Shown piece after piece: positions 1-64,000 of a stretch of DNA of 64,000 nt. The position numbers were made by a program, and so were the translations under genes. Numbering within the stretch: position 1 is the first letter of the stretch; each line of letters starts with the position of its first letter. The notes below the pieces were generated by a model that saw only the letters and a program-made list of their open reading frames with translations, searched no databases and had not been told where the DNA came from. Source of the stretch: Cytophagaceae bacterium. Lineage in GTDB: Bacteria > Bacteroidota > Bacteroidia > Cytophagales > Spirosomataceae. Where the stretch lies: NCBI GenBank assembly GCA_016722655.1, contig JADKIR010000004.1, positions 1,595,183-1,659,182 of the forward strand, in the 5' to 3' direction.

Positions 1-2
1 CC

Positions 3-707
3 GGGATTGTAAACCTTGACTTTGCTGATGTTAAAACTGTCCTGGGTGATGCAGGGCATGCTGTAATGGGCTCAGCGGAAGCTGCGGGTTCTGACCGTGC
101 CTCTTTGGCCATTGAGGCTGCTTTGAATTCGCCACTTCTAGAAAACAACAACATCAAGGGAGCCAAGCGAATTCTGGTATCAATAGCTTATTCTGACGAA
201 CTGCCCGAATACAAAATCAAAATGTCGGATCAGGCAAAAGTTACTGATTTTGTAGAAAGTCAGATAAAATCCAGGGCAAAAATATTCAAACACGGTTTTG
301 CAATTGATCGCTCTTTAAAAGACAAAGTGAGGGTTACGATTGTGGCTGCAAGATTTGATGAAAACCTGATTGAAGAGAATAATGAAAAACCGGCCATAAA
401 AACTGTTTTGCCTAAATCAGAAGTTGGAAAAGGTCTGGATGCTGTTTTGCCGGAAAAGCCATCCAGAATTGTAATACCAAAATCAACTAATCAAATCAGT
501 CTTTTTGAGCAGGAAGATAAGCTGATTAGCAGAATTCAGAACATGGTAAAATATGGCCCGGATTTCAATGAGCTCAATGAAGGGCCTGCCTATAAAAGAT
601 ACGGAGTTAGCCTGATAGATTTTGATTCCATCAAGGAAGAGAACATGGAAAAAATTGAGCTTTTTGACATGTACACCGAGCTTTGCAACCAAAAATTGAT
701 TGATTGA
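3..707 (+). CDS. ftsZ: cell division protein FtsZ, C-terminal part (5' end lies upstream of the window)
   Basis: The frame is open from base 3 (GIVNLDFADVKTVLGDAGHAVMGSAEAAGSDRASLAIEAALNSPLL...GAKRILVSI). This matches the conserved C-terminal half of the FtsZ core, followed by a variable linker. Stop at 705-707, and a hairpin terminator follows. Confidence 0.85.
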   Translation, partial: GIVNLDFADVKTVLGDAGHAVMGSAEAAGSDRASLAIEAALNSPLLENNNIKGAKRILVSIAYSDELPEYKIKMSDQAKVTDFVESQIKSRAKIFKHGFAIDRSLKDKVRVTIVAARFDENLIEENNEKPAIKTVLPKSEVGKGLDAVLPEKPSRIVIPKSTNQISLFEQEDKLISRIQNMVKYGPDFNELNEGPAYKRYGVSLIDFDSIKEENMEKIELFDMYTELCNQKLID

Positions 708-735
708 AAAAACTAATTCTTAATAGTAATTTCTG

Positions 736-765
736 AACTCCGGTTATTGCCGGAGTTTTTTGTTT
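736..765 (+). terminator. rho-independent terminator after ftsZ
   Basis: Stem aactccgg (736-743) pairs with ccggagtt (750-757), loop ttattg, followed by a T-run. Confidence 0.7.
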
Positions 766-878
766 TTATTTTCTCAATCCTCAAAAATTATCTGTAATTT
801 CAACCCGTTTTCAACCATTTCTTTATTGCAAATATTAAACTTCCACTGGCTCTAAATAAACCTTAAATAGAAAATAAA

Positions 879-1850
879 ATGAAATACAGAAAATTTGGAA
901 GAACCGGCTGGATGGTAAGCGAAATGGGCTACGGTATGTGGGGTATGGCGGGCTGGACAGGCTCAGAAGAAACCGAAGTCAATGCCGCCCTCGACAGAGC
1001 AATAGACCTCGGTTGCAATTTTTTTGATACCGCATGGGCCTATGGTAATGGTAAAAGTGAAGAAATCCTGAATAGAACCCTCAAAAGAAATTCAGGCAAG
1101 AAACTTTATGTGGCAACCAAAATTCCACCAAAGAATCGTATCTGGCCCTCAAAAAGAGGTTCTAATATCGCAGACGTTTTTCCTGCTGATTACATTGTCG
1201 AATACACAGAAAGTAGTCTGAGAAACCTGGGAGTGGAATGCATCGATTTGCAGCAGTTTCATGTGTGGGAAGACGAATGGGCCTCTCAGGACGAATGGAA
1301 AAACACTATAGAAAAACTCACCAGGGAAGGTAAAGTTAAAGCCTGGGGGATAAGTGTAAACCGTTGGGAGCCGGATAATTCACTCGAAACCATAAAAACC
1401 GGACTTATTGACTCAGTACAAGTGATTTACAACATTTTTGATCAGGCACCTGGAGACAACCTTTTGCCACTTTGTCGGGAAAAGGATATTGCTGTGATTG
1501 CCCGTGTTCCATTTGACGAAGGCACACTTACTGGAACTTTCACCAAAGAAACTACTTTTCCTGAAAATGATTGGCGTTCAAAATATTTTGTGCCCGAAAA
1601 CCTCATTTCTAGCGTAGAACATGCCGATGCCCTCAAGCCATTGATCCCTCAGGATATGTCGATGGCCCAAATGGCTCTCAGGTTTATTCTGGCCAATCCC
1701 GACATTTCTACTATCATTCCCGGTATGCGGCGTATCAAAAACGTGGAAATCAATATGGGCTGTAGTGATGGTCTTGGTCTTGATGCTGACTTACTTTCTG
1801 AGCTCAAAAAGCATCGTTGGGATCGTGTTCCTACAGAGTGGAGTATGTGA
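879..1850 (+). CDS. aldo/keto reductase family oxidoreductase
   Basis: 323-aa ORF. The N-terminus MKYRKFGRTGWMVSEMGYG...ALDRAIDLGCNFFDTAWAYGNGKSEE is typical of AKR family proteins. Confidence 0.85.
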   Translation: MKYRKFGRTGWMVSEMGYGMWGMAGWTGSEETEVNAALDRAIDLGCNFFDTAWAYGNGKSEEILNRTLKRNSGKKLYVATKIPPKNRIWPSKRGSNIADVFPADYIVEYTESSLRNLGVECIDLQQFHVWEDEWASQDEWKNTIEKLTREGKVKAWGISVNRWEPDNSLETIKTGLIDSVQVIYNIFDQAPGDNLLPLCREKDIAVIARVPFDEGTLTGTFTKETTFPENDWRSKYFVPENLISSVEHADALKPLIPQDMSMAQMALRFILANPDISTIIPGMRRIKNVEINMGCSDGLGLDADLLSELKKHRWDRVPTEWSM

Positions 1851-1959
1851 CATTATAATTCCTTAGAAATGATTTGAATTTAATAGAAAAGAACTCAACC
1901 CCAACTTAACTTGGACTTTATACAATGCATTTATTTTTACCTTAAATTTTATAAACAAA

Positions 1960-3483
1960 ATGAAAAAAATATTCTTCTTCCTATTGATCTCCTGCTCCGT
2001 GTGGGCTCAGGGCTCACTTCCCCGAAGTACCCCCGAAGCTGAAGGTATTCCATCATCAGCTATCATAAAATTCCTTGAGGCTGCCGAAAAATCCAATGTG
2101 GAGTTTCATAGTATGATGATTGTAAGGCATGGAAAAGTAGTGGCAGAGGGCTGGTGGAATCCTTATCGGTCAGACCTCAGACATACCATGTACTCTTGCT
2201 CCAAAAGCTTTACTGCCACAGCAGTTGGGTTGGCGGTTAGTGAAGGAAAATTAAAAGTGACCGACAAAGTAATTAGTTTTTTTCCTGATAAATTACCGGA
2301 AAAAATAAGTGATAACCTGGCAGCTTTGGAAGTAAAAGATCTGCTGAGCATGAGCGTAGGTATGGAAAAAGAGCCCGGCCATATCATGGGTGGAAATGAT
2401 TGGATTAAAAGCTTTCTTGCCTGGCCAATCGAAAATAAACCCGGTACTAAATTTCTCTATAATTCTGCGGCTACTTACATGCTCTCTGCCATTGTTCAGA
2501 AAGTTACAGGTCAAAAGATTATAGACTATTTAACTCCAAGATTATTTGAGCCTCTGGGAATCAAAAATATAGACTGGGAAGTGGACCCAAATGATATCAA
2601 TGTGGGCGGCTGGGGACTTAGACTTAAGACCGAAGATATGGCCAAGTTTGGTCAATTGTTTTTACAAAAAGGCAAGTGGAATGGCAAGCAGATACTTCCC
2701 GAAGCATGGGTCAATGAAGCCTCGACCATGAAAATTATGCAAAAACCTGATGCATCGGCCGACGAACTGGCCAAAAGTGACTGGCTTCAAGGCTATTGCT
2801 ACCAGATGTGGAGATGCCGTAACAATGGTTACCGTGGCGACGGTGCCAATGGTCAGTTTATCATCATGTTACCAGAGAAAGACGCAGTGGTGATTTTCAC
2901 AGCCGAAACTACTGATATGCAGAGCGAAATCAACCTTATGTGGGAGAATATTTTACCGGCAATGGGTCCCAAGCCTCTAAAGCCTAATCAGGAAGAATTG
3001 ACGCGATTAAATGACAAACTTAAAGCCCTTAAATTGGGTGCTCCTGACAAGATCAACTCAAGTAAAATGGAAAAATATCTGAGTGGTAAAGAGGTGATTT
3101 TCAAGGGAGAAGTTGCGAAAAAAGTAATTTCGGCAAGCTTTAGTTTTGACAGCCAAAGCTGCTTACTTAAACTCAGAACCGACTCTATTGACCATTTGAT
3201 AAGTTTTGGAAGAGAACAATGGAATTATCAGAAAACCACCAAGTTTGGGCCATATCTTGTGGCCAGAGCAATGGCCAACAGGAAGGGCCTTCCAGCATTT
3301 GATGTGACAGGGAGCTTCACCTGGGTTGATGAAAACACCCTTGAATTTACCCTCAGATACATTGAAAGCCCGCATACCGAAACAGTTATTTGCAAATTTG
3401 ATGGTGATGCAGTAAAAATGGATGTCATTAATATCTGGAATCAAAAACAGGATCGTGTGCCTTTGGAAGGAGTCTTGCGATAA
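1960..3483 (+). CDS. serine hydrolase, beta-lactamase/transpeptidase-like family, secreted
   Basis: 507-aa ORF with a signal peptide (MKKIFFFLLISCSVWAQ), an SxxK motif (SCSKSF), a YxN motif (YNSAAT) and an extra C-terminal domain. Confidence 0.8.
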   Translation: MKKIFFFLLISCSVWAQGSLPRSTPEAEGIPSSAIIKFLEAAEKSNVEFHSMMIVRHGKVVAEGWWNPYRSDLRHTMYSCSKSFTATAVGLAVSEGKLKVTDKVISFFPDKLPEKISDNLAALEVKDLLSMSVGMEKEPGHIMGGNDWIKSFLAWPIENKPGTKFLYNSAATYMLSAIVQKVTGQKIIDYLTPRLFEPLGIKNIDWEVDPNDINVGGWGLRLKTEDMAKFGQLFLQKGKWNGKQILPEAWVNEASTMKIMQKPDASADELAKSDWLQGYCYQMWRCRNNGYRGDGANGQFIIMLPEKDAVVIFTAETTDMQSEINLMWENILPAMGPKPLKPNQEELTRLNDKLKALKLGAPDKINSSKMEKYLSGKEVIFKGEVAKKVISASFSFDSQSCLLKLRTDSIDHLISFGREQWNYQKTTKFGPYLVARAMANRKGLPAFDVTGSFTWVDENTLEFTLRYIESPHTETVICKFDGDAVKMDVINIWNQKQDRVPLEGVLR

Positions 3484-3543
3484 GGAAATTGCTCCTGACT
3501 GGATCTGTCAGCAAATATAATTTTGGACTTGTGGTGTGGTTCA

Positions 3544-3580
3544 CCTCCAATGTCTTTAGAAAATTTGACATTGGAGGAAT
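3544..3580 (+). terminator. rho-independent terminator
   Basis: 11-bp stem cctccaatgtc (3544-3554) pairs with gacattggagg (3567-3577), followed by a T-rich tail. Confidence 0.7.
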
Positions 3581-3626
3581 TTTATGGGTTGGAATGTTAA
3601 ATAAAAAGACTGTTATTCATTAAGAT

Positions 3627-4688
3627 ATGTTTGTTTTAGATGCCCACCTTGATCTTTCTATGAACGCTCTGGAATGGAATCGTGACCTTACCAGACCTTT
3701 ATCGGAGATTAATAATCGGGAGGAAAACTTAACCGATAAGCCCGACCGGGGAAAGGCAACAGTTTCACTTCCTGAATTGAGAAAAGGCAATATCGGACTG
3801 GTGGTTGCAACCCAAATCGCCCGCTATGTGAAACAGGAGAGTGATTTACCCGGCTGGAATTCTCCTGCTCAGGCCTGGGCACAGACTCAGGGCCAGCTGG
3901 CATGGTACAAAGCCATGGAAGAGGCCGGTGAGATGAGAATGATTAAAACGAAGACAGATCTGGAAGCCCATTTGAATGCCTGGAATACAGATAAACACAC
4001 AATTGGATATATTTTGAGCCTTGAAGGTGCCGATTCCATAGTGGAGGTTTCGTATCTTGAAAAAGCCTGGGAAAGCGGACTAAGGGCGATTGGCCCTGCT
4101 CACTACAGGGAAGGCAGATATGCCAATGGCACCAATTCCACGGGAAGAATGAATCAAAATGGTTTGGAATTATTAAAGGAAATTGAACGTCTGGGGATCA
4201 TTCTCGACATGACCCACCTGTGTGATGATGCCTTCTGGCAAGCCATTGAAAACTATTCCGGGCCATTGTGGGCTAGTCATAACAATGCCAGAAAGTTTGT
4301 GAATCATAACCGCCAATATTCTGATGAGCAGATACTTGCCATAATCGAAAGAGGTGGTGTGATAGGTGCTACCCTTGATGCCTGGATGCTGGTACCTGAC
4401 TGGATACGGGGCGTTTCGACTCCGGAAAATACAGGCTGTAGTCTGGAACAGGTGGTTGACAACATTGATCATGTCTGCCAGTTGGCAGGGAATGCCAACC
4501 ATGCTGGCATTGGCTCTGATCTTGACGGGGCTTTTGGAAGAGAACAATGTCCTTATGATCTGAAAACCATCGCTGATCTTCAGAAATTAAGCGTCCTGCT
4601 TGAAAAAAGAGGATATTTAGCTTCGGATATTGAGAAAATAATGAGTGGAAATTTTCTTAATTTTTTGAGGAAATACTTACCTGAATAG
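3627..4688 (+). CDS. membrane dipeptidase (peptidase M19 / renal dipeptidase family)
   Basis: 353-aa ORF. It has the N-terminal DAHLDLSMN metal-binding motif and the overall M19 pattern (HYREGRY..., GSDLDG). Confidence 0.75.
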   Translation: MFVLDAHLDLSMNALEWNRDLTRPLSEINNREENLTDKPDRGKATVSLPELRKGNIGLVVATQIARYVKQESDLPGWNSPAQAWAQTQGQLAWYKAMEEAGEMRMIKTKTDLEAHLNAWNTDKHTIGYILSLEGADSIVEVSYLEKAWESGLRAIGPAHYREGRYANGTNSTGRMNQNGLELLKEIERLGIILDMTHLCDDAFWQAIENYSGPLWASHNNARKFVNHNRQYSDEQILAIIERGGVIGATLDAWMLVPDWIRGVSTPENTGCSLEQVVDNIDHVCQLAGNANHAGIGSDLDGAFGREQCPYDLKTIADLQKLSVLLEKRGYLASDIEKIMSGNFLNFLRKYLPE

Positions 4689-5047
4689 TATAGAAGGTTA
4701 TTTGTAATCATTTTTATACCAAAAGTTTATCTTTTTTAAAAATCATATCGAACAATGTGAAAGCAAATCCTTCTATCAATATAAATACATATATAGTTCA
4801 CATTTAAACTCCTCAAAATCAATACCCTGTCTTTCTAGTTGATTCAGCTTTATTTTCTTTTTTTCAGACAAATAAATAATCAAATCCTGCCTTAATTCTT
4901 TAGTTATTTCCTGATTAAAACTATTTTTTTTACTTTCTCAGGAAAAAAACTGACCAATTCCATATTTCTTTCCTACAAAGCATGATACATTTGTTCTTAT
5001 TTTATCAAAGTGATACAATAAGATTTTTCAAAATAAATTTTAAAAAT

Positions 5048-7348
5048 ATGAAAGTAAAACTATTGACGGTCCTGTGCTTTGTTGCTGTTGCAGCATCAGC
5101 TCAGATAAAAACCAGCAAGGCGATTGTGGTCTCCATGACTATGGAAGAAAAAGCCCGTTTGGTGGTAGGTATGGGTATGAATATGCCAGGAATTACATTA
5201 CCAGCCGAAATGAATGGTGGCCCGGTGGTTGGTCAGACACAAACACGTGTGCCCGGAGCAGCTGGTACAACCGCCGAAAATGCCAGAGTAGGCATCAAAG
5301 GTATGGTAGTAGCTGATGGCCCTGCTGGTTTAAGAATTATGCCCGACAGACCAAACGAGACTAAAAAGTATTTCGCTACGGCTTTCCCGATTTCATCTTT
5401 ACTGGCATGTTCTTGGAATACCCAATTAATTGATCAGGTGGGAAAAGCCATGGGAAATGAAGTGAAAGAGTACGGAGTGGATGTGATTTTGGGGCCTGCT
5501 ATTAACATTCACCGTAACCCGCTGGGAGGTAGGAATTTTGAGTATATGTCGGAAGATCCATATTTGGCTGGAAAAATGAGTGCTGCCATTATTCGAGGAA
5601 TCCAAAGTCAGGGTGTAGGTACTTCATTGAAGCACTTTGCGATGAACAATCACGAAACCAACCGCAATACAATCAATGTAAAAGCAAGTCAAAGAGCCAT
5701 AAGAGAGATTTATTTGAAAGGATTTGAGATTGCTATAAAAGAAGGTAAACCATGGACAGTGATGTCTTCTTACAATAAACTTAATGGGACTTATACTTCT
5801 CAAAGCCGTGAACTGCTGACCGATGTACTTCGTGGGGACTGGAAATACAAAGGATTTGTGATGACCGACTGGTTTGGAGGAGATAATCCTGTGGAACAAA
5901 TGAAAGCCGGAAACGACTTGATAATGCCGGGTACCATCAAACAATATGAAACTATCGTAAAAGCAGTGAAAGAAGGTAAATTAGACGAGAAAGTGCTTGA
6001 TACCAACGTTGAACGTATTCTGGATATTATGAAAATATCGCCTTCTTATGCAGGATATAAATATTCCAATAATCCCGATTTGGTGGCCCATCAGGCCATA
6101 GTTAGAAATGCGGCTACCGAAGGTATGGTATTATTAAAAAATGATAATGCAGCTTTACCGATAACCATAGGCAAGAAAATTGCAGCTTTCGGAAACTTCG
6201 CATATAATCTGGTTTCAGGTGGAACAGGAAGTGGTGATGTCAACGAAGCCTACACGATTTCACTCATTCAGGGTCTGGAGAACGCAGGTTTTGGGTTGAA
6301 TAAAAGTATCCAGGGTGCTTATGAGAAATATCTGAAAGAAGAAAAAGACAAACAACCGAAAAACAGGTCGCCATTTATGCCGCCACCAGTTATAAACGAA
6401 TTGCCGGTAGCACAACTGGATATGAATGAAGCACTTACGGCTGATTTGGCGATTATTACTATCGGAAGGATTTCTGGTGAATTTATTGACAGAAAAGTTG
6501 AAAATGACCTTAATCTTACCGATGCAGAAAAAGCTTTGATAGCAGCAGTTTCAGAAAAATTTCGTGCTCAGGGCAAAAAAGTGGTGGTTATTCTTAATGT
6601 AGGAGGACCAATGGAAACAGCAAGCTGGAAAAGTCTTGTAGACGGTATTCTTCTCACCTGGCAGCCAGGACAAGAAGCCGGTAATGCTATTGCTGATATT
6701 TTGAGTGGGAAAGTTAATCCTTCAGGAAAACTTGCTACTACCTTCTCGATCAAATACGAAGATGAACCAGCCGCTCCGGGATTTCCCGGAAAAGAACTGG
6801 AAGACCAGGTAGGCCATACTTTGGGTGGCATGATGCGTAGTAAGCCTGCCGAAATAGAATACCTCGAGGGTATTTATGTTGGATACAGAGGTTTTGATAA
6901 GAAAAATATTGTGCCCGCGTATGAGTTTGGTTACGGACTTTCCTATACTACTTTCCAATACTCAGGATTAAAACTCAGCAGCCCTACTTTTGGTAAAAAC
7001 ATAGTGGCAACTGTAACTGTAAAAAATACCGGAAAAGTAGCGGGTAAAGAAATAGCCCAATTGTATTTGACTGCTCCTGTTGGTAATATTGAAAAACCTG
7101 AAAAAGAGTTAAAAGGTTTTGCAAAAACAAAACTATTGGCTCCTGGAGAATCACAAACGCTTACATTTACCCTTGATGCCAAAGACCTTTGCTCATTTGA
7201 CGATACAACTTCGGCATGGGTGGCAGAAGGAGGAAAATATACCGTAAAAATAGGTGCATCGAGCAGAAATATTCTTTTGCAAAAAGATTTTACATTACCT
7301 AAAACCTTGGTAGTAGAAAAAGTGAACGATGTGCTGAAGATGAAGTAA
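5048..7348 (+). CDS. bglX: glycoside hydrolase family 3 beta-glucosidase, secreted
   Basis: The ORF track starts at 4982. The ATG at 5048 gives a normal signal peptide (MKVKLLTVLCFVAVAASAQ). GH3 hallmarks are present (GPAINIHRNPLGGRNFEYMSEDPYL, KHFAMNNHE, VMTDW), plus a C-terminal Fn3-like domain. Confidence 0.85.
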   Translation: MKVKLLTVLCFVAVAASAQIKTSKAIVVSMTMEEKARLVVGMGMNMPGITLPAEMNGGPVVGQTQTRVPGAAGTTAENARVGIKGMVVADGPAGLRIMPDRPNETKKYFATAFPISSLLACSWNTQLIDQVGKAMGNEVKEYGVDVILGPAINIHRNPLGGRNFEYMSEDPYLAGKMSAAIIRGIQSQGVGTSLKHFAMNNHETNRNTINVKASQRAIREIYLKGFEIAIKEGKPWTVMSSYNKLNGTYTSQSRELLTDVLRGDWKYKGFVMTDWFGGDNPVEQMKAGNDLIMPGTIKQYETIVKAVKEGKLDEKVLDTNVERILDIMKISPSYAGYKYSNNPDLVAHQAIVRNAATEGMVLLKNDNAALPITIGKKIAAFGNFAYNLVSGGTGSGDVNEAYTISLIQGLENAGFGLNKSIQGAYEKYLKEEKDKQPKNRSPFMPPPVINELPVAQLDMNEALTADLAIITIGRISGEFIDRKVENDLNLTDAEKALIAAVSEKFRAQGKKVVVILNVGGPMETASWKSLVDGILLTWQPGQEAGNAIADILSGKVNPSGKLATTFSIKYEDEPAAPGFPGKELEDQVGHTLGGMMRSKPAEIEYLEGIYVGYRGFDKKNIVPAYEFGYGLSYTTFQYSGLKLSSPTFGKNIVATVTVKNTGKVAGKEIAQLYLTAPVGNIEKPEKELKGFAKTKLLAPGESQTLTFTLDAKDLCSFDDTTSAWVAEGGKYTVKIGASSRNILLQKDFTLPKTLVVEKVNDVLKMK

Positions 7349-7370
7349 TTGCTTGATTTCAATAAAAATG

Positions 7371-7406
7371 GCCGTCGGGAATAAATTTTCCGGCGGCTTA
7401 TTTTTT
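7371..7406. terminator. bidirectional terminator between convergent bglX and the GMC oxidoreductase gene
   Basis: Stem gccgtcgg (7371-7378) pairs with ccggcggc (7390-7397). An A-run precedes it and a T-run follows. It partly overlaps the 3' end of the minus-strand gene. Confidence 0.55.
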
Positions 7407-8954
7407 GTCAGGAATAAGGCTCATTGCCCGTTCGGTTATTGCTGTAATGCTAAGACTGGGGTTAACACCAATGTTTGCAGAAATCATACTTCCATCACAA
7501 ATCATCATATTTTCGTAACCAAAAACCTGATTATCCCGGTTTATAACGCCTTCTGTTTCATCTTTTCCCATCACCGCTCCACCCAGAATGTGTGCCGTAG
7601 TAGGAATACCCAGTATGGTTTCGATGTTCATTACCATGGCTTTACCATCAATGATTTTCTCCATTTTTCGGGCCAGCTCCTGAGCTTTGGGATTATTGCC
7701 TTCGGGAGGTGGACCACTGCTGAGTCGGGAGGTCATATTTCCGAGAAGACCTTTTGAAAATCGTAGTGTAGAATCAATACTTTCCATATAGAGCATGATG
7801 AGGGTGCGTTTGCTCCAATCGTCAATGGCAAAAGCTTTCAAATGGCTCCTGGGTTCGGTGAAAAGCTTGGAAACGGCTTTTATAGCCCTAGAAATCATGG
7901 AGTTGCCTGAGACCATGGGTGCAAAAAACAACCTCCAGAATCCGGAGCCGGCAGAGTATTTTACGGGTTCTACATGGCGGCTCTCGTCCAGCTGGATTAT
8001 TGAACCTATAGCGATTCCCTCGGTCATATCCACTTTTTGAAAAGTGGTAACACCGATAAGGCTCTCAGAGTTGGTTCTGACATCATGCCCGAGTTTATCA
8101 GAAAGATTGGGCAGACTTGTGCGTTTTAAATTTAAAAGTAGTTTAACAGTTCCCATCACTCCTCCGGCAAAAATTACCCCTTTGGCTGTTATTTTTTGCG
8201 TTTTTCCGAAAGTGGGAAAAGTAGGTTTGTAAAATACTTCATAACCGTTTTCACCATGTGTTCCTATTGGTTTTACATCAAAAACACGGCTTTCGGCCAA
8301 AATTTTTGCTCCGGCTTTTTGTGCCAGATGCAGGTAATTTTTATCCAGGGTATTTTTGGCATTGAACCTGCAGCCTACCATACAACCACCGCAAAGGCAG
8401 CAACCGGTGCGGTCGGGTCCCTGGCCATCAAAATATGGGTCAGGTACGGTGACTTCGGGTTTTCCAAAATACACAGCCACATCGGTTTTTTCGAAAGACC
8501 CGGGCTTTCCGATTTCAGTGGCGAGCTGTTGCATGGCTTTGTCGCTCCGGCTCATGTAGGGGTGAGGCACTGCACCCAGCATTTTCTTTCCTAATGCATA
8601 AAACGGAGTGAGTTCTGACTTCCAGTCGGTGAGTTTGGCCCAAGATCCTGTGTTGAAATATTCATTTTTGGGAATGGGGAGGGTGTTGGCATATACCAAC
8701 GAGCCACCACCTACACCAGTGCCACTGAGTACGGTCACATGGCGGAAAAACGAGAGTTTGAAAATTCCTCTTAGTCCTAAAGCGGGCATCCAGAGCCATT
8801 TTCTGAGATTCCAGTTGGTTTTAGGGAAGTCATCGGGTTTGTTAAACCATTTTCCTTGCTCGATTACCAGCACATTATAGCCTTTTTGGGAAAGTCGTAA
8901 TGCGGAAACCGAGCCCCCAAAACCGCTGCCGATAATGATGTAGTCATATTCCAT
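7398..8954 (-). CDS. GMC family FAD-dependent oxidoreductase (cholesterol-oxidase-like)
   Basis: 518-aa ORF with the N-terminal Rossmann FAD motif DYIIIGSGFGGSVSALRLSQKGYNVLVIEQG and a C-terminal GMC-like region. Confidence 0.8.
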   Translation of the reverse strand: MEYDYIIIGSGFGGSVSALRLSQKGYNVLVIEQGKWFNKPDDFPKTNWNLRKWLWMPALGLRGIFKLSFFRHVTVLSGTGVGGGSLVYANTLPIPKNEYFNTGSWAKLTDWKSELTPFYALGKKMLGAVPHPYMSRSDKAMQQLATEIGKPGSFEKTDVAVYFGKPEVTVPDPYFDGQGPDRTGCCLCGGCMVGCRFNAKNTLDKNYLHLAQKAGAKILAESRVFDVKPIGTHGENGYEVFYKPTFPTFGKTQKITAKGVIFAGGVMGTVKLLLNLKRTSLPNLSDKLGHDVRTNSESLIGVTTFQKVDMTEGIAIGSIIQLDESRHVEPVKYSAGSGFWRLFFAPMVSGNSMISRAIKAVSKLFTEPRSHLKAFAIDDWSKRTLIMLYMESIDSTLRFSKGLLGNMTSRLSSGPPPEGNNPKAQELARKMEKIIDGKAMVMNIETILGIPTTAHILGGAVMGKDETEGVINRDNQVFGYENMMICDGSMISANIGVNPSLSITAITERAMSLIPDKK

Positions 8955-9046
8955 TTAAGATTGAAAGATATTTATTTGAAATTTAGATAAAAATCCCGGA
9001 ATGTAGATTTTAATTTTTTCAAATTATTTTTCGTGATGCAAAAATT

Positions 9047-9203
9047 CGGCTAAAGCCGGGATTTTGGTTGAGTTTAAATATAATCTCCAGCTAAAGCTGG
9101 AGGGAATTGAATTAGATGGGAAATTTGAAGAATATATTCAATAGAAATGGGCTTCAGCCCATTTATAAAAATTTGAAACAAGATTATCATTGGCTTTAGC
9201 CAA
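9047..9203. repeat. row of four tetraloop mini-hairpins
   Basis: cggc-taaa-gccg (9047-9058), ctccagc-taaa-gctggag (9085-9102), aaatgggc-ttca-gcccattt (9145-9164) and ttggc-ttta-gccaa (9190-9203). They are spaced about 40-50 nt apart in non-coding DNA. Confidence 0.6.
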
Positions 9204-9237
9204 ATTTTTGCAACGATATTATTTTTCTTGGACGAAA

Positions 9238-9364
9238 ATGCCCACGTGAGGGGGTGAGCGGCATGTTTGAGCCCCCGCACCACGCCCCAAGCGTGGGAGG
9301 AGGCGAGTAGCGAACACCCGACCACCTGCTGATGGCTGATAAGCCGGCAGCTGGTGGGCACGCC
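9238..9364. repeat. GC-rich palindromic block, related to 20707-20792
   Basis: A strongly GC-rich stretch in an AT-rich spacer. It contains hairpin ccacgc-cccaa-gcgtgg (9280-9296) and ccacctgctg...cagctggtgg. The same ccaYgc-loop-gYgtgg hairpin recurs at 20720-20735 and 20744-20759. Confidence 0.55.
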
Positions 9365-9374
9365 AAAACAAACC

Positions 9375-10361
9375 TTAAATAAGCTTATCTTTCAGACTCT
9401 CGAAGGCTTTGAGCAATGGGGCTTTTTTGTATAAAATCTGATATGAAAAATCAAGAATGGGCATGTTTACGCCCAGGTTTTTGTTGATTTCCTGAATGCT
9501 TTTTGTTGCAAAATACCCCTCGGCTATCATTTTCATCTCCATTTGGGCGGTGGAAACTGAGTAACCGCGGCCTATCATGTTGCCAAAGGTGCGGTTGCGG
9601 CTAAACTGCGAGTAAGCCGTAACGAGCAGGTCGCCGAGGTAGGCGGAGGCGTTGATTTGGCGTTGGAACGGTGAGATTTTGTCCACAAAACGCTCGATTT
9701 CGAGCATGGCGTTGGAAACCATCACGGCCTGGAAGTTGTCGCCGGCACCCAATCCATGCGTGATACCGCAGGCAAGGGCCACGATGTTTTTCATGACGGC
9801 GGCGTATTCGACCCCGTCGATATCGGTAGAAGGGGAGGTTTTGACGTAGCGGTTGGCCATCATGACGGCAAAAGCTTGGGCGGTGTCGATGCCTTCGGAG
9901 GCAATGGTGAGATATGACTGTTTTTCGAGAGCGATCTCCTCGGCGTGGCATGGTCCGGCGATGGCAGCAAGGTTTTTTTTGTCGATTTGGAATTGAGCCG
10001 AAAGCCAGTCTGTGACCAGTAAATTTTTTCCGGGAACTATCCCTTTAACCCCCGATACGACCTTTTTACCCATGAAGTTTTCGGGACCGAGCTCGGCCAA
10101 CGCCGACTCTACAAATGCCGCCGGGATGGCCAAAACTGCCCATTCGGTGCCTTTGAGAGCATCTTTGAGGCTGTGATAGGGCTTAACCTTTGAGGGGTGC
10201 AGCTCTATGCCACTGAGGTATTCGGGGTTATGATGGTGCTTTTTGATATGGTTGATGGCCTCGGTATTGCGGAGCCACCATTTGATTTTATGGTTATTGT
10301 CGGTAAGTATTTTGATGAGAGCGGTAGCCCAGCTGCCTCCCCCGATAACGGTTATGGTCAT
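9375..10361 (-). CDS. gpsA: NAD(P)H-dependent glycerol-3-phosphate dehydrogenase
   Basis: 328-aa ORF with MTITVIGGGSWATALIKIL and a typical GpsA core (AGPCHAEE, KNIVALACGI). Confidence 0.9.
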   Translation of the reverse strand: MTITVIGGGSWATALIKILTDNNHKIKWWLRNTEAINHIKKHHHNPEYLSGIELHPSKVKPYHSLKDALKGTEWAVLAIPAAFVESALAELGPENFMGKKVVSGVKGIVPGKNLLVTDWLSAQFQIDKKNLAAIAGPCHAEEIALEKQSYLTIASEGIDTAQAFAVMMANRYVKTSPSTDIDGVEYAAVMKNIVALACGITHGLGAGDNFQAVMVSNAMLEIERFVDKISPFQRQINASAYLGDLLVTAYSQFSRNRTFGNMIGRGYSVSTAQMEMKMIAEGYFATKSIQEINKNLGVNMPILDFSYQILYKKAPLLKAFESLKDKLI

Positions 10362-10442
10362 TTGATGAATCGTTTTTCGGGTGCAAATTTACGAAATTTA
10401 CTCCCCGATGATAATTATAATCTGAGTCCGGTTACATTGCAT

Positions 10443-13400
10443 TTATCTGAAATACAAGCCCAGACTTTCAAGGGTAGTTTTTTGGTCCGGAGTGATAAAA
10501 TACAGGAACTGGTCTTCACCCAAATAGAGCTTTTTAGGGATACGGGTACCAATGGCGGTGTTAACAGGTTTTATGATTTTTTCAAAAAACTCATCAAAGT
10601 CGCAATAGTATCCGTTTTCGCCCAGAAGAGGTATTTCAAAAGCCACTTTTTTGCCATAGATCATAAAACTTCCTTTTCTGATGATTTTCTCAGCCGGGCT
10701 CTCTTTTTGAAGTTCCAGGTCTTTGGTAGTATTGACCTTGTCGATGTTATCGAGGTATTGCTGCACCTGAATTTGATTCTCGCTGAGAAAAGACAGAAAC
10801 TCGGGTATTTTTTGATTTGTGACGTTTTCAAACAAAACCCTGACGTGGGTGTCTTCGTCAAACATGTCATTGGCAGTATATGAAGGAGCTTTTGCCCTAT
10901 ACATTTTTACGGCTTCATTGAGTTCTGCTTCTGTTTTAGCTTTGATTAATTTACTGACTGACAAAGTTTTAAACATATCCAGGATTTCTTTTTTGCCAGG
11001 TGTAGAGCCGGAATACGTTACCATTTTTACATTGAAATCATCGGTAGTAGCTGCAAAAAAGTATTTTGACTGATTGTCGTAATACTGCTGAATATTGGCT
11101 GGTAAGCCTTTGTCGGCCCGAAGTACATTGATAAATGACTGCGGAAAGTATATTTTTTCGAAATACATATCTTCAGTACCCGATTGCTCTTTTATTTGCC
11201 TGAAAGTAAATCCAATGCTGTAAAAATATTGATAGTATTCCTCGTCGTCAACTTTAAATTTGGCAATAAAATCATCAATGTTTTCCGGTGATTTTTCAAT
11301 GCTTGTAATTTTCAAAACAGAACCCGGCAGGAATTTTTCGACTGATTTTTTTAGAATATCCGAGATAAAATCCTCTTCTGTTTTTGTTACATAATCTTTG
11401 ATGTCAATCTCCACGTGGTCTTTGAGGTATTGGAAAACCTGCTGGGCATTTTCGAAATATTCGATTCCTGATGCCTCGATTTTTTCTATATCTGAATCTG
11501 CAATGAGGTCATTGGTTTTAAGGAAATTCAAAACGGTGTCTTTTTGGAGCATATTTGAAACTGCCTGCTCTACCACTTCTACTGCGGCTTGTTGTACGTC
11601 GGTTTCGATATAAAACCCTACTTTTTCCTGTAGTTCAGATATTTTTTCCGGTGACAACATTATCAGATGCGACTGGAATTTTTCATCCTTAAACATCCTG
11701 ATTTTCTTCTCGGCGTCACCCCAGGCTGCATTGATATTTCCAATTATTTGTGACGGATAGCCCGACAAACCCAAAGCCATATAGCTGTTGGGGTCATAAG
11801 TGAGCGAATCGAGATATTCGACGCCATTGGCTTTGAATCCATATTCTATATGAACAGGTTTTCCGGCTTCTTCTTTTGCTGCCTGATCAAAATTGTCATG
11901 TAGGGCTTCGGGTTGGAAACTATCACCGGCTTTTTGTTTGATGGCTTCGAAAGTGTTTCTTAGCTCCACCAAATCTTTGATTTCGGTAATGGCCGGAAGC
12001 TGACCTATGTAATCAGAAGATGACATGAGCGACCTGCTGATTAAAAGGTCTTTGTAGTTGTTTGATTTGGCACTGCGGTTGTCAAGAATTAACTGCCTAA
12101 GGTTAGCTCCTGCCGGAATATAAGCCATGCTTTGCAGATTTTCGGCGACACCCATGAGGGTCTCGATACTGTTGCTGCGGTCAAAATAGGCGGTATTTCC
12201 TACCATTTTTTTGATTCCGGCCATTTTGTTTTTAACGACTTCAAACTGGGCTTCGTCTAATAGCATCAGGGCTTTTTCTTCAAATGAGGGTTTAGGGAAA
12301 AGACTCATTTCGTTGCCTATCAGAAGTAAACGTTTTGGATGGCCGACGTCGGAAAGGTAGTCGTTAAATAGCTGGATATTAGGGTCTGAAATCCAGAAGT
12401 GTGATTTGATTTTATAGATTTGCTCCAGAAATTTTCCGAAAGTAGGGTTGTCGCTCACTACCGAGAAGTCCTCGAAGGTTCGTTTGTAAGTATCATTCCC
12501 GATTTTGATTTGCAAGTCATCCTGGCTGAAAGTCATGAAGTCATTGATGTTGAAACCGGGGATAAATTTATCAAGATTGATTTTTTCTTTTTTTACAATA
12601 TCATCGATAGGAATGGTGTTGAGGCTTATTTTATCAATCTTTAGCTCGGGAATCAACTGGCTGACAGCAGCTGCGAGTTTTTTGTAATAATCAAGCTTGC
12701 TCAGGCCCGTGAAATCAGACTTTTTCAAAATCACACTACCGGGGATTTTCTCAAGAATGCGGCTTTTTTCCAAAAGCTTGTAATCTTTTATCTGGCTTTT
12801 CAGGCTATTGGAATTTTGACCGGAGAGCAAGCCGGCATATTGCAGCGAGTCAATTTTTGACAATTGGCTTTTTCTAAAACTATCATAGTTTTCATAAAAG
12901 AGATTTCGGGCTGCTGCATAGAAGAATACGTTGAAGTCGCGGTAAATGTCCACTTCATCTTTTTCGAGCCAACGGAGGGCATCAGCCAAAACCAGGTCAG
13001 AAATCAAGCCGGCCGATTGCAGGCTTTTCATGGTGGAGATATAATATGGCCTTACTTTCTCATTGTTGTAGGTGTATTTGAGCGGGTTGTTCTGGTCATA
13101 TTGCAAATTTACATCGAAGCTCATTTTCGCACCAAAAATGGGCTTGAGCCTAAACTTTTCAGGCGATTTTTTCAGGTTTACTTTTTCGAAGTTTTTGGCC
13201 ATATCGAGATAGCCCAGAAAACCCAGCATGGCGGTTTTGTTCATGAGCAGGCTATCGACCGACTTAAGTATGCCGCCATAAATATCCAGCATACTTTTTT
13301 GTTCTTCTTTCAGGGTGACTTTTGAATCAAATATCGCAAGGGGTTGTCCATCAAGCAGATAGCCGTTTATTATCTTTTCTCCCTCGTCGTTGAGTATGTT

Positions 13401-13559
13401 TTCTTTCTTGAGAGTACTTACCATTTTTGCCATTTCGGCTCTGGTGTAGATTTTTTCGTGCTGGGTGATCTGGTCTGTCAGTGCCTGCATCTGTGGGAAC
13501 TGTGCTTTGGCGGCAATCCGGAGGCCCAAAATCAAAGCAATGAATATTATTTTTTTCAT
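10443..13559 (-). CDS. large secreted protein of unknown function (1038 aa)
   Basis: Long uninterrupted ORF with a signal peptide (MKKIIFIALILGLRIAAKAQ). I recognise no domain. A TATTTTTG -7-like box lies about 20 nt upstream of the ATG. Confidence 0.7.
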   Translation of the reverse strand: MKKIIFIALILGLRIAAKAQFPQMQALTDQITQHEKIYTRAEMAKMVSTLKKENILNDEGEKIINGYLLDGQPLAIFDSKVTLKEEQKSMLDIYGGILKSVDSLLMNKTAMLGFLGYLDMAKNFEKVNLKKSPEKFRLKPIFGAKMSFDVNLQYDQNNPLKYTYNNEKVRPYYISTMKSLQSAGLISDLVLADALRWLEKDEVDIYRDFNVFFYAAARNLFYENYDSFRKSQLSKIDSLQYAGLLSGQNSNSLKSQIKDYKLLEKSRILEKIPGSVILKKSDFTGLSKLDYYKKLAAAVSQLIPELKIDKISLNTIPIDDIVKKEKINLDKFIPGFNINDFMTFSQDDLQIKIGNDTYKRTFEDFSVVSDNPTFGKFLEQIYKIKSHFWISDPNIQLFNDYLSDVGHPKRLLLIGNEMSLFPKPSFEEKALMLLDEAQFEVVKNKMAGIKKMVGNTAYFDRSNSIETLMGVAENLQSMAYIPAGANLRQLILDNRSAKSNNYKDLLISRSLMSSSDYIGQLPAITEIKDLVELRNTFEAIKQKAGDSFQPEALHDNFDQAAKEEAGKPVHIEYGFKANGVEYLDSLTYDPNSYMALGLSGYPSQIIGNINAAWGDAEKKIRMFKDEKFQSHLIMLSPEKISELQEKVGFYIETDVQQAAVEVVEQAVSNMLQKDTVLNFLKTNDLIADSDIEKIEASGIEYFENAQQVFQYLKDHVEIDIKDYVTKTEEDFISDILKKSVEKFLPGSVLKITSIEKSPENIDDFIAKFKVDDEEYYQYFYSIGFTFRQIKEQSGTEDMYFEKIYFPQSFINVLRADKGLPANIQQYYDNQSKYFFAATTDDFNVKMVTYSGSTPGKKEILDMFKTLSVSKLIKAKTEAELNEAVKMYRAKAPSYTANDMFDEDTHVRVLFENVTNQKIPEFLSFLSENQIQVQQYLDNIDKVNTTKDLELQKESPAEKIIRKGSFMIYGKKVAFEIPLLGENGYYCDFDEFFEKIIKPVNTAIGTRIPKKLYLGEDQFLYFITPDQKTTLESLGLYFR

Positions 13560-13609
13560 GATATTTAAGATTTCCTCAAAAATAAGGGATTTTAAATAAG
13601 GTTATGCCT

Positions 13610-13646
13610 GAAAACCAAAAAAGCAGCGATTTTGGGTCGCTGCTTT
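13610..13646 (-). terminator. rho-independent terminator; left copy of a 37-nt direct repeat (36/37 identical to 17569-17605)
   Basis: gaaaaccaaaaaagcagcgattttgggtcgctgcttt. Stem agcagcga (13622-13629) pairs with tcgctgct (13637-13644). On the minus strand a U-run follows. Confidence 0.8.
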
Positions 13647-13675
13647 TCTTCTAATGAAATAATTTGCAATAATTA

Positions 13676-14149
13676 TCAGATCCCATTTTTTACCAATTTT
13701 CCATCTTCATATTTCCCGATTTCTGATTTCAAAATGGGAGAACTTGCTCCACCTTCAAGATAAATAATCAAAGTTTGCCAATTTTTAGGCACAAATTCAG
13801 TGTAAATCTTATAGTCTTTAAAGTTTCCAAGTCCAATATTTAATTCTTTGTCGTTTGAAAGCGTAACAATAAGCTTTATTGTACCTTCACCAGTTTTTGA
13901 ATTTTCTTTGATTTTTAGTGGGGTTGGCTCACTAACATTTATCATTTTTAAGTTCTCAAAAACGAGTACCGGGCTTCCATTGCTTTTTAAGGTATTGAGA
14001 TTCACATCCTCGATATAAATCTTAAAATCCTTAATTTCAATATTTTCATTGTTGTTGAAAATAAAATTTGGCTCCGATGTCGGCTCAATTAATTTTGAGC
14101 AGGAAGAAATTAAAATTAGTAATGGGAAAAATTTGGCAATTGTTTTCAT
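13676..14149 (-). CDS. hypothetical lipoprotein (157 aa)
   Basis: Signal peptide with a lipobox (LILISSC). AT-rich. No recognisable domain. Confidence 0.6.
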   Translation of the reverse strand: MKTIAKFFPLLILISSCSKLIEPTSEPNFIFNNNENIEIKDFKIYIEDVNLNTLKSNGSPVLVFENLKMINVSEPTPLKIKENSKTGEGTIKLIVTLSNDKELNIGLGNFKDYKIYTEFVPKNWQTLIIYLEGGASSPILKSEIGKYEDGKLVKNGI

Positions 14150-14230
14150 ATTGCAGAGATATAAAATTTTCTAATTATTTAAAATATAAGTTAATTGTAT
14201 AGAGTTTTTCTGAATTGTTTTCCGTAAAAA

Positions 14231-14707
14231 CTACCCCGCAACCATCGTATTTTTATCCTGATTTAATAGTGCTTCCCCATCCAAATAAATCAGATAATTG
14301 AGTTGTTTTTCAGGATTATAGAATTCAGGTAAAATTGATTTGAAAAAAAGATTATTGGTCGATTTTTGACCATTTGAATATTCCGATTGGGTATTGTTGA
14401 CACTATAATAGAAATAAGTTTTTAAGTTATCAATCGATAATTCTCCTTGTCTGGGTAAATTTTGACTTAATTTCTCTCCAAAATATAAGGTTGATCTGTT
14501 AAATATCAAGGTTGAGTCGGCTCCATTTTTAGCACCATTTTTTATCACAATTTTTGAAATATCAAAAGTCGTTTCTTCCAGATTTCTGATAAATTTTGGA
14601 TCCTTTTTTTCACAGGAAAACATATTCAAAAGCAATATTAAATATAAAAGGTTTTTCAAACTACTGTTAATTTTAAGCTTAATTATATTTTTTAAAACCT
14701 TTTCCAT
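14231..14707 (-). CDS. hypothetical lipoprotein (158 aa)
   Basis: Lipobox-like LLLNMFSC. AT-rich. Abuts the upstream gene, with its start at 14707 and that gene's stop at 14709. Confidence 0.55.
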   Translation of the reverse strand: MEKVLKNIIKLKINSSLKNLLYLILLLNMFSCEKKDPKFIRNLEETTFDISKIVIKNGAKNGADSTLIFNRSTLYFGEKLSQNLPRQGELSIDNLKTYFYYSVNNTQSEYSNGQKSTNNLFFKSILPEFYNPEKQLNYLIYLDGEALLNQDKNTMVAG

Positions 14708-14708
14708 A

Positions 14709-15299
14709 TCAATTTTTTAATATCGGACAAGTTAGCTTTAAAGAACTTATCAGTTCTGTATTTAATTTACTTTTATATATCGAAAAATTACCCCATATAG
14801 AAAAGTGGGCTGTAGTACAAAGATTTAAATTCAAATCACCATGGAAAACACCAGATGATTCTTTGTTAAATCTTCCTGACTCCATGGCATATTGCAAATT
14901 AGTGGGAGCGTTGGGGTCTATTAAATGTCTAATTCCACCATTTGAGTATTTTTGATAAAGTTGCAGCCCATAACCAAATCCGATATTTATTTTAGATTTA
15001 AAGACAGATTGATTAAGATTCAATACAAGTTTGGTTGAATTTATTTGATTTTCATTATTTACAAAATTGGGTACTACTTCTTCAGTTTTTATTGAGGATC
15101 TGGAATTTTGTATTTGAATACCTCCATAAGTGTTTTTTGCAATTTTTCTGTTGTAAGTACATCCAAAGGCATTTCCCCATAAATCTCCAGAGGTGAAGAA
15201 AGTTTTGCCAAATTGAAATTGGAAATTTCTTTCCTGGCCATTAGAAAATAAAGGGTTAAAAATCAAAACTATTAAAAGGGTATATAATACTTTCATCAT
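14709..15299 (-). CDS. hypothetical exported protein (196 aa), possibly a small beta-barrel
   Basis: Signal peptide MMKVLYTLLIVLIFNPLFSNGQ. Has alternating aromatic/Gly-rich segments. No C-terminal Phe. Confidence 0.55.
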   Translation of the reverse strand: MMKVLYTLLIVLIFNPLFSNGQERNFQFQFGKTFFTSGDLWGNAFGCTYNRKIAKNTYGGIQIQNSRSSIKTEEVVPNFVNNENQINSTKLVLNLNQSVFKSKINIGFGYGLQLYQKYSNGGIRHLIDPNAPTNLQYAMESGRFNKESSGVFHGDLNLNLCTTAHFSIWGNFSIYKSKLNTELISSLKLTCPILKN

Positions 15300-15324
15300 T
15301 ATTTCGATTCTTTTTTAATTAAAT

Positions 15325-15345
15325 GGGAGGGTATTAAACCCTCCC
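15325..15345 (-). other. strong intercistronic hairpin inside the island operon
   Basis: gggagggt (15325-15332), loop attaa, accctccc (15338-15345). This is a perfect 8-bp GC-rich stem between the 466-aa and 196-aa genes. Confidence 0.6.
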
Positions 15346-15353
15346 GTAATTTT

Positions 15354-16754
15354 TTATTCTTTTAGTTTAAATTTAAAAATTGTAGATTCGTAAATGGTAT
15401 CAAGTGGGTCCCAATAAAATACATCAGTGTCTGCAATTAAATCCTTGCCCGGATCACTTACAATTGAAAAACCTATGCCTGCTTTTATAGTACCAGCTGA
15501 ACTTGTTGACAAACCTAATTTATCTTCCCAACCTGCGTTTACTGTGAAAGTTCCATTATCATTCCAATCTTCCTCCCTCCAGTTGAACCTAAGAACAGTG
15601 TTAGCTGAACTCCAAGATGTCAAAAGAGGAACCGTATAAACCCAGTATTTATCTGTTATAGCATTTCTTGTAGAAGGTTCTAATTTTGGTGTTGTATATG
15701 ATACTCCAGTAGTTCCATTTGGAGAAACTACAACTCTTAATCTCATCTCTGGAGCACCAGAGGCCCATTTTTCCACCACCTTTAAAGCATCATCATTATT
15801 GAATTTCATACTTGTAACTTTTAGAGGGTCTCCATCTTTTCTGGGAGAAGCAGTTGAAGCAATTAAACTACTCCATGCTGAAGCTACACCTGAAACTATA
15901 CTTCTAATTTTGAAAAAATATTTTTGGCCAGCAGTTAAGTTTGTTACATATAAAAAATTTGTATTTGATGCGGTAGTAGAGAGCAAAGTAAATGCTGAAC
16001 CTGTGCTATAATATATTTCATAGGCACTTTCACCTGTAACATCAAGCCATGTTAAATAAAAACTATTTGGCGTTGTATGTTGCAAACCAAGACCGGTAGG
16101 TACGTTATAAACTCTCCCATTTGCGTTTTTCTTTTTTTTGTCGTTAGTTAATTCAATTCTTTCATTAAAACCGACTACTATCACTGGCTGGTCTGGATTT
16201 ACATTGTGATTAATTAAAGCTTTAATCTTACCTTTTCCATAACAAATTAAATAATCTTGGTTATGGTGGTCCAAAGCGGTAACCAATATTTTATGCTTTT
16301 CAACATCCCATTTTTCAATATTTATTGGAATTGAAATGTTTAGTTTGGGATAGGCTAGAATATATTTTTCAAGCCTTCCCCTGAATGATATATCGTCAGT
16401 TGAAATTAATTGCAAGAACCTAGAATTTTCGCTTACCAAACTTGATAAAATAATATCGAAATCACCATCCTTCTTAAGCAATGCATTTGATTTCAAAAGT
16501 TGTCTAAGTTCAACATTATCAAGATTTTCTGCGATATTTTTTGCAATATCATTTAACATGATATTTATTTCCGGTGTAAAATCTGAATTATTATTTATAG
16601 CCCTTAAAGATTTTTGATTATAAGGAATAACCGTGCTTGGAACCAAAAAGTCATCAGTTGTTTTTATATAATTTTGTGGAAGTTTTTCGTCATCATTTTT
16701 ACAAGAAAAAGTAATACTTGTTAAAATGGCAATTGACAATACAATTTTTTTCAT
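15354..16754 (-). CDS. hypothetical lipoprotein with a fibronectin type III-like domain (466 aa)
   Basis: Lipobox ILTSITFSC. The central segment PTGLGLQHTTPNSFYLTWLDVTGESAYEIYYSTG...LTAGQKYFFKIRSI has the Fn3 pattern. Confidence 0.65.
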   Translation of the reverse strand: MKKIVLSIAILTSITFSCKNDDEKLPQNYIKTTDDFLVPSTVIPYNQKSLRAINNNSDFTPEINIMLNDIAKNIAENLDNVELRQLLKSNALLKKDGDFDIILSSLVSENSRFLQLISTDDISFRGRLEKYILAYPKLNISIPINIEKWDVEKHKILVTALDHHNQDYLICYGKGKIKALINHNVNPDQPVIVVGFNERIELTNDKKKKNANGRVYNVPTGLGLQHTTPNSFYLTWLDVTGESAYEIYYSTGSAFTLLSTTASNTNFLYVTNLTAGQKYFFKIRSIVSGVASAWSSLIASTASPRKDGDPLKVTSMKFNNDDALKVVEKWASGAPEMRLRVVVSPNGTTGVSYTTPKLEPSTRNAITDKYWVYTVPLLTSWSSANTVLRFNWREEDWNDNGTFTVNAGWEDKLGLSTSSAGTIKAGIGFSIVSDPGKDLIADTDVFYWDPLDTIYESTIFKFKLKE

Positions 16755-16921
16755 AACTTTATGTGTTTAATTGTTAAAAATTAAATTTTCAAAGCCCTCT
16801 GTATCTGCCAGGATTTTTGGGGGCTTTGTTGTATCAAAGGTCTGAAAGGTTTTTGAGAAAAAAAATCGTCATTTGTCAAGAAAAAAATATACAAATGGCA
16901 ATGTATGTAGCTACATTATTC

Positions 16922-17521
16922 CTACTCTTTTTTGGTTTTTATAGCCTTCCCTCTTACACGACTGAGATTTGTGGCCGTGGTGTTGAGATAAGAGGCTATC
17001 ATATACAATGGTACTTTCTGGCTTAAACCGGGGTGCATGTTGTCGAGGTAAATAAGTCTGTCCTCTACTTTTCTAAGCTGATGCATACGGTTTCGATATT
17101 CGAGCTGTAAAAGATATTTACGGTAGATACTCAAAATGTGTGGGAATAATTCAGCGTTTTGACTTATTAACTTCTCAAACAGTGCTTTACTAATACTGCG
17201 TGCATTTACCTTTGTTTCTGCCCTGATATTGCTGTGTGAAGCTATTTGCAATTCAAAACTTTCGACCTGATAAATCCATTCATTTTCCGGAAGTATCCAA
17301 TAGGTTATTACTTTTTCAGATTCTGGTCCAGATTCAGATTCTGTGTCCGAAAATTCTCTCACTACACCGCTTTCAATAAAGTATATTTTGTCAGAGACTT
17401 CGCCTGTTTTTAGAAGATATTCATGTATGTCAAATTCTTGAATTTCAAATGATTGATCAATGATGTGTGACAATTCAGAAGAAATTGCAATGTGTTTTTT
17501 GAGATATTCTGTTAGCTGCAT
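16922..17521 (-). CDS. Crp/Fnr family transcriptional regulator (cNMP-binding domain plus C-terminal HTH)
   Basis: 199 aa. Has an IYFIESGVVREF beta-roll segment and a C-terminal IASYLNTTATNLSRVR HTH. The architecture matches the paralogue at 54589-55167. Confidence 0.75.
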   Translation of the reverse strand: MQLTEYLKKHIAISSELSHIIDQSFEIQEFDIHEYLLKTGEVSDKIYFIESGVVREFSDTESESGPESEKVITYWILPENEWIYQVESFELQIASHSNIRAETKVNARSISKALFEKLISQNAELFPHILSIYRKYLLQLEYRNRMHQLRKVEDRLIYLDNMHPGLSQKVPLYMIASYLNTTATNLSRVRGKAIKTKKE

Positions 17522-17568
17522 ATTTTGATTGTGCCTTTTATAATTTATGCAATTTAGAAAAAAATTCA

Positions 17569-17605
17569 GAAAACAAAAAAAGCAGCGATTTTGGGTCGCT
17601 GCTTT
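17569..17605 (-). terminator. rho-independent terminator of the TolC-adaptor operon; right copy of the 37-nt direct repeat
   Basis: gaaaacaaaaaaagcagcgattttgggtcgctgcttt. Stem 17581-17588 pairs with 17596-17603. Confidence 0.8.
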
Positions 17606-17625
17606 GGTATTTAGGCTTTCAGATT

Positions 17626-19023
17626 TTATTCTTCTTTCTTCTTTTCTTCTTTTTTCTTGAGGGCTACTTTGTCACCGTCTTTGAGTTTTTTCGATACTTC
17701 AAGGAAAGGACCCGAGATGATCTCTTCGCCGGCTTTTAGACCTGAAACAATTTCTATCGATCCTGCACCAGTATCGGTGATTCCGGTTTTTACTTCACGT
17801 TTTTTAGCTACGCCTTTGTCGTTGACAAACACGATTTCTTTTGGCACTTCTTTTTTCACCGGCTCGTTGTCCACTGCTCCTAAGCCCATTCCCTCGTCGC
17901 CATCTTTTTCTTTATCTGATTTTTTGTTTTCTACCCGGGTGGTTACAGCCGAGATAGGCACCGAAAGCACCCCGGCCTTATTGTTAGTCACGATTTCCAC
18001 CGTAGCAGTCATTCCCGGTTTAAACGGATACTTACGGCCTTTTTTGTAATCGATCAACTCACGGTATGAGCTGGGAAGGATTTTGATTCTCACTTCAAAC
18101 TCTGTCACCGACTCAGTCGAGTTGCTGGCAGCTGCAGTCAATGATCCACCCGAACCATTTGCCGTATTGGCGATTTGGGTCACGATGCCTTTAAATTTCT
18201 TGCCCGACGAGGCATAAGAATCCACATCTACTATTACGGTATCGGTCAAACCAACCCTTACAATATCGTTTTCATTTACATTTACCCTTACCTCCATGTT
18301 GTTGAGGTTGGCTATTCTCAACATTTCGGTTCCGGCCATTTGCGAGGTACCAACTACCCTTTCTCCCAATTCTACGGCCAGTTTCGACACGATACCTGTC
18401 ATCGGTGCATAGATATTAGTTTTTCTAAGGTTTTCAGAGGCATCTTTCAATGCAGCCTGCGAGCTTTTTATGCCATATTGAGCAGCCTGATAATTGGCTT
18501 TTGCAGCTTCCAGATCCTGTTTGGCAATCTTCATGTTGGTTTCGGTAGTCTCAAATTCCGACTGAGAAATCACTTTTTCTTCTAATAGTTTTTTCTGACG
18601 GTTATATTCTACCTGAGTTCTCAAGAGCTGAGATTCCGCCCTGGCGATAGATGATTTTGATTGCTCTGCCGAAGCCTGTGACTGGTTTACACCTGCTTTA
18701 AATCTTTCTACAACCGACACATAGTTTTCAGGCTGGATTTTTAACAAGAGCTGTCCTTTTTGCACAGAATCCCCTTCTTTCACGTAAAGAGCGATGATTT
18801 CACCCGGTACATCAGGAGTGATTTTTACTTCAACTTCGGGTTGAATTTTACCTGATGCCGACACCGTTTCGGTCAGATTACCTTTCACTACTTTGGTAAG
18901 TTCTACTTCTGTGGGTTTCTCACTGTTGATCCAACCCGCTTTTTTTCCGATAATTATAAAAAGTATGAGGGCAACCAAAATACCTCCAAGTATCCACCAT
19001 ATTTTTTTTGACTTCTTGTTCAT
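17626..19023 (-). CDS. efflux transporter periplasmic adaptor subunit (HlyD/MacA-like membrane fusion protein)
   Basis: 465 aa. Has an N-terminal TM anchor, a lipoyl-like motif (GQLLLKIQPE), a long coiled-coil and a beta-barrel/MP domain, plus a Lys/Glu-rich tail. Confidence 0.8.
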   Translation of the reverse strand: MNKKSKKIWWILGGILVALILFIIIGKKAGWINSEKPTEVELTKVVKGNLTETVSASGKIQPEVEVKITPDVPGEIIALYVKEGDSVQKGQLLLKIQPENYVSVVERFKAGVNQSQASAEQSKSSIARAESQLLRTQVEYNRQKKLLEEKVISQSEFETTETNMKIAKQDLEAAKANYQAAQYGIKSSQAALKDASENLRKTNIYAPMTGIVSKLAVELGERVVGTSQMAGTEMLRIANLNNMEVRVNVNENDIVRVGLTDTVIVDVDSYASSGKKFKGIVTQIANTANGSGGSLTAAASNSTESVTEFEVRIKILPSSYRELIDYKKGRKYPFKPGMTATVEIVTNNKAGVLSVPISAVTTRVENKKSDKEKDGDEGMGLGAVDNEPVKKEVPKEIVFVNDKGVAKKREVKTGITDTGAGSIEIVSGLKAGEEIISGPFLEVSKKLKDGDKVALKKKEEKKKEE

Positions 19024-19069
19024 TGGTATGTTTTCTTAAAAAATTAATAATAATGTTTTTATAAAGGGT

Positions 19070-20530
19070 TTATAGCTCCAAAGGTCTGTTTTGATAGAAA
19101 TCCAATACTTTTATCCTGAAAATATAATCGTATTTGGCTACCACAAGGTTGCTTTTTGCTCGATCCAGGTTGGTTTTAGCAAGATTATAATCCATAAAAT
19201 TATTTGATCCAGCACTATAGCGGGTCTCTATCGCTTTGAATGATTTTTCGAGAGCATTGACTTGAATCTGGGTTGCCGAAAATCTCTTTTGAGCATTGAG
19301 CATATTGATATAAGCCTGATCAATGTTTTGTTTTATCTGCAATTTGGTACTTTGATTCTGAATATCCGTTTGTTTTTTCTGAATCGTTGCCGCCTGTGTC
19401 TGGTATTTCTGGTTGTAGCCATTAAATATCGGTATTCTCAACGATAACCCCACATTCAAGTTTTGGTTATTTCCTAACTGTTTGAAATAGTTAATGTTTT
19501 CCGAAGTATAGGTAGTTTGTGGAAAATTTATCACAAACGGGATGGTTTGTCCCTGAAACTCAGCCGAAACCGGAATTGGAGAGCTTGTTGAACCACTTGG
19601 AGTCAAAGTTTTTGCAACAGAAGAATATGCCGTACCCCAGCTTGTGGAGGCAGAAAGTGTTGGTAGCCCCAAGCTCTTGGCAATCGCAATATTCCTGTCC
19701 GCAACCTTCATTCTTATTTCTCCGGCTTTAATTTCAGGCAAGTAGCCCAGTGCATTTTCATACACCTGATTGGCAGTTTCACCATATTGTATTAAATTCG
19801 GGTCAGGCACATTAATTCTTTCAGCTTTTATTACCATTTCTGTTGGAGCATTCATGGCTTGTTTTAGCGTCAAAAGTGCCGACTCGTGATTGTTTTTGGC
19901 ATTGAGGAGGCTCAGCTCATCGTTGGCACGCTGTGCTTCCAGGTCAAAAAGATTGGTTTCGGGAACGGTACCCGACCGTACCAATTTTTCCATTCTTTCA
20001 AACTGAAAATTGGTCACATCCAGTTGTTTTTGAGCCACTTCTATCAGGTCTTCTGTCGAAAGGGCATTGAGGTATGCCAAGGCCACCTGAAGTGAAACGT
20101 TGTTTCTCATGGTATTCACGTCCATTAGCAGGGCTTCAAGCGTCAATTTTGCTCTTTCTACCGTGTTTTTGTTCCTGAAACCATCGTAAACAGGCATATT
20201 TAGCCCTACCCCTACATTATTGGTTCCGATAGTTTGAGTTACGATTCCGTTGGTAAAAGGATCCACGTTACGACCTGCATTGCCGTTGAGGTTAAATTGA
20301 CCGTTGGCCGTTGGATATTTGGCCATTTTAGCCTGATCCAGCGTGACCATTCCTGATTCTACCGCCACCTGTGTTTGTTGCATGTTCAGGTTATTTTTCA
20401 GGGCATAGTCCACGCACTCTCTCAACGAAAGCACCTGTGCCTGACCCGAAGATCCCGAAACTTTGGTTTGGCCCATGGCATACACCGAGGAAACCAAAAT
20501 CAATGCGGCTATTTTAAAATTGAAATTCAT
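19070..20530 (-). CDS. TolC family outer membrane efflux protein
   Basis: 486 aa with a signal peptide and two OEP repeats (LSLRECVDYALKNNLNMQ..., coiled-coil pattern). Confidence 0.8.
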   Translation of the reverse strand: MNFNFKIAALILVSSVYAMGQTKVSGSSGQAQVLSLRECVDYALKNNLNMQQTQVAVESGMVTLDQAKMAKYPTANGQFNLNGNAGRNVDPFTNGIVTQTIGTNNVGVGLNMPVYDGFRNKNTVERAKLTLEALLMDVNTMRNNVSLQVALAYLNALSTEDLIEVAQKQLDVTNFQFERMEKLVRSGTVPETNLFDLEAQRANDELSLLNAKNNHESALLTLKQAMNAPTEMVIKAERINVPDPNLIQYGETANQVYENALGYLPEIKAGEIRMKVADRNIAIAKSLGLPTLSASTSWGTAYSSVAKTLTPSGSTSSPIPVSAEFQGQTIPFVINFPQTTYTSENINYFKQLGNNQNLNVGLSLRIPIFNGYNQKYQTQAATIQKKQTDIQNQSTKLQIKQNIDQAYINMLNAQKRFSATQIQVNALEKSFKAIETRYSAGSNNFMDYNLAKTNLDRAKSNLVVAKYDYIFRIKVLDFYQNRPLEL

Positions 20531-20706
20531 ATCTATAGCGAGCTGTTTTTTGATTACAATTTTAAGAACTATAAAACTAAGGCTTAAGTGAATTTATTTA
20601 AACGGCAAAAAACTGCAATAAACCGTGAATGAGGTGTTTTGGTGAAAATTTCAGGAGGCAGATTTCTCTAATCTTTTTACTGGTTGCGAACTATTCCTGA
20701 TAATTT

Positions 20707-20792
20707 GGGCGGCGGCCAGCCACGCCTTAGTGTGGACGTTGCTCCATGCTTTGGCGTGGGAGCTCCAACAATGGCTCTATCCCTGCTGCGAG
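20707..20792. repeat. GC-rich hairpin block, same family as 9238-9364
   Basis: Contains hairpins ccacgccttagtgtgg (20720-20735) and ccatgctttggcgtgg (20744-20759). Sits in the spacer between the AraC pseudogene stop and the tolC start. Confidence 0.55.
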
Positions 20793-20811
20793 TTTCGTTT
20801 TCTTACAGGCA

Positions 20812-21677
20812 TTATGATTCTTTCTCTTTCACCGACTGAAAAGGCGTTTGTCCAAATTTCTCCTTGTAGCCTTTGATAAAATGTGATACGCTTTCATAAC
20901 CGATACTTTCCGAAACCTGCTCTACATTGCCCAGCTTGTTTTTCAACATAAAAGCCGCATGTTCCAGTTTTTTGTCTTTGATATATTTCCCTGGGGACTG
21001 GCTAAATTTTTCAATAAAATCTCTTTTAAACGACGAAAGGCTTCGGCCAGAAAGTCTCGCCAGCTCGTTGATGTTGAGGGTTTTACGGCAAATGTGTCCA
21101 CAATATAGTCCAGATCGGCTTTTTGTCCGGCATATATCGAGAAAAGCAATTGCCTGAGTTGCTGATTTTTGTCAAATTCCAAAAGATGTAATAATAGCTC
21201 CTGTAGTTTTAGTTTTAAAATCTGATTATGATACCGGCTCTGGGTTTTGAAATAGGGCAGGAGTGAGTCTATATATTTCCCGAATGCCTCATTGGATTGC
21301 AGCACCAGCAACCAGGAGTTTTGAGTTGCGGCAGGCTGTGTATGGGTCTGAAATATTTCCAGATGTTGACTTACAAATTCCTTGAGGAGCTTTTCTTCGA
21401 AAAAAAACACCAGGCTTTTATAAGATTCGTTGATAGACTCCGACATCAGATAGTAGCCCCGCTTTACAAAAAGCACATCGCCTTTTTTTACCCGCACCTC
21501 AGAATTGGAGCTACTGAAAATCTTGTCTCCTTCAAGTATGTACAGTACAGCATTTTCTTCAAAAAACACATCGTTTTTGGAAGGATAAATATTGCTCCTG
21601 TAAGCCACAAAAGTGCTCTCCTGAATCTTCAGGGACTCAAATTGGTCGGCTTTTATTTCAGAGGGTACACGGAGCAT
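20812..21677 (-). pseudogene. AraC family transcriptional regulator, disrupted by a frameshift
   Basis: The N-terminal cupin-like domain is read from 21677 in one frame and ends in nonsense (..AVKPSTSTSWRDFLAEAF..*). The complete AraC HTH domain (RKTLNINELARLSGRSLSSFKRDFIEKFSQSPGKYIKDKKLEHAAFMLKN...GYESVSHFIKGYKEKFGQTPFQ) lies in a different frame and ends at TAA 20812-20814. The frames swap near 21087-21130. Confidence 0.8.
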
Positions 21678-21678
21678 A
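21636..21678. repeat. 43-nt direct repeat, copy A (covers the AraC start codon and first 14 codons)
   Basis: ctcaaattggtcggcttttatttcagagggtacacggagcata, 41/43 identical to 22466-22508. Confidence 0.85.
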
Positions 21679-21770
21679 GAAAGTAGGATTATTATTTTTT
21701 AAAACTGAAAAATAAAAAATTTGAATTTTCTTTTTTAGGGAGATTAGAAATAGGGTGATTTAATTTGAGC

Positions 21771-22220
21771 CTAATTCTTTTTACTGAGATTCTTAATGTC
21801 AATTTTGTCTTGAGGCCTTCCAGAAGCTTTTTTGTTTGCAATCAAATGCTTTAAATTAACAAAATTGATATTTAAACCTTCAACAGCGATGGTCTCTTTA
21901 TTGTCATAGGCTTCCTTAAAGTCAATACCATCTACAGAAGTTAAAATGTCTATTCTAAGTGGAGGATAACCAATTTGGTTAATAATATTTTCTTTTAAAA
22001 AATCTTGTTTTTGAAATGGTAAAGAAGCAAAACCAAAATCTCTTAAAACTAGTAACATTTTTTCTGAATTAGACTCAGAGATTCCAATCCAGATGTCTAA
22101 ATCACCTGTATATCTAGGTCTGCCGTGAAAAGCCATGGCATAGCCACCCACAACTAAATATTCGACAGAGAATTGATTTAGTAAAGATATGAAGTCTTCA
22201 AAATCCTTTTCTAAAGTCAT
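21771..22220 (-). CDS. small pol-beta-fold nucleotidyltransferase-like protein (149 aa), toxin-antitoxin-like
   Basis: Has VVGGYAMAFHG...RYTGDLDIWI, a G[GS]...DxD minimal NTase signature. The size and layout resemble stand-alone DUF6036-type nucleotidyltransferases (family recalled, not searched). Confidence 0.6.
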   Translation of the reverse strand: MTLEKDFEDFISLLNQFSVEYLVVGGYAMAFHGRPRYTGDLDIWIGISESNSEKMLLVLRDFGFASLPFQKQDFLKENIINQIGYPPLRIDILTSVDGIDFKEAYDNKETIAVEGLNINFVNLKHLIANKKASGRPQDKIDIKNLSKKN

Positions 22221-22408
22221 TTCATATGAAAAGTTTTTGTATAAGTTTTATCCATTTTCTGGCCTGAATTTACATTTTGTTTTATCAAAATAAATAAAGA
22301 TTCAAGCCTTTCTTTCTTTGTTTTTCCTTGCCAATAATCAAAATCCAATGATTCTTGATCGCTTTTTAAGGATAAACTCCTTCCTTCTAAAATTATTTTT
22401 CTATCCAT
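22217..22408 (-). CDS. small partner protein (63 aa), putative antitoxin-like
   Basis: Its stop overlaps the NTase start by 4 nt (ATGA at 22217-22220). No recognisable domain. Confidence 0.45.
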   Translation of the reverse strand: MDRKIILEGRSLSLKSDQESLDFDYWQGKTKKERLESLFILIKQNVNSGQKMDKTYTKTFHMK

Positions 22409-22465
22409 ATTTTTGAACTAGAACCTCAAACTAAACAAATTTACATTTTCTTCTTAAAAAAATAG

Positions 22466-22508
22466 CTCAAACTGGTCGGCTTTTATTTCTGAGGGTACAC
22501 GGAGCATA
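22466..22508. repeat. 43-nt direct repeat, copy B (orphan duplicate of the AraC 5' end)
   Basis: ctcaaactggtcggcttttatttctgagggtacacggagcata. On the minus strand it encodes MLRVPSEIKADQFE and then terminates after 3 more codons. Confidence 0.85.
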
Positions 22509-22597
22509 TTAGATTTTATTTCAAAATAACTCTATGGTGTATAAGATATTTGATTTTAAGTTAAATTTACTACTTCAAAAACCAACTAAATTCCGAA

Positions 22598-25063
22598 ATG
22601 AAGAAATTATTCACCATTTTGTTTTTTATTCTTCCCACATTTTTGCTTGCCCAAACTCAGGTAACTGATTTCCAGACCATTAGCAAGTCTCCAATTGATT
22701 TCAAAATTTTGGGAAAATCTGGCAACAAAATATTTGTTTGGGCAGATAAACCCGAAGGAGCGGATGAAATTTTGGTCAAGGATATTTCAGGTGATAAATT
22801 CAAAGTTTTCTATAATCTGAAGAACGAAGAGTGGATAAACAGCTTTGATTTTTCTGGTAAAACGAAATATATCTCAGTTTTCGATTCAGACCAAAGACAC
22901 ATTCTAAAACTCAATTCTGATAACTCTGGATTTGAAAAAATCAAATTGCCTGACAACACTGATCAGGTTTATTCGCTGGCAGATAAATTGTTTTTTACAA
23001 AGAATAGAAGGTTATTCTTGTTGGAGAAAGTTAAATATTTGTACCAATTCAAAATTTTTAAAAATGAATATAAATTAATTCAAAAACTGAATGACAATCA
23101 GATTCTTATAAAATATGATGATTACTCAGTTGGAATTGTGGGTAGCAATCTGGCAGAAAAAACACTAAATCCAGGGGTCCAATTTAATGGGTTTTCCTTT
23201 GAAAATGAGCAATTGATTTTTTACTCTCCGGAGGAAATCGTGATTTGCGATAATTTTTTCAATATTATTACTAAGAAAAAAGTAAACTTTTATGAAAAGC
23301 CTAAAAATGCTTATTTCAAAGTATTCACTGATAAGAATTACATTATATCAGTAGGGTATAAATTTAAACTCCATAATTATTACACCATCGAGCCTAACTT
23401 TATTGTAAGTAAATCATTTATTTCTGAGGATAGATTGATGGTTTTAAATGATAGCGGCTATGTTACGAGAGGAGAGCTTTCTATTGATGGAGGACCTACT
23501 AATTTTAAGAAAGTTTCTAATTTCCTTTCGATTGGCTCCGAAGTTTATTTCTTATCATTCAATTATGGTAATTCTTCCAGCAATGGCTTGTTTCTTAAAG
23601 TTTTAGATCATGAACAATTTAAGATTAAAAGCTATAAAATTTCTGATTCACTTTTCAAATCTCAATCTTACCATGGAAAACAGCAAATAGGATCTTTGGT
23701 CAATATTGGTAATCAGCTTGTTATATTTTCTAATAGCTCACCTCTACCACTAGCATTATATGACTTAACAAAAAAAGAATTAGTAAAATCAGATATTAAA
23801 ACTCAAAACTATGTAGGAAGTATCAACCAAAATGAGGCTTCTTTTTTGGTTAAAGAAGGGGAGACTATTGTGGAATATGACCTATCGGCCATAACAAAAA
23901 ATACGTTTTTAAATGAGAATATAAGCAAATGGGAATCTGGAATTAAAAAGCATTTTAAAGTGGCTGACGATCTTATATTTTTAGTAGAAAAGCCTGATAA
24001 ATCAAGTTTTTTGGCAACTATAAAAGATAATAAGCCACATATTTTACTTAATACTAATGTATTCTCAAATGGATTTAACTTATATGCCGACTGGAAGATT
24101 GATAAATTTCGAAATTTTTTAGTATTTCAAATAGGTCAGGAGATTAAAGGATTTGAATACGATAACCAGAAAAATCTATTAACAGAAATAAATATCGGAA
24201 ATGGAAATTACTTTGCAGAGGTAGGCAAATATTATGATAAATTTTGGTTTCAGCGTAATTCCCAATTATTGTCAATTGATGAAAATCTTCATGTAAATAT
24301 TTTAAGAAATTTTTCCGGTTACCCCAAAGTTTTAAACATTTTTGAAAACAACGATGTGCTTTATTCCACTGATACTTCCTTGAATTATTTCTCCAATGAT
24401 AATAAAAAGGATTTAAAACTTTCTGATGGCTATACAGAAATATTAAGTATTGAAAAAAATAAAGTATTATATAAAGCCGGAAGGAAAATTATGCAATTTA
24501 TCCCTTCCTCAGGAGCTTTGACTGTGAGCTATTCATTTCCGAATAATTTTTTTGATGTGATGTCAACGAGTAATTATAGACTTATTGGAGATTACTATAG
24601 TTTTGATTATAAGATAATTGTCAATCAAACGGCTCAGGTTTATAATTTTGAGAAAGAGTATATGCCTTATAAAGTCATTGAAGGAAATTTTCTATTTTTT
24701 GTTAAAAACAACATAAGTAAGCTTAATATTCTAAATCTGAAAACGCAATCCAAAAAGTCAATAGATTTACCAAAATACCCCATTGAAACGAGTCTTATTG
24801 CAAGCAATGATACATTTGCACTGGTTAGGATTGACAAAGAGGTTTATTCAATTAATCTTTTGGAAAATGATTTGAAATTATCACCATTGGATTTAGATGA
24901 AAATTGCATTCAGTCAAATTTTGGGTCACTTTATCTTTTTTCTGATAAATCAGAATTTTTAATTTTTGATATTAAAACGGGAAAAATTGTCAGGCATAAA
25001 CTCAATCTTTCTGGGTTTGGTTTTAATCAATATTTATCAAAAAAAATGGGAAATATTTATTAG
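22598..25063 (+). CDS. hypothetical secreted protein (821 aa), probably the N-terminal part of a split T9SS cargo gene
   Basis: Signal peptide MKKLFTILFFILPTFLLAQ. Very AT-rich. Ends at TAG 25061-25063, in the same frame as the next ORF. Confidence 0.6.
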   Translation: MKKLFTILFFILPTFLLAQTQVTDFQTISKSPIDFKILGKSGNKIFVWADKPEGADEILVKDISGDKFKVFYNLKNEEWINSFDFSGKTKYISVFDSDQRHILKLNSDNSGFEKIKLPDNTDQVYSLADKLFFTKNRRLFLLEKVKYLYQFKIFKNEYKLIQKLNDNQILIKYDDYSVGIVGSNLAEKTLNPGVQFNGFSFENEQLIFYSPEEIVICDNFFNIITKKKVNFYEKPKNAYFKVFTDKNYIISVGYKFKLHNYYTIEPNFIVSKSFISEDRLMVLNDSGYVTRGELSIDGGPTNFKKVSNFLSIGSEVYFLSFNYGNSSSNGLFLKVLDHEQFKIKSYKISDSLFKSQSYHGKQQIGSLVNIGNQLVIFSNSSPLPLALYDLTKKELVKSDIKTQNYVGSINQNEASFLVKEGETIVEYDLSAITKNTFLNENISKWESGIKKHFKVADDLIFLVEKPDKSSFLATIKDNKPHILLNTNVFSNGFNLYADWKIDKFRNFLVFQIGQEIKGFEYDNQKNLLTEINIGNGNYFAEVGKYYDKFWFQRNSQLLSIDENLHVNILRNFSGYPKVLNIFENNDVLYSTDTSLNYFSNDNKKDLKLSDGYTEILSIEKNKVLYKAGRKIMQFIPSSGALTVSYSFPNNFFDVMSTSNYRLIGDYYSFDYKIIVNQTAQVYNFEKEYMPYKVIEGNFLFFVKNNISKLNILNLKTQSKKSIDLPKYPIETSLIASNDTFALVRIDKEVYSINLLENDLKLSPLDLDENCIQSNFGSLYLFSDKSEFLIFDIKTGKIVRHKLNLSGFGFNQYLSKKMGNIY

Positions 25064-25096
25064 TTAAGATTCACAAATGATTCAAATCAAAAGAAC

Positions 25097-25645
25097 TTGA
25101 TTTTGAATGAAAATTTAGAAGTGATTTCTGAAAGTACTGGTGAATATTCGTACATCACTCAAAATCCTATTATCAGCTTTCAGGGCAAAAAATATTTTAT
25201 TAACTCAGATCCATTTTTTGGAACTGAAATCTGGACTTCAGATGGTACTTCGGCAGGAACCAGAATTTTTTCAGATATTTTTTCTGGTAAAAATAGCTCC
25301 TCTCCTCAACAAATATTTGAAAATGATGGAAAACTGTACGCTTTAGCAACTGGTAATCCTTCCGGCGTACAGATTTGGGAACTGAATAGCGACCAGAAAC
25401 TGGAAAAGGAAGAACCAAAAATTATAGTTTTTCCTAACCCCATGGGAAATGCATTTTCAATTTATATCAATAAAGTTGGTAAGGAATTTCATTTTAATAT
25501 TTTCGATAGTAATGGCAAAATTTATAAAAAAGAGAAATTTTATAAAAATGGCCAAAATTTTGACGCAAGTGATATTCCGTCTGGATTATATTTTTTGAAA
25601 AGTGAGGATGGGCAATTCTTACAGAAAATATTAATAATGAAATAA
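25097..25645 (+). CDS. ELWxxDGT-repeat fragment plus T9SS C-terminal sorting domain (182 aa from a TTG start)
   Basis: Has the FFGTEIWTSDGTSAGT motif. The C-terminal ~75 aa (IVFPNPMGNAFSIYINK...GLYFLKSEDGQFLQKILIMK) resemble a Por/T9SS type A sorting tail. No signal peptide. Same frame as 22598-25063. Confidence 0.5.
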   Translation: MILNENLEVISESTGEYSYITQNPIISFQGKKYFINSDPFFGTEIWTSDGTSAGTRIFSDIFSGKNSSSPQQIFENDGKLYALATGNPSGVQIWELNSDQKLEKEEPKIIVFPNPMGNAFSIYINKVGKEFHFNIFDSNGKIYKKEKFYKNGQNFDASDIPSGLYFLKSEDGQFLQKILIMK

Positions 25646-25676
25646 TTGTCAGAGTTTTGGGGTCTAAAAGAGTAAT

Positions 25677-27254
25677 CTACTTCTTCACCCCCGGTTGCAA
25701 AATCTCAAACTTTTCCTGCTCTTTGGCTTTTTTAACGATGTTTTTTACATCTTCCAGGAGCTTTTTGGCATCGTAAACTATGCCGTCTTTAATAGTATAT
25801 TTTACGCCTCCAGCTCTTATAACTTCATTGTTTTCGGTCACCTTTATAGCCCCGGTGCCGTAAAGAGAAGAGAAATTTGCCAGAGGATTTTCTTCCGTAA
25901 TCACAAAATCAGCCAATTTGCCTACTTCCACAGATCCAATTTCTTTATCAACACCCAAAGCCTCTGCTCCTTTGATGGTTGCTGACCTGATTACTTCCAG
26001 TGGATGAAAGCCTGCTTCTCGCAGCAATTCCAACTCACGGATATAGGCAAAGCCATAGAGTTGATATATATACCCCGAGTCAGAGCCAGTGGTCACCCTA
26101 CCACCTTTGTTTTTGTATTCATTTACAAACCGCATCCAGATTCTATAGTTTTCTTTCCACTGAATTTCCTGCTCTGTGCCCCAATTGAGCCAATAGCTGC
26201 CATGAGAAATACGACTTGGGCCATAAAAACGCCAAAGAGCCGGCAGTGTATAGTCTTCGTGCCATTCAGCCCTGCGTGCCCGCATAAAGTCGCGGTTGGC
26301 TTCATAAATATTAAATGTGGGGTCAAGCGTGAAATCAATTTTCAGCAGCTCGTCCATTACTTTATACCATTTTTCTGAGCCGGGTGCTGCTGCTTGTTTC
26401 CAGAGCTTTCCGGCTTCTTCAAAGCGGTTTTGTTCGTTATTGTAATTATAATCCGCCGGATAATTTTGCAAAGTGCGGTCATCAAATAGTGCCTCGGGCA
26501 GCCCATACCAATGCTCCATGGAGGTTAAGCCGGCTTTGGCTGTGGCTAAAACATTCATTCGGGCTACTTCCAGCTGGGCATGATGGCACGCAGACCGTAA
26601 ACCCAGATTTTTGTTTTCTTCCAGAGCCGCCCTGAAAACATTGGGTTCGGCTCCGAAAAACTTGATGCCGTCAGCACCTTTATTTGCATTATTTTTTACC
26701 CATTCTCTGGCGGCTTCAGGTGTGGTTATGGGTTTATCGGACCCACTACCGAAAAATGTATATGCGTAAATCCTGGGTGCGACTATTTCGTTGTTCAGGC
26801 TTTTTTGTTTGTGTGCCAAAGTCCAGTCAATACCATTGCCCGAGCCGGGTTCCCTCACCGTAGTTACGCCATGAGCCAGCCAAAGTTTAAAAACATATTC
26901 CGATGGCGTGCCTTGTTCCTTACCACCAATATGCCCGTGCATATCTATAAATCCCGGCATAAGGTACATGCCTGTGCAATCCAGCTCTTTGTCACCTGCT
27001 TCAACTTTAGGCCTTCGCTTACCATCAATGGGTACGCCTGGGTAGCCCACCTGTCTGATTTCTTTAATCCGGTTTTGCTCCACCACAATATCAATTGGCC
27101 CCAAAGGTGGTGCTCCTGTAGAATTAATCAGGGTCACGCCCCGAATTATCAGTTTTTTATAAGGACCATCACCTTCTGATCGTTTTGGTGCGTCTTTGAT
27201 TTGAGCAAAAACCTTGAGATTTAACAGAAGAATGACAAATAGTATTTTTTTCAT
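25677..27254 (-). CDS. amidohydrolase family metallo-hydrolase, secreted
   Basis: 525 aa with a signal peptide and the PGFIDMHGH metal-binding motif. Confidence 0.75.
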   Translation of the reverse strand: MKKILFVILLLNLKVFAQIKDAPKRSEGDGPYKKLIIRGVTLINSTGAPPLGPIDIVVEQNRIKEIRQVGYPGVPIDGKRRPKVEAGDKELDCTGMYLMPGFIDMHGHIGGKEQGTPSEYVFKLWLAHGVTTVREPGSGNGIDWTLAHKQKSLNNEIVAPRIYAYTFFGSGSDKPITTPEAAREWVKNNANKGADGIKFFGAEPNVFRAALEENKNLGLRSACHHAQLEVARMNVLATAKAGLTSMEHWYGLPEALFDDRTLQNYPADYNYNNEQNRFEEAGKLWKQAAAPGSEKWYKVMDELLKIDFTLDPTFNIYEANRDFMRARRAEWHEDYTLPALWRFYGPSRISHGSYWLNWGTEQEIQWKENYRIWMRFVNEYKNKGGRVTTGSDSGYIYQLYGFAYIRELELLREAGFHPLEVIRSATIKGAEALGVDKEIGSVEVGKLADFVITEENPLANFSSLYGTGAIKVTENNEVIRAGGVKYTIKDGIVYDAKKLLEDVKNIVKKAKEQEKFEILQPGVKK

Positions 27255-27537
27255 TTTTTCGGAATAAGAAAGTTTAAATATCTGAATAAATAATCGGAAA
27301 CCTGATGCTTAAACTGATTTTCTTGGTTAGAAAAGACAAATTATCTGCATAAATTAATAGTTTATTTTCTGTAAACTATTGAATAACAAATATTTATAAT
27401 TATTTCATTTTATCTATGCCTCGTCAAAATTGTTTTTTAATTAAGATTTAAGCTGACATTAACTCCAGTTTAAGGCAGTCAGGAAACCTTTGTGGTAAGT
27501 TCTTTAAACAAATTTTTAAACACTAATTGGAAAAATT

Positions 27538-28509
27538 ATGAAAGCTAACAGATCAAATTCAATCATCACATTGTGTGTTAGTCTTGCATTATTTTCATGC
27601 GAAAATGGCGTTTTTGGGCCTAAAGGTGACATTAACGATACAAGCAAACCACAGGGAAATCTATCGGTTGCTATTACTGATGCCCCCATTGATCAGGCCG
27701 AAGTGACAGGTGCATTTGTGACTATTACCAGTGTTAAAGTGGACGGAAAAGCACTTTCTGGTTTTAAAGGACCTCAAACGGTTAACTTGTTGGCTCTTCA
27801 AAATGGTAACTCGCTTAATCTGGGCACCCAATCAGTTGCTGCAGACCAATATTCCAAGCTTACTTTGGAGATTAATTCTGAAACAGACGCAAACGGTGTT
27901 GCTCCCGGAAGTTACATTACCCTGGCTAATGGCACCAAAGAAAAACTGGAACTTTCGGGAAATGGCAAAACGGAGATTGAGCTAAAGCCAAAAAACTTTG
28001 AGGTTACCGAAAATGGTAATACAGAGATTATTGTAGATTTTGATTTAAGAAAATCAATTAAGTCAAAAAATAATGATTACGCATTTGTAACACTCGGAGA
28101 GTTGAAATCGGGAGTGAGAGCAGAAGTAAAAGCACAGACAGGCACTCTGAAAGGAAAAATTGACAATTACGGGGCTATTGGGTCTAAAGTAATCGTTTAT
28201 GCCTATCAGAAAGGTACTTTTAATGGAAATGCTGAAATCAACGGGCAGGGTAGTAGTGATATCAAATTTTCCAATGCCGTATCGAGTGCTGTGGCCGATG
28301 GCGGAGGAAACTTTACGCTGGCATTTCTACCTGCCGGAGAATATGAGATTTATGTGGAAAAACCGCAGTCAACAGGCCTGGGATTAGGAGTTAATACGCT
28401 TTTGGAGTTGACAAGTGATACAAATTTAAAAGCCCTTGCCGTAAATGCCAATGCCCAAACTAACGTATCGCTTTCTGTAAAATTAGGTGGTATTTTGGGT
28501 TTTGATTGA
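27538..28509 (+). CDS. DUF4382-like lipoprotein
   Basis: 323 aa. Has lipobox LALFSC and LSVAITDAPIDQAEVTGAFVTITSVKVDG, typical of DUF4382 (family recalled). Confidence 0.6.
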   Translation: MKANRSNSIITLCVSLALFSCENGVFGPKGDINDTSKPQGNLSVAITDAPIDQAEVTGAFVTITSVKVDGKALSGFKGPQTVNLLALQNGNSLNLGTQSVAADQYSKLTLEINSETDANGVAPGSYITLANGTKEKLELSGNGKTEIELKPKNFEVTENGNTEIIVDFDLRKSIKSKNNDYAFVTLGELKSGVRAEVKAQTGTLKGKIDNYGAIGSKVIVYAYQKGTFNGNAEINGQGSSDIKFSNAVSSAVADGGGNFTLAFLPAGEYEIYVEKPQSTGLGLGVNTLLELTSDTNLKALAVNANAQTNVSLSVKLGGILGFD

Positions 28510-28516
28510 TTTTAAA

Positions 28517-28549
28517 TAAAAAAAAAGAGGAGTTTTGGCTCCTCTTTTT
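28517..28549. terminator. bidirectional terminator (DUF4382 gene / tsf)
   Basis: A-run, stem agaggag (28526-28532) pairing with ctcctct (28539-28545), then a T-run. Confidence 0.75.
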
Positions 28550-28568
28550 AATATTTATTGGATAGGAA

Positions 28569-29402
28569 TTACCCAATCACAACTCTCTTAAATGAAGCGA
28601 TTTTCGCACCTTTTACGGTTTTCTCAACCAAAGCAGCAATAGTCAAAGAAGGATCTTTTACAAACTCCTGGTTCAACAATGTTTGCTCTTTGTAGAATTT
28701 GTTCAGTTTACCCATTGCGATTTTCTCAAGCATAGCTTCAGGTTTTCCTTCCTGACGAGCCTGATCTTTACCAATTTCGATTTCTTTTTCTACAATAGCA
28801 GGATCAACATCACCTTTGTCAAGACCAACAGGCTTCATAGCAACGATTTGCATCGCAACGTCTTTTCCAAGATCATGTACATCAGCACCGCCAATGTTTT
28901 CGAAAGCTACAATTCCGGCTGCTTTTTTGTTGCTATGAATATAAGCCACAACTTGCTCGCCTTCAACATGGTGGAAAGCAGATACTACTATTTTCTCACC
29001 GATTTTACCAACCAATTCAGTGATATTTTCCTGAACTGATTTGCCGTTTTCCAGATTAAGACCTAAAAGTGTCTCTGCGTCTTTTGCATGGTGTTTTACA
29101 CCAGCTTGCAAGATTTCAGCAGCAAGGTTTTTGAAGTCTTCAACGTTTGATACCGGCTCAGTTTCACATGCAAAAGCCAATACTTTGGCACTTTTTCCGC
29201 TATCACTTACATCTACCAATACCACTCCTTCCGAAGTTTCATTATCTGCACGTTTGGCAGCCACTTTCTGACCTGCTTTACGCAATATTTCAACGGCTTT
29301 TTCAAAATCACCCTCAGCTTCAGTAAGGGCTTTTTTGCAATCCATCATTCCGGCTCCTGTTAATTGACGTAGTTTGTTTACGTCAGCTGCAGTAATATTC
29401 AT
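28569..29402 (-). CDS. tsf: translation elongation factor Ts
   Basis: 277 aa with the UBA-like N-terminus MNITAADVNKLRQLTGAGMMDCKKALTEAEGDFEKAVEILRK. Confidence 0.95.
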   Translation of the reverse strand: MNITAADVNKLRQLTGAGMMDCKKALTEAEGDFEKAVEILRKAGQKVAAKRADNETSEGVVLVDVSDSGKSAKVLAFACETEPVSNVEDFKNLAAEILQAGVKHHAKDAETLLGLNLENGKSVQENITELVGKIGEKIVVSAFHHVEGEQVVAYIHSNKKAAGIVAFENIGGADVHDLGKDVAMQIVAMKPVGLDKGDVDPAIVEKEIEIGKDQARQEGKPEAMLEKIAMGKLNKFYKEQTLLNQEFVKDPSLTIAALVEKTVKGAKIASFKRVVIG

Positions 29403-29452
29403 TTTTATATTATTTTTATGTAAATAAATTTTATGTCTTGTTTAAAACGAAC

Positions 29453-29497
29453 AGCCCAAAGCGACGCTTCGGGCTATTCAAGTATTATTTCGAAGCG
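29453..29497 (-). promoter_or_regulatory. rpsB-tsf intercistronic alternative hairpins (attenuator-like)
   Basis: The minus-strand RNA reads CGCUUCG...CCCGAAGCG.CGCUUUGGG. Segment 2 can pair with either segment 1 or segment 3. The 2:3 hairpin is followed by CUGUUCGUUUU. Confidence 0.4.
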
Positions 29498-29507
29498 AAA
29501 TATTTTC

Positions 29508-30455
29508 TTATGCTTCTGCTTCCTCTGTTGAGGCTTCAGCTGCAGGAGCTTCAGGAGCGGCTTCTTCTGCTACTGGAGCAGCTTCAACTACAACTTCTTC
29601 TACAACCGGGGCCGCTTCAGCTTCAGGAGCTGCATCAGCAGTTTTTACTCTTTTTCTTTTACCACCTTCTGAAGATTCTTCACCTCTGTTTACTACTTCT
29701 CTGGCAGTATCAACGGCTCTTTTAGCATCTTCTTCTTCCTGAAGAGCGGCATTTTCTTTGTCAGTTTTTCTTTCAAGAATACCTTCTTCGATAGCCTTAC
29801 CGATAGCAAGTGTAATCAATGAAATCGATTTGTAAGCATCATCGTTAGATGGTATAGCAAAGTCAACGATTTCAGGATTTGAATTGGTATCGCACATGGC
29901 AACAACAGGAATACCCAATCTTTTGGCTTCTGCTATAGCAAGGTGCTCACGTTTGATATCTACTACAAATATGGCAGCAGGAAGTCTTGAAAGGTCAGCT
30001 ACACCACCCAACAATTTTTCCAATTTGGCTTTTTCACGACCCAGCATCAACTTTTCGCGTTTTGCGATGTTGCCGGCAGTGGCCTCGTCAGAAAGCATTT
30101 TGTCGATGTTGTTCATCTTCTTCAATGATTTCTTGATAGTAGTGAAGTTGGTCAACATACCACCCAACCATCTTTCAGTTACGAAAGGCATTTTAAGACG
30201 GTTAGCTTCTTCTGATACTATTTCCTGAGCTTGTTTTTTGGTAGCTACAAACATCACTTTACGTCCTGAGCGAACTACGCTTTTAACGAATGCCTGAGCG
30301 GCAGCGATGGCTTCCAATGATTGATTGAGGTCAATGATGTGAATCCCGTTTTTCTCCATGAAGATATAAGGAGCCATTCTTGGATCCCATTTACGGGTCA
30401 GGTGACCAAAGTGTACGCCTGCATCTAAGAGGTCTTTGTACTGAATTTGTGCCAT
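29508..30455 (-). CDS. rpsB: 30S ribosomal protein S2 with an acidic Ala/Glu/Pro-rich C-terminal tail
   Basis: The ATG at 30455 gives MAQIQYKDLLDAGVHFGHLTRKWDPRM. The ORF-track start at 30506 is an upstream extension. Confidence 0.95.
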   Translation of the reverse strand: MAQIQYKDLLDAGVHFGHLTRKWDPRMAPYIFMEKNGIHIIDLNQSLEAIAAAQAFVKSVVRSGRKVMFVATKKQAQEIVSEEANRLKMPFVTERWLGGMLTNFTTIKKSLKKMNNIDKMLSDEATAGNIAKREKLMLGREKAKLEKLLGGVADLSRLPAAIFVVDIKREHLAIAEAKRLGIPVVAMCDTNSNPEIVDFAIPSNDDAYKSISLITLAIGKAIEEGILERKTDKENAALQEEEDAKRAVDTAREVVNRGEESSEGGKRKRVKTADAAPEAEAAPVVEEVVVEAAPVAEEAAPEAPAAEASTEEAEA

Positions 30456-30558
30456 TTCGTTTGTTTTAATTGTAAAAAAATTTATTGAATTTGCAGCACA
30501 GCACATCGGGCACGATAAGTACTGTCTGGACGGATATAATTAATAATGGGCTAATTTG

Positions 30559-30666
30559 TTAATGTGCTAATTAAATTTACAACCTTTTGGTTTTTAGTTA
30601 ATTAGAGCAATGTGCCTCATTCAAGAAAATTAGCACATTACCGCATTGCCACATTAGCACATTAAT
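30559..30666 (-). promoter_or_regulatory. rpsB upstream region with an 11-nt motif present three times
   Basis: aatgtgctaat at 30561-30571, and its reverse complement attagcacatt at 30629-30639 and 30653-30663. A partial copy aatgtgcc lies at 30609-30616. Confidence 0.45.
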
Positions 30667-30670
30667 AATA

Positions 30671-31057
30671 TTAACGTTTCGAGAACTGGAATCTCTTACG
30701 TGCTTTGCGGCGACCGTATTTTTTACGCTCAACCATACGCGAATCACGGGTTAAGAATCCTTCTTTTTTCAACGGAGGGCGGTTTTCAGTGTCTGCTTCG
30801 CACAATGCACGTGCGATTGCCATTCTTATGGCTTCAGCCTGACCTGCAATACCACCACCTCTTACGTTTACTTTCAAATCAAATTTTCCTGTAGCATTTA
30901 CTGTATCAAATGCCTGATTGAAAATAATCTGAAGTACTTCGGTAGGGAAGTAGTTTGACAATTCACGACCGTTTACCTTCACGTCACCTGTACCAGGTTT
31001 CATGTAAACACGGGCAACGGCTGTTTTTCTTCTACCTACGGTATTAATTACCTGCAT
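30671..31057 (-). CDS. rpsI: 30S ribosomal protein S9
   Basis: 128 aa, ending in the canonical ...[13 protein letters not shown]. Confidence 0.95.
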
Positions 31058-31082
31058 TTTATTTTAATTTTTAAAATTCTAA

Positions 31083-31529
31083 TTAATTGATTTCGAGAGT
31101 GGTTGGTTGTTGAGCCTGATGAGGGTGCTCACCGCCTTCATATACATAAAGGTTGGTGTAAAGTTTGCTGCCCAATCTGTTTTTTGGAAGCATACCTTTC
31201 ACTGCCATCTCCACTACTTTTCTACCATCCTTAGCCATAAGCTCTTTAGGAGACGCGAAACGCTGTCCACCCGGATGACCTGTGTGACGAGTATAAACTT
31301 TATCAGTCATTTTTTTACCGGTAAGTCTGATCTTCTCGGCATTGATGATGATTACGTTATCTCCACAGTCAACGTTTGGTGTGTATGATGTTTTGTTTTT
31401 TCCTTGCAGGATGTTGGCCACCTGACTAGACAAACGACCCAAAATTTTATTTGAGGCATCTACTACTACCCACTTTTTCTCGACGGTCTTGGCATTAGCC
31501 GAAATCGTTCTATAACTTAATTGATCCAC
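31083..31529 (-). CDS. rplM: 50S ribosomal protein L13 (GTG start)
   Basis: 148 aa, (M)DQLSYRTISANAKTVEKKWVVVDASNKILGRLSSQVA. The start codon is GTG (plus-strand cac at 31527-31529). Confidence 0.95.
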   Translation of the reverse strand: MDQLSYRTISANAKTVEKKWVVVDASNKILGRLSSQVANILQGKNKTSYTPNVDCGDNVIIINAEKIRLTGKKMTDKVYTRHTGHPGGQRFASPKELMAKDGRKVVEMAVKGMLPKNRLGSKLYTNLYVYEGGEHPHQAQQPTTLEIN

Positions 31530-31813
31530 GATTGCAATTTTTTATACGTTAATTAATCAATTTAAAAACACAATTCGCCGGGCATACCCAAATAGCTTTC
31601 GACTTTTTATGTTTTCTTTTCTAATTATAAGGTGCTTAAAAAACACAAAAATCAGGATCGGAACTTCCTCATTTCTTATAACTTACATAGCCTTTTTGGA
31701 GCGGGCAGCACCAAGAAGGCGGTATTTGGGGCTGCAAAGATAGAAAAATGTTTTCTTATTACAAATAATCACTCTAAAATTCTTAAGAAAATTTCAGGAC
31801 ATAATCATTTGGT

Positions 31814-31855
31814 AATAAAACATTAAGCCCGGCACTCTTTCAAGGCCGGGCTTAA
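31814..31855 (-). terminator. terminator hairpin; copy A of a 42-nt direct repeat (41/42 identical to 32441-32482)
   Basis: aataaaacattaagcccggcactctttcaaggccgggcttaa. 9-bp stem aagcccggc (31825-31833) pairs with gccgggctt (31845-31853). Confidence 0.75.
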
Positions 31856-31875
31856 AAGATTTTTACTATCAGCAT

Positions 31876-32361
31876 TTATTTATTAATTACTTCAATTTCA
31901 GTTATTCGAAATGGTAAAGCACTGTCATAAGATACTGGAGTATTGGTTGGTTCTTCCGGTTTGTCCCAGGTGTTTTTGAGTTTTTCGAAATTATCTTTTG
32001 AAATATATGTATTTCCACTAACCCTCACTAATGTATTGCTTTTAAGATTTGCAGGTAAATTACAAGGCCTAAAACAACATAATCCACGTTTTTCTTTATA
32101 TCCTGGAATGCTAAATGAAACTCTTGAAGACTTTTCTGACCAATTTAGGGTATCTCGCAATGACAATTCATAGGCTTTTGTTTCATCATCTCCGCTTATC
32201 CAATATTCCCCATTTTTTACTGTAACCAGCACCACGGGATTTTCCGGATCACATATAGAAAATTCTTTGAGTATTTTCTTATCTTCAGAACAAGATAGAG
32301 AAATGATTAACACAAAAGAGGCGAAAAAAATATGTGATTTTATTTTCGGATTTGATTTCAT
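31876..32361 (-). CDS. hypothetical lipoprotein (161 aa)
   Basis: Signal peptide with lipobox (LIISLSC). AT-rich. No recognisable domain. Confidence 0.6.
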   Translation of the reverse strand: MKSNPKIKSHIFFASFVLIISLSCSEDKKILKEFSICDPENPVVLVTVKNGEYWISGDDETKAYELSLRDTLNWSEKSSRVSFSIPGYKEKRGLCCFRPCNLPANLKSNTLVRVSGNTYISKDNFEKLKNTWDKPEEPTNTPVSYDSALPFRITEIEVINK

Positions 32362-32440
32362 AAGTTGTTTATATTTAATTATTTGTTAAAAATATGTATG
32401 AATATTATAGTAAGCAACAAATAATTATTTTACGGTTGGA

Positions 32441-32482
32441 AATAAAACAATAAGCCCGGCACTCTTTCAAGGCCGGGCTTAA
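32441..32482 (-). terminator. terminator of the leuA-like gene; copy B of the 42-nt direct repeat
   Basis: aataaaacaataagcccggcactctttcaaggccgggcttaa. Stem 32452-32460 pairs with 32472-32480. Confidence 0.75.
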
Positions 32483-32501
32483 GCTTAAGGTTTAACAGAT
32501 T

Positions 32502-33665
32502 TTATTGTTCTACTTCTTCGAGCATTGGTCTTACCAATCCTACCAAATCCTTATCATTTACTTCTTTTATTTTGTCAGCCAAAATCAGGAATTCATCATA
32601 AATTTCGTCAAGCTTTTCTTTAGTGGCTTTAAATCCAAGTAATTCCATCCGGTGTTTGATGGCATGGCGTCCACTTCTTGCAGTCAAAACTATGTCTGAC
32701 TTATCCACGCCAACTTCCTGAGGCGTCATAATTTCATAGTTGAGGCTATGTTTCAGGAAGCCATCCTGGTGAATACCCGAAGAATGTGCAAAAGCATTTC
32801 TACCCACTATGGCTTTGTTGGCCTGCACGGGCATACGCATCGTTTTTGATACCAAATGGCTCAAAGGAGCAAGGTTTTCGGTTTTGATGTTGGTGTATAA
32901 CCCCAAGTCCTTATGTACTTTGAGGGTCATCACTACTTCTTCCAATGATGTATTGCCTGCTCTTTCACCAATTCCGTTGATGGTTACTTCCACTTGCCTT
33001 GCACCCGCCTGAATCCCGGCGATAGTATTGGCAGTGGCCATACCCAGGTCATTGTGGTTGTGCATTGACAATATGGCTTTGTCCACATTGGGAACATTAT
33101 TTACAAGATAACTGATACGCTCAAATGTTTGATTGGGCAGCAAATACCCGGTAGTGTCAGGAAGATTGACCACAGTAGCACCAGCTTTTATAACAGCTTC
33201 AGTGAGTCTGGCTAAAAATTCGATATCTGCACGGCCAGCATCTTCGGCATAAAACTCCACGTCGTCGGTAAATTGCCTCGCATATTTTACAGCATCAACT
33301 CCTCTTTGTAAAATCTCGTCACGATTGCTGTTAAATTTATATTGAATATGAATGTCAGAAGATCCAATTCCCGTATGTATTCTTGACCTTTTTGCAGGTT
33401 TCAGGGCTTCGGCAGCCACTTCTATATCTTTTTTTACGGCACGGGTTAGACCACACACGGTTGCGTTCTGCACTACTTTCGATATTGCTTCCACAGCTTT
33501 AAAATCGCCCGGGCTCGAAATCGGGAAACCGGCTTCAATGATATCTACTCCTAGCAGGTCGAGTTCACGTGCAATCATCAATTTTTCTTCAATATTTAAT
33601 TGACATCCCGGCACTTGTTCACCATCTCTTAATGTAGTATCAAAGACAAAGATTTTCTGGCTCAT
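32502..33665 (-). CDS. leuA: 2-isopropylmalate synthase family enzyme (short LeuA/CimA-type form, no C-terminal regulatory domain)
   Basis: 387 aa, with [15 protein letters not shown] and the [19 protein letters not shown] metallolyase motifs. It stands alone, with no leuBCD nearby. Confidence 0.6.
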
Positions 33666-33917
33666 GTTATATTTTTGTAAAATGTTTTAAAAAACGCGAA
33701 GCAAAAGTAAAGAAAAAAGGAAATCTGAAAAATTATTAAGTGGCGTATTACTCAAATTAGGAATAATATGCTATACTATTTACAACATTCTGAAATTTTA
33801 TTCTGTAAGTGTAAACATATATTTTTATTTTTGCACCTTAATTGGAAATCATATAAGAACAAAAAACTGTTGTTTGGGAAATAATAAGCCATTTTGCAGA
33901 AAAATAACCTTTAGTTT

Positions 33918-35375
33918 ATGAATAAAAGAACAAAAATTGTTGCTACGGTAGGGCCTGTATCAGAGAGTGAAGAAATGCTTTTGGAACTGGCAAAAGCCGG
34001 AGTAAATGTATTCAGGTTAAATTTTTCACACGGAACACACGTTGATCACAAAGAAAGAATTGATAAAATCAGAAAGATAAATGCCGAGCATGGCTTCAAC
34101 TGTGCCATTCTTCAGGATTTGCAGGGACCTAAGATCAGGGTTGGAGAAATGGAGGGCGGTAATGCCGGAGTAATGCTGGTGGCTGGTCAAAAATTTATTT
34201 TTACCAATCAGGATGTAGTCGGTAATGCAGAAAGAGCAAGTACTCCATATAAAGGAATGTACCGTGATGTTACCATCGGTGACAGAATTTTGATGGACGA
34301 CGGAAAACTCGAAGTTAAGGTTGTTGATATCGACAAAGAAAAACAGGAGGTAATCACTGAGATTATTTTTGGTGGATTGTTAAAACAAAAGAAAGGTGTT
34401 AATCTTCCCAATACTGCCATCTCACAGCCATCGGTTACTGAAAAAGACTGGAAAGACCTTGATTTTGGATTGGCCAATGACGTTGACTGGATTGCACTTT
34501 CATTTGTAAGAACAGCCGAGGAAATCATAGAAATTAAGAATTATATAAAATCAAAGGGATCGCAGGCAAAAGTAATCGCTAAAGTAGAAAAGCCCGAAGC
34601 TATCCAGAATATGGATGCAATCGTTGAAGCTACCGATGCCGTTATGGTAGCCCGGGGTGATCTTGGGGTTGAAATTCCATCAGAAGAAGTACCTATTATC
34701 CAGAAAAAACTGATACACGCCTGTCATCTGGCAGCTAAGCCTGTAATTGTGGCTACACAAATGCTAGAAAGTATGATAGAAAGCCCTACGCCTACAAGGG
34801 CTGAGGTAGGTGATGTAGCCAATGCAGTTTTGGATGGTGCCGATGCAGTAATGCTTAGTGCAGAGAGTGCTTCAGGCAAATATCCATTGCTTTCAGTCGA
34901 GACAATGGCCAAAACCATCATGTATGTTGAGGAAAATGGCGATCCGGCCAGGCTTTATGCCCGTCATCATACAAGAGTAAGTAAAGACTATTATGAGTCT
35001 GTAAACAAAGACAATGATAACGTAATCATGATGGGTTGTCGTCTGGCACGAGATCTTAATGTAAAAGCCATCATAGGGGTTACTTCATCGGGCTTTACAG
35101 CGTATCGGTTGTCTCACCACAGACCAAAAGCCAATATTTATATTTTTACAAATAATGAAAAACTACTTACCCAGCTCAGCCTTTTCTGGGGTGTGGTGGC
35201 ATTTAATGTAATTGCCCTGGAAGCAAAAAATGAATCTGAATTAATCGATAAAGCCAACAGGTTTTTAGTAGAAAAAGGGCTGATGCAAAAAGGGGACAAA
35301 TATATCAACACCCTTTCGGTGCCATTGATGAGAGATAATCGCACCAATACCGTGAGATTGAGTATTGTGGAATAA
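33918..35375 (+). CDS. pyk: pyruvate kinase
   Basis: 485 aa, with KIVATVGPVS...GVNVFRLNFSHG and MVARGDLGVEIP. Confidence 0.95.
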   Translation: MNKRTKIVATVGPVSESEEMLLELAKAGVNVFRLNFSHGTHVDHKERIDKIRKINAEHGFNCAILQDLQGPKIRVGEMEGGNAGVMLVAGQKFIFTNQDVVGNAERASTPYKGMYRDVTIGDRILMDDGKLEVKVVDIDKEKQEVITEIIFGGLLKQKKGVNLPNTAISQPSVTEKDWKDLDFGLANDVDWIALSFVRTAEEIIEIKNYIKSKGSQAKVIAKVEKPEAIQNMDAIVEATDAVMVARGDLGVEIPSEEVPIIQKKLIHACHLAAKPVIVATQMLESMIESPTPTRAEVGDVANAVLDGADAVMLSAESASGKYPLLSVETMAKTIMYVEENGDPARLYARHHTRVSKDYYESVNKDNDNVIMMGCRLARDLNVKAIIGVTSSGFTAYRLSHHRPKANIYIFTNNEKLLTQLSLFWGVVAFNVIALEAKNESELIDKANRFLVEKGLMQKGDKYINTLSVPLMRDNRTNTVRLSIVE

Positions 35376-35395
35376 GCATTAAACAAAATGAATTT

Positions 35396-35425
35396 CGCCC
35401 GGTTAATATTTTCCGGGCGTTTTTG
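35396..35425 (+). terminator. rho-independent terminator after pyk
   Basis: Stem cgcccgg (35396-35402) pairs with ccgggcg (35413-35419), followed by ttttt. Confidence 0.75.
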
Positions 35426-35539
35426 TTTTAACCCCTGGCTTGAAATCTTAATAGCAACAGTTTTTAACAATAATTTTTATACATAAATTTTTAATCCTTA
35501 TTTTTGCAGTCCAAAAATTATTAAGCCAATAAACAGACT

Positions 35540-36559
35540 ATGGCAGCGACAAAAAAGAAAGAAGCAGCGAAAGTAAAGTACTCAAAAGAGCAATACATGT
35601 ATTGGTATGAATCAATGCAGCTTCAACGCAAATTTGAAGAAAAGGCCGGTCAGCTTTATGGCCAGCAAAAAATCAGAGGTTTTTGCCATTTATATATTGG
35701 ACAGGAAGCCTGCTCTTCAGGTTCAGTTTCTGCACTTACCAAAGGCGATAAATATATCACAGCCTATCGTGACCACGGTCATCCCTTGGCTTTGGGTACC
35801 GACCCCAACAAAATTATGGCTGAGCTTTATGGTAAGGTCACAGGTACAACTAAGGGTAAAGGTGGCTCTATGCACATTTTCGACAAAGAAGTAGGTTTTA
35901 TAGGTGGACACGGTATCGTAGGTGCTCAAATACCAATGGGGGCCGGAATAGGGTTTGCTGAGAAATACCTCAACACAGGTAAAGTATGTATCTGTTATTT
36001 TGGTGATGGAGCCACTCGTCAGGGTGCTTTGCACGAGGCGTTCAATATGGCCATGACCTGGAAGATTCCTACAATTTTTGTAGTTGAAAACAATGGTTAC
36101 GCCATGGGTACTTCTGTAGAGCGTACTTCCAATGTACGTGAGCTTTATACCTTGGCCGAAGCTTACGATATGCCAGCTGAGCCTGTTGACGGCATGGACG
36201 TTGAAATTGTTCATGAAGCCGTTCAGAGAGCTGCTGAAAGAGCAAGAAAAGGAGAGGGTCCTACTTTTCTGGAGTTCAAAACTTATCGCTACAGAGGTCA
36301 TTCGATGTCAGACCCGCAAAAATACCGTACCAAAGAAGAGGTAGCTGAGTGGAAAATGAGAGATCCAATTGAGTTGATAAAAGACAGGATGTTGAAAAAC
36401 AAAATTGTAACTGTCGAAGAACTCGATGCCATTGATGTGAAAATCAAAGGTCAGGTTGATCAGGCGGTCAACTTTGCAGAAGAATCACCATGGCCAAAAC
36501 CCGAAGAGGCGTTTGAAGATATATATGTACAGTCTGATTACCCTTTCTTAAAAGAATAA
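35540..36559 (+). CDS. pdhA: pyruvate dehydrogenase (acetyl-transferring) E1 component alpha subunit
   Basis: 339 aa, with a RGFCHLYIGQEA and YRYRGHSMSDP TPP-enzyme pattern. Confidence 0.9.
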   Translation: MAATKKKEAAKVKYSKEQYMYWYESMQLQRKFEEKAGQLYGQQKIRGFCHLYIGQEACSSGSVSALTKGDKYITAYRDHGHPLALGTDPNKIMAELYGKVTGTTKGKGGSMHIFDKEVGFIGGHGIVGAQIPMGAGIGFAEKYLNTGKVCICYFGDGATRQGALHEAFNMAMTWKIPTIFVVENNGYAMGTSVERTSNVRELYTLAEAYDMPAEPVDGMDVEIVHEAVQRAAERARKGEGPTFLEFKTYRYRGHSMSDPQKYRTKEEVAEWKMRDPIELIKDRMLKNKIVTVEELDAIDVKIKGQVDQAVNFAEESPWPKPEEAFEDIYVQSDYPFLKE

Positions 36560-36688
36560 ATCATTGATTTTAAAGAATTAGATTTTGGATCGACAATCCC
36601 TGTTTTCAATTTTTTATTTATAAAAATTAATATTATCAGGAGGTTTTTCCTAAATTTGCACTCTTAAAATTTTTAGAACGCATACAAA

Positions 36689-37384
36689 ATGGCTAAAAAA
36701 GACAATCACGGCATCGAAATAATTGAAAATGCCGAAGAATTGAAAAAAGAATTTTTCAAATACGAACATCTTCTCGAAAAAAACCAAAAAACACTTTACA
36801 TCATTGGTGGAGTGATTTTAGCTATAGTTGCCGGTTATTTCGGATACAAATATTATTCAGAAACCAAAGAGAAAGACGCTCAGACAGCCTTGTACGATGC
36901 TGTGTTTTCCTTTGAGGCTGATTCATTATCAAAAGCTCTGAAAGGTCAGGGAGGTAACGAAGGTCTTTTGGCAGTGGCTGATGATTATTCTGGAACTAAA
37001 GCTGGTCAGCTGGCTGGGCTTTATGCAGGTATTGCTTTGATGAACCAAAGCAAATTTGCCGATGCAATTCCTCAGTTGGAAAAATTTTCGGCCGGTGATC
37101 AGGTTTTGCAAGCCAAAGCTTACAGCTTGATTGGTGATTGCTACATGGAAACAAAAAAAGTGGATGACGCCATAAAATACTATCAAAAAGCTGTTGACTA
37201 TCAGCCAAGTAAGTTTTCTACTCCCGGATATATGATGAAACTGGCCAATGCCTATGCTGAATCAAAAAATGCCAAGTCTGCTATTGAAGTTTATACTGAT
37301 TTAATCAATCAATTTCCAACAGTTACGGAAGCTTTATTGGCTAAGAAGTATAAATCGAGATTAGAAACCGAGATTGGCGAGTAA
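36689..37384 (+). CDS. tetratricopeptide-repeat membrane-anchored protein (YfgM-like)
   Basis: 231 aa with one TM helix (LYIIGGVILAIVAGYFGY) followed by TPR-like helices. Confidence 0.65.
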   Translation: MAKKDNHGIEIIENAEELKKEFFKYEHLLEKNQKTLYIIGGVILAIVAGYFGYKYYSETKEKDAQTALYDAVFSFEADSLSKALKGQGGNEGLLAVADDYSGTKAGQLAGLYAGIALMNQSKFADAIPQLEKFSAGDQVLQAKAYSLIGDCYMETKKVDDAIKYYQKAVDYQPSKFSTPGYMMKLANAYAESKNAKSAIEVYTDLINQFPTVTEALLAKKYKSRLETEIGE

Positions 37385-37412
37385 CCGCGATTAAGAAAAA
37401 ATTAAATAATCA

Positions 37413-37443
37413 AGGATAAGCCAGTCTGGTTTATCCTTTTTTT
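37413..37443 (+). terminator. rho-independent terminator
   Basis: Stem aaggataa pairs with ttatcctt (37431-37438), followed by a T-run. Confidence 0.65.
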
Positions 37444-37466
37444 ATGTAAAAAAATCAAAAATTTCA

Positions 37467-37946
37467 ATGGCATCAGTTCATAAAAACCTAAGTATTTTTA
37501 AAGATGACAACCTTCCGGATATTAGCTGGAAAAAGTTTGTTGTATTAGTTGCCGAATGGAATGACGACATCACAGAGCCCTTGGCACAGGGTGCAGTCGA
37601 CACATTATTAAAATATGGGGCAAAAGAAACTCATATTAAAAAAGTGTACGTGCCCGGTACTTATGAGTTGAGTTTTGGTGCACAGGTTTTTGCACAAAAA
37701 GAAGATGTGGATGCGGTTATAGCTATTGGTTGTGTGATACAAGGCGAAACCAAACACAACGACTACATCAATCACGCTGTGGCCAATGGTCTTACCGAAG
37801 TATCATTAAAATACAACAAGCCTGTGGTTTTTGGAGTGCTCACGCCCAATACCCACCAGCAAGCAGTGGATAGAGCAGGTGGTAAACATGGAAACAAAGG
37901 CGATGAAGCAGCAATAACAGCTATTAAAATGTTGGGAATAAGTTGA
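37467..37946 (+). CDS. ribH: 6,7-dimethyl-8-ribityllumazine synthase
   Basis: 159 aa with VPGTYELSFGAQ, GCVIQGETKHNDYI and a typical RibH core. Confidence 0.9.
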   Translation: MASVHKNLSIFKDDNLPDISWKKFVVLVAEWNDDITEPLAQGAVDTLLKYGAKETHIKKVYVPGTYELSFGAQVFAQKEDVDAVIAIGCVIQGETKHNDYINHAVANGLTEVSLKYNKPVVFGVLTPNTHQQAVDRAGGKHGNKGDEAAITAIKMLGIS

Positions 37947-38087
37947 TTTATGATGGATTCGATTTACGATTGATTTGATTTACGATTTTTCTAAATAGTA
38001 TTGTTTAAAAAAAATCAGGATTGAACAAATCAAAATCGTAATTTTTGATAAAACCTTTTTAGAAATAAAAAAATATAACATATAAAA

Positions 38088-39416
38088 ATGCAAGTTTGGA
38101 AATTTGGGGGTACATCAGTAGGGAAACCCGAAAGAATGCAGTCGATCCGTAACCTTGTAACGGAAGATAAAGGACAAAAAATAGTAGTACTATCAGCTCT
38201 TTCGGGCACTACCAATAGCCTGATAGAAATTGGAGAGGCTGTAAAATCAAAAAGTGGAAAAGCCACGGAGATCATTATTTCTCTAAGAGCCCATTACGAC
38301 AAATTTATTACTGAATTGTACAGTACGCCTGATGGTTTGGCCAAAGGGAAAGCGATTGTGGAAAAAGAGTTTTCTTTTATTGTGTCTCTTAGCCAGGTGG
38401 CTGACTTTGGACTGAAACAAGATAAGGAATTGGTAGCTCAGGGCGAAATTCTTTCTACCCAAATGTTTTCAGCCTATCTTGAAGAACGTGGCGATAGCGT
38501 GGTTTTGATTCCTGCCCTCGATTACATGAGAATTGATGCTGATGGTGAACCAGAATTTGCTTTGATAGAAAAATTATTAGCAGATAAACTGAGTACTTGT
38601 TCAGAAAAGCAAATAATTATAACCCAAGGCTTCATTTGCCGAAACCCTGCCGGAGAGGTTGATAACCTCAAAAGAGGTGGTTCTGACTATACCGCTTCAC
38701 TGATTGGAGGTGCCGTTGTGGCAGAAGAAATCCAGATATGGACCGATATTGATGGCATGCATAACAATGATCCGCGGATTGTTAAACGTACTTTCCCGGT
38801 GAGAGAGTTGAGTTTTGAAGAAGCAGCCGAATTGGCTTATTTTGGTGCAAAAATACTTCATCCATCCACCATCACACCAGCTAAAATGAAAGGCGTGCCC
38901 GTAAGGCTTAAAAACACTATGGAACCATCAGCCCCCGGTACATTAATTACCGCAAACAATACCGTAGAGGCTGATATTAAGGCGATTGCAGCCAAAGATA
39001 ACATCACGGCAATTTATGTACATTCTACCCGTATGCTCAATGCCTATGGGTTTTTAAGAAGAGTTTTTGAGATTTTTGAAAAATACAAAACTCCGGTTGA
39101 CATGATTACCACTTCTGAAGTATCGGTGGCTGTTACCATTGACAATTCAGATAATCTGGATAAAATCACTGCTGAGTTGAGCCAATTTGCTGACCTCGAA
39201 GAGCATGACCGCAATCAAAGTATCATTTGTATTGTAGGAGATTTCAAAGCCGATAAGTCGGGTATTGCCATCAAAATTCTGGAAGCTATGAAAGAAATTC
39301 CGATCAGGATGATTTCTTATGGTGCTTCTGAGCATAATGTGTCGCTTTTGGTTGATTCCAAAGACAAAAATGCCTCACTTAATGCCTTGAACGAAGGACT
39401 TTTTACTTTTGAATAA
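38088..39416 (+). CDS. lysC: aspartate kinase
   Basis: 442 aa, starting MQVWKFGGTSVG, with ITQGFI...GGSDYTA and C-terminal ACT domains. Confidence 0.85.
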   Translation: MQVWKFGGTSVGKPERMQSIRNLVTEDKGQKIVVLSALSGTTNSLIEIGEAVKSKSGKATEIIISLRAHYDKFITELYSTPDGLAKGKAIVEKEFSFIVSLSQVADFGLKQDKELVAQGEILSTQMFSAYLEERGDSVVLIPALDYMRIDADGEPEFALIEKLLADKLSTCSEKQIIITQGFICRNPAGEVDNLKRGGSDYTASLIGGAVVAEEIQIWTDIDGMHNNDPRIVKRTFPVRELSFEEAAELAYFGAKILHPSTITPAKMKGVPVRLKNTMEPSAPGTLITANNTVEADIKAIAAKDNITAIYVHSTRMLNAYGFLRRVFEIFEKYKTPVDMITTSEVSVAVTIDNSDNLDKITAELSQFADLEEHDRNQSIICIVGDFKADKSGIAIKILEAMKEIPIRMISYGASEHNVSLLVDSKDKNASLNALNEGLFTFE

Positions 39417-39419
39417 AAT

Positions 39420-39866
39420 ATGCTTGATTCATTAGAAAGCCTTTTTGTTCGCGATTTAGAGAAAGTATCACAGGAAATTGAAGCCTATGATTCAGAAGAA
39501 TTGCTTTGGAAAAGAGTTGAAGGAATCAGTAATCCTGCCGGAAATTTGGCCTTACATTTGATTGGTAACTTAAATACCTACATGGGTAAAAATTTGGGAA
39601 ATACCGGATATGTCAGAAACAGGCCAGCGGAGTTTTCAGATATCAGTTCCAAAGAACAAATTCTGAATGGATTAAAAGAGACTTTAAATATGATTAGAGC
39701 CACTTTTGCAACCTTATCAGATTCGGGATTAAATCTGGAATATCCAACCCAGGACTTGGGTTATCCGATGACAACCGGTTATTTTTTGGTACATTTGCAT
39801 GGGCATCTTAATTATCATTTAGGACAAATAAATTATCACAGAAGGCTGATTAAAAATATAAAATAA
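39420..39866 (+). CDS. DinB family protein (DUF1572-like)
   Basis: 148 aa with a four-helix DinB pattern and conserved His residues (ALHLIGNLN..., HLHGHLNYHLGQI). Confidence 0.65.
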   Translation: MLDSLESLFVRDLEKVSQEIEAYDSEELLWKRVEGISNPAGNLALHLIGNLNTYMGKNLGNTGYVRNRPAEFSDISSKEQILNGLKETLNMIRATFATLSDSGLNLEYPTQDLGYPMTTGYFLVHLHGHLNYHLGQINYHRRLIKNIK

Positions 39867-41137
39867 TGCTTCAATTAACATTTATAAGAGAAAACAAGGA
39901 GCTGACTATCAAGGGTCTGGAGAGAAAATATTTCAAAAATGCTGCTGAGGTTGTTGATTCAGTAATCGAAATCGATGACAACCGCCGCAATACTCAGAAA
40001 GAGTTGGACGACGCTTTGGCAAAAGGAAATCAGCTGGCCAAACAAATCGGTGGGCTGATGAAAGAAGGCAAAAAAGAAGAAGCAGAAAAAGCGAAGTCAC
40101 AAACTGCCGAGCTAAAAGAAAAATCAAAAGCTCTGGAAGAAAAGCTAAAAGAGCTCGAAAATAGCTTGCAGGAGATTATGGTGACCATTCCGAATCTTCC
40201 ACATGAGTCAGTACCCGAAGGACGTACCCCCGAAGAAAATCTAAATATTTTTGAAGCAGGAACAATTCCATCTTTGCATGCCAACGCCCAGCCCCATTGG
40301 GAATTGATCAAAAAGTACGATATCATCGATTTCGAATTAGGAAATAAAGTGTCGGGTGCCGGATTTCCTTTTTATAAAGGTAAAGGAGCTAAAATTCAGC
40401 GTGCCTTAATCAACTTTTTTCTAAACGAAGCCGAAGCTGCCGGATATTTCGAAGTACAGCCACCAATTGTAATCAATGCGGCTTCGGGTTTTGGTACAGG
40501 TCAGTTGCCCGACAAAGAAGGTCAGATGTATTATGCTGCAGCCGATGATTTGTATTTGATTCCAACCGCCGAGGTGCCCGTTACCAATATTTATCGCGAT
40601 GTAATCCTATCTGATGCCGAATTGCCTGCCAAAAATGTGGCATACACGCCATGTTTCAGACGCGAAGCCGGCAGTTGGGGTGCTCATGTACGTGGTTTAA
40701 ACCGCCTGCATCAATTTGATAAAGTCGAAATCGTGCAAATCAGGAAACCGGAAGAATCCTATCAGGCTTTGGAAGAAATGCTGGAACATGTAAAAGGACT
40801 TTTGCAAAAACTTAATTTACCTTTCAGAATTCTTCGGCTTTGTGGAGGCGATATGAGTTTTACTTCTGCCTTAACATTTGATTTTGAAGTATTTTCCGCA
40901 GCTCAGGAAAGATGGCTAGAGGTGAGCTCAGTATCTAATTTTGAATCTTATCAGGCCAATCGCCTGAAATTGAGATATAAAATAGATGGTAAAACCCGCT
41001 TGCTTCATACCTTGAATGGTTCAGCTTTGGCCTTGCCACGAATCCTTGCTGCGATTCTGGAAAACAACCAGACTCCAGAGGGAATTAAAGTACCAGATGT
41101 ACTCGTTCCATTCTGCGGATTTGATATAATTAATTGA
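39866..41137 (+). CDS. serS: serine--tRNA ligase
   Basis: 423 aa with an N-terminal coiled-coil arm and class II motifs (FRREAGS, TLNGSALA). Confidence 0.95.
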   Translation: MLQLTFIRENKELTIKGLERKYFKNAAEVVDSVIEIDDNRRNTQKELDDALAKGNQLAKQIGGLMKEGKKEEAEKAKSQTAELKEKSKALEEKLKELENSLQEIMVTIPNLPHESVPEGRTPEENLNIFEAGTIPSLHANAQPHWELIKKYDIIDFELGNKVSGAGFPFYKGKGAKIQRALINFFLNEAEAAGYFEVQPPIVINAASGFGTGQLPDKEGQMYYAAADDLYLIPTAEVPVTNIYRDVILSDAELPAKNVAYTPCFRREAGSWGAHVRGLNRLHQFDKVEIVQIRKPEESYQALEEMLEHVKGLLQKLNLPFRILRLCGGDMSFTSALTFDFEVFSAAQERWLEVSSVSNFESYQANRLKLRYKIDGKTRLLHTLNGSALALPRILAAILENNQTPEGIKVPDVLVPFCGFDIIN

Positions 41138-41147
41138 GATTTACAAA

Positions 41148-41173
41148 GGGCCGGTTCTTCCGGTCTTTTTTTT
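41148..41173 (+). terminator. rho-independent terminator after serS
   Basis: ggccgg-ttctt-ccggtc followed by tttttttt. Confidence 0.65.
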
Positions 41174-41428
41174 GTTTCAAGAAAAATAGAACAAATTTTT
41201 CTCTATAAAGTTTTATAAAAAATGATAAATGAAAAACATTATTTTTTTAATATTTAATCAAACCTCAGGCAGATGAAAGTGGTATTTTTTTGTCTATATT
41301 TAGTAAAAAATATATAGAAAATCATTATTTATTTTGATTCTAAAGTGTTTCTGAATTAGATTTGAGTATTGAAAACAAATTGGATTTTTCTAAGTAAAAA
41401 GAAAACAAATTAATCTAAAAATAACAAT

Positions 41429-42208
41429 ATGGGTTGGCTTACAAAAACACTGACAAGCTCAATTGGGAAAAAAGTCCTTATGGCACTTACCGGCTTGTTT
41501 TTGTGTACTTTTTTGGTAGTGCATTTTATCGGTAACATGCAGCTATTCAAGTCTGACGGCGGCTATGCTTTTAACACTTATGCGGTTTTCATGACCACAT
41601 TTCCTGTAATTAAAGTAGTTTCCTACGTTAACTATGCTTTGATTTTATTCCACGCTTTTTGGGGGATTTACATCACTTATAAAAACCGTCAGGCAAGACC
41701 AGTTGCTTATGCTGTCAACAAAAATTCTTCAAGTATTTTTAGTCGCAGTATGGCAATATTAGGCTTGATTCTATTGGTCTATCTGGTAGTTCATATGAGC
41801 GATTTCTGGTACAGATATCACTACGAGCATTTGCCATATGTGAAATACACTGAAAATATCAGTACTGGTGAAATTTCCACAACTGCAATGGATGAAGGTT
41901 ATACACAATTAGTAAAAAAACTTGAAATTGCTGATGCAGTATCAGGAACAAAAATCATTATCGTAAAAGATCTTTACAAAGTGGTAGGTTTTGCATTCCA
42001 GAATATCCTTTTGGTACTGTTTTATGTACTTTCAATGTTTGCGGTTTCATTCCACCTAATTCATGGATTCCAGAGTGCATTTCAGACTCTGGGTATCAAT
42101 CACCCCAAATATTCACCCTTTATTAAGAATTTGGGTATATGGATATTTGCCATATTGATTCCGATTGGATACGCGGCTATGCCACTTTATTTTTATTTTC
42201 TAAAGTAA
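41429..42208 (+). CDS. sdhC: succinate dehydrogenase/fumarate reductase cytochrome b subunit (b558 family)
   Basis: 259 aa with five TM helices, positioned directly upstream of sdhA/sdhB. Confidence 0.85.
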   Translation: MGWLTKTLTSSIGKKVLMALTGLFLCTFLVVHFIGNMQLFKSDGGYAFNTYAVFMTTFPVIKVVSYVNYALILFHAFWGIYITYKNRQARPVAYAVNKNSSSIFSRSMAILGLILLVYLVVHMSDFWYRYHYEHLPYVKYTENISTGEISTTAMDEGYTQLVKKLEIADAVSGTKIIIVKDLYKVVGFAFQNILLVLFYVLSMFAVSFHLIHGFQSAFQTLGINHPKYSPFIKNLGIWIFAILIPIGYAAMPLYFYFLK

Positions 42209-42229
42209 TTTCAGCTTAATTAATATACA

Positions 42230-44218
42230 ATGGCTACAATTAAACTTGACGCTAAGGTTCCTGAGGGTCCGATAGCTGAAAAATGGACAAAATATAGATC
42301 GACTGTTCCGCTGGTTAACCCGGCTAATAAACGTAACCTCGAAATAATCGTTGTAGGTACTGGCCTTGCAGGAGCTTCTGCGGCTGCAGCCCTGGCCGAA
42401 ATGGGGTACAAAGTTAAGGCATTCTGTTTTCAGGACTCTCCTCGCCGTGCACACTCTATTGCTGCTCAGGGAGGTATCAACGCTGCAAAAAACTATCAGA
42501 ATGATGGCGACTCAACATTCCGACTTTTTTATGATACTATCAAAGGAGGCGACTACCGTGCCCGTGAGGCCAATGTGCACCGTCTGGCTGAGGTATCAGG
42601 TAATATCATAGATCAATGTGTGGCTCAGGGCGTACCTTTTGCACGTGATTACGGCGGTATGCTACGTAACCGCTCTTTTGGTGGAACCCAGGTTCAGCGG
42701 ACTTTTTATGCAGCCGGTCAAACCGGTCAACAGTTGCTTCTTGGTGCTTACTCGGCACTTGAAAGACAAGTGGGAATAGGTGCCGTACAGATGTACTCAC
42801 GCCATGAAATGCTTGAAGTGGTAAAAATCGATGGCAAAGCCAGAGGTATCATAGCCAGAAACCTTGTTACAGGTGAGCTTGAGCGTCATTTTGGGCATGC
42901 AGTATTGCTTTGTACCGGTGGATACGGAAACGTATTTTACCTTTCGACCAATGCAATGGGTTCAAACACCACTGCCATTTGGAAAGCCCACAAACAAGGT
43001 GCAGTTTTTGGTAACCCATGTTTTACTCAGATTCACCCTACTTGTATTCCGGTTTCAGGTGACCACCAATCAAAACTAACTTTGATGTCAGAGTCATTGA
43101 GAAATGATGGTCGTATTTGGGTTCCAAAAAATAAAGATGAAAAACGTGCTGCCAACGATATCCCTGAGGAAGACAGAGATTATTACCTGGAACGTCGTTA
43201 TCCTGCATTTGGAAACCTGGTACCTAGAGACATTGCGTCAAGGGCTGCCAAAGAAAGATGTGATGCAGGGTATGGTGTTGGGGTAACTAAGATGGCGGTA
43301 TATCTTGACTTTAAGCATAATCTTGTCAATAAATATGGAAAAGCCGAGGCCAACAAACTGGGAATAGAAAATCCGGATTATGACACTTTGGTAAAATTGG
43401 GTAAAGAAGTAGTAAAAGAAGAGTACGGAAACTTGTTTGACATGTACAAACAGATCACCGGTGAAGATCCTTACGAAGTGCCAATGATGATATACCCTGC
43501 GGTGCATTACACTATGGGTGGGCTTTGGGTCGATTATAATTTAATGACTACCGTGCCTGGTTTGTATTGTTTGGGTGAAGCCAATTTCTCTGACCATGGA
43601 GCCAACCGATTAGGTGCATCAGCTTTAATGCAGGGGCTTTCTGATGGGTATTTCGTAATACCTTATACTATAGGTGCTTATCTTTCTTCTGACATCAAAA
43701 CTAAAGCAATATCTACTGACCATGAAGCTTTTGTTGAAACAGAAAAACATGTAAAAGAAAGAATTGATACTTTGTTATCGATAAAAGGTAAACAATCGCC
43801 CGAATCATTCCACAAACGTTTGGGTAAAATCATGTGGGAAAAATGTGGTATGGCCCGTAACGAAAAAGGCTTAACTGAAGCGATTCAGGAAATCAGGGAG
43901 TTAAGAAAAGAATTCTGGTCTGACCTTAAAGTGGTGGGCGATGGTGACGGATTTAATCCTGAACTTGATAAAGCCGGTAGGGTAGCCGACTTCCTTGAAT
44001 TGGGCGAACTGATGTGTATTGATGCTCTCGATCGTAAAGAATCTTGTGGAGGGCATTTCCGTGAGGAATATCAGGAAGATGGTGGAGAAGCTTTGCGTGA
44101 CGATGAGAACTTTATGTATGTGTCGGCATGGGAATATAATAAAGAGAGCGATTGGTCGCTCATAAAAGAAGATTTGATTTACGAAAATATCAAGATTGCT
44201 CAGCGTAATTATAAATAA
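42230..44218 (+). CDS. sdhA: succinate dehydrogenase/fumarate reductase flavoprotein subunit
   Basis: 662 aa with [17 protein letters not shown] and [14 protein letters not shown] (FAD attachment His). Confidence 0.95.
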
Positions 44219-44331
44219 TTGCTGACACCCATAATTTTGTATATCATATCAAATAAAAATCCCAGAAATGGGTAAAATAAAAAACTCAATCAATAAGACC
44301 AGCAAAGGTCAATAGAGAAAATTTCAATATC

Positions 44332-45084
44332 ATGAATATTACGTTGAAAGTATGGCGTCAAAAAAACCAAAACGCCAAAGGAGCATTGGAAACTTATAAA
44401 GTAAGTGATGTTTCGCCTGACATGTCTTTTCTGGAGATGTTTGACGTATTAAACGAAAGATTAGTTACGGAAGACATCGAGCCCATAGCCTTTGACCACG
44501 ACTGCCGTGAAGGTATTTGTGGTACGTGTTCTATGTACATCGACGGCCGCCCTCATGGTCCTTTGGAAGGCGTTACCACTTGTCAGCTTCACATGCGTAG
44601 CTTTAAAGATGGCGATACTATAGTTGTCGAACCATGGAGAGCTTTGGCTTTTCCGGTACTCAAAGACTTGGTGGTTGACCGTACAGCATTTGATCGTATC
44701 ATTGCCTCAGGTGGTTTTGTTTCGGTAAATACAGGAAACGCTCAGGACGCCAACAATCTTCCGATAGGTAAAGATCTGGCCGACAAATCATTTGCCGCTG
44801 CCGCCTGTATCGGATGTGGTGCATGTGTTGCAGCCTGTAAAAATGCCTCAGCTATGCTTTTTGTGTCGGCAAAAGTTTCTCAGCTGGCACTATTGCCTCA
44901 GGGTGAGCCTGAACGTGAAAAAAGAGCATTGAACATGGTAGCACAGATGGATGCTGAAGGATTTGGTGCCTGTACCAATACCGGAGCTTGTGCCGCTGAA
45001 TGTCCTAAAGAAATATCACTTGACAACATCGCCAGACTAAACCGCGAGTTTTTGAGTGCCAGTGTGGCTAATCCTGAAGTTTGA
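44332..45084 (+). CDS. sdhB: succinate dehydrogenase/fumarate reductase iron-sulfur subunit
   Basis: 250 aa with the Cys clusters [20 protein letters not shown] and [12 protein letters not shown]. Confidence 0.95.
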
Positions 45085-45175
45085 TTGACCACTAAATAAA
45101 AAAATATTCCTAAGTCTTGACTTGACAAATATTCAATTTATATTTGTATCAAAGTTGTGTGGATTTAGTAACGGG

Positions 45176-45210
45176 ACACACACGTCGGTTTCCGATGTGT
45201 GTGTTTTTTT
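45176..45210 (+). terminator. strong rho-independent terminator of the sdh operon
   Basis: 13-bp stem acacacacgtcgg (45176-45188) pairs with ccgatgtgtgtgt (45192-45204), followed by a T7 run. Confidence 0.85.
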
Positions 45211-45357
45211 ATGGCTAAAATCTAATAAATAGCATCAGAGGATTGATTTTATCCAATATTGCTTTCAGTATCTGAATTTTATAACGATTTTTGTGTTTTA
45301 TATTAAAAACAAGCTAAAACAGACGGTAATCGGGTAGATTATCATTAATTTATATAT

Positions 45358-46689
45358 ATGGAAGGATTGATAATGGCAGCTCAGCTTTTGCTGGCACTCA
45401 CCATTTTGGTTGGTTTACACGAATTCGGACACTTTATTTTTGCCCGCATCTTTAAAATCAGGGTCAACAAATTTTACATTTTCTTTGATTTCTTATTCCC
45501 TTTACCCAATGTTTTGAATTTTGCTCTTTGGAAAAAGAAAAAAGGTGATACTGAATACGGTCTCGGTTGGTTTCCTTTGGGTGGTTATGTGGATATAGCC
45601 GGTATGATTGACGAAACTAAAGATGCTTCACAGCTTTCATCTACCCCGGAACCCTGGGAATTTAGATCTAAACCGGCATGGCAACGACTTTTTGTAATGT
45701 TAGGAGGGATAATCGTAAATATAATTCTGGGAGTATTGATTTATTCAGGTGTTAAATATACCTGGGGAGAAGAGGATTTTGCACGAGAAGAGGTAAATAA
45801 AAGAGGGATTTATGCACATCCTTTAGCCGAGAAAATTGGACTAAAAACTGGAGATAAGATACTTAAAATTAATGGTAAAGATTACACTGTTTTTAGTGAA
45901 GTACTAAGTGCTGTTGCCAACGAAAACACAAGTTTTCTGGTTGAAAGAGACAGTCAGACCATAGAAGTGCCTGTTCCCAATCAATTGATTGAAAACATTG
46001 CAAAGAAAGAAGACTTTGTGAGTCCTATATTTCCGTTTGAAGTTAGAATTGTTTCAAAAGGAATGCCCGCTGACAAAGCCGGACTCAGAGAAGGTGATAA
46101 AATTCTGGCAATAAATGGAAAAAAAATAAATTATTATCAGGAGCTCCAGCCTTTAATCAGAAGCAATGCAGGTAAAAAAATCACTTTGGATATTGAAAGA
46201 AAAGGGACTAAGCTAAGTATTAGTCCGGTGGTAACTGCTGATTCAGCGATAGGATTTAATCCGAAATTTACACTAGCAACCGTAGAAACCAAGTTTGGAC
46301 TTTGGGAATCTGTAAAAGAAGGTACTAACGAAGCCCTGAGTGTGATTCCTCAACAAATCAATGGTTTTGCTAGAATTTTCAAAGGTCATATTTCAGCTTC
46401 AAACGCTTTAAGTGGGCCCGTGGGTCTTTCACAAATGTTTGGTGGTCGTTGGGATTGGGAAAGGTTCTGGAGATTAACAGGCTTATTGTCAATGGCTTTG
46501 GCTTTTATGAATGCACTTCCTATACCGGCTTTGGATGGTGGGCATGTGATAGTTTTATTATATGAAATGATCTCCCGTCGTAAACCTTCCGAGCTTTTTA
46601 TGGAGCGTACCCAACAGATCGGTACATTTATACTTTTGGCATTGATGGCGTATGTACTGTTTAACGATACAGTTAAACTACTATTTTAA
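45358..46689 (+). CDS. rseP: RIP metalloprotease RseP (site-2 protease, two PDZ domains)
   Basis: 443 aa with an HEFGH zinc motif in TM1 and a C-terminal NALPIPALDGG motif. Confidence 0.9.
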   Translation: MEGLIMAAQLLLALTILVGLHEFGHFIFARIFKIRVNKFYIFFDFLFPLPNVLNFALWKKKKGDTEYGLGWFPLGGYVDIAGMIDETKDASQLSSTPEPWEFRSKPAWQRLFVMLGGIIVNIILGVLIYSGVKYTWGEEDFAREEVNKRGIYAHPLAEKIGLKTGDKILKINGKDYTVFSEVLSAVANENTSFLVERDSQTIEVPVPNQLIENIAKKEDFVSPIFPFEVRIVSKGMPADKAGLREGDKILAINGKKINYYQELQPLIRSNAGKKITLDIERKGTKLSISPVVTADSAIGFNPKFTLATVETKFGLWESVKEGTNEALSVIPQQINGFARIFKGHISASNALSGPVGLSQMFGGRWDWERFWRLTGLLSMALAFMNALPIPALDGGHVIVLLYEMISRRKPSELFMERTQQIGTFILLALMAYVLFNDTVKLLF

Positions 46690-46697
46690 TTACTTTC

Positions 46698-47177
46698 ATG
46701 AAAAGTTTGATATTGGGTTTATTTCTGATGCTTTCTTTTCATGATTTTCATACTTCTTTGACCGAAATAAATTACAACTCTCAGTCCAGGTCTTTGGAGC
46801 TTTCTGTTAGGGTTTTCACCGATGACCTTGAACTTGCCCTTACCAACTTTAATAAGGGTCAGTTGGTCAAAATTGAAGACCCTGTTCAAAAAACAGACCC
46901 TTTGATAGAGCAATACTTTCGGCGAAACATTGCAATTATTTCTCCAAATAAAGAAGTGAAATTTGCCAAATTTTATGGCAAGGAACAGGAATCTGATGCC
47001 ACCTGGCTTTATTTTGAGGTCTTTGAATGCGAAAAAATTAAGGACTTCACCCTTTACAATGCCATAATGCAGGAAATGTTTAAAGATCAGACCAATCTGG
47101 TTAATATTTTATACCCCGGCAAGAAAAAAACACTTGTGTTTGATTCCGAAGTGCGTATCCACGAATGGCCTTTTTGA
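46698..47177 (+). CDS. hypothetical exported protein (DUF6702-like)
   Basis: 159 aa. HDFHTSLTEINYN...LELSVRVFTDDLE resembles DUF6702 (family recalled). Confidence 0.5.
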   Translation: MKSLILGLFLMLSFHDFHTSLTEINYNSQSRSLELSVRVFTDDLELALTNFNKGQLVKIEDPVQKTDPLIEQYFRRNIAIISPNKEVKFAKFYGKEQESDATWLYFEVFECEKIKDFTLYNAIMQEMFKDQTNLVNILYPGKKKTLVFDSEVRIHEWPF

Positions 47178-47220
47178 CCAAAGAAAAATTTTAGAAAAAT
47201 ATCAATAAAAATATCCGAAT

Positions 47221-47237
47221 AGTATGCTTGCATAACA
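47221..47237 (+). promoter_or_regulatory. palindromic operator-like site upstream of the MarR gene
   Basis: agtatgcttgcataaca has inverted half-sites TATGC/GCATA. It overlaps a TTG (-33-like) element 18 nt upstream of a TACTTTTG (-7-like) box at 47249-47256. It is 17/17 identical to the reverse complement of 63875-63891. Confidence 0.6.
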
Positions 47238-47295
47238 TCTGAAATCTTTACTTTTGTAAAGTTTTTTGGGCTAAATGCTTCATTGATTTTATTTT

Positions 47296-47766
47296 ATGAA
47301 AAAAGAGCATACTATTGATTTTTATATAAAATGGGCCTGGCATGCGATTTCCAGGATGTACAACATCAATGCTGCGGCCGAAGACATGACCATGTCGATA
47401 GGCTTTGTGTTGCTAAATATTGATTTGGAAAAAGGTACCCCTGCAACAAAAATAGGCCCCAGTATAGGAATGGAGGCCAGAAGCCTTACCAGAATGTTGA
47501 AAACATTGGAAGAAAAAGGCTGGATTTACCGCGAAACCGATCCCACAGATAAGCGATTTGTAAATGTATTTCTAACCGACTTAGGCAAAAAAAAGCGTAA
47601 ATTTGCACGAGAAGGGGTCATAGAATTTAACAAAAGAATTCAGGAGAAAATCTCTCCGGCCGACTTAGATGTTTATTTCAAAGTAATGAAGCAAATCAAT
47701 GGGTTATTAGAGGATATTTCTCAGGAAAATCACCAACATGAAGTACTATCCTTAGATCAAATTTAA
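47296..47766 (+). CDS. MarR family transcriptional regulator
   Basis: 156 aa with a winged-HTH pattern (ARSLTRMLKTLEEKGWIYRETDPTDKRFVNVFLTDLG). Confidence 0.8.
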   Translation: MKKEHTIDFYIKWAWHAISRMYNINAAAEDMTMSIGFVLLNIDLEKGTPATKIGPSIGMEARSLTRMLKTLEEKGWIYRETDPTDKRFVNVFLTDLGKKKRKFAREGVIEFNKRIQEKISPADLDVYFKVMKQINGLLEDISQENHQHEVLSLDQI

Positions 47767-47772
47767 TTTTAG

Positions 47773-48213
47773 ATGAAGAAAATCTTTATTTTAGTTTTAT
47801 TTATTTCATCAGTAGAAGGTTTTTCGCAAAGTGTAGTCTATTATCCGTTCAATTCGCTTTTTGGAATCAGTAGTAATCCTGAAAAAACCGTATGGGTAGA
47901 TTTGAAACTACAAACCAATTCTTATTTTTCTTCTTTGAGTACGGAGATTACGCCTGAATTTACTTTCAAAAAAACCAACAGAGCATTGTACTATGCAGGA
48001 GGAGGGTTTAAACTTAACTATTTAAATGCCATTGAAAACAACAATATTCTGGAAGGTTTTATGCTCAATACCGGAGTCAGAATTATGCCGGTTGACAAGT
48101 TTAAGCGATTTCATGTAGCATTTGAAGTGTCGCCTTATGTGACACGTAAGATGGATATCGGTTTGATGCGTACTTTTCTAGGTTTGGGGTATAATTTCTC
48201 AGGAAAAAAATGA
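47773..48213 (+). CDS. hypothetical exported protein (146 aa)
   Basis: Has a signal peptide and a beta-strand-rich pattern. It overlaps the next gene by 4 nt. Confidence 0.5.
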   Translation: MKKIFILVLFISSVEGFSQSVVYYPFNSLFGISSNPEKTVWVDLKLQTNSYFSSLSTEITPEFTFKKTNRALYYAGGGFKLNYLNAIENNNILEGFMLNTGVRIMPVDKFKRFHVAFEVSPYVTRKMDIGLMRTFLGLGYNFSGKK

Positions 48214-48644
48214 AAATAAGGCCTTCTGTAATCATCGTTAAAGACGATAAGGTATTGACGCTTAAATATTTATACGGAAGTACTGAAGTCTATGCCATTC
48301 CGGGTGGAAACCTTGAATTTGGTGAAAGCCTTTCTGAAACGGTAGTCAGAGAGTTGAAAGAAGAACTAAATCTTGAAATAAGCCTGTTGGATTTTTGTGG
48401 TACAGCCGAAATCATCAATGAAAAACAGCATGGGGTACATTTCTTTTTTTTAGGAAAAATTATTTCCGGTGAACCTAAAATAAACCCTCAAGAAACTACT
48501 GCCAATTCGGTGGTGTGGCTTAAAAAAGACCAAATTACTGAAGTTAATTTATATCCAAAAATACCGGATTTGATTTTGTCGGTTTTGAATGGTGAAAACC
48601 CTTACGGTTTATTTTTAGGAAAAATAGATCAACCCTGGTATTAA
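48210..48644 (+). CDS. NUDIX hydrolase
   Basis: Nudix box GGNLEFGESLSETVVRELKEELNL. Confidence 0.8.
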   Translation: MKIRPSVIIVKDDKVLTLKYLYGSTEVYAIPGGNLEFGESLSETVVRELKEELNLEISLLDFCGTAEIINEKQHGVHFFFLGKIISGEPKINPQETTANSVVWLKKDQITEVNLYPKIPDLILSVLNGENPYGLFLGKIDQPWY

Positions 48645-48655
48645 ATTCCAATCAT

Positions 48656-49549
48656 TTGAAATTTACAATCCCTACCCCCAAGATTTTCGATTTTAATGAA
48701 TGTCTCTGGTTTCTAGACCGGGGTTATGACGAATGTTTGCATACCATTTCAGATAAGAAAGTCAGAAAAGTATTTAAGTCTGAAATCCAAAATGTTCTGG
48801 TTGAAATCAGTTCAGAAAATGAAATTTTAATCTGTGAAATTCTGAATACCCAAACCGCTGACTTAGAAAATATTAAGAAACAAATAATCAAGTGGTTTGA
48901 TCTGGAAAGGGATTTGTCACCGTTTTATACATTACTTTCTCATGATGTGGACCTAAGTTTTTTTACTGAAAAATATTTTGGATTAAGGTTAATCACCATA
49001 CCTAATTTGTTTGAAGCTCTGTGTTGGAGTATCATCGGGCAGCAGATTAATCTCACTTTTGCTTATAAAATCAAAAGAGCTTTGGTTGAGTATTGTGGCG
49101 ATTTTGTGGAATATGAAGGTATAAAATATTACCTTTTTCCATCTCCCCAGGATATCCTAATAATTGATGATGTTGTATTCAGAGAAATGAAGTTTTCGAG
49201 ACAAAAAATAGCGTATATCAGGAATATTTCAGAGGCTTTTTTACAAAAAATTATTTCTAAAATAGCTTTGCAAAATGTTGATAATCATAAAGATAGATTA
49301 GCTTTTTTGACTCAGATAAAAGGAGTTGGAGAGTGGACGGCTCAATATGCTTTGATGAAGTCTTTACCGGCTATGGAAGCGGTAGCTTATGGTGATGCAG
49401 GTCTCAATCAGGCACTCTTTAATCTCAAAAAAATTCCCAAGAAAGATTCCAGGCAGTTGCAAGAACAAATTATTGAACAGTTTAAAGGCTGGGAAGCCTA
49501 CCTCGTTTTCTATCTTTGGAGGAGCCTGAGTGCCAGGCCTCAGTCATAA
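48656..49549 (+). CDS. DNA-3-methyladenine glycosylase 2 family protein (AlkA-like HhH-GPD); TTG start
   Basis: 297 aa with a WSIIGQQINLTFAYKIKRAL...IKGVGEWTAQYALM HhH-GPD pattern. Confidence 0.7.
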   Translation: MKFTIPTPKIFDFNECLWFLDRGYDECLHTISDKKVRKVFKSEIQNVLVEISSENEILICEILNTQTADLENIKKQIIKWFDLERDLSPFYTLLSHDVDLSFFTEKYFGLRLITIPNLFEALCWSIIGQQINLTFAYKIKRALVEYCGDFVEYEGIKYYLFPSPQDILIIDDVVFREMKFSRQKIAYIRNISEAFLQKIISKIALQNVDNHKDRLAFLTQIKGVGEWTAQYALMKSLPAMEAVAYGDAGLNQALFNLKKIPKKDSRQLQEQIIEQFKGWEAYLVFYLWRSLSARPQS

Positions 49550-50128
49550 AATCTTTCTGAATGTGATATTGATTCTCTCACCTACTTCTTTGACTTTAGG
49601 AATCTGATGCAGCCAGTGGTCCTGCATTTCACCCTGCATCATGAGCAAGCTCCCACTTTCAAGCAATAAACTTCTGGTACTATTTTGTTGAACTTTGTGT
49701 TTTATCTGAAATTTTCTGGCTGCACCGAGGTTCAATGAGGCAATCACCGGATTTTTGCCTAGCTCCGGCTCGTCATCGGCATGCCAGCCCATAGAGTCGT
49801 TGCCGTTTCGGTAGTAATTGAGCAATGCAGAGTTAAAATGGTGTCCGGTTTTTTGTTCAATTAATTTCTTTAAAATCAATAAGGTATCTGAAAACGCTAC
49901 AGGAATGTTGACCAGGCCTGAGTATTTGTAAGTTTTACCTTCTGCTGCATACCAGGCTGTTAACCGAGGAAACAACACTTCTTTACCGTAGATTTTCATG
50001 CCTTCCTGCTTCCAGTGGGTTTCGTTTTTTATTGTTTCAAAAAAATCATTCGAAACAAAGTCGGGATAATAAAGCAATTCTCCCTCAAAAGGCAAAAGGT
50101 TTTGATTTTCGAAGAGATTCATTACCAT
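49544..50128 (-). CDS. alkB: alpha-ketoglutarate-dependent dioxygenase AlkB
   Basis: Has MGWHADDE (HxD) and RINITFR motifs. The ATG at 50128 (or 50122) avoids the overlap with the upstream gene that the ORF-track start at 50158 creates. Confidence 0.8.
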   Translation of the reverse strand: MVMNLFENQNLLPFEGELLYYPDFVSNDFFETIKNETHWKQEGMKIYGKEVLFPRLTAWYAAEGKTYKYSGLVNIPVAFSDTLLILKKLIEQKTGHHFNSALLNYYRNGNDSMGWHADDEPELGKNPVIASLNLGAARKFQIKHKVQQNSTRSLLLESGSLLMMQGEMQDHWLHQIPKVKEVGERINITFRKIL

Positions 50129-50133
50129 ATTTT

Positions 50134-51348
50134 TCAGTATCCAAAACCAAATAACCATAATGGAATGGTGCTGCCGTAACCTTCATCTATGCCATCTTTA
50201 GCCAGAAATGCATTGGGCATACCATATATCTGGTGCATCGATTTGTTTTTTCCACCCACTTCAAATACATATTTGTCATTGACCATAAAGTCACCTCTTA
50301 CTGGGAAGCTCAGCGTGTTTTTGGCACCTACCGCATTCATAAAGAAGGTTTCTCTTTCGGTACCAGTGTTGGGCTCTGTCATGGCCAGTGCATGTATTAG
50401 GTTAGAGTTTTCCAGAAAAACCTTGTCCGGCTTGGTGAGTGCACTGTCTGATTTTTGGGGTGCTTTTAAGGCGTTGAGCACATCGGCCCGGTCAAGATAA
50501 TCCAAAAAAACCAACACTCTTTGTCTTGGAATGTTGAGCTGGTCCGATATTTTCTGAATATTTGGACTATACGGCACCAATTCCGACAATAAACCCAATA
50601 GCTTTTTGATTTGCCTTACCGAAGAGTAGTCGATATTGAATATTGGTGGTAAATCTACCTCAATCACCTGATTGATCATGGCTTGCAGGCGGTCGTTGTA
50701 TTTTCTTCCGGCTTCTTTATAGAACGGATAGTAACCGTTTCGAAGGTAATTTTTGAATTTTTTAGTCAATTCAGGGTGCTTCGTCAATAATTCCTGAGCT
50801 ATTTCGGTGTGATTGACGGTGAGCTCATCGATAGAAATTACGGGGAATGATTCCATTCCTTCAAAAATTAAAAATTCTCTAAAGCTCAGTCCTTTAAGAT
50901 TGTACACGTCGGCTCTGCGACTCAAATCACCCACACCTTCCATCACATCCAACGCCGAAGAAGAGGTCACCAATACTTTTACATCGGGAAGGCTGTCATA
51001 AATATTTTTCAATTCCCTCGACCAGCCTTCGTATTTGTGTACTTCATCTATGCCAAATCTCCGGTATCCTCGGTCATAAAGCTCCTCCACGGTTTCGAGC
51101 AGTGTATTTTTACTGAAATACAGATGGTCAAGACTGAAATATATGGCGGTTTTGGTGTTGGAGTTTTCTTTTAAATATTGCTTGAGCAATGTGGTTTTTC
51201 CCACGCCTCTGCAACCTGTGATAACAATAAGGCGGGCATCAAAGTTGATCTCAGGATACAAATATCTCCTGATATCTGTTTCAGTAACAGCCAGAAGCCT
51301 TTCCGATATTTTTTCGAGAGAATGCATTTTGTATAAATAATTTAACAC
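50134..51348 (-). CDS. AAA+ ATPase of the COG1373 / DUF4143-containing type
   Basis: 404 aa with Walker A GCRGVGKTTL and a Walker B-like FGIDEVH. Its stop lies 5 nt upstream of the alkB start. Confidence 0.7.
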   Translation of the reverse strand: MLNYLYKMHSLEKISERLLAVTETDIRRYLYPEINFDARLIVITGCRGVGKTTLLKQYLKENSNTKTAIYFSLDHLYFSKNTLLETVEELYDRGYRRFGIDEVHKYEGWSRELKNIYDSLPDVKVLVTSSSALDVMEGVGDLSRRADVYNLKGLSFREFLIFEGMESFPVISIDELTVNHTEIAQELLTKHPELTKKFKNYLRNGYYPFYKEAGRKYNDRLQAMINQVIEVDLPPIFNIDYSSVRQIKKLLGLLSELVPYSPNIQKISDQLNIPRQRVLVFLDYLDRADVLNALKAPQKSDSALTKPDKVFLENSNLIHALAMTEPNTGTERETFFMNAVGAKNTLSFPVRGDFMVNDKYVFEVGGKNKSMHQIYGMPNAFLAKDGIDEGYGSTIPLWLFGFGY

Positions 51349-51514
51349 AAATGTATAATGTTAAATATAAATAACAAAAATAAAATGTGATAAATATAAA
51401 AAATATAATTTAAAAATGTTAAATATAAATAACATTTTTATTTGCTTTTGTACTGTATATCAAGTATTTAAATATTTGATATTTGTCAAATAAATTAATG
51501 GTTGTTTGGTGAAA

Positions 51515-51886
51515 TTACTTCCCAGCCCAATAGTCGAGCACCATTACTTTGTCGAGAAAAGGCCCTAATACCTTTCCGAAAGCTTTATGGTCAGGATGGG
51601 GAAGATAAGCTGAACGGCCTTCCTCACTATCAAAAGTTAGTAAAAATACATGTGTGAAACCATTGTCGAGTTTTTCGGGGCTGTTGTTGATTCCCCATTC
51701 GTAGCCTTTTATTTCCTTGATTTTGTTGGGTAATTCTCTGAAAGCATCTTCTACTTTTTTAATATCGGTAGCACTGGTGCCTTCTTTAAACTTAAACATC
51801 ACCACATGGCGAAGTTCCTTTTTTTGTGCTGAGGCTGTTCCCATAATTCCCAGAATTGCGATTAAGATTAATGCTAATTTTTTCAT
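51515..51886 (-). CDS. Dabb (stress-responsive A/B barrel) domain protein with a signal peptide
   Basis: 123 aa with HVVMFKFKEGTS...HVFLLTFDSEEGRSAYLPHPDHKAF. Confidence 0.75.
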   Translation of the reverse strand: MKKLALILIAILGIMGTASAQKKELRHVVMFKFKEGTSATDIKKVEDAFRELPNKIKEIKGYEWGINNSPEKLDNGFTHVFLLTFDSEEGRSAYLPHPDHKAFGKVLGPFLDKVMVLDYWAGK

Positions 51887-51916
51887 TTTGAAAAGGTTGA
51901 ATATTTTGTAAAATGT

Positions 51917-53107
51917 TTACAGATACTTCATGTAAGTGGCCAAATCCTTGTCTCCACGGCCTGAAAGTCCGATAACAACGGTATCAGATGGCTGTAAAGG
52001 CAAATATTTAAGGGCTCCCAGAGCATGTGATGATTCTATGGCCGGAATGATGCCTTCGAGTCGGGTTAACTCAAAGCCGGCATCGATAGATTCCTGGTCA
52101 GTTATTCCCAGAAACTGAGCCCTTCCACTTTCCCAAAGATGAGCATGAAGCGGCCCAATACCAGGGTAATCTAACCCAGCTGAAATACTGTGGGGCTCTA
52201 CCACCTGGCCGTCGTCGGTTTGCATCAATAAGCTTTTGCTGCCATGCAGAATCCCGGGTTTGCCTTTGAAGGTAGTCGCGGCTGTTTTTCCAGATTCTAT
52301 GCCCAGACCGGCGGCTTCAGCAGCGATTATTTTTACTTCGGGTTCATCCAGAAAATGATAAAAAACACCGGCTGCATTTGACCCGCCACCTACACATGCA
52401 ATCACATAATCTGGATTTTCATTCCCGGTTTTTTCAAAAAGTTGTTTTCTTACTTCCTTCGAAATTACCGACTGAAACCTCGCCACCATATCGGGGTAAG
52501 GATGTGGCCCCACTACCGACCCAATAATATAATGGGTGTCAACAGGGTTGTTAATCCAGTGTCTAAGGGCTTCATTGGTGGCATCTTTTAAAGTTTTTGA
52601 GCCACTTTTTGCCGGTCTCACTTCTGCTCCGAGCATTTTCATACGGGCTACATTGGGTGCCTGCCGTTCCATGTCGATTTCACCCATGTAAACGATGCAC
52701 TCCAGCCCCATCAAAGCACACATAGTTGCTGTGGCTACACCATGCTGACCAGCACCGGTTTCCGCAACGATTTTGTGTTTCCCCAGTTTTTTTGCCAAAA
52801 TAATCTGCCCCAGAGTATTGTTGACCTTATGTGCCCCTGTGTGACAAAGGTCTTCTCTTTTGAGATAGATTTCGGCATTATATTTTTCTGAAAGTCTTTG
52901 TGCCAAAAAAAGTGGGGTGGGCCGGCCAACATAATCTATCAACAGCCGTTCAAATTCCTCAATAAAGTCGGGAGACTCCATAATTTGCCGGTAATTCAGT
53001 CTAAGTTCCTCTACATTTGGGTACAGCATTTCGGGAATAAAGGCTCCGCCAAAATTGCCGTAATATCCTCTTTCATCTACTTCAAAGGCCGACTTACTTT
53101 TCATCAA
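51917..53107 (-). CDS. trpB: tryptophan synthase beta subunit
   Basis: 396 aa with a [12 protein letters not shown]-lysine motif and GGGSNAAG. Confidence 0.95.
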
Positions 53108-53128
53108 ATGTTTTTTTCTTGGTCAAAA

Positions 53129-53770
53129 TTAATGATTCCCTCTGATTTTACTAAAAAGAGGCTTTAAGGTTTCAATATTTTTTATTCCCGGACAAGTCTC
53201 AAATTTACTGTTTACATCGACTCCAAAAAACGCTGGATTTTTTATTGTAAAAACGCTATCAATATTTTCGGGCGAAATACCCCCGGCTAAAAAGAAAGGA
53301 ATTTCAAGCTTATAATTCTCTAGTAAATCCCAGTTAAAGGCTACTCCATGACCGCCATAACCTGCTCCTTTGGAATCAAACAAAAAAGCATCAACAGTAT
53401 TCAAGTATTTTTCAGTAACAGAAAAATCAAAACTCTGGTCAACAGAAAAAGCCTTCCAAACTTCCAATCCAGAAGCTTTTATTTTTTTGCACAATTCCGG
53501 TTCCTCGTTTCCGTGAAGTTGTACTACTTTCAAACCGAATTCTACAACGCTTTGTTTTATTTCGTCAAAATCAGCATTTACAAATACCCCCACTTTCTTT
53601 ATTATTTCCGGTAGATTTTTTGCCGTTAATAAATTGTCAAATTTTCCAACATACCTTGGAGATTTTTCATAAAAAATAAAACCCAGATAGTCAGGCATTA
53701 GTTTGGCTACTTCCCCGATGTTTTCAGAGTCGCCCATTCCACACACCTTTATTTTGAGCTTATTTTTCAA
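53129..53770 (-). CDS. trpF: phosphoribosylanthranilate isomerase
   Basis: 213 aa with KVCGM..., VVQLHGNE and GGISPENI. Confidence 0.85.
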   Translation of the reverse strand: MKNKLKIKVCGMGDSENIGEVAKLMPDYLGFIFYEKSPRYVGKFDNLLTAKNLPEIIKKVGVFVNADFDEIKQSVVEFGLKVVQLHGNEEPELCKKIKASGLEVWKAFSVDQSFDFSVTEKYLNTVDAFLFDSKGAGYGGHGVAFNWDLLENYKLEIPFFLAGGISPENIDSVFTIKNPAFFGVDVNSKFETCPGIKNIETLKPLFSKIRGNH

Positions 53771-54564
53771 TCTTCATTTATTTGCTTTACAAAATCTGCC
53801 AAAGCTTTTGAGGGATCAATGGTTTTCATGAAATTTTCACCCATCAAAAAACCCTCATAACCTACTTTTTTGAGTTGCTTTACAGTTTCGGGTTGAGAAA
53901 TACAGCTTTCGGAAATCTTGATTATATCTTTTGGCAGAAGTTCAATCAATCTCAAAGAAGCATTAACGTTGTTTTCGGCGAAGTTTTTAAGGTTGCGGTT
54001 ATTTACTCCCACAATATCAATATAGTCAAAGGGACTTTTTGCAATTTCTTCTTCGTCATGAACTTCGAGCAACACCTCCAGGTCTAATTCATGGGCTTTT
54101 TTGCTCAGATTCAGGATTTCTTCAGCTTTGAGCTGAGCTGCAATGAGTAAAATCACGTCGGCTCCCCATGCTTTTGCTTCGTAAAGTTGATATTCATCGA
54201 TCATGAAGTCTTTTCTGAGCAATGGAGTAGAAGGGTTGTATTTTCTGGCCGAAATCAAATCCTCTTTTGCCCCTCCGAAATAGTTGTAATCAGTAAGTAC
54301 ACTTATTCCTGCCGCACCACCTTTTGTATAGCCGGTGGTAGTTTTTTCGACATCAAAATGCTCCCCAAACATCCCCTTAGAGGGTGATTTTCGTTTGAAT
54401 TCAGCGATTATTCCGTTGCCATTGGTTTTTCTGATTGATTCTGCCAGGCTGTTTTTTTTTCGGAGAAAAAACTCACTTCCCATCAATTGACCCAACGAAA
54501 CCATTTTTTTTGAATCTTCTATTTCAATTCTTTTGTTTACTACGATTTCGTCAAGAATAGTCAT
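53767..54564 (-). CDS. trpC: indole-3-glycerol phosphate synthase
   Basis: 265 aa with IAEFKRKSPSKG, LRKDFMIDEYQ and GVNNRNL. Confidence 0.9.
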   Translation of the reverse strand: MTILDEIVVNKRIEIEDSKKMVSLGQLMGSEFFLRKKNSLAESIRKTNGNGIIAEFKRKSPSKGMFGEHFDVEKTTTGYTKGGAAGISVLTDYNYFGGAKEDLISARKYNPSTPLLRKDFMIDEYQLYEAKAWGADVILLIAAQLKAEEILNLSKKAHELDLEVLLEVHDEEEIAKSPFDYIDIVGVNNRNLKNFAENNVNASLRLIELLPKDIIKISESCISQPETVKQLKKVGYEGFLMGENFMKTIDPSKALADFVKQINED

Positions 54565-54588
54565 TTCTGAAAATTAATTGGATATAAA

Positions 54589-55167
54589 TTATTTTTTTCT
54601 CACACGACTTAGTGTTTCGGGAGTTAGACCCAAAAACGAAGCTACGTGCTTTTTGGGTGCACGATCATACAAATCAGGAAACATGTTTTGAAAAGCCTCA
54701 TTTCTTTTATGAGCACTCATCATTCTGAGGAATCGCACTCTTTCATCATACATAACAAGGTACATTTCGGTAAGAACTCTCACAATGTAATTTGCCTCAG
54801 GGACCAGGTCGTACAGTTCACTTAATCCACGATAAGAAATAGAAATAAGCTCTGAATCTTCCAAAAGCTCGATGGATTCAACACTTGGCATTTGCGGAAT
54901 GAAACTATGAGGCACATAAATAAAACCAAATTCCCCCACAAACCATGAAGTAATATCTGATTTAATTCCATGGTCGTCTTCAAGTGTATAAAATGACCTC
55001 ACCATTCCTTTTTCAATAAAATAGAGTTTGTCATTTACATCCCCGGCTTTCAAGATAATATCACCTGCTTTACCAGTAGTTTTACTTAACCTTTTCTTTA
55101 AAAGCTTTTCGGTTTCCTTGTTGAGTGGAGAAATAGCTCGGATTGCGTCAACAAAAGGAGTTACCAT
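54589..55167 (-). CDS. Crp/Fnr family transcriptional regulator
   Basis: 192 aa with a cNMP-binding beta-roll (LYFIEKGMVRSF) and a C-terminal HTH (VASFLGLTPETLSRVRKK). Confidence 0.75.
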   Translation of the reverse strand: MVTPFVDAIRAISPLNKETEKLLKKRLSKTTGKAGDIILKAGDVNDKLYFIEKGMVRSFYTLEDDHGIKSDITSWFVGEFGFIYVPHSFIPQMPSVESIELLEDSELISISYRGLSELYDLVPEANYIVRVLTEMYLVMYDERVRFLRMMSAHKRNEAFQNMFPDLYDRAPKKHVASFLGLTPETLSRVRKK

Positions 55168-55243
55168 ATTTTCTAATAATTTTCACAAATATAATGCAAC
55201 CGTTAGAATATTAAATTGCATCTTGTATTTGAAACCCGGTTAT

Positions 55244-55807
55244 ATGACAAAAATTTTACAATTGTTCGGTACAGAATACCAATTAGCCAAATCTCTTATC
55301 AATAAAGATGAAAGGGCTCAGAGGTATTTTTACGAAAAGTATTCCGGGAAGTTTTTGGGGATTTGTTGCCGTTATATAAGTGACAGGATGGAAGCCGAAG
55401 ATGTAATGGTGGAAAGTATGATGAAAATTTTTGAAAAAGTAAACCAGTTTAATTTTTCGGGAAGTTTTGAAGGTTGGTCAAAAAGAATAGTTGTAAATGA
55501 AGCACTGATGTTTTTAAGAAAAAGAAAAAGCATGAACGTAGAATATGATGATCAGTATTTTGACGAACCGGAAATTCAAGAAGCTGGAAATTTGGAAACG
55601 GAAGACTTGTTGGAAATTGTAAACTCATTGCCGGAAGGCTATAAAACGGTTTTTAACCTTTATGCAATTGAAGGATACAGCCATACTGAGATTAGCCAAT
55701 TGCTCAATATTTCAGAAGGCACATCCAAATCGCAGTTGAGCAGAGCAAGAGTAATTTTGCAACAAAAAGTGATGAAAAACAACACTATAAATTATAATCA
55801 TTTATAG
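55244..55807 (+). CDS. ECF-type RNA polymerase sigma-70 factor
   Basis: The ATG at 55244 gives MTKILQLFG. Region 2 (EDVMVESMMKIF) and region 4 (GYSHTEISQLLNISEGTSKSQLSRAR) are recognisable. The ORF-track start at 55028 overlaps the divergent Crp gene. Confidence 0.8.
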   Translation: MTKILQLFGTEYQLAKSLINKDERAQRYFYEKYSGKFLGICCRYISDRMEAEDVMVESMMKIFEKVNQFNFSGSFEGWSKRIVVNEALMFLRKRKSMNVEYDDQYFDEPEIQEAGNLETEDLLEIVNSLPEGYKTVFNLYAIEGYSHTEISQLLNISEGTSKSQLSRARVILQQKVMKNNTINYNHL

Positions 55808-55809
55808 AA

Positions 55810-56625
55810 ATGGAAAAAATAGATGAGTTGTTCGAAAAAAGTTTAAAAAATCTGGAAATTAGCCCTTCAGAAAGAGCCAATAAACTGTTTGAAAGCAGAT
55901 TAGCTCAAAAAAACAACCGGAAACGCAAAGGGTGGTTTTATTTTGGTATGGCAGCATCATTGAGTTTGTTTGGGGTGATTACTTTAAGTCTTTTTCTGAA
56001 AACCAATAAAAAACAGGATACAGTCGCCTCAAGTACTTCGGTATTTAATAGTGAAATCGAAAAGTCTCAGCTTAGTAATATAGAAGAAGCTAAATCTGGT
56101 TTGTTCAAAGAGAAAATTAGTGACAATTCGGTTTTTGGTCAAAAGCATTTTTTAACAGAGAAGAAAATTTCAAAAAATATTTTCCAATCTGAATCAACGT
56201 CTGACCCAATAAATGCGAATACAGGAAGTGCGACTCAAGAAATGCCAATTGCCAGAATAATGGATTCTCAAAATGCCATCACAAAAACAGATTTGAATAT
56301 ATCTGAAAAAGAAAATTTCGAAACATTGGTGATTTTAAGCCCACTTTTAAGTATTAATCCTGAAACGATAGCACAAGCTATCCAGGCACCCAAAACTCAG
56401 ACCGTAACTCAAGAACAGGGGTATTTTACCGATGATAAATCACTCTTTGTGAGAATGGCTGAAGAAGTTAAAAACATTAAAAAAGGAGAGAAAGTTGATT
56501 TTAATAAATTAGGAATCAGGCCATTAGAAGAGTGGTCAAAAGACGAAGATGGATTTATTGCATCTGAAACAAGAGAGTTTAAAGAAAGATATACTCGTAT
56601 TAAAACTTTTCTTAGTAGTAAATAG
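55810..56625 (+). CDS. putative anti-sigma factor (single-pass membrane protein)
   Basis: Starts 3 nt after the sigma gene. It has one TM helix (WFYFGMAASLSLFGVITLSLFL). Called from position and topology only. Confidence 0.45.
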   Translation: MEKIDELFEKSLKNLEISPSERANKLFESRLAQKNNRKRKGWFYFGMAASLSLFGVITLSLFLKTNKKQDTVASSTSVFNSEIEKSQLSNIEEAKSGLFKEKISDNSVFGQKHFLTEKKISKNIFQSESTSDPINANTGSATQEMPIARIMDSQNAITKTDLNISEKENFETLVILSPLLSINPETIAQAIQAPKTQTVTQEQGYFTDDKSLFVRMAEEVKNIKKGEKVDFNKLGIRPLEEWSKDEDGFIASETREFKERYTRIKTFLSSK

Positions 56626-56726
56626 ATTTTTTATATTAATTTCTTAACATCAAATTTTTCTCAAAAAAATATTGTCTGGCCGGCAAATTATACAAACAAA
56701 TACAAGATTTAAATTATTTACAAAAT

Positions 56727-57785
56727 ATGAAAAAGTTAATTTTTATAGCAGCAATTCTGGGTTTTAAGGCAAGTTTTGCATTCGTGCCCAAAGACACCAC
56801 TATTATTGAGTTTGACGACAAGACCGCAAAAAGTAAGGTTAAGGTTATAACCAACGACAAAAAAACTTTTGAATTTCCAAAGTCGCTTAATCTCGACAAT
56901 GTATTAAAAACTCTTGGGGTTGATTCCTCAGAAAGAGAAAAAGCTATTGTCCTTATTTCTAAAGGTAAAGCCACAAATGATACACTTTTGGTAATCTCCA
57001 GAGAAGGTCAAAAAATTAAAATAGTAACCAAGGAAATGGTTTCAAAAAAAGATACTTTAATAAATGACAAAAAAGATTCTGAAAATGATGAAATAAGGAC
57101 ATTTGATGAAGACTACTCTTCTGAAAAAGCTTACAAAAGAAAACATGATGAAAAACCAGATGAACCTAAAAAACCCAAGAAGTTTTTCGCAAAAAGTGAT
57201 TTTGGTTTATATGTTGGATTAAATAATTTCACAAAATACACCTCAGAAAGTCCTGAAAGGCTTATGGGATTAAGGAATTTATCTTCCAGATATGTGGCAC
57301 TGTCTTTTAGAAAAAATGCTACACTTGTAAGAGGCGAAAAAGTAGATTGGGCTCTAAGCTATGGTCCAGAGATTGCATGGTACAATTTTATGTTCAAAAA
57401 CAGCAATATCGCTGATATGAAGAACAATCAGGTAGTATTTGTAAAAAACACTAAAGAAACCGAAAAGTCAAAATTAGTAATGCCTTATTTAAACTTTCCT
57501 GTGATGTTTAATTTTGGCTTTAAAGAAGAAAAATTCAAAATTGGATTTGGAGGTTATGCCGGTTACAGGGTTGGAGGCTATACAAAAGAAAAATACACCA
57601 GCGGAGGGAAAAACAAAGTGCAGGACGATTTTGGTTTCAATGATTTTATTTATGGACTTACCGCTGAAATCGGAAAGAAAAACGGACTTACACTTTTTGG
57701 AAGGTATGATCTAAATAAATTATTCAAAGAAAATCAGGTCAATAGTCTGGATACTCAAGCTTTCAGTGTTGGGTTAAGATTCTGA
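56727..57785 (+). CDS. outer membrane beta-barrel protein
   Basis: Has a signal peptide, a charged linker, then alternating beta-strand pattern ending in ...AFSVGLRF (C-terminal Phe). Confidence 0.6.
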   Translation: MKKLIFIAAILGFKASFAFVPKDTTIIEFDDKTAKSKVKVITNDKKTFEFPKSLNLDNVLKTLGVDSSEREKAIVLISKGKATNDTLLVISREGQKIKIVTKEMVSKKDTLINDKKDSENDEIRTFDEDYSSEKAYKRKHDEKPDEPKKPKKFFAKSDFGLYVGLNNFTKYTSESPERLMGLRNLSSRYVALSFRKNATLVRGEKVDWALSYGPEIAWYNFMFKNSNIADMKNNQVVFVKNTKETEKSKLVMPYLNFPVMFNFGFKEEKFKIGFGGYAGYRVGGYTKEKYTSGGKNKVQDDFGFNDFIYGLTAEIGKKNGLTLFGRYDLNKLFKENQVNSLDTQAFSVGLRF

Positions 57786-57806
57786 TATTTTAATTTTTAA
57801 ATTTAT

Positions 57807-57842
57807 GCTGCATCTCTTTCAAATAGGGATGCAGCGTTTTTA
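57807..57842 (+). terminator. rho-independent terminator
   Basis: Stem gctgcatc (57807-57814) pairs with gatgcagc (57828-57835), followed by gttttt. Confidence 0.7.
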
Positions 57843-57995
57843 TTATTTTAGAATCGAAAAAACTCATTTTTCTTGATGAAAATAGAACCAGACAAAAAAA
57901 ATGAGAGAATTTTTGAAATTAAAATTGACAAATTCAAAAAAACCTTCTACTTTTGCAACTCCTTTTGAGAAAGGGACGTTCTTTGATAAAATTTT

Positions 57996-58078
57996 GGGGG
58001 TGTACCAGAGTGGCCAAATGGGGCAGACTGTAAATCTGCTAGCTTACGCTTACGGTGGTTCGAATCCATCCGCCCCCA
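57996..58078 (+). tRNA. tRNA-Tyr (GTA), long variable arm
   Basis: Cloverleaf folded by hand. Acceptor GGGGGTG/CGCCCCC, anticodon stem GCAGA/TCTGC with loop CTGTAAA, T-loop GGTGG-TTCGAAT-CCATC. Confidence 0.9.
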
Positions 58079-58092
58079 CAAAAAAAGTACTA

Positions 58093-58165
58093 GCGGGAGT
58101 AGCTCATTTGGTAGAGCGATAGCCTTCCAAGCTATAGGTGGCGGGTTCGAGCCCCGTCTCCCGCT
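58093..58165 (+). tRNA. tRNA-Gly (TCC)
   Basis: Acceptor GCGGGAG/CTCCCGC, D-arm GCTC..GAGC, anticodon loop CTTCCAA, T-loop TTCGAGC. Confidence 0.9.
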
Positions 58166-58179
58166 CTTGATTCCATAAA

Positions 58180-58251
<72 letters not shown>

Positions 58252-58353
58252 CTATTAGAGTTTAAATGTAGGAATCGCCCGGGTAATCAGGATTTCTAAT
58301 TACTCATTTTTTTCTGAAAATAATTTTGAACAAAATAAATTCTATTAAATAAA

Positions 58354-59541
58354 ATGGCAAAAGAGAATTTTGACCGTAGTAAACCTCACGTAAATATTGG
58401 TACTATAGGTCACGTTGACCACGGTAAAACTACATTGACAGCCGCCATCACTACAGTTTTGGCGAAAAAAGGTCTTGCAGCTGTTAGAGACTTCTCGTCT
58501 ATTGACAATGCTCCTGAAGAGAAAGAGCGTGGTATCACCATTAATACTTCTCACGTTGAGTATCAGACAGACAATCGTCACTATGCACACGTTGACTGTC
58601 CAGGTCACGCTGACTACGTTAAAAACATGGTTACTGGTGCTGCCCAAATGGACGGTGCGATAATCGTGGTAGCTGCTACTGACGGTCCTATGCCACAAAC
58701 TCGTGAGCACATCCTTCTTGCTCGTCAGGTAGGTGTTCCTCAGTTGGTTGTATTTATGAACAAAGTTGACTTAGTTGATGATCCCGAACTACTTGAACTA
58801 GTAGAAATGGAAATCAGAGAGCTATTGTCATTCTATAAATTTGACGGTGATAACATTCCGGTTATTCAAGGTTCTGCTTTGGGTGGTTTGAATGGAGAGC
58901 CTGAGTGGGTAGCTAAAATCGAAGAGTTGATGGATGCAGTTGATAACTGGATTCCACTTCCTGCTCGTGCTACTGACAAGCCATTCCTTATGCCTGTAGA
59001 AGACGTATTCTCGATCACTGGTCGTGGTACTGTTGCTACCGGTCGTATTGAAACTGGTATCATCAACTCTGGTGAGTCAGTTGATATCCTTGGTATGGGT
59101 GCTGAAGGTCTTAAATCAGTTGTTACTGGTGTTGAGATGTTCCGTAAAATCCTTGACAGAGGTGAAGCTGGTGACAACGTAGGTCTTCTATTGAGAGGTA
59201 TTGACAAAGACCAAATCCGTCGTGGTATGGTTATTTGTAAGCCAGGTTCTGTGAAACCTCACACTAAATTCAAAGCTGAGGTTTACGTTCTTTCAAAAGA
59301 AGAAGGTGGTCGTCACACTCCATTCTTTAACAAATACCGTCCTCAGTTCTATTTCAGAACCACAGACGTTACAGGTGAGATTTTCCTTCCTGAAAACGTA
59401 GAGATGGTAATGCCTGGTGATAACATCACTATTACTGTAAACTTGATCAACGCTATTGCGATGGACAAAGGTCTTCGTTTTGCGATTCGTGAAGGTGGTC
59501 GTACAGTAGGTGCTGGTCAGGTAACTGAAATCATCGAGTAA
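58354..59541 (+). CDS. tuf: translation elongation factor Tu
   Basis: 395 aa, [33 protein letters not shown]... Confidence 0.98.
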
Positions 59542-59557
59542 TAGATCATTTTTCTAT

Positions 59558-59590
59558 AAAAAAAAGCACTTCGAAAGGAGTGCTTTTTTT
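59558..59590 (+). terminator. rho-independent terminator after tuf
   Basis: Stem gcacttc (59566-59572), GAAA tetraloop, stem ggagtgc (59577-59583), then a T7 run. Confidence 0.85.
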
Positions 59591-59659
59591 ATGTTTAGCC
59601 CTATCTTCATATCCAAAATGAGTCGTTTTAGCATAATTTTGTAATATCGGAAGAGTAAA

Positions 59660-60895
59660 TTGTTCTCAAAAAGTATAAAAGTGAAAGATCAAAAAGGAAT
59701 TTTCTTTATTCTCATAACCGTACTAATTGACGTTATTGGAATCGGAATAATCATACCAATAATGCCAAGTCTTTATCAGGAGCTCACCGGTGGGTCTGTG
59801 AGTGAGGCTTCACAATATTCGGCTTATCTGGTATTTTTATATGCACTTATGCAGTTTATTTTTTCTCCGATCATTGGTGGATTAAGTGATCAGTTTGGCA
59901 GAAGGCCTGTTTTGTTATTTTCACTTTTTGCTTTTGGGCTTGACTATGTGTTTCTGGCTTTGGCTCCAAGTATCGTTTGGCTTTTTGTCGGCAGGACTCT
60001 TGCAGGTATTGCCGGAGCGAGCTTTAGTACTGCAAATGCCTACATTGCAGATATCACTGAACCCGAAAAGCGAGCTCAGAGCTTTGGAATGATAGGGGCG
60101 GCATTTGGAATTGGCTTTATAATAGGCCCGTCGCTGGGAGGGATACTTGGTGAATACGGCAACAGAATACCATTTTGGGTTTCTGCTGGTTTGACTTTGC
60201 TTAACTGGTTGTATGGGTATTTTATTTTGCCTGAATCTCTAAAAAAAGAAAACAGAAGGAAATTTGATATCAAGAGGGCAAATCCTGTGGGTAGTTTAAT
60301 GAACCTGAAGAAATTTCCTTATGTATTTGCTTTAGTATTATCCTTGTTTTTGGTGAATATCGCCCGTTTCGCCACCGAAGGTACCTGGTCATTTTATACA
60401 ATAGAAAAGTTTGGTTGGACTAAAATGGAAGTGGGACTTTCGCTGGGTTTTGTGGGTTTGATGGTTGCTATCGTTCAGGGGGGGCTAATCAGAGTTATTA
60501 TTCCCAAATTTGGACAGGAGAAATCTTTGTATTATGGGTTGGTTATCAATGCGATAGGTCAACTAGGCTTTGCTTTTGCGACAAATTCCTGGATGATGTA
60601 CGCCATTATGGTTCCATTTGCTTTTGGCGGACTTGCCGGCCCGGCATTTCAAGGTATTATCTCAAGTCATGTTGCTGTAAATGAGCAAGGTGAACTTCAA
60701 GGTGGATTAACCAGCCTTATGAGTGTTGCCACTATTATTGGTCAGCCATTGATGCTTGGACTGTTCCGGCATTTTACAAAAGAGGAAACTCATTTATATT
60801 TTCCCGGTGCACCATTTTTGTTGGCTGCCATTCTCACTTTAGTAAGTTTATTTTTCACTATTAGGACCATAAATAAAGAAAAAATCAAAGTTTAA
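59660..60895 (+). CDS. MFS transporter, TCR/Tet (TetA-like, DHA1) family
   Basis: 12-TM pattern with motif A GGLSDQFGRRPVLL. The start is uncertain, either TTG at 59660 or GTG at 59681. Confidence 0.75.
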   Translation: MFSKSIKVKDQKGIFFILITVLIDVIGIGIIIPIMPSLYQELTGGSVSEASQYSAYLVFLYALMQFIFSPIIGGLSDQFGRRPVLLFSLFAFGLDYVFLALAPSIVWLFVGRTLAGIAGASFSTANAYIADITEPEKRAQSFGMIGAAFGIGFIIGPSLGGILGEYGNRIPFWVSAGLTLLNWLYGYFILPESLKKENRRKFDIKRANPVGSLMNLKKFPYVFALVLSLFLVNIARFATEGTWSFYTIEKFGWTKMEVGLSLGFVGLMVAIVQGGLIRVIIPKFGQEKSLYYGLVINAIGQLGFAFATNSWMMYAIMVPFAFGGLAGPAFQGIISSHVAVNEQGELQGGLTSLMSVATIIGQPLMLGLFRHFTKEETHLYFPGAPFLLAAILTLVSLFFTIRTINKEKIKV

Positions 60896-60945
60896 ATTGT
60901 AAGGACAAAAAAAATAAGCTAAATTTGCAGCCCGATAAAGCACAC

Positions 60946-61016
60946 ACAGGTATAGTTTAAAGGTAGAACTGCGGTCTCCAAAACCGTCGGTCTGGGTTCG
61001 AGTCCTAGTACCTGTG
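60946..61016 (+). tRNA. tRNA-Trp (CCA)
   Basis: Acceptor ACAGGTA/TACCTGT, anticodon stem GCGGT/ACCGT with loop CTCCAAA, T-loop TTCGAGT. Confidence 0.9.
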
Positions 61017-61058
61017 CATTTTAAACCATTTTTTTTGGGATTAAAGAAATACGCAATT

Positions 61059-61250
61059 ATGAATAAAATTGTTCAATTTGTTAAAGAGTCTTGGCACGAA
61101 GTAACCAAAGAGGTACATTGGCCAAAAATGAATGAGTTACAAGGTAGTGCCACACTTGTTCTTATTGCTTCTATCATTTTTGCTTTGGTAGTAGGTAGTA
61201 TAGATTTTTTAATTGATAATGGCTTGGTACTATTATTCAAATCCATCTAA
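61059..61250 (+). CDS. secE: preprotein translocase subunit SecE
   Basis: The ATG at 61059 gives MNKIVQFVKESWHEVTKEVHWPKMNELQGSATLVLIASIIFALVV (63 aa, one TM). The ORF-track start at 61014 overlaps tRNA-Trp. Confidence 0.85.
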   Translation: MNKIVQFVKESWHEVTKEVHWPKMNELQGSATLVLIASIIFALVVGSIDFLIDNGLVLLFKSI

Positions 61251-61267
61251 TTAATCACTCACAAAAT

Positions 61268-61819
61268 ATGAGCGAGTTTAACTGGTATGTGGTAAGAGCT
61301 GTATCACAACAAGAAAAAAAAATCAAGAATTATATTGAGAATGAGGCAGTTAGAAGAAAATTAACTGACTTTATTCCTGAGATTCTTATTCCATCGGAGA
61401 AAATAGTAACTGTTAAAAACGGAAAGAAAACGGTTCGTGAAAAAAATTATTTTCCTGGATATATCCTAGTGAATGCAGATCTTAATAATGGTGAAGTATT
61501 ACACCTTATCAAAAGTATTCCCGGCGTAATTGGGTTTTTAGGAAAAAACGGTGGAGCATCTATTGAGCCTGAGCCATTACGTCAGTCTGAAGTAAATCGT
61601 ATTTTGGGCGTACAGGATGAAATTTCTGAAGAATCAATCGATTCGGCTGTTTCATTTGTTGTTGGTGAATCTGTAAAAGTGGTTGACGGACCATTTAATG
61701 GCTTTGAAGGCAACGTTGAAGTAGTGTATGAAGACAAGAAAAAACTCAGTGTAAGTGTAAAAATATTTGGCAGAAGTACCCCTGTAGAACTGGGTTATTT
61801 GCAAGTTGAGAAAGTTTAA
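61268..61819 (+). CDS. nusG: transcription termination/antitermination factor NusG
   Basis: 183 aa with WYVVRAVSQQEKK (NGN domain) and a C-terminal KOW (GESVKVVDGPFNGFEGNV). Confidence 0.95.
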   Translation: MSEFNWYVVRAVSQQEKKIKNYIENEAVRRKLTDFIPEILIPSEKIVTVKNGKKTVREKNYFPGYILVNADLNNGEVLHLIKSIPGVIGFLGKNGGASIEPEPLRQSEVNRILGVQDEISEESIDSAVSFVVGESVKVVDGPFNGFEGNVEVVYEDKKKLSVSVKIFGRSTPVELGYLQVEKV

Positions 61820-61846
61820 TAATATTCTCAAAAACAATTCTTCAAG

Positions 61847-61877
61847 GGCTGATTCAATACGAATCGGCCTTTTTTTG
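61847..61877 (+). terminator. rho-independent terminator after nusG
   Basis: Stem ggctgattc pairs with gaatcggcc, followed by a T7 run. Confidence 0.8.
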
Positions 61878-61903
61878 TGTTTAAAGAGTATTATCCAAGA
61901 AGC

Positions 61904-61939
61904 ACAAAAAAACCGACCTCAAAATATATGAAGCCGGTT
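61904..61939 (-). terminator. rho-independent terminator after the acyl-CoA dehydrogenase gene
   Basis: On the minus strand, aaccggcttca-tatatttt-tgaggtcggtt is followed by ttttttt. Confidence 0.7.
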
Positions 61940-62000
61940 TGTTGATTTTTAATTGTTGATTCTAAGCCAAAATCTTCAATAATTTCCCGAAAAGGGATAT

Positions 62001-63800
62001 TTAAAAAACGTATTTACTCTCATTGAGCATTGCATCAGCTATTCTGCGACGGGCATCTTTGGTATTGATAGGGTCTATTTTTGTAAACCTTTTCAGACCC
62101 ATCAACATAACCCTCAACTCATCACCTTCAGCAAAGGCCTGAATGGCCTCTCTTCCCGATGCCTGACAAATTGCAACAGCATCGTGAAGATTTACCACAG
62201 CCATCTCTTTCTGAAGAGCAACGGCCGATTCTCCTTTCATGGCAATAAGTTTCTCCGCTCTCAAAAGTGCCGATTCGGCAACATATATTTCAATTATCAT
62301 GTCTGCAGTATGCATCAGGATTTCCTGCTCATGCGACAGCTTCATCATAAATTTCTGAACGGCAGCTCCGGCGATCATCAAAGCAGCTTTTTTAAGATTT
62401 TTCAATACTTTTTTCTCAGCTGCAAAAACCACATCATCATCATTAAGACTGAAATCAGGAATTGAAAGAATCTCTTTTCCTACAGACGTGGCCGGTCCCA
62501 AAAGGTCGAGTTCACCTTTCATGGCACGCTTAAGATACATGTCGAGTATCAAAAGTCTGTTGATTTCGTTGGTGCCTTCAAATATCCTGTTGATTCTGGA
62601 ATCTCGGTAAGCACGATCCATTGGGGCATCGGCCGAATAGCCCATTCCACCGTAAATCTGAACACCCTCATCAGTTACCAGATCAAGGGCCTCAGAGCCA
62701 TGAACTTTCAAAATTGCACATTCGATAGCGTATTGTTCCAGAGCTTTGAGCTTAGCCTTGGCATCAGTCATTCCTTCCGAAATAAAGGTATCAATCAGAT
62801 CATCAATATTTTGTCCCGCACGATAACAAGCTGACTCCGATGCCCATATTTTTATGGCCATTTGTCCCAGTTTATGTTTAATAGCACCGAATCTACCAAT
62901 AGAAATACCAAATTGTTTGCGTTCGTTGGCATAGTTTACGGCGTGATTCAACACACCTTTTGATCCGCCAATGGCTGCGATTCCCAATTTAATACGACCA
63001 ATATTCAGGATATTAACCGCTATTTTGAAACCATTTTCTCTGTCAGAAAGCATATTTTCAACAGGAACCATGCAGTCGTTGAAGAAAATCTGACGGGTAT
63101 CTGAGCCTTTTATTCCCATTTTATGCTCAGGTTCATTCATTGTGATGCCTCCATGAGATTTTTCAACAATAAATGCTGTAAGGTTTTTGTCGTCTTCGAT
63201 TTTTGCAAAAACTATAAAAACATCAGCAAAGCCACCATTGGTGATCCACATTTTCTGACCAGTGATTTTATAGAATTTACCGTCGGCAGTGAGTTCGGCT
63301 TTGGTTTTACCACTGTTGGCGTCAGAACCGGAATCAGGTTCGGTTAAGCAATAAGCGGCTTTCCAAACACCAGAAGCCAGGTTGGGAAGATATTTTTGTT
63401 TTTGTTCTTCGTTTCCATAATATAAAATGGGTAGCGTGCCGATTCCCGTATGTGCCGACTGAGCCACAGAAAATGAATAACCCGCACCCAAAACTTCTGC
63501 AACCAACATAGAAGTATTGAAATTCATCCCAAAACCACCGTAAGCTTCCGGAACTGCCGTTCCCAATAAACCAAGTTCTCCGGCCTTGTCCATCAATGAT
63601 GAAATCAAATCGGGTGACTTGGCATGATCTATTTCATACAAAATCGGATGTACTTCAGTTCGAAGAAAATCACGGCAGGTATCGGCTATCATTTGCTGCT
63701 CCTCGTTAAATTCTTCTCTCACAAATACCTGATCAGCAGTGGTTTCTTTGATTAAGAATTCGCCACCTTTAAGGGATGATTTTTCAGCTACGGTTGACAT
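62001..63800 (-). CDS. acyl-CoA dehydrogenase family protein (long, FadE-like)
   Basis: 599 aa with CLTEPDSGSDA and RIFEGTNEINRL, plus a C-terminal extension. Confidence 0.85.
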   Translation of the reverse strand: MSTVAEKSSLKGGEFLIKETTADQVFVREEFNEEQQMIADTCRDFLRTEVHPILYEIDHAKSPDLISSLMDKAGELGLLGTAVPEAYGGFGMNFNTSMLVAEVLGAGYSFSVAQSAHTGIGTLPILYYGNEEQKQKYLPNLASGVWKAAYCLTEPDSGSDANSGKTKAELTADGKFYKITGQKMWITNGGFADVFIVFAKIEDDKNLTAFIVEKSHGGITMNEPEHKMGIKGSDTRQIFFNDCMVPVENMLSDRENGFKIAVNILNIGRIKLGIAAIGGSKGVLNHAVNYANERKQFGISIGRFGAIKHKLGQMAIKIWASESACYRAGQNIDDLIDTFISEGMTDAKAKLKALEQYAIECAILKVHGSEALDLVTDEGVQIYGGMGYSADAPMDRAYRDSRINRIFEGTNEINRLLILDMYLKRAMKGELDLLGPATSVGKEILSIPDFSLNDDDVVFAAEKKVLKNLKKAALMIAGAAVQKFMMKLSHEQEILMHTADMIIEIYVAESALLRAEKLIAMKGESAVALQKEMAVVNLHDAVAICQASGREAIQAFAEGDELRVMLMGLKRFTKIDPINTKDARRRIADAMLNESKYVF

Positions 63801-63831
63801 TTTTTGTACGAAATTTAAAAGATGAATTAAC

Positions 63832-63847
63832 AGTATGCAAGCATACC
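63832..63847 (-). promoter_or_regulatory. palindromic operator-like site 1 upstream of the acyl-CoA dehydrogenase gene
   Basis: gtatgcaagcatac (63833-63846) has perfect 6+6 inverted half-sites with an AA centre. It lies 33-46 nt upstream of the ATG. Confidence 0.55.
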
Positions 63848-63874
63848 ATTTTGCAAATTAAAAAAGAAAAATAA

Positions 63875-63891
63875 TGTTATGCAAGCATACT
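63875..63891 (-). promoter_or_regulatory. palindromic operator-like site 2, identical to the MarR-gene site
   Basis: tgttatgcaagcatact is the reverse complement of agtatgcttgcataaca at 47221-47237 (17/17). Confidence 0.6.
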
Positions 63892-64000
63892 AATATTATT
63901 TTTTGGTAAAACTGTATTAAAAGAAGATAAAAAAGGGCAATCTGTATTCAAAAATCGGTTTCGTAGATGACATTCTTTGTGTAGGAATTTGAAACTTTAA

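Follow-up and report, generated by a model that had tools for sequence, protein, structure and literature searches.

An islet of five genes, 3.9 kb long, lies between an efflux adaptor gene and a gene for a 1038-aa secreted protein in the 64-kb stretch of Cytophagales DNA analyzed here (the window), and it is bracketed by direct repeats of a 37-nt intrinsic terminator. The most probable explanation (we put it at about 75%) is that the islet comprises horizontally acquired, strain-variable envelope genes that entered the gap between the adaptor and 1038-aa genes by “insertion with long target duplication.” Transposase-free gene gain by this route is rarely studied; the class of insertion is known, and is seen here with non-restriction cargo in Cytophagales.

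The repeats had been noticed in a sequence-only reading, and a pattern search of the window confirmed them. Copy B (on the left, GAAAACCAAAAAAGCAGCGATTTTGGGTCGCTGCTTT) and copy A (on the right) are in direct orientation and 36/37 identical (single-base differences between repeat copies are unreliable in MAGs or in contigs of about 1x coverage). Within the window, just these two matches to the 37-mer occur at three or fewer mismatches, and 100 shuffles used as a chance control gave none. On the minus strand, both copies form a 10-13 bp G+C-rich hairpin followed by a U-tract (folding energy -14 to -18 kcal/mol; z about -4), which bears out the earlier claim that each is a rho-independent terminator for minus-strand transcripts. 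Their placement agrees with that reading as well: copy A lies 20 nt past the adaptor stop codon and ends the TolC-type efflux operon, and copy B falls after the last island gene and before the promoter region of the 1038-aa gene, where the predicted -7 element (TATTTTTG) ends 18 nt upstream of the start codon. The Bacteroidota -7 promoter consensus is TAnnTTTG. An assembly artifact is excluded, because the identical copy pair and the genes between recur in four MAGs built from long reads as well as in short-read assemblies made independently.

The composition of the island is foreign. GC content is 0.311 between the copies versus 0.409 in the 2 kb on either side, and GC at third codon positions (GC3) is 0.21-0.34 in the five island genes, compared with 0.43-0.46 in the 1038-aa, adaptor, OEP, and AraC genes and 0.62 in gpsA; windowed GC and the codon-position check thus both uphold the AT-rich block that had been proposed. 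The 1038-aa gene is genome-like (GC 0.40). All five island ORFs are on the minus strand (199, 466, 196, 158, and 157 aa; Table 1). The first, a Crp/Fnr-like regulator, has a GC content of 0.36, between the island and flank values. The second is a lipoprotein with only 31 homologs found, for which the AlphaFold model (pLDDT 70) and a fold search returned FN3 domains only, and homologs show a DUF3103 match in the N-terminal domain. Its best matches outside the lineage (57-64% identity) come from contigs of 30-32% GC, and the closest of them are accompanied by a conserved leader of ~110 nt. Judging from these sequences, such low-GC contigs are likely to be of the donor type. The 196-aa protein is distantly homologous to the 202/203-aa genes of other alleles, and the 158-aa lipoprotein is 98% identical to a 162-aa gene found in alleles L044-L046. 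As had also been claimed, Pfam and NCBIfam searches reveal no integrase or transposase in the five proteins. The block has no terminal inverted repeats, and no intron or other RNA family was detected in it.

Table 1. Positions of the islet, its neighbors, and the further repeat-bounded insertions in the window
Feature	Position	Strand	Remarks
1038-aa secreted protein, flanking gene	10443-13559	-	No family match
Predicted -7 promoter match, TATTTTTG	13577-13584	-	Downstream of copy B
Terminator copy B, left-hand direct repeat	13610-13646	-	Closes last island gene; upstream of 1038-aa promoter region
Island gene 5, 157-aa lipoprotein	13676-14149	-	Final gene ahead of copy B
Island gene 4, 158-aa lipoprotein	14231-14707	-	
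Island gene 3, 196-aa secreted protein	14709-15299	-	Small outer-membrane-protein look
Internal G+C-rich hairpin	15323-15347	.	Terminator-like; between 466-aa and 196-aa genes
Island gene 2, 466-aa lipoprotein	15354-16754	-	Lipobox SITFS|C; FN3 beta-sandwich
Island gene 1, 199-aa Crp/Fnr-like regulator	16922-17521	-	cNMP-binding domain (domain search)
Terminator copy A, right-hand direct repeat	17569-17605	-	Intrinsic terminator of OEP (TolC-like)-adaptor operon
HlyD-type periplasmic adaptor, 465 aa	17626-19023	-	Flanking core gene
43-nt direct repeat (41/43), third instance	21636-21678 and 22466-22508	-	First 14 codons of AraC-family gene duplicated
47-nt direct repeat (45/47), second instance	31809-31855 and 32436-32482	-	Terminator of leuA-like gene duplicated
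161-aa lipoprotein gene	31876-32361	-	Inside 47-nt repeats; GC 0.30

The sequence-only reading had predicted an empty site with one copy of the 37-mer, and such a site is present in the MAG “Bacteroidetes bacterium LEAD1” (L025), in which the adaptor gene, a single copy, and the 1038-aa gene are contiguous. JGI contig L037 provides a second empty site. Copy A is the counterpart of the sole copy in LEAD1, and the downstream flank of copy B is co-linear with the empty-site sequence. It should be noted that LEAD1 is a sister species (nucleotide identity about 83% on the adaptor side and about 92% on the 1038 side) and that its empty site could, in principle, be a secondary deletion between repeats. 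The outgroup, the more distant Leadbetterella sp. (L022), cannot polarize the change because both the terminator and the 1038-aa gene are absent there. Had the 37-mer been a generic multi-copy terminator, it would be expected elsewhere, and this reading failed: an exact-pattern scan for the hairpin in one genome per species (185,579 species) gave one match, at the LEAD1 empty site, and in JGI metagenomes the hairpin was found in this lineage only, the sole other hit being an unrelated, similar hairpin whose loop differs. A precise insertion that duplicated the target terminator is supported by the empty site, by the uniqueness of the repeat in these scans, by the GC and GC3 values, and by the lack of a recombinase inside. 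The duplicated target stands, on an empty site from a sister species, but the idea of a single recent event does not.

The adaptor-1038 locus is an old, multi-allelic, mosaic hotspot, at which we found empty, one-gene, three-gene, five-gene, and mosaic alleles. The five-gene allele occurs in the window and in L001-L005, and there are two three-gene alleles, Crp-203-157 (L007) and 202-162-157 (L044-L046); L021 has the 202-aa gene alone, and in L036 a Crp remnant (the first ~16 codons) is fused to an outer-membrane-protein-like gene. The Crp gene of the window is shared with L007, and the 157-aa gene with L007 and L044-L049. Every filled allele has the same terminator at its borders; there are two different left and four different right junctions among them, and slightly unequal repeat edges (on its upstream side, the repeat extends past the hairpin by about 0, 7, or 9 nt, depending on the allele). 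Such variation is more in line with recurrent duplication of the target than with a single fixed crossover point. The Crp-side junction is common to the window, L007, and L036, and the 157-side junction to the window, L007, and L044-L046; thus, part of the allele diversity reflects descent with internal rearrangement rather than independent insertions. In L046, 64 nt of unassigned AT-rich DNA, which is not the adaptor gene, precedes the upstream terminator copy. This context suggests a third terminator copy and a two-cassette array, as seen on one 4-kb contig.

The reuse of one site by different cargo could also be read as the trace of a site-specific integrative element or its cis-mobilizable remnant, with the terminator as attB, the repeats as attL and attR, and the integrase lost or acting in trans. 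Direct repeats of 15-60 nt that rebuild a gene 3' end are, after all, typical of tyrosine-integrase elements. (Repeats of this kind are discussed in PMC2853133.) We nevertheless regard this reading as improbable: an integrase is found in none of six alleles and none occurs in the 10-kb flanks, the repeat edges vary, viral contigs contain neither the flanking repeats nor an attP match, and the five-gene block has no match in plasmid and phage records. Furthermore, the same architecture occurs three times in the window with a different repeat each time, so each locus would need a separate attachment site and integrase, and one of the repeats is an unstructured coding 5' end. Because the architecture recurs elsewhere with different repeats, the 37-nt terminator is a target that was duplicated rather than a site dedicated to attachment.

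At the second of these loci, between leuA and rplM, conspecific strains have empty sites (L011, L016, L018), and two-gene forms occur in L019, L014, and L017. In the two-gene allele, the tail of the gene-proximal repeat has clearly diverged from the empty site and the distal copy matches it. This resembles a hybrid attL/attR pair, as would be left by Campbell-type (ends-in) integration, in which a circle or concatemer with a terminator copy recombines through 37-54 nt of homology by means of RecA or a phage single-strand annealing protein, and the reverse reaction yields an empty site plus a circle able to re-enter other cells. At their length, the repeats could sustain short-homology recombination, filled and empty alleles coexist, and cassette swapping between identical terminators agrees. 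However, we consider this unlikely as the source of the islets, since it leaves unexplained how low-GC foreign DNA first got a lineage-unique terminator; in addition, the repeat edges vary among alleles, and no circle junction, plasmid, or viral contig with the repeat was found. Campbell-type integration probably describes later spread rather than origin.

The third locus, at the 5' end of an AraC-family gene, encloses two genes (GC 0.28), one of 63 aa and one, nucleotidyltransferase-like, of 149 aa, which form a toxin-antitoxin-like pair; an empty allele was not found at this site. A fourth case, in the related contig L021, has an AAA_14/DUF4143 gene between the copies of a perfect 54-nt repeat. 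Among the cargo families, we found no integrase, transposase, restriction, or defense genes. Tandem duplication is active in these islets: those at leuA have paralogous 155/158-aa genes and L014 has a 55-nt perfect repeat (155-nt spacing). It could be, then, that a terminator segment was first duplicated in tandem and that unrelated events later exchanged or filled in the DNA between its two copies, as in pathway ii of Lim et al. (2012), a route proposed for similar patterns (PMC3457768). This is slightly more improbable even than a lost integrase: no adjacent terminator-terminator allele without an insert is seen among about 40 contigs, and two rare steps would be required at each of the four loci.

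A strong hairpin is present in three of the four repeats, the AraC coding 5' end being the unstructured one. A host enzyme acting in trans might recognize hairpins or terminators, make staggered border cuts, and insert cassettes, giving terminator-cassette-terminator arrays with repeated use, perhaps in the manner of Cas1/casposase, an IS1634-type transposase with long variable duplications, or an integron integrase. One terminator is indeed reused by different cargo, the L046 context would represent such an array, and HUH Y1 and IS110 transposases, which target hairpins in other bacteria, are present in the lineage. The unstructured repeat argues against this, as do repeat lengths and edges that are not fixed and cassettes without conserved ends, inverted repeats, or a visible attC-like core; the array depends on a single short contig, and no candidate enzyme was found in the window or flanks. 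We judge this model somewhat less likely than Campbell-type integration.

The mechanism that we prefer, tentatively and at a little less than even odds, is break or template-switch capture at the hairpin with fill-in or re-copying. A staggered double-strand break, or a stalled 3' end switching template, would span the hairpin; foreign DNA without homology would be captured at the break; and overhang fill-in or re-copying would duplicate the 37-54 nt that separate the two break points. The resident terminator would be the target and would end up on either side of the insert. Copy A would go on terminating the efflux operon, and copy B would supply a terminator to the incoming genes and shield the 1038-aa promoter, so both neighbors would keep their regulation, which is probably why such events survive. 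Later, the direct repeats and flanking core genes would permit precise excision, cassette swapping, and inter-strain spread by homologous recombination, and mosaic alleles would come from illegitimate joins inside the islet.

Several known systems share features with these loci. Phage “morons” are self-contained promoter-gene-terminator units of deviant GC located between two undisturbed genes, and the islet is likewise a deviant-GC unit that disturbs neither neighbor, but the definition of morons is tied to prophage genomes, and they lack a duplicated target at their flanks. Cis-mobilizable elements (CIMEs) and other integrase-less islands flanked by att sites are also small, with direct repeats that include a host gene end; however, the att site of a CIME is that of a resident integrative element, whereas no such element or attP was found here and three repeats occur in 64 kb. 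Insertion sequences of the IS1634/IS1549 type make target duplications of variable length (tens to hundreds of bp), but they carry a DDE transposase and terminal inverted repeats, and the blocks here have neither. Integron gene cassettes are similarly small, promoter- and recombinase-free, and hairpin-bounded, and arrays, circle excision, and turnover are typical of them. In contrast, no IntI or attI is nearby here, the hairpin, a perfect 27-nt terminator, has neither the R/L boxes nor the GTTRRRY core of attC, and the sites at either end are duplicates of the local target sequence rather than cassette-specific attC sites. The PeSL “mobile regulatory cassettes” of T4-type phages, reportedly described by Arbiol et al. 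in 2010, are terminator-plus-promoter sequences around small accessory ORFs, and, as may be the case here, recombination between the bracketing sequences deletes, circularizes, and shuffles ORFs without a recombinase in the cassette. PeSLs are a multi-copy family across the phage genome, whereas each locus here has its own unique sequence in a bacterial chromosome.

Insertion with long target duplication is a named class (Nobusato et al. 2000, Gene 259:99; Furuta, Abe and Kobayashi 2010, PMC2853133), and several published cases have unique repeats of 45-49 bp that reach over gene 3' ends, inserts of low GC, and no genes for mobility (PMC2853133; PMC3457768). The likeness extends to inserts of a few kb without mobility genes between direct repeats of >30 bp, to a repeat that is genome-unique, single-copy at the empty site, and often over the 3' end of a neighbor, and to insert GC often under the genome average. 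The published surveys centered on restriction-modification genes, and their authors suspected that the cargo itself breaks DNA (PMC2853133); here, no nuclease is encoded, and the cargo consists instead of a regulator with envelope proteins, of a lipoprotein, or of a toxin-antitoxin-like pair. The present examples differ further from those surveys in that they come from Cytophagales, with three cases in 64 kb and one terminator reused by several cargos.

The five minus-strand genes that separate the HlyD-type adaptor gene of the OEP (TolC-like) operon from the gene for a 1038-aa secreted protein are bracketed by direct copies of a 37-nt sequence. The copy next to the 1038-aa gene (copy B) is GAAAACCAAAAAAGCAGCGATTTTGGGTCGCTGCTTT. 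At up to three mismatches it has one other match in the window, on the adaptor side (copy A), and none was obtained in 100 shuffles. Both positions and the single mismatch are as proposed from the sequence-only reading. On the minus strand, each copy reads AAAGCAGCGA-CCCAAAA-TCGCTGCTTT followed by a U-tract, with predicted folding energies of -14 and -18 kcal/mol that no shuffled sequence equaled. Both copies are thus predicted, in agreement with that reading, to be intrinsic (rho-independent) terminators, with a G+C-rich hairpin and an adjoining U-tract after a stop codon; copy A was also called as a terminator by a consensus scan. Downstream of copy B, 18 nt ahead of the 1038-aa start codon, is a putative promoter, a match to the consensus TAnnTTTG.

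Repeats, inserts and neighboring features (positions in the window unless a contig is named)
Feature	Position	Description
Copy B	13610-13646	37-nt terminator repeat
Copy A	17569-17605	37-nt terminator repeat (36/37)
Island gene		199-aa Crp-like protein, cNMP-binding domain; minus strand
Island gene		466-aa lipoprotein, FN3 domain; minus strand
Island gene		196-aa secreted protein; minus strand
Island genes		Two lipoproteins, 158 aa and 157 aa; minus strand
466-aa gene leader	~16755-16870	~110 nt upstream of the gene; minus strand
1038-aa gene	10443-13559	
leuA site repeat	31809-31855 and 32436-32482	47-nt pair (45/47); terminator of leuA-like gene, duplicated
leuA site cargo	within 31809-32482	161-aa lipoprotein gene, GC 0.30
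AraC site repeat	21636-21678 and 22466-22508	43-nt pair (41/43); start codon and first 14 codons of AraC-family gene, duplicated
AraC site cargo		63-aa gene and 149-aa nucleotidyltransferase-like gene, GC 0.28
AraC-family gene	20811-21677	
Amidohydrolase-AraC segment	21700-25600	821-aa gene (22598-25063) and 180-aa gene
ATPase case, contig L021	4738-5996 of L021	Perfect 54-nt hairpin repeat (54/54) around AAA_14/DUF4143 ATPase gene
ATPase case, contigs L040/L041	3577-5340	ATPase_2/AAA_14 gene flanked by hairpin repeats made of 54-nt unit
404-aa AAA_14-type gene	50134-51348	Region 50121-51514
Tandem units	51344-51434	Three 29-nt AT-rich units
21-nt repeat pair	48446/49237	Within coding sequence, low-complexity
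271-aa/352-aa pair	55800-57800	Low-GC; 352-aa protein OMP_b-brl_2
MFS transporter gene	59762-60895	Region 57996-61017
IS200-like Y1 transposase gene	4503-5160 of L056	Corresponds to ~61883 in the window

The block is AT-rich relative to its surroundings, and full calculation agrees here with earlier spot counts: GC is 0.311 between the repeats and 0.409 in the flanks, and GC3 is 0.21-0.34 for the five block genes compared with 0.43-0.46 for the 1038-aa, adaptor, OEP and AraC genes and 0.62 for gpsA. The claim that it carries no integrase or transposase also held, given that searches of the block proteins against Pfam, NCBIfam and PADLOC returned no integrase, transposase, restriction or defence family. 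R, M and S domains are absent from every cargo protein, and a role of the cargo in defence or restriction was rejected because PADLOC and NCBIfam were both blank.

An identical adaptor protein is encoded in four activated-sludge MAGs (GCA_016720225.1, GCA_016708935.1, GCA_016722195.1 and GCA_016718725.1) and in several independent short-read assemblies, and every contig of this set that reaches far enough has the block with both terminator copies. Judged by homologues of its adaptor, the organism belongs to the Cytophagales, close to Leadbetterella, Lacihabitans and Emticicia. An assembly artefact was rejected because the four long-read MAGs agree on the structure with contigs from SPAdes, MEGAHIT and Logan.

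When the hairpin pattern AGCAGCGACCNAAAATCGCTGCTTTT was searched in one genome for each of 185,579 species, a scan that together with the window sets the scope of repeat uniqueness (the window's own complete genome lies outside it), the single match was the MAG "Bacteroidetes bacterium LEAD1" (L025). There one terminator copy joins the adaptor gene to the 1038-aa gene, with gpsA next in line, and a JGI contig (L037) likewise has only a single terminator between its adaptor and 1038-aa genes. Taking one copy and the intervening 3.9 kb out of the window makes it co-linear with LEAD1. An empty site with one 37-mer between these genes, as anticipated from the sequence alone, is therefore present, for this locus in a sister species (identity of LEAD1 to the window is ~83% for the adaptor side and ~92% for the 1038 side), and an insertion that duplicated the target terminator is the supported reading. 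Tandem duplication of the terminator followed by substitution of the intervening DNA is the rival account of the two copies, and to this we allow only the slenderest chance.

In a scan of JGI metagenomes, the hairpin was found in four contigs, namely one equivalent to LEAD1, one with a further allele (L036), and two mutually related contigs from an unrelated organism (L038, L039), in which a look-alike hairpin has a different loop base. Because the matches among species genomes and JGI contigs are restricted to the lineage, bar this look-alike, the terminator is not a generic dispersed element. The possibility that it is a multi-copy sequence at dozens of unrelated loci, raised as an objection at the outset, is rejected by the one match among the species genomes.

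The identity of sister-species contigs (L025, L021 and L036) to the window jumps across the terminator, from ~83% on the adaptor/OEP side to 91-93% on the 1038-aa/gpsA side, which makes the site a breakpoint of homologous exchange as well. In a more distant Leadbetterella MAG (L022), gpsA comes directly after the adaptor gene, with a different terminator between them. This genome cannot polarise the empty state as ancestral, because the block, the 1038-aa gene and this terminator are all missing from it. The 1038-aa gene, which has genome-like GC and no family match and is missing with the terminator from L022, entered the same junction earlier as a lineage-specific gene.

The same terminator brackets several different cargos. 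In addition to the empty and five-gene forms, we found Crp with a 203-aa and a 157-aa gene (L007), a lone 202-aa gene for an outer-membrane-protein-like product (L021), the first ~16 Crp codons fused to another outer-membrane-protein-like gene (L036), and a set of 202-aa, 162-aa and 157-aa genes (L044-L046). The cargo lies between two terminator copies in every allele whose assembly spans both ends (the window forms, L007, L021 and L036); L044 and L045 begin downstream of the expected position of the upstream copy. The alleles are mosaics, in which some segments are common at 93-99% identity and others are wholly different. The 196-, 202- and 203-aa genes and the Crp-fused gene of L036 are mutually only 26-39% identical over aligned stretches. 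Two different left and four different right junctions occur. The duplicated segment starts at the hairpin base in the window; in L036 and L046 its start lies ~9 and 7 nt further upstream, respectively. Overall, repeat boundaries vary by 0-9 nt among alleles, some of which are related by descent, in contigs of low coverage. Base differences between the copies were compared as a possible means of distinguishing target duplication from hybrid att sites, and the T6GG/T7G tail proved variable in both copies (many contigs have ~1x coverage). In L046, the upstream copy is preceded by 64 nt of AT-rich DNA of no recognised source, not by the adaptor gene end, and this single 4-kb contig suggests a third terminator copy and a two-cassette array.

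A search of the whole window for direct repeats returned three long pairs in total, each bracketing a low-GC block (Table). At the second of these, the leuA site, conspecific contigs (L011, L016 and L018; 98-99% identical) are empty, with one terminator copy. A two-gene form lies between two copies in L019, L014 and L017 also have two genes, and the one-gene form of the window is a deletion recombinant between the two paralogues. At the third, the AraC site, the repeat has no secondary structure and its upstream copy is a dead pseudo-start. The 149-aa protein there has a weak DUF6036/AbiEii-like match, and no empty allele was found. The pattern has a further instance in the related contig L021, around an ATPase gene (Table). 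A 21-nt repeat pair elsewhere in the window was dismissed as chance.

Other features of the region deserve mention. The AraC-family gene encodes 244 aa in the window versus 288 aa in other assemblies, probably reflecting a frameshift error or mutation in the window assembly, and the 1038-aa and 821-aa genes are split in several long-read MAGs. The 821-aa gene (GC ~0.29) and a gene for a 180-aa protein carrying a type IX secretion C-terminal domain form a further insertion, because the amidohydrolase and AraC genes on either side of them are adjacent in L022; no repeat flanking this insertion was detected. AAA_14-type ATPase genes, found between hairpin repeats in related contigs (Table), occur as single-gene presence/absence inserts and may be a selfish gene family. 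Strain L050 lacks one gene of this kind that the window has, adjoined there by the AT-rich tandem units. Upstream of the OEP gene, L021 has an IS110-family transposase in place of the AraC gene, and in L056, from the species of the window, an IS200-like gene absent from the window lies just 3' of the nusG terminator. A low-GC pair of genes (271 and 352 aa) comes after an ECF sigma factor gene and immediately precedes the tRNA-Tyr/Gly/Thr-tuf cluster, and an MFS transporter gene lies between tuf and tRNA-Trp/secE/nusG.

Regarding the cargo, lipoprotein signal peptides are present by sequence in the 466-, 158- and 157-aa proteins, and a standard signal peptide in the 196-aa protein. The 466-aa protein has 31 detectable homologues, the closest of which outside the lineage (57-64% identity) are in metagenome contigs with 30-32% GC. 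In those contigs, tandem repeats behind a GerE-type regulator consist of genes with weak DUF3103 matches and, after each of them, one or two genes of ~150-210 aa. The leader of the 466-aa gene, consisting of a hairpin (AAAGCCCCC...GGGGGCTTT) and then conserved AT-rich sequence reaching the ATG, is ~85% conserved with these contigs (four copies in L040, and also in L042). Given that this exceeds the conservation of the proteins themselves, the leader may be a cis-regulatory element. These similarities point to acquisition of the block from a low-GC, Bacteroidota-like donor. An AlphaFold model of the 466-aa protein (pLDDT 70) matched only FN3 domains in the PDB, with no enzymatic fold recognised in that search, and the islet is best described as a regulator and surface-protein set of unassigned role.

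Several known element types were considered and rejected. A phage or plasmid origin does not agree with the absence of the three repeats from IMG/VR or with the lack of a block match in PLSDB and INPHARED. The repeat is a perfect GCAGCGA/TCGCTGC hairpin with a U-tract and has neither the R''-L''/L'-R' boxes nor the GTTRRRY core of an integron gene cassette, and no integrase was called within +/-10 kb. Against a DDE transposon or MITE-like element, the cassettes have no terminal inverted repeats, end-to-end alignments being no better than shuffles (7/7 cassettes), and duplications of 34-54 nt are unlike the short fixed target duplications of DDE elements. An IS200/IS605-type element or PATE is excluded because the hairpin is retained at the empty site as the adaptor gene terminator. 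Group IIC introns, riboswitches and other structured RNAs were set aside, since Rfam at the gathering threshold found only four tRNAs in the window and no reverse transcriptase domain was detected. Transposition of one cassette to several sites was likewise rejected, the 149-, 157- and 821-aa proteins each occurring in one context only. A decayed integrase element (a site-specific integrative element or CIME) is a further rival; no tyrosine or serine integrase was found in six alleles or the 10-kb flanks, and no attP-like copy in viral contigs, and we consider this account very unlikely.

A mechanism has to accommodate a duplicated sequence that is target-derived, with variable length and boundaries, over-representation of hairpins among the targets (3/4), and cassettes with neither a recombinase nor conserved ends. 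We favor, at about 40%, a staggered break, or a stalled and switching 3' end, that would span the hairpin and capture foreign DNA, after which fill-in would duplicate the interval between the break points. Selection would then act on the products. Survivors would be those that duplicated a whole terminator or gene start, because these would leave termination of the upstream operon intact, supply the new genes with a terminator and spare the promoter or start codon of the downstream gene. Both neighbors would thereby keep correct termination and promotion. A dedicated trans-acting enzyme directed at hairpins would speak to the same target bias, and the AraC repeat is the one target without a structure; we regard such an enzyme as quite unlikely. 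For later turnover, the best account is recombination between the repeats and within flanking core genes, plus illegitimate joins in the islet itself. Campbell-type integration by way of short homology is likely relevant to later spread, and as the origin of the inserts it is a real but minor contender beside break capture and fill-in.

Insertion with long target duplication was defined from a comparison of Helicobacter genomes and later found in several phyla (PMC2853133). In such cases a unique repeat of >30 bp (45-49 bp in several) is present once at the empty site and often overlaps the 3' end of a gene, mobility genes are absent and the insert is often low-GC (PMC2853133). The present blocks resemble the class in having filled and empty alleles, repeats >30 bp that are single copy in the empty alleles, a repeat that is not dispersed (1 match in the species genomes and 2 in the window), and an insert of 3.9 kb, below the 20-kb bound, without integrase, transposase or other mobile element. 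Judged from MAGs and low-coverage contigs, and with a sister species providing the empty site of this locus, all the structural traits are present, and the case is one of a known but poorly understood class. It differs from the published surveys in that its cargo has no restriction-modification system, which was a criterion of those surveys and not of mechanism (PMC2853133). Notable are the non-restriction cargo, the reuse of one terminator by several cargos, the empty sites found in nature, and the occurrence of three cases in 64 kb.

Twenty-five years after its first description the class still lacks a mechanism; dependence on DNA breakage by carried restriction enzymes has been suspected (PMC2853133). 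Cargo without a nuclease excludes a cargo-encoded mechanism for these blocks. Together with empty and filled alleles (conspecific at the leuA site), at least five arrangements on one terminator, and further cases only a few kb away, it argues that the process is a general, cargo-independent route of gene addition. The population is sampled by long-read metagenomes, and excision, circles, arrays and junction rules are measurable in it straight from reads. A bolder proposal, which we consider unlikely, is that gene gain at hairpins or terminators is recurrent and host-driven in this Cytophagales lineage, whichever terminator is at hand acting as the duplicated repeat, with cassettes (envelope, toxin-antitoxin, ATPase) added, swapped and removed between copies. 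If true, this would imply a trans-acting enzyme or a specialised break-repair pathway and, with three cases in 64 kb, might supply a sizeable share of the flexible genome. Such a route would differ from integrons and CRISPR in having no element-encoded recombinase and no conserved recombination site, and would share with them the repeat-cassette-repeat logic of an array, as hinted by L046.

Follow-up and report, generated by a model that had tools for sequence, protein, structure and literature searches.

How do small blocks of AT-rich DNA come to lie between two copies of their host's own sequence? The question is raised by a stretch of 64,000 nucleotides from a Spirosomataceae genome (hereafter the window) in which an earlier note, made from the sequence alone, had described three low-GC blocks bounded by direct repeats of local host DNA. 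We found all three repeat pairs where the note had placed them: X1 (13610-13646 and 17569-17605; 37 nt, 1 mismatch), X2 (21636-21678 and 22466-22508; 43 nt, 2 mismatches), and X3 (31809-31855 and 32436-32482; 47 nt, 2 mismatches). The lengths it gave, 37, 43, and 42 nt, hold for the first two pairs; the third had been called 5 nt late at its start.

An AT-rich tandem repeat aside, X1, X2, and X3 are the sole high-identity direct repeats at least 28 nt long in the 64-kb window, and the core of each occurs exactly twice there, the chance expectation being 0. GC content inside blocks 1, 2, and 3 is 0.31, 0.28, and 0.30, against ~0.39-0.41 in the surroundings, and only ~8 of the window's 64 1-kb bins are comparably AT-rich. 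X1 and X3 are the intrinsic terminators of two host genes and X2 is the 5′ end of an araC-like gene, covering its first 14 codons, just as the note had read them. Both terminator repeats fold into a strong hairpin with a U-tract behind it (-13.4 and -22 kcal/mol; z of roughly -4 to -5), and the gene-start repeat X2 has no secondary structure. The repeat-bounded structure was seen again in at least 10 independent assemblies (NCBI, ENA, Logan) and is therefore not an assembly artefact. The note had also raised membership of high-copy families as an outcome that would count against its reading: In the window each repeat has two copies, and in relatives all three occur at the orthologous locus only. 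For the 64 kb and these relatives we accordingly rejected a dispersed family of the REP or MITE-like kind. A search of viral contigs with X1 and X3 returned no matches.

The note's statement that no recombinase is in sight was borne out, with no transposase, integrase, or resolvase Pfam domain in ORFs of at least 150 aa across the whole window or in any cargo ORF. A search for terminal inverted repeats at the cargo ends gave nothing significant, the best scores being no better than those of shuffles. A transposon or insertion sequence with target-site duplication was rejected on both counts, and a fixed-length duplication was rejected because repeat lengths vary (37, 43, and 47 nt in the window, 27 to ~150 nt in analogous cassettes) and because the copies differ like alleles. 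The note had likewise argued against a single att site and a conventional target-site duplication, and this stands: The repeats are unrelated, one is unstructured, and neither transposase, inverted repeat, nor integrase was found. For an integrase-borne island or prophage, the direct repeats do lie at gene ends (the hlyD-like and leuA-like terminators and the araC 5′ end), but an integrase gene is missing from the cargo, the 64 kb, and analogous cassettes in other genomes. Repeats at gene ends are a feature common to several explanations and are not specific to islands. An integron was rejected because the absence of an integrase domain in the 64 kb leaves no intI, and attC-type cassettes were rejected because both copies around a cassette are the same host sequence and X2 is unstructured.

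The first slot lies behind a gene for an hlyD-like membrane fusion protein (MFP):

10443..13559, reverse strand: 1038-aa accessory gene, with no bounding repeats
13610..13646, reverse strand: distal copy of X1, a terminator copy past cargo 1 and upstream of the 1038-aa gene
13647..17568, reverse strand: cargo 1, 3922 nt, GC 0.31, five genes
13676-14149 and 14231-14707: two lipoprotein genes of cargo 1
14709-15299: OMP-like gene of cargo 1, 196 aa
15354-16754: fn3 lipoprotein gene of cargo 1
16922-17521: Crp-like regulator gene of cargo 1
17569..17605, reverse strand: proximal copy of X1, the hlyD-like MFP terminator (hairpin, U-tract, and 6 nt)
17626..19023, reverse strand: hlyD-like MFP gene, a conserved host gene with X1 as its terminator
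19070-20530: OEP gene, accompanying the hlyD-like MFP gene

In related genera the order is amidohydrolase-araC-oep-hlyD-[one terminator]-gpsA, free of cargo, and both the 1038-aa gene and cargo 1 are missing. Among the alleles that keep both X1 copies, the slot holds five genes in the window, three in strain variant L007, where the middle three genes of cargo 1 are swapped for others, and one in sister lineage L095, a distant homologue of 202 aa. The ~200-aa cargo proteins of this slot share just 26%-38% identity across alleles. The distal X1 copy of L095 is identical to that of the window at 37 of 37 positions.

The second slot lies at the start of the araC-like gene:

20943-21677: araC-like ORF, frameshifted in the window; 288 aa in other assemblies
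21636..21678, reverse strand: gene copy of X2, the true araC-like start (position -1 to +42, first 14 codons)
21679..22465, reverse strand: cargo 2, 787 nt, GC 0.28, two genes
21771-22220: 149-aa DUF6036-like nucleotidyltransferase gene of cargo 2
22217-22408: 63-aa gene of cargo 2
22466..22508, reverse strand: upstream copy of X2, an orphan araC-like fragment (position -1 to codon 14, then 3 more codons and a stop)
22598..25645, forward strand: low-GC accessory block without repeats, encoding two proteins, of 821 aa and 182 aa, the latter ending in a T9SS sorting tail

The cargo 2 gene pair is toxin-antitoxin-like, and it carries its own promoter motif, TAAATTTG. Between the window and sister lineage L112, cargo 2 is 95%-99% identical, compared with ~84% for core genes. 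This L112-like tract begins within the upstream X2 copy, reaches ~200 nt into araC, and decays there. The 821-aa/182-aa block is placed between the amidohydrolase gene and X2, a position at which L112 has a HigBA-like pair instead. Neither an integration event nor a circular form nor a donor allele without repeats turned up; exact-protein look-ups of cargo 2 returned 23 contigs with the same context in all. The contigs that carry cargo 2 are assembled sequences and offer a chromosomal context only.

The third slot lies between a leuA-like gene and rplM:

31083-31529: rplM
31809..31855, reverse strand: distal copy of X3, followed by the conserved rplM leader
31856..32435, reverse strand: cargo 3, 580 nt, GC 0.30, one gene
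31876-32361: ORFan lipoprotein gene of cargo 3, 161 aa
32436..32482, reverse strand: proximal copy of X3, the intrinsic terminator of the leuA-like gene
32502-33665: leuA-like gene

The cargo of the three slots is thus small, AT-rich, and lineage-specific, consisting of surface lipoproteins, a Crp-like regulator, and the toxin-antitoxin-like pair. Site 3 shows the widest range of alleles. Within the species, the window type has one cassette, three genomes (L099, L103, and L106) have two genes, and in three conspecifics (L101, L102, and L104) the site is empty and retains just one X3 copy; among them is a k127 assembly, which is unable to jump across a 47-nt repeat. Sister lineage L107 has three repeats and two cassettes, in the order leuA-X3-cassette-X3-cassette-X3. 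In all alleles of both lineages, the X3 copies that precede cassettes have a tail consistently unlike that of the terminal copy. Later loss, gain, and replacement of cargo are therefore seen at the level of alleles. The note had predicted precise loss for each block, which block 3 displays in its conspecific one-copy sites; the sampled population contains no empty alleles of blocks 1 and 2.

These allele series might be read as old, static structures subject to loss only. Each repeat pair would then stem from one rare ancient accident, with selection (on terminators) and gene conversion keeping the copies similar, and today's variation would reflect deletion and in-situ divergence with no insertion. 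All three slots are filled in sister lineages also, blocks 1 and 2 lack an empty allele, the cargo 3 ORFan is found only in this lineage, and the divergence of the ~200-aa proteins in slot 1 would fit as well; identical repeat copies in some assemblies, for example L005 and L009, suggest gene conversion. However, between the window and L095 the 1038-aa gene is 90%-97% identical in nucleotides and oep and hlyD 83%; together with the figures for cargo 2, this sets accessory DNA well above a core at 83%-84% and shows a recent exchange whose borders coincide with the repeats. Moreover, the accident would have struck three sites within 19 kb and further ones in other genomes, which calls for a common cause. 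We regard the loss-only account as unlikely.

The two copies of a repeat are themselves informative about where they came from. We compared the copies of five repeats that overlap coding sequence, a comparison that speaks for coding repeats and not for the two terminator repeats. Synonymous-like differences account for 15 out of 19, against a neutral expectation of 5.3, and 15 or more were reached in 0 of 20,000 simulations; frame and stop codons are kept despite the differences. In L148 the repeat is identical over 41 nt and then has 11 differences in 48 nt, and in L112 three differences lie within the initial 9 nt and the next 36 nt are identical. The copies of coding repeats thus appear to differ as two alleles would, with the differences gathered at one end, which suggests that one copy, like the cargo, originated in another lineage and that both arrived together. 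An alternative model, in which one copy evolves on as a functional gene after the duplication, predicts ~60% synonymous differences compared with the 79% observed; under that model the synonymous bias is weaker evidence.

The same differences bear on the idea that the insertion itself duplicated its target, either through a staggered break of ~40 nt filled in around captured DNA or through a template switch (MMBIR/FoSTeS) where a terminator has stalled the fork, with the polymerase copying foreign DNA and re-entering upstream of its exit point. Such an event requires no recombinase, would copy local host sequence in pieces of similar size (37, 43, and 47 nt), and could be helped by the strong hairpins of two of the three repeats, which could stall forks. 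It expects both copies to derive from the recipient, though, and the coding differences are mainly synonymous and clustered at one end. Nor does it agree with an interlineage tract of high similarity that begins inside the repeat, an araC repeat without structure, repeat sizes elsewhere of 27 to ~150 nt, or the distinct tail of the X3 copies that precede cassettes. We consider a target duplication quite improbable, and the note's suggestion of a template switch or gap repair, which predicts two copies of recipient sequence, fits the allelic, end-clustered differences poorly.

We favor, with moderate confidence, the interpretation that the blocks are recombinase-free cassettes in slots at host-gene ends, integrated by homology from DNA of a related genome that carried the same piece of gene. 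The note had preferred a homology route through a short patch, and this remains the best fit given the allele-like coding copies and the interlineage tract that starts in the repeat. Each slot is bounded by two copies of the host gene's own end (terminator or first codons). Incoming DNA, in which cargo adjoins part of that gene, would be integrated by the cell's general recombination machinery, either by a crossover in the conserved gene with a short-homology or illegitimate join at the other side, or by a single crossover of a circularized fragment; on both routes the incoming and resident gene-end copies would come to flank the cargo. Of the note's proposal of circular DNA and a single crossover, the homology survives, whereas the circle is not required: The data are accounted for just as well by a linear piece of DNA whose one arm is long and whose other end is short or illegitimate. 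The two copies would afterward be substrates for unequal crossing-over or slippage, with precise loss (one copy stays), tandem gain (arrays), or cargo replacement as outcomes, and the short copy would act as a portable homology arm with which a cassette moves between lineages that differ in upstream context. Homology of 37-47 nt is close to the lower limit for RecA-type recombination. A comparison of filled with empty alleles at site 3 revealed no SNP tract of donor type in the anchor gene, so variation in block 3 may reflect deletion alone. Ordinary recombination is most likely what loses, duplicates, and swaps these blocks, with no transposase or integrase.

The same recombinase-free architecture recurs among other Spirosomataceae as well as in metagenome contigs that are unrelated:

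L030: repeat is an Rrf2 3′ end plus terminator; cargo is a PIN toxin-antitoxin and a T9SS protein
L027: repeat is a gene 3′ end; cargo is an AAA_14 gene
L064: repeat is a tRNA end plus terminator, abutting a tRNA-Asn gene
L148: repeat is a cysS 3′ end
L167: repeat is the 5′ end of a gene

Repeat lengths in such analogous cassettes range from 27 to ~150 nt, with borders at varying distances from hairpins and stop codons, and the similar repeat sizes in the window (37-47 nt) are therefore coincidental. Accessory blocks without repeats also lie nearby (the 1038-aa gene, the 821-aa/182-aa block, HigBA in L112, and ParE in L107), which fits a variable second junction.

Several of these loci recall site-specific recombination in trans, with the cassettes as integrase-less satellites or remnants and the repeats as att sites for tyrosine or serine recombinases whose genes lie at another place in the genome or on a helper element. 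Gene ends are typical integrase targets, the tRNA-Asn gene at L064 is matched at L067 by a classical 47-nt tRNA-Asn repeat flanking a 7-kb island, and the identical core and then diverged arm of L148 resemble attL and attR; the one-copy empty site and the array of alternating X3 repeats and cassettes would also be expected. Against this, three unrelated repeats, one of them unstructured, lie within 19 kb, with no integrase or remnant in the 64 kb or in the analogous cassettes; cargo goes down to 580 nt; repeat lengths and borders vary; and a single toxin-antitoxin family has repeats drawn from a wide variety of host sequences, for which numerous different integrases would have to be assumed. 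Recombination in trans is, in our view, rather unlikely. CIMEs, pseudo-SCC elements, and tycheposon cargo arrays are integrase-less units mobilized in trans, in which a defined recombinase family, with its genes close by or on a partner element, recognizes the repeats as its att sites. They resemble our loci in their recombinase-free units and in the order repeat-cargo-repeat-cargo-repeat at a conserved gene end, but the window's three repeats are unrelated, and its 64 kb yielded no recombinase.

The note knew of no described mechanism in Bacteroidota with exactly this signature. Precedents do exist, both for recombinase-less direct-repeat elements and for homology-assisted illegitimate recombination (PMC5426353, PMC7843796, PMC2884548). 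As outlined in the accounts of PMC7843796 and PMC5426353, unconventional circularizable structures (UCS; Palmieri et al. 2013) are likewise recombinase-free, with two direct repeats around accessory cargo, and one repeat copy stays in the chromosome upon loss. In those same accounts, UCS repeats usually span hundreds of base pairs and often contain genes, compared with 37-47 nt in the window, and UCS occur mostly in resistance elements of Firmicutes and Proteobacteria, with circles shown by PCR, whereas the window's cassettes are known from assembled contigs. The microcin H47 island of E. coli is also small and recombinase-free with imperfect direct repeats, and natural strains have an empty site with one recombined repeat (PMC5426353). 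Its excision is RecA-independent and attributed to host functions; it differs in its 13-kb size, in repeats of 146-148 bp at 77% identity that are not obviously the end of a neighboring host gene, and in being one locus without a recurrent pattern (PMC5426353). Our blocks share with both systems a recombinase-free segment bounded by direct repeats; loss leaving exactly one repeat was found for block 3 and not seen for blocks 1 and 2, and at 37-47 nt the repeats fall short of the long ones, typically >100 bp, of that class.

Homology-facilitated illegitimate recombination (de Vries and Wackernagel 2002; Prudhomme et al. 2002; both via PMC2884548), as outlined there, matches our proposal in combining an anchor in a conserved gene with a nonhomologous or microhomologous second junction and in requiring no element-encoded enzyme. 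A second junction upstream of the donor's insertion point would yield the gene-end duplication. As presented in PMC2884548, experiments come only from naturally transformable Acinetobacter, Pseudomonas stutzeri, and pneumococcus, and flanking duplications are not the usual reported outcome. The donor tract in the anchor gene expected of this process is suggestive at site 2 and absent at site 3. In E. coli, S. aureus, and S. pyogenes, direct repeats flank 10%-18% of the segments that vary between strains (Touzain et al. 2010; PMC2884548), many with a deletion allele, for which illegitimate or homology-assisted recombination was proposed. Those segments, however, are mostly <500 bp and intragenic with repeats mostly <30 bp, and allelic repeat copies and slot behavior are not described there.

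A bolder reading is that an undescribed system dedicated to insertion, with its genes on a phage or at another place in the genome, may put promoter-bearing cassettes at transcript boundaries (past terminators or start codons) and duplicate some 30-150 nt of target. More mildly, the flanking gene-end copy may be a selected "homing arm" that gives small, often toxin-antitoxin, cassettes recombinase-free mobility between related species. We hold this, in either form, to be very improbable.

A large share of the gene content that distinguishes bacterial strains lies in small islets without mobile-element genes, whose entry and exit are poorly documented, especially in Bacteroidota. This locus offers a full series of alleles (empty, single, tandem array, and swapped cargo) around very short repeats of host-gene ends. 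If the pattern is general, a copy of 30-50 nt of a conserved gene end would suffice for cross-species transfer and reversible loss of a cassette, and toxin-antitoxin cargo may stabilize such unstable inserts.

Three pairs of direct repeats (X1, X2 and X3) bound three blocks of cargo; the 64-kb window has no other long direct repeats of high identity. Each repeat core occurs exactly twice, against a chance expectation of none. The earlier note had placed all three pairs correctly and counted 42 nt for the third, which we find to be 47 nt long; its description of the blocks as AT-rich agrees with the GC of the enclosed DNA (0.28-0.31 vs. ~0.40 around). Host genes and cargo alike lie on the minus strand.

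Repeat pairs, host genes and cargo at the three sites
13610-13646 and 17569-17605: X1 pair, 37 nt, 1 mismatch
Between the X1 copies, minus strand: cargo 1, a Crp-like regulator and four secreted proteins or lipoproteins
17626-19023, minus strand: hlyD-like membrane-fusion gene, whose terminator (hairpin and U-tract) is X1
21636-21678 and 22466-22508: X2 pair, 43 nt, 2 mismatches; position -1 to codon 14 of the araC-like regulator, minus strand
Between the X2 copies, minus strand: cargo 2, a 63-aa and 149-aa DUF6036-like nucleotidyltransferase (NTase) pair
31809-31855 and 32436-32482: X3 pair, 47 nt, 2 mismatches
Between the X3 copies, minus strand: cargo 3, one 161-aa ORFan lipoprotein
32502-33665, minus strand: leuA-like gene, whose terminator is X3

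Since X2 has no secondary structure, a hairpin-specific mechanism is rejected. Inverted repeats at the termini of the cargo do not rise above chance, and the repeats match no known RNA family or tRNA, the tRNAs of the window lying at 58-61 kb. The 280-nt region between X3 and rplM (31530-31808) is conserved down to Lacihabitans, with the motif CTATCTTTGCAGCCCCAAATACCGC... and no Rfam match; possibly it serves the ribosomal-protein operon as an undescribed leader or promoter.

Neither the window's ORFs of at least 150 aa nor any cargo ORF carries a transposase, integrase or resolvase domain, in line with the earlier note's observation that no recombinase is in sight. A recombinase acting in trans is a weaker alternative, against which stand this lack of an integrase in the 64 kb of genome scanned, the three unrelated repeats and their variable geometry. 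A phage or plasmid vector is rejected: viral contigs contain neither X1 nor X3, no plasmid matched cargo 1, and the cargo-2 NTase has no phage match. The cargo-2 pair is a two-gene module conserved across many unrelated contigs; an exact-protein look-up for cargo 2 as a circle or in another context returned 23 contigs, all with the same context. The search for an external source of cargo 3 yielded two protein clusters only, both from this lineage, and defence-system annotation gave no PADLOC match for the cargo.

At least 10 independent assemblies share this structure. Among assemblies whose RplM protein is identical and whose flanks are ~99% identical, site 3 varies: it is empty, with exactly one X3 copy, in L101, L102 and L104, holds one cassette in the window type, and has a two-gene form in L099, L103 and L106. 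In the sister lineage L107-L109 the order is leuA-X3-cassette-X3-cassette-X3, the cassettes being paralogous. This allele series is the product expected of unequal crossing-over between repeat copies. One empty site is seen in a k127 assembly, for which a jump across 47 nt of repeat is impossible; with the many independent assemblies, this rejects an assembly artefact. A test for a donor tract at site 3 showed no raised SNP tract tied to occupancy. The precise loss through repeats that had been predicted for each block is thus seen at block 3, as empty alleles with one X3 copy; for blocks 1 and 2, we found no empty allele in the sampled assemblies.

At slot 1 both X1 copies are kept while the number of genes between them varies: five in the window, three in L007, a strain variant, and one in L095, a sister lineage. 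Across these forms, the ~200-aa proteins (196, 202 and 203 aa) are distant homologues (26%-38% identity). Within cargo 1, a single 203-aa gene of L007 (L007:4844-5523) replaces the three genes of 466, 196 and 158 aa (L001:12202-14871), with sharp borders and no repeats at them.

Where repeats overlap coding sequence, their copies differ as two alleles of a functional gene would; the terminator repeats X1 and X3 lie outside the reach of this test. Both differences in the window X2 pair are synonymous. In the sister lineage L112, ATG TTA AGA in the orphan X2 copy corresponds to ATG CTC CGA in the gene copy, both encoding MLR, and the TTA/CTA AGA variant is a natural araC start in Lacihabitans. 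Among analogous cassettes elsewhere, 9 of 11 differences in L148 are synonymous-like, including TAA to TAG, and both in L030, at the 3' end of Rrf2, are synonymous; L027 is less clear, with two conservative replacements and a kept stop codon (TGA vs. TAG). Overall, 15 of 19 differences are synonymous-like, compared with a neutral expectation of 5.3, and 15 was reached in none of 20000 simulations. The differences cluster toward one end of the repeat. Target duplication through a staggered cut or template switch predicts identical, recipient-derived copies and is a weaker alternative.

Identity between lineages also jumps at the repeats. L112 and the window are 84% identical over the DUF4382 and amidohydrolase genes and 95%-99% over cargo 2, the similar tract starting within the orphan X2 copy (22466-22508) and decaying into araC. 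In L095, oep and hlyD are 83% identical to the window, the distal X1 copy matches at 37 of 37 positions, and the 1038-aa gene is 90%-97% identical. These jumps indicate, at the level of sequence comparison, that cassette transfer between lineages postdates the divergence of the core genomes and has its borders at the repeats, and they contradict the remaining weaker alternative, a static ancient structure.

A homology-driven, recombinase-free route is the best fit to the data. DNA of a related genome would enter with cargo adjoining a piece of the same host gene. Integration might then combine a crossover within the conserved gene with another junction, of short homology or illegitimate, lying upstream of the insertion point of the donor; alternatively, a circularized fragment might integrate by a single crossover. 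By either path, the donor's copy of the gene end and the resident one would come to lie on either side of the cargo. Of the mechanisms offered in the earlier note, single crossover of a circle is accordingly kept as one of two routes, and template switching is among the weaker alternatives for the reason given. Later recombination between the copies produces loss, arrays and exchange, as is visible at the allele level. Acting next as a homology arm, the short copy would account for transfer into L112, with its different upstream context. Neither a circle, an insertion event nor a repeat-less donor was seen among viral contigs, plasmid and phage matches, site-3 alleles and the 23 cargo-2 contigs.

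Five other contigs show the repeat-cargo-repeat architecture without a recombinase.

Analogous cassettes in other assemblies
L030: ~150-nt repeat, gene 3' end and terminator; PIN toxin-antitoxin pair and T9SS protein
L027: 38-nt repeat, gene 3' end; AAA_14 ATPase gene
L064 (Aquirufa avitistagni OSTEICH-129V): ~97-nt, nearly perfect repeat, tRNA end and terminator; putative CMD-like gene, MerR-like regulator and SDR-like dehydrogenase
L148: ~89-nt repeat, cysS 3' end; four genes including the NTase pair
L167: 57-nt repeat, gene 5' end; several genes including the NTase pair

Of 37 loci with cargo-2 NTase homologues, 8 lie between repeat copies of at least 27 nt, compared with 2.5% of random control windows, a figure that is indicative only because five of the eight are ambiguous repeat arrays. 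In L137, L138, L184, L168 and L169, such homologues sit in arrays whose 40- to 80-nt repeats recur every 0.7-1.6 kb, and these may be integron-like cassette arrays. Contig L057 has a ~30-nt repeat, GGGTTTGGCC...AAAGATACTATT, in at least six copies within 19 kb and in both orientations (11327-12904; also 864-893, 3624-3652 and 4704-4733), separating low-GC segments of 0.6-0.9 kb in a genome of GC 0.5; its appearance is that of a cassette array or dispersed repeat. In L053, a 149-nt direct repeat (11679-11827 and 19886-20034) comprising a promoter region and a gene's first 13 codons encloses a block of 8 kb. By eye, the ORFs of this block resemble metal-binding or copper-resistance genes, with no recombinase recognized by eye among those listed. 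The window has its own AAA_14 ATPase gene (50134-51348, minus strand), the type found as a single-gene cassette in L027; directly upstream are three copies of an AT-rich 29-nt tandem repeat (51344-51434).

Among named relatives, the closest belong to the Spirosomataceae (Lacihabitans, Leadbetterella and isolate RE-19; MFP identity 73%-81%), and in them the gene order is amidohydrolase-araC-oep-hlyD-[one terminator]-gpsA. By this comparison, cargo 1, cargo 2, the 1038-aa gene (10443-13559) and the block encoding 821-aa and 182-aa proteins (22598-25645) are additions at insertion hot spots. The latter two have no flanking repeats, and the same holds for a Lacihabitans methyltransferase and for the HigBA-like and ParE pairs of L112 and L107, respectively, so the repeats go with some insertions, not all. 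One hot spot is the amidohydrolase-araC gap, where the window holds the genes for the 821-aa protein and for the 182-aa protein, the latter with a T9SS sorting tail, on the opposite strand at GC 0.27-0.32, and L112 has the HigB/HigA-like pair in their place (L112:3000-3712). The 821-aa gene is split in L002 and L004; likewise, the araC-like ORF has 244 aa in the window (20943-21677; region 20811-21677) vs. 288 aa in other same-species assemblies and is probably frameshifted near 20940, by long-read homopolymer error or as a pseudogene. The L107 cassette (9902-10455; 84-aa gene and ParE toxin) lies between tsf and the DUF4382 gene with its own terminator. In L095 (3434-7367), the araC region upstream of oep is exchanged for an IS110-family transposase, an AAA_14/DUF4143 ATPase and split helicase genes.

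A literature search for a Bacteroidota-specific mechanism, terminator-duplicating cassettes or toxin-antitoxin cassettes with flanking repeats found nothing specific. The closest described cases are the unconventional circularizable structures, as cited in PMC7843796 and PMC5426353, and the H47 island (PMC5426353). Both resemble the present elements in lacking a recombinase, in their direct-repeat bounds and in their natural empty sites, but both have much longer repeats and circles shown by PCR. Also close are homology-facilitated illegitimate recombination, as discussed in PMC2884548, and the repeat-flanked small variable segments of Touzain et al. (PMC2884548). The present case is a short-repeat variant of these recombinase-less elements, made from host gene ends, in Bacteroidota.

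Follow-up and report, generated by a model that had tools for sequence, protein, structure and literature searches.

The window analysed here, a stretch of 64,000 nucleotides from a Cytophagaceae bacterium, raises the question of how a regulator gene comes to have two beginnings: the first 14 codons of an AraC-type gene occur twice in the same orientation, and a pair of small genes is lodged between the copies. A preceding sequence-only reading took this arrangement for a cassette inserted into the 5′ end of the gene, with one copy serving as the real start and the other left as an orphan on the old upstream region, and it remarked that the 43-nt repeat is far longer than the duplications made by transposons; these indeed span 2–15 bp. 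Here, we addressed if the unit between the repeats was truly inserted, where the second copy came from, and which of the known processes leaving direct repeats comes closest to what is seen. The features concerned are the following (coordinates of the window).

20812..21677, minus strand: AraC/ExsA-family regulator gene, with an ExsA_N domain and HTH_AraC.
21636..21678, minus strand: repeat copy A, T + ATG + 13 codons MLRVPSEIKADQFE, the functional beginning of the AraC/ExsA-type regulator gene.
21679..22465, minus strand: inserted cassette of 787 bp, with G+C of about 29% against about 40% for the genome; missing from loci L093 and L096.
21771..22220, minus strand: 149-aa nucleotidyltransferase of the DUF6036/DUF2204 type, with a GG...DLD motif and a predicted fold nearest to the MenT1 toxin.
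22217..22408, minus strand: 63-aa ORF, candidate antitoxin, overlapping the next gene by 4 nt (ATGA).
22436..22443, minus strand: TAAATTTG, the only place on this strand of the region that matches the Bacteroidota −7 box (TAnnTTTG) perfectly.
22454..22507, minus strand: orphan mini-ORF MLRVPSEIKADQFELFF plus stop, the last three codons and the stop being supplied by the left end of the cassette.
22466..22508, minus strand: repeat copy B, the orphan duplicate of the 14 codons, joined to the native upstream region.
22509..22597, no strand assigned: native 89-nt intergenic region, common with the divergent secreted-protein gene and the same in empty and occupied sites.
22598..25645, plus strand: divergent low-GC gene(s) with a T9SS sorting tail (ORFs of 821 and 182 aa).
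25677..27254, minus strand: amidohydrolase gene, which in Lacihabitans and Leadbetterella relatives adjoins AraC directly upstream.

Re-measurement of the repeats agreed with the sequence-only reading: they are identical at 41 of 43 positions, are spaced by 830 nt with 787 nt between the copies, and encode the same minus-strand peptide, ATG plus 13 codons giving MLRVPSEIKADQFE, while the two differences (TCT/TCA and CAA/CAG) fall on synonymous third positions. Aligned with 24 homologues, copy A falls in register with their conserved N-terminus; copy B continues for three further codons (LFF) and then stops, and this 17-aa orphan reading frame is preserved in every lineage. With up to three mismatches allowed, the 43-mer has only two copies in the 64-kb window, none being expected from shuffled sequences. 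Membership of the repeat in a multi-copy element, envisaged earlier as a possible objection, is thereby ruled out for the window, as is a transposon, given that neither a transposase nor inverted repeats at the cassette ends were found. The same structure recurs in more than 25 independent contigs (NCBI MAGs, ENA, JGI and Logan assemblies), which rules out an assembly artefact.

The displaced gene encodes a regulator of the AraC/XylS (ExsA-like) type, with an N-terminal ExsA_N/cupin domain (Pfam ExsA_N, E 2e-41) and a C-terminal double helix-turn-helix (HTH_AraC/HTH_18), the latter residing in a second ORF; in the window, loss of one nucleotide from a C run near 21081 divides the gene in two. 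In sister assemblies the gene is intact (288 aa), and since the differences between the window and L001 over 20 kb are mostly gaps (2 mismatches and 10 gap openings), the frameshift is an assembly error and the gene is not a pseudogene. The divergent neighbour differs by lineage, being 545 aa long in some and replaced by HigBA in others.

What the site looked like before the insertion can be read directly from relatives. The uninterrupted promoter–AraC junction, which the sequence-only reading had proposed to look for, was found at L093 and L096, where the 89-nt upstream region and the divergent gene are joined directly to one 43-mer and the AraC body, with the junction reading AAATCTAAT-ATG...GAG-TCCCT. 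The near-isogenic locus L092 possesses the orphan, the cassette and copy A. Flanks of L093 and L092 are identical at 2751 of 2751 positions on the left and 1314 of 1317 on the right, and the sole difference between the two at the locus is the 787 bp plus one 43-mer, the repeats of L092 being 43/43 identical. Since a near-isogenic metagenomic strain has kept the uninterrupted junction, the locus is a precise 787-bp insertion with a 43-bp repeat. The same comparison of L093 and L096 with L092 identifies copy A as the start in use and copy B, which matches the single copy of both empty loci exactly, as the orphan left with the old upstream region, and it shows the insert to be a discrete two-gene unit, in line with the earlier assignment. 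In the F lineages no empty site was found, all loci looked up being occupied or incomplete, and their native AraC starts are therefore deduced from the orphans; neither did any of the loci examined contain a circular or tandem junction.

The 89-nt region presumably holds the original AraC promoter. All elements lie on one strand and the region revealed no intrinsic terminator, so the geometry fits the proposal that the cassette was placed under a captured AraC promoter, from which its genes may be transcribed (a scan for sigma-70 promoters is uninformative for Bacteroidota). A promoter belonging to the cassette itself may lie in the box TAAATTTG, located 28 nt upstream of the 63-aa ORF; as this motif shows no enrichment in the window, it is offered only as a lead.

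Comparison of five lineages, in which the junctions GAG/YTATTTTTTT and CTACTTTCT/ATG are identical at a spacing of 828–830 while the surroundings differ, bears on the origin of the second copy. The first codons of the orphan are lineage-specific (ATGCTCCGT in W and P, ATGCTCCGGGTACCA in F1 and ATGTTAAGA in F2), whereas the start of copy A is constant, ATGCTCCGN in every lineage. In the window lineage copy A has TCT and CAA, absent from copy A and the orphans of other lineages, and the orphan has TCA and CAG, matching every other lineage. W, F1 and F2 thus display hybrid repeats of the kind typical of att-site elements, with host-specific orphans and a constant copy A, and repeats differ at synonymous sites only. 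In F1 the two copies differ at 4 of 42 positions (9.5%), which resembles the inter-lineage divergence of AraC (~10%) and not that of the cassette (0.3–3.5%). The cassette itself is 3–10 times less diverged than the adjacent AraC gene across the five lineages, with 5/788 differences against 25/812 in the AraC body for W–P, 25/788 against 78/813 for P–F1 and 2/787 against 26/813 for F1–F2 (Fisher p from 3e-4 to 1e-7). At copy A the density of mismatches rises abruptly; a fixed single crossover between positions 15 and 18 fits all lineages, and variable crossovers do so equally well. With an orphan whose 5′ part is host-specific, a copy A whose 5′ part goes with the cassette, and a cassette younger than its flanks, one repeat appears to have been brought by the cassette. 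Judged from these sequence patterns, recombination between such an arm and the resident gene would fit, and a filled-in duplication of the target would not.

The latter nevertheless deserves consideration as a true long target-site duplication, in which staggered breaks 43 nt apart were filled in, both repeats derive from the resident gene and the differences came later. The P lineage suits it as well as it suits an imported arm, the two repeats and the empty site agreeing there at 43 of 43 positions, and there is a precedent in restriction-modification genes, which are found between repeats of 46 to over 400 bp without mobility genes (Furuta et al., 2010; PMC2853133). It would however require that at least three lineages independently suffered breaks at the same two points, and it meets further difficulty in F1 and F2, whose repeats differ at 4–5 of 42 positions against 0.3% between their cassettes, as well as in differences that are all synonymous and leave the 5′ part of copy A constant and that of the orphan host-specific. 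We regard it as improbable.

An equally improbable explanation, to our judgement, assumes a single ancient insertion, inherited vertically and immobile now, with the empty sites being deletions between the repeats and with gene conversion, exchange or a slower rate accounting for low divergence and mosaics. The cassette does occupy the same site in every lineage from W to F, so that parsimony would make L093 and L096 secondary losses, its divergence tracks host grouping, and codon 4 co-varies between both repeats in L190 and L195. However, its third codon positions are 4–5 times less diverged than those of AraC (for P–F1, 12/213 in the two cassette genes against 65/270 in AraC; codon positions were compared for P–F1 and F1–F2 only, the window being left out for its frameshift). 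Non-coding cassette ends are likewise less diverged, and because both these classes of sites are affected, constraint at the protein level cannot account for the low divergence. It is at the repeats that divergence changes, while DNA imported by ordinary homologous exchange would bring neighbouring sequence with it, and local conversion between two copies would not yield host-specific orphans together with a constant copy A. Relatives with the same arrangement and diverged repeats, which the earlier reading would have taken as a sign of an ancient event, were indeed seen, but one old duplication in situ is not indicated. Cassettes nonetheless differ least within host groups, which means that vertical descent, or exchange occurring preferentially between close lineages, also plays some part.

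The reading that we favour, by a little over an even chance, is that the 787-bp unit is a small horizontally mobile cassette of addiction type, which carries its own AraC-start arm and integrates by recombination through it. Such a cassette would consist of a MenT1/AbiEii-like nucleotidyltransferase and a 63-aa partner, with no recombinase gene, and of a 42–43-nt arm duplicating the first 14 codons of AraC. It would enter by a single reciprocal (Campbell-type) recombination between the arm and the resident gene start, for which a circular form is the simplest substrate and a probable intermediate. The product would read, in order, old upstream region, hybrid orphan start, cassette, hybrid working start and AraC body, so that the reading frame of the regulator is rebuilt and the old AraC promoter has the cassette genes downstream of it, in the same orientation. 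Recombining with each other, the repeats would then release the cassette exactly and leave an excision junction reading CTACTTTCT-ATGCTCCGTGTACCCTCAGAAATAAAAGCCGACCAGTTTGAG-CTATTTTTTTAAG, that is, CTACTTTCT-ATG...GAG-YTATTTTTTT. Under the arm model native AraC starts are expected to be ATGCTCCGGGTACCATCA in F1 and ATGTTAAGAGTA in F2, and not copy-A-like (ATGCTCCGTGTC...). The reaction could be served by host homologous recombination acting on the short arm or by a site-specific recombinase provided in trans. In F1, however, where host and arm have 4 mismatches in 42 nt, they share an uninterrupted identical stretch of at most 17 nt, little for RecA-type recombination; this counts against the arm model, as does the absence of circular or tandem junctions from the loci examined. 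The model explains spread among relatives sharing the target, not how a cassette acquires its first arm for a new one.

The possibility of a recombinase in trans leads to a third rival, according to which the cassette has decayed from a larger integrative element or is a satellite of one; the repeats would be attL and attR, and a tyrosine or serine integrase targeting the AraC start would move the cassette in trans, as for CIMEs. Its architecture is classical for att sites, with the element supplying the displaced gene end, and all lineages permit one fixed crossover at positions 15–18 of the 42 nt. On the other hand, neither tyrosine nor serine recombinase is encoded in the 787 bp, no integrase or transposase domain was found within ±10 kb (precomputed Pfam annotation of the called genes in sister loci matching the window at 99.6–99.9%), and about 45 loci revealed no larger element at the AraC site. 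Outside the species group the orphan is borne by none of the AraC loci of 80 other species (species representatives). This explanation seems to us no more plausible than the preceding two, that is, unlikely. The one peptide match, in Runella zeae (L058), is due to chance, lying antisense inside another gene with 30/80 nt identity, and nucleotidyltransferase homologues located ~5 kb upstream of AraC orthologues in Dyadobacter (L035, L038, L068 and L078) are unrelated and have no flanking repeats.

The cassette contains the 63-aa and 149-aa ORFs only, and neither protein is recognised by PADLOC or NCBIfam. Pfam matches of the 149-aa protein fall below cut-off; a PDB profile match leads to 8an4 (E 3.5e-4), and its AlphaFold model (pLDDT 91) finds MenT1 structures 8an5 and 8an4 as top Foldseek matches (8an5_B, TM 0.70, E 1e-6). 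The model thus combines the fold and the catalytic motif of MenT/AbiEii-like nucleotidyltransferase toxins, at a sequence identity to MenT1 of only about 22%. For the 63-aa ORF a Pfam search also returned no match, and a word-indexed search for homologues retrieved its own cluster only. Partner ORFs aligned from the loci give the consensus ..D..YWL....ER..AVT.L.S....QRMDKT; they measure 50–79 aa in 58 of the 74 cassette loci with a callable partner (60–69 aa in 56 of these) and 130–206 aa instead in 16, and the window and L011 were seen to have the 4-nt ATGA overlap. An adjacent, co-oriented, conserved small partner is characteristic of nucleotidyltransferase toxin–antitoxin pairs. The toxin–antitoxin-like nature ascribed to the two genes by the sequence-only reading gains moderate support from the MenT1-type model and the overlapping upstream partner gene, and a corresponding activity may be supposed for the cassette. 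Viral contigs yielded no relatives of the nucleotidyltransferase, for which reason a phage origin is rejected; this speaks against the remnant of an integrative element as well. Literature searches found no papers on "DUF6036" and, on toxin–antitoxin systems between direct repeats, nothing comparable.

The AraC locus is not the sole site of this kind. Among 68 evaluable related metagenome cassettes, 15 lie between direct repeats of 17–123 nt made of other gene ends, L181 being an additional case, against 0/150 control placements. Gene pairs of 0.8–1.4 kb occupy at least seven different targets, other targets including the murB start, tRNA-Met, tRNA-Arg and gene 3′ ends. In several cases one boundary of the repeat coincides with a gene end or lies only a few nt from it (the ATG of AraC, stop codons in L177, L179 and L181, the tRNA 3′ end). 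Random staggered cuts would not give such boundaries, although the variable repeat length and the lack of arm-independent features or of an integrase do agree with target-site duplication, as does L161, where an exact 17-nt repeat flanks the cassette at a new site and a remnant of the former tRNA target is retained. In favour of the arm model, the coding part of murB repeats is ~96% identical against ~78% in the adjoining untranslated part (flanks aligned by eye). The murB cassette is as diverged as murB itself, so long vertical residence also occurs; this, together with lineage-specific variants shared by the repeats within a genome, which suggest concerted evolution, favours an ancient immobile insertion. 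In tRNA-Met cases the orphan-side end of the cassette bears a degenerate piece resembling an anticodon arm, and the sites have the appearance of small units arrayed in tandem, with tRNA 3′ halves, broken at the anticodon loop, lying between them. Such arrays are typical of integrase-driven accretion and so speak for integrative elements, whereas at least seven targets would need many integrases, or repeated decay flush with both att sites.

A wider interpretation can be offered tentatively, and we hold it for considerably less probable than mobility of the AraC cassette itself: two-gene cassettes of the DUF6036/MenT1-like type might make up an undescribed class of minimal mobile elements in Bacteroidota, "homing addiction cassettes", which have no recombinase, carry a homing arm copied from a host gene end, be it a start-codon region, a stop-codon region or a tRNA 3′ half, excise and reintegrate via this arm, occasionally gain a new one and are stabilised by toxin–antitoxin action. 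If true, they would provide a natural system for a 25-year-old question, that of how long target duplications arise, since insertion of this type without a mobility gene has been known since 2000 for restriction-modification genes and its mechanism was never resolved. With its exact empty site, its informative hybrid repeats in five lineages and its relatives at no fewer than seven other gene ends, the locus allows one to ask concretely whether the homing arm is imported, whether the reaction depends on RecA or on a recombinase in trans, and what role the cassette proteins play. It also exemplifies a selfish toxin-like module settled within the first codons of a regulator without destruction of the gene, possibly under the promoter of that regulator. 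Orphan gene starts or ends beside small low-GC gene pairs may serve annotation pipelines as a signature of such elements.

Among known systems, transposons, insertion sequences and integron cassettes share with the unit described here a discrete insert between direct repeats. Unlike the first two, it has neither terminal inverted repeats nor a transposase, and its repeat is 43 nt long here and 17–123 nt in relatives; unlike an integron cassette, it has no palindromic attC-like end and no integron integrase and sits as a single unit inside a gene start, not in an array. In gene content it is similar to MenAT1 (Rv0078B/Rv0078A) and AbiE-type systems, sharing the overlapping small upstream gene, a predicted fold nearest to MenT1 and the catalytic G...DxD, yet the identity amounts to about 22% only and the 63-aa partner matches no known antitoxin family.

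Two phenomena stand nearer. CIME-like elements, relatives of ICESt1, were reportedly described by Pavlovic et al. in 2004, and with these and with integrase islands and prophages the cassette shares hybrid repeats equivalent to attL/attR, restoration of the target gene by the copy of the element, precise excision and tandem arrays at tRNA sites. It departs from them in being a 787-bp unit of two genes with no recombinase encoded within and no integrase nearby, and in the many targets used by one kind of gene pair. The second phenomenon, "insertion with long target duplication" of restriction-modification gene complexes, is said to have been introduced by Nobusato et al. in 2000. The resemblance here comprises a short selfish "addiction" unit with deviant G+C, no integrase or transposase, a varying repeat length and a flanking repeat of more than 30 bp present as one copy in the empty site of a close relative. 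Of the features by which such insertions were recognised (Furuta, Abe and Kobayashi, 2010), our locus has the insert absent from a close relative with aligned flanks (L093 and L096 versus L092), the repeat longer than 30 bp (43 nt) occurring once in the empty site, and, within the 64-kb window, neither other mobile-element genes nor a multicopy repeat; its cargo is a MenT1-like nucleotidyltransferase with a small partner and not a restriction-modification system. It further differs in its Bacteroidota hosts, in repeats that are consistently gene ends, and in that the hybrid repeats argue for one copy being imported and not copied from the target. Taken together, insertion with long target duplication is the closest known phenomenon, and integrase-less att-flanked elements are also close.

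The sequence-only reading had placed two 43-nt direct repeats around a two-gene insert in the 5′ end of the AraC gene. Both repeats are present, identical at 41 of 43 positions and spaced by 830 nt, and a search of the 64-kb window allowing up to three mismatches returned just these two matches to the 43-mer (chance expectation, none), which speaks against a multi-copy element there.

21636–21678, minus strand: copy A of the repeat, opening the AraC gene
21679–22465, minus strand: 787-bp cassette with ORFs of 63 and 149 aa
22466–22508, minus strand: copy B, the orphan, on the native upstream region
22598–25645, divergent: gene whose product has a T9SS sorting tail
25677–27254: amidohydrolase gene

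On the minus strand each repeat reads as an ATG with 13 further codons, preceded by a T (MLRVPSEIKADQFE), and both mismatches between the copies are synonymous third positions. Copy A opens a 244-aa ORF with an ExsA_N domain (E 2e-41) and, since its product carries the N-terminus conserved across its whole family (MLRVPSEI.A.QFESLKIQ), it is the real start of the gene, as had been proposed; copy B is likewise the orphan described, its frame ending after three further codons (LFF) at a stop. The AraC helix-turn-helix lies in the next ORF, of 45 aa, the split corresponding to a C run near 21081 that is one nucleotide short (21078–21090, minus strand; CCC against CCCC in sister assembly L001). 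A pseudogene was ruled out and the split assigned to a homopolymer assembly error, because the gene is intact, at 288 aa, in near-identical sister assemblies that differ from the window mostly by gaps (2 mismatches and 10 gap openings over 20 kb). The insertion is real and the structural reading of it was right.

The host belongs to the Spirosomataceae/Cytophagaceae and is known from MAGs of activated sludge. G+C content is about 29% in the insert and about 40% in the genome; no inverted repeats were found at the cassette ends, no integrase or transposase domains in the gene lists within 10 kb on either side, and no intrinsic terminator across the orphan–cassette–AraC stretch. Elsewhere in the window, a second low-GC block (28–33%, 14000–17000) with ORFs of 158, 196 and 466 aa lacking confident Pfam domains may be another acquired segment, and a 37–38-nt sequence at 17569–17612, just 5′ of the membrane-fusion gene, recurs twice more in a sister genome (L091:12773–12810 and 13930–13966) and is a short dispersed repeat.

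The uninterrupted promoter–AraC junction that the sequence-only reading suggested seeking in relatives was found in metagenomic contigs L093 and L096. Their AraC protein is 98% identical, their 89-nt upstream region is the same and the divergent secreted-protein gene is present; the cassette is absent (...AAATCTAAT/ATGCTCCGTGTACCCTCAGAAATAAAAGCCGACCAGTTTGAG/TCCCTAAAG). The two contigs are nearly isogenic with contig L092, which carries orphan, 787 bp and copy A with repeats identical at 43/43 positions: between L092 and L093 the left 2751 nt are identical and the right flank matches at 1314/1317 nt. In Lacihabitans and Leadbetterella, whose genomes are more distant, AraC comes straight after the amidohydrolase gene, with neither cassette nor orphan at these loci.

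In exact-protein look-ups, five lineages proved to have the cassette at this site, all sharing its junctions and a spacing of 828–830.

Lineages with the cassette at the AraC site (W, window)
Lineage; loci; neighbouring genes
W; window; T9SS gene upstream
P; L091, L092, L094; T9SS gene upstream
F1; L183–L188; T9SS gene upstream, ftsZ downstream
F2; L189–L192, L195; HigBA upstream
F2b; L011, L100; HigBA upstream

Nucleotide differences between lineages
Pair; cassette; AraC body
W–P; 5/788; 25/812
P–F1; 25/788; 78/813
F1–F2; 2/787; 26/813

Since the empty sites are near-isogenic with occupied P strains and all other lineages are occupied, they would most simply be recent precise losses. The cassette is less diverged than the AraC body in all comparisons (Fisher p 3e-4 to 1e-7); between P and F1, 65/270 third codon positions differ in AraC and 12/213 in the two cassette genes. 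The amidohydrolase flank shows about 12–16% differences between W or P lineages and F2b, and mismatch density goes up at copy A. The cassette is thus younger than its flanks.

The surroundings of the site also vary. The divergent low-GC T9SS-tail gene (L092:1364–3001; L184:2441–4078) comprises ORFs of 821 and 182 aa in the window and a single 545-aa gene in P and F1, only the first ~500 nt being alignable. The F2 lineages have in its place a HigB/HigA pair (PD-Lambda-2 A/B-like; L011:6498–7171; L190:3404–4170; L195:1088–1761) ending 1 nt ahead of the orphan ATG, with the first orphan codons recoded to ATG TTA AGA and a 12-nt palindrome (TTAACATGTTAA) across the junction; the pair might likewise have been brought in together with an AraC start. 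In the F lineages ftsZ, ftsA and ftsQ come after AraC (L011:8990–12547; L183:5990–9532), and in the window lineage and Lacihabitans relatives a TolC/membrane-fusion efflux operon does; therefore, either the regulator has parted from the operon presumed to be its target or that operon has moved.

The repeats themselves bear on how the cassette entered. W and P orphans start with ATGCTCCGT, those of F1 with ATGCTCCGGGTACCA and those of F2 and F2b with ATGTTAAGA, the F2 and F2b orphans lying 1 nt past the HigA stop; copy A starts with ATGCTCCGN in all lineages. The W copy A variants TCT and CAA are absent from either copy in other lineages, and the W orphan has TCA and CAG like all of them. All differences between and among repeats are synonymous, and the 4/42 differences within F1 fit the ~10% AraC divergence between lineages, not the 0.3–3.5% of the cassette. 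Judged by these variants, the repeats are hybrids, whereas fill-in duplication of resident sequence would yield two identical host-type copies. The youth of the cassette, the hybrid repeats and the synonymous-only differences favour a single reciprocal exchange, in which a copy of the 14 codons carried by the cassette would recombine with the resident gene start. Exchange somewhere between positions 15 and 18 is compatible with all lineages and variable crossovers fit equally, so a site-specific enzyme and short-homology recombination are both compatible. The preferred reading of the "duplication" is a homing arm that a small mobile toxin-like cassette brings with it; this cassette appears to be spreading among related lineages.

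The two cassette ORFs overlap (ATGA). The 149-aa protein has a GG...DLD motif and below-threshold Pfam matches to DUF6036 and DUF2204 nucleotidyltransferases; a profile from 35 homologues matches the AbiEii/AbiGii-family toxin 8an4 (E 3.5e-4), and the structure nearest to its AlphaFold model (pLDDT 91) is MenT1 of the MenAT1 toxin–antitoxin complex (8an5_B, E 1e-6, TM 0.70). A literature search found no paper mentioning DUF6036. The 63-aa protein has no family in the databases searched and aligns with the small ORF preceding the nucleotidyltransferase in most related cassettes, a partner of 50–79 aa being present in 58 of 74 loci with a callable partner (consensus ..D..YWL....ER..AVT.L.S....QRMDKT). 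The earlier description of the pair as toxin–antitoxin-like is supported by this two-gene architecture and the predicted MenT1-like fold. The other 16 of the 74 have a longer upstream ORF (130–206 aa, mostly ~140 aa) instead, at L179:271–702 (without Pfam match), L120:3097–3504 and 14 other loci; long-partner cassettes also lie between long repeats (123 nt and 76 nt).

Scanning metagenomes with an alignment of the nucleotidyltransferase gave 80 loci, each scored by the best ungapped direct repeat shared by the regions upstream and downstream of the gene pair. Scores of at least 17 were obtained in 15 of 68 evaluable loci; mismatched locus pairs averaged 9.9 (95th percentile 12), and 150 random control placements reached at most 14 (0/150 at 17 or above). 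The repeat spacing of 0.8–1.5 kb implies that the gene pair alone lies inside.

Repeats flanking related cassettes
Target; loci; repeat length
murB start (ATG + 15 codons); L110, L107, L116, L165; 29–48 nt
tRNA-Met 3′ end; L162, L134, L164; 86, 35, 36 nt
tRNA-Arg 3′ half; L144, L147; 57–63 nt
Protein-gene 3′ ends, to stop codon; L179, L181, L177; 123, 115, 39 nt
Other targets; L120, L153, L161; 76, 30, 17 nt

The murB repeats are ~96% identical in their coding part, and the adjoining 5′ untranslated part is ~78% identical when the flanks are aligned by eye. In tRNA-Met cassettes the end beside the orphan has a degenerate piece resembling the anticodon arm, and L161, their close kin at a different site, retains such a remnant; all three observations fit an imported arm. 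The murB cassettes are as diverged as murB itself, and yet repeats within a genome are 86–96% identical and have lineage-specific variants in common, a pattern suggestive of concerted evolution, or of excision and reintegration having occurred repeatedly. The architecture seen at AraC is repeated at many gene ends in this cassette family.

At tRNA-Met(CAT) sites related cassettes seem to lie in tandem arrays of small units with tRNA 3′ halves between, broken at the anticodon loop (L164:3196–4200; L125:484–1420; L168:3330–3500; L178:3330–4130; L162:1932–2060), and in the orphan tRNA-like piece the place of the "variable loop" is taken by a perfect palindrome of 18 nt (CCCCGATAGCTATCGGGG). A further set of near-identical cassettes adjoins a different tRNA and then iterated tgcgtgagg motifs (upstream of the cassette in L174, L160, L167, L171 and L176), with a second ctgcgtgaggaaaac copy 0.7–2 kb downstream in L172 and L157, suggesting that the cassette lies within a larger island bounded by repeats.

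Among known systems, transposon and integron models fail on their defining features. Integrase-driven islands that restore their target gene share the attL–island–attR layout; their defining gene, the integrase, is absent from the cassette, and a CIME-like unit that lacks an integrase and is moved in trans is possible. The closest described phenomenon is "insertion with long target duplication" of restriction–modification units, which are short, addiction-type and without mobility genes, and whose flanking repeats of 46 to >400 bp are single copy in the empty site, the mechanism being unknown (Furuta et al., 2010, PMC2853133). The cassette agrees with it on every structural criterion and differs in cargo alone.
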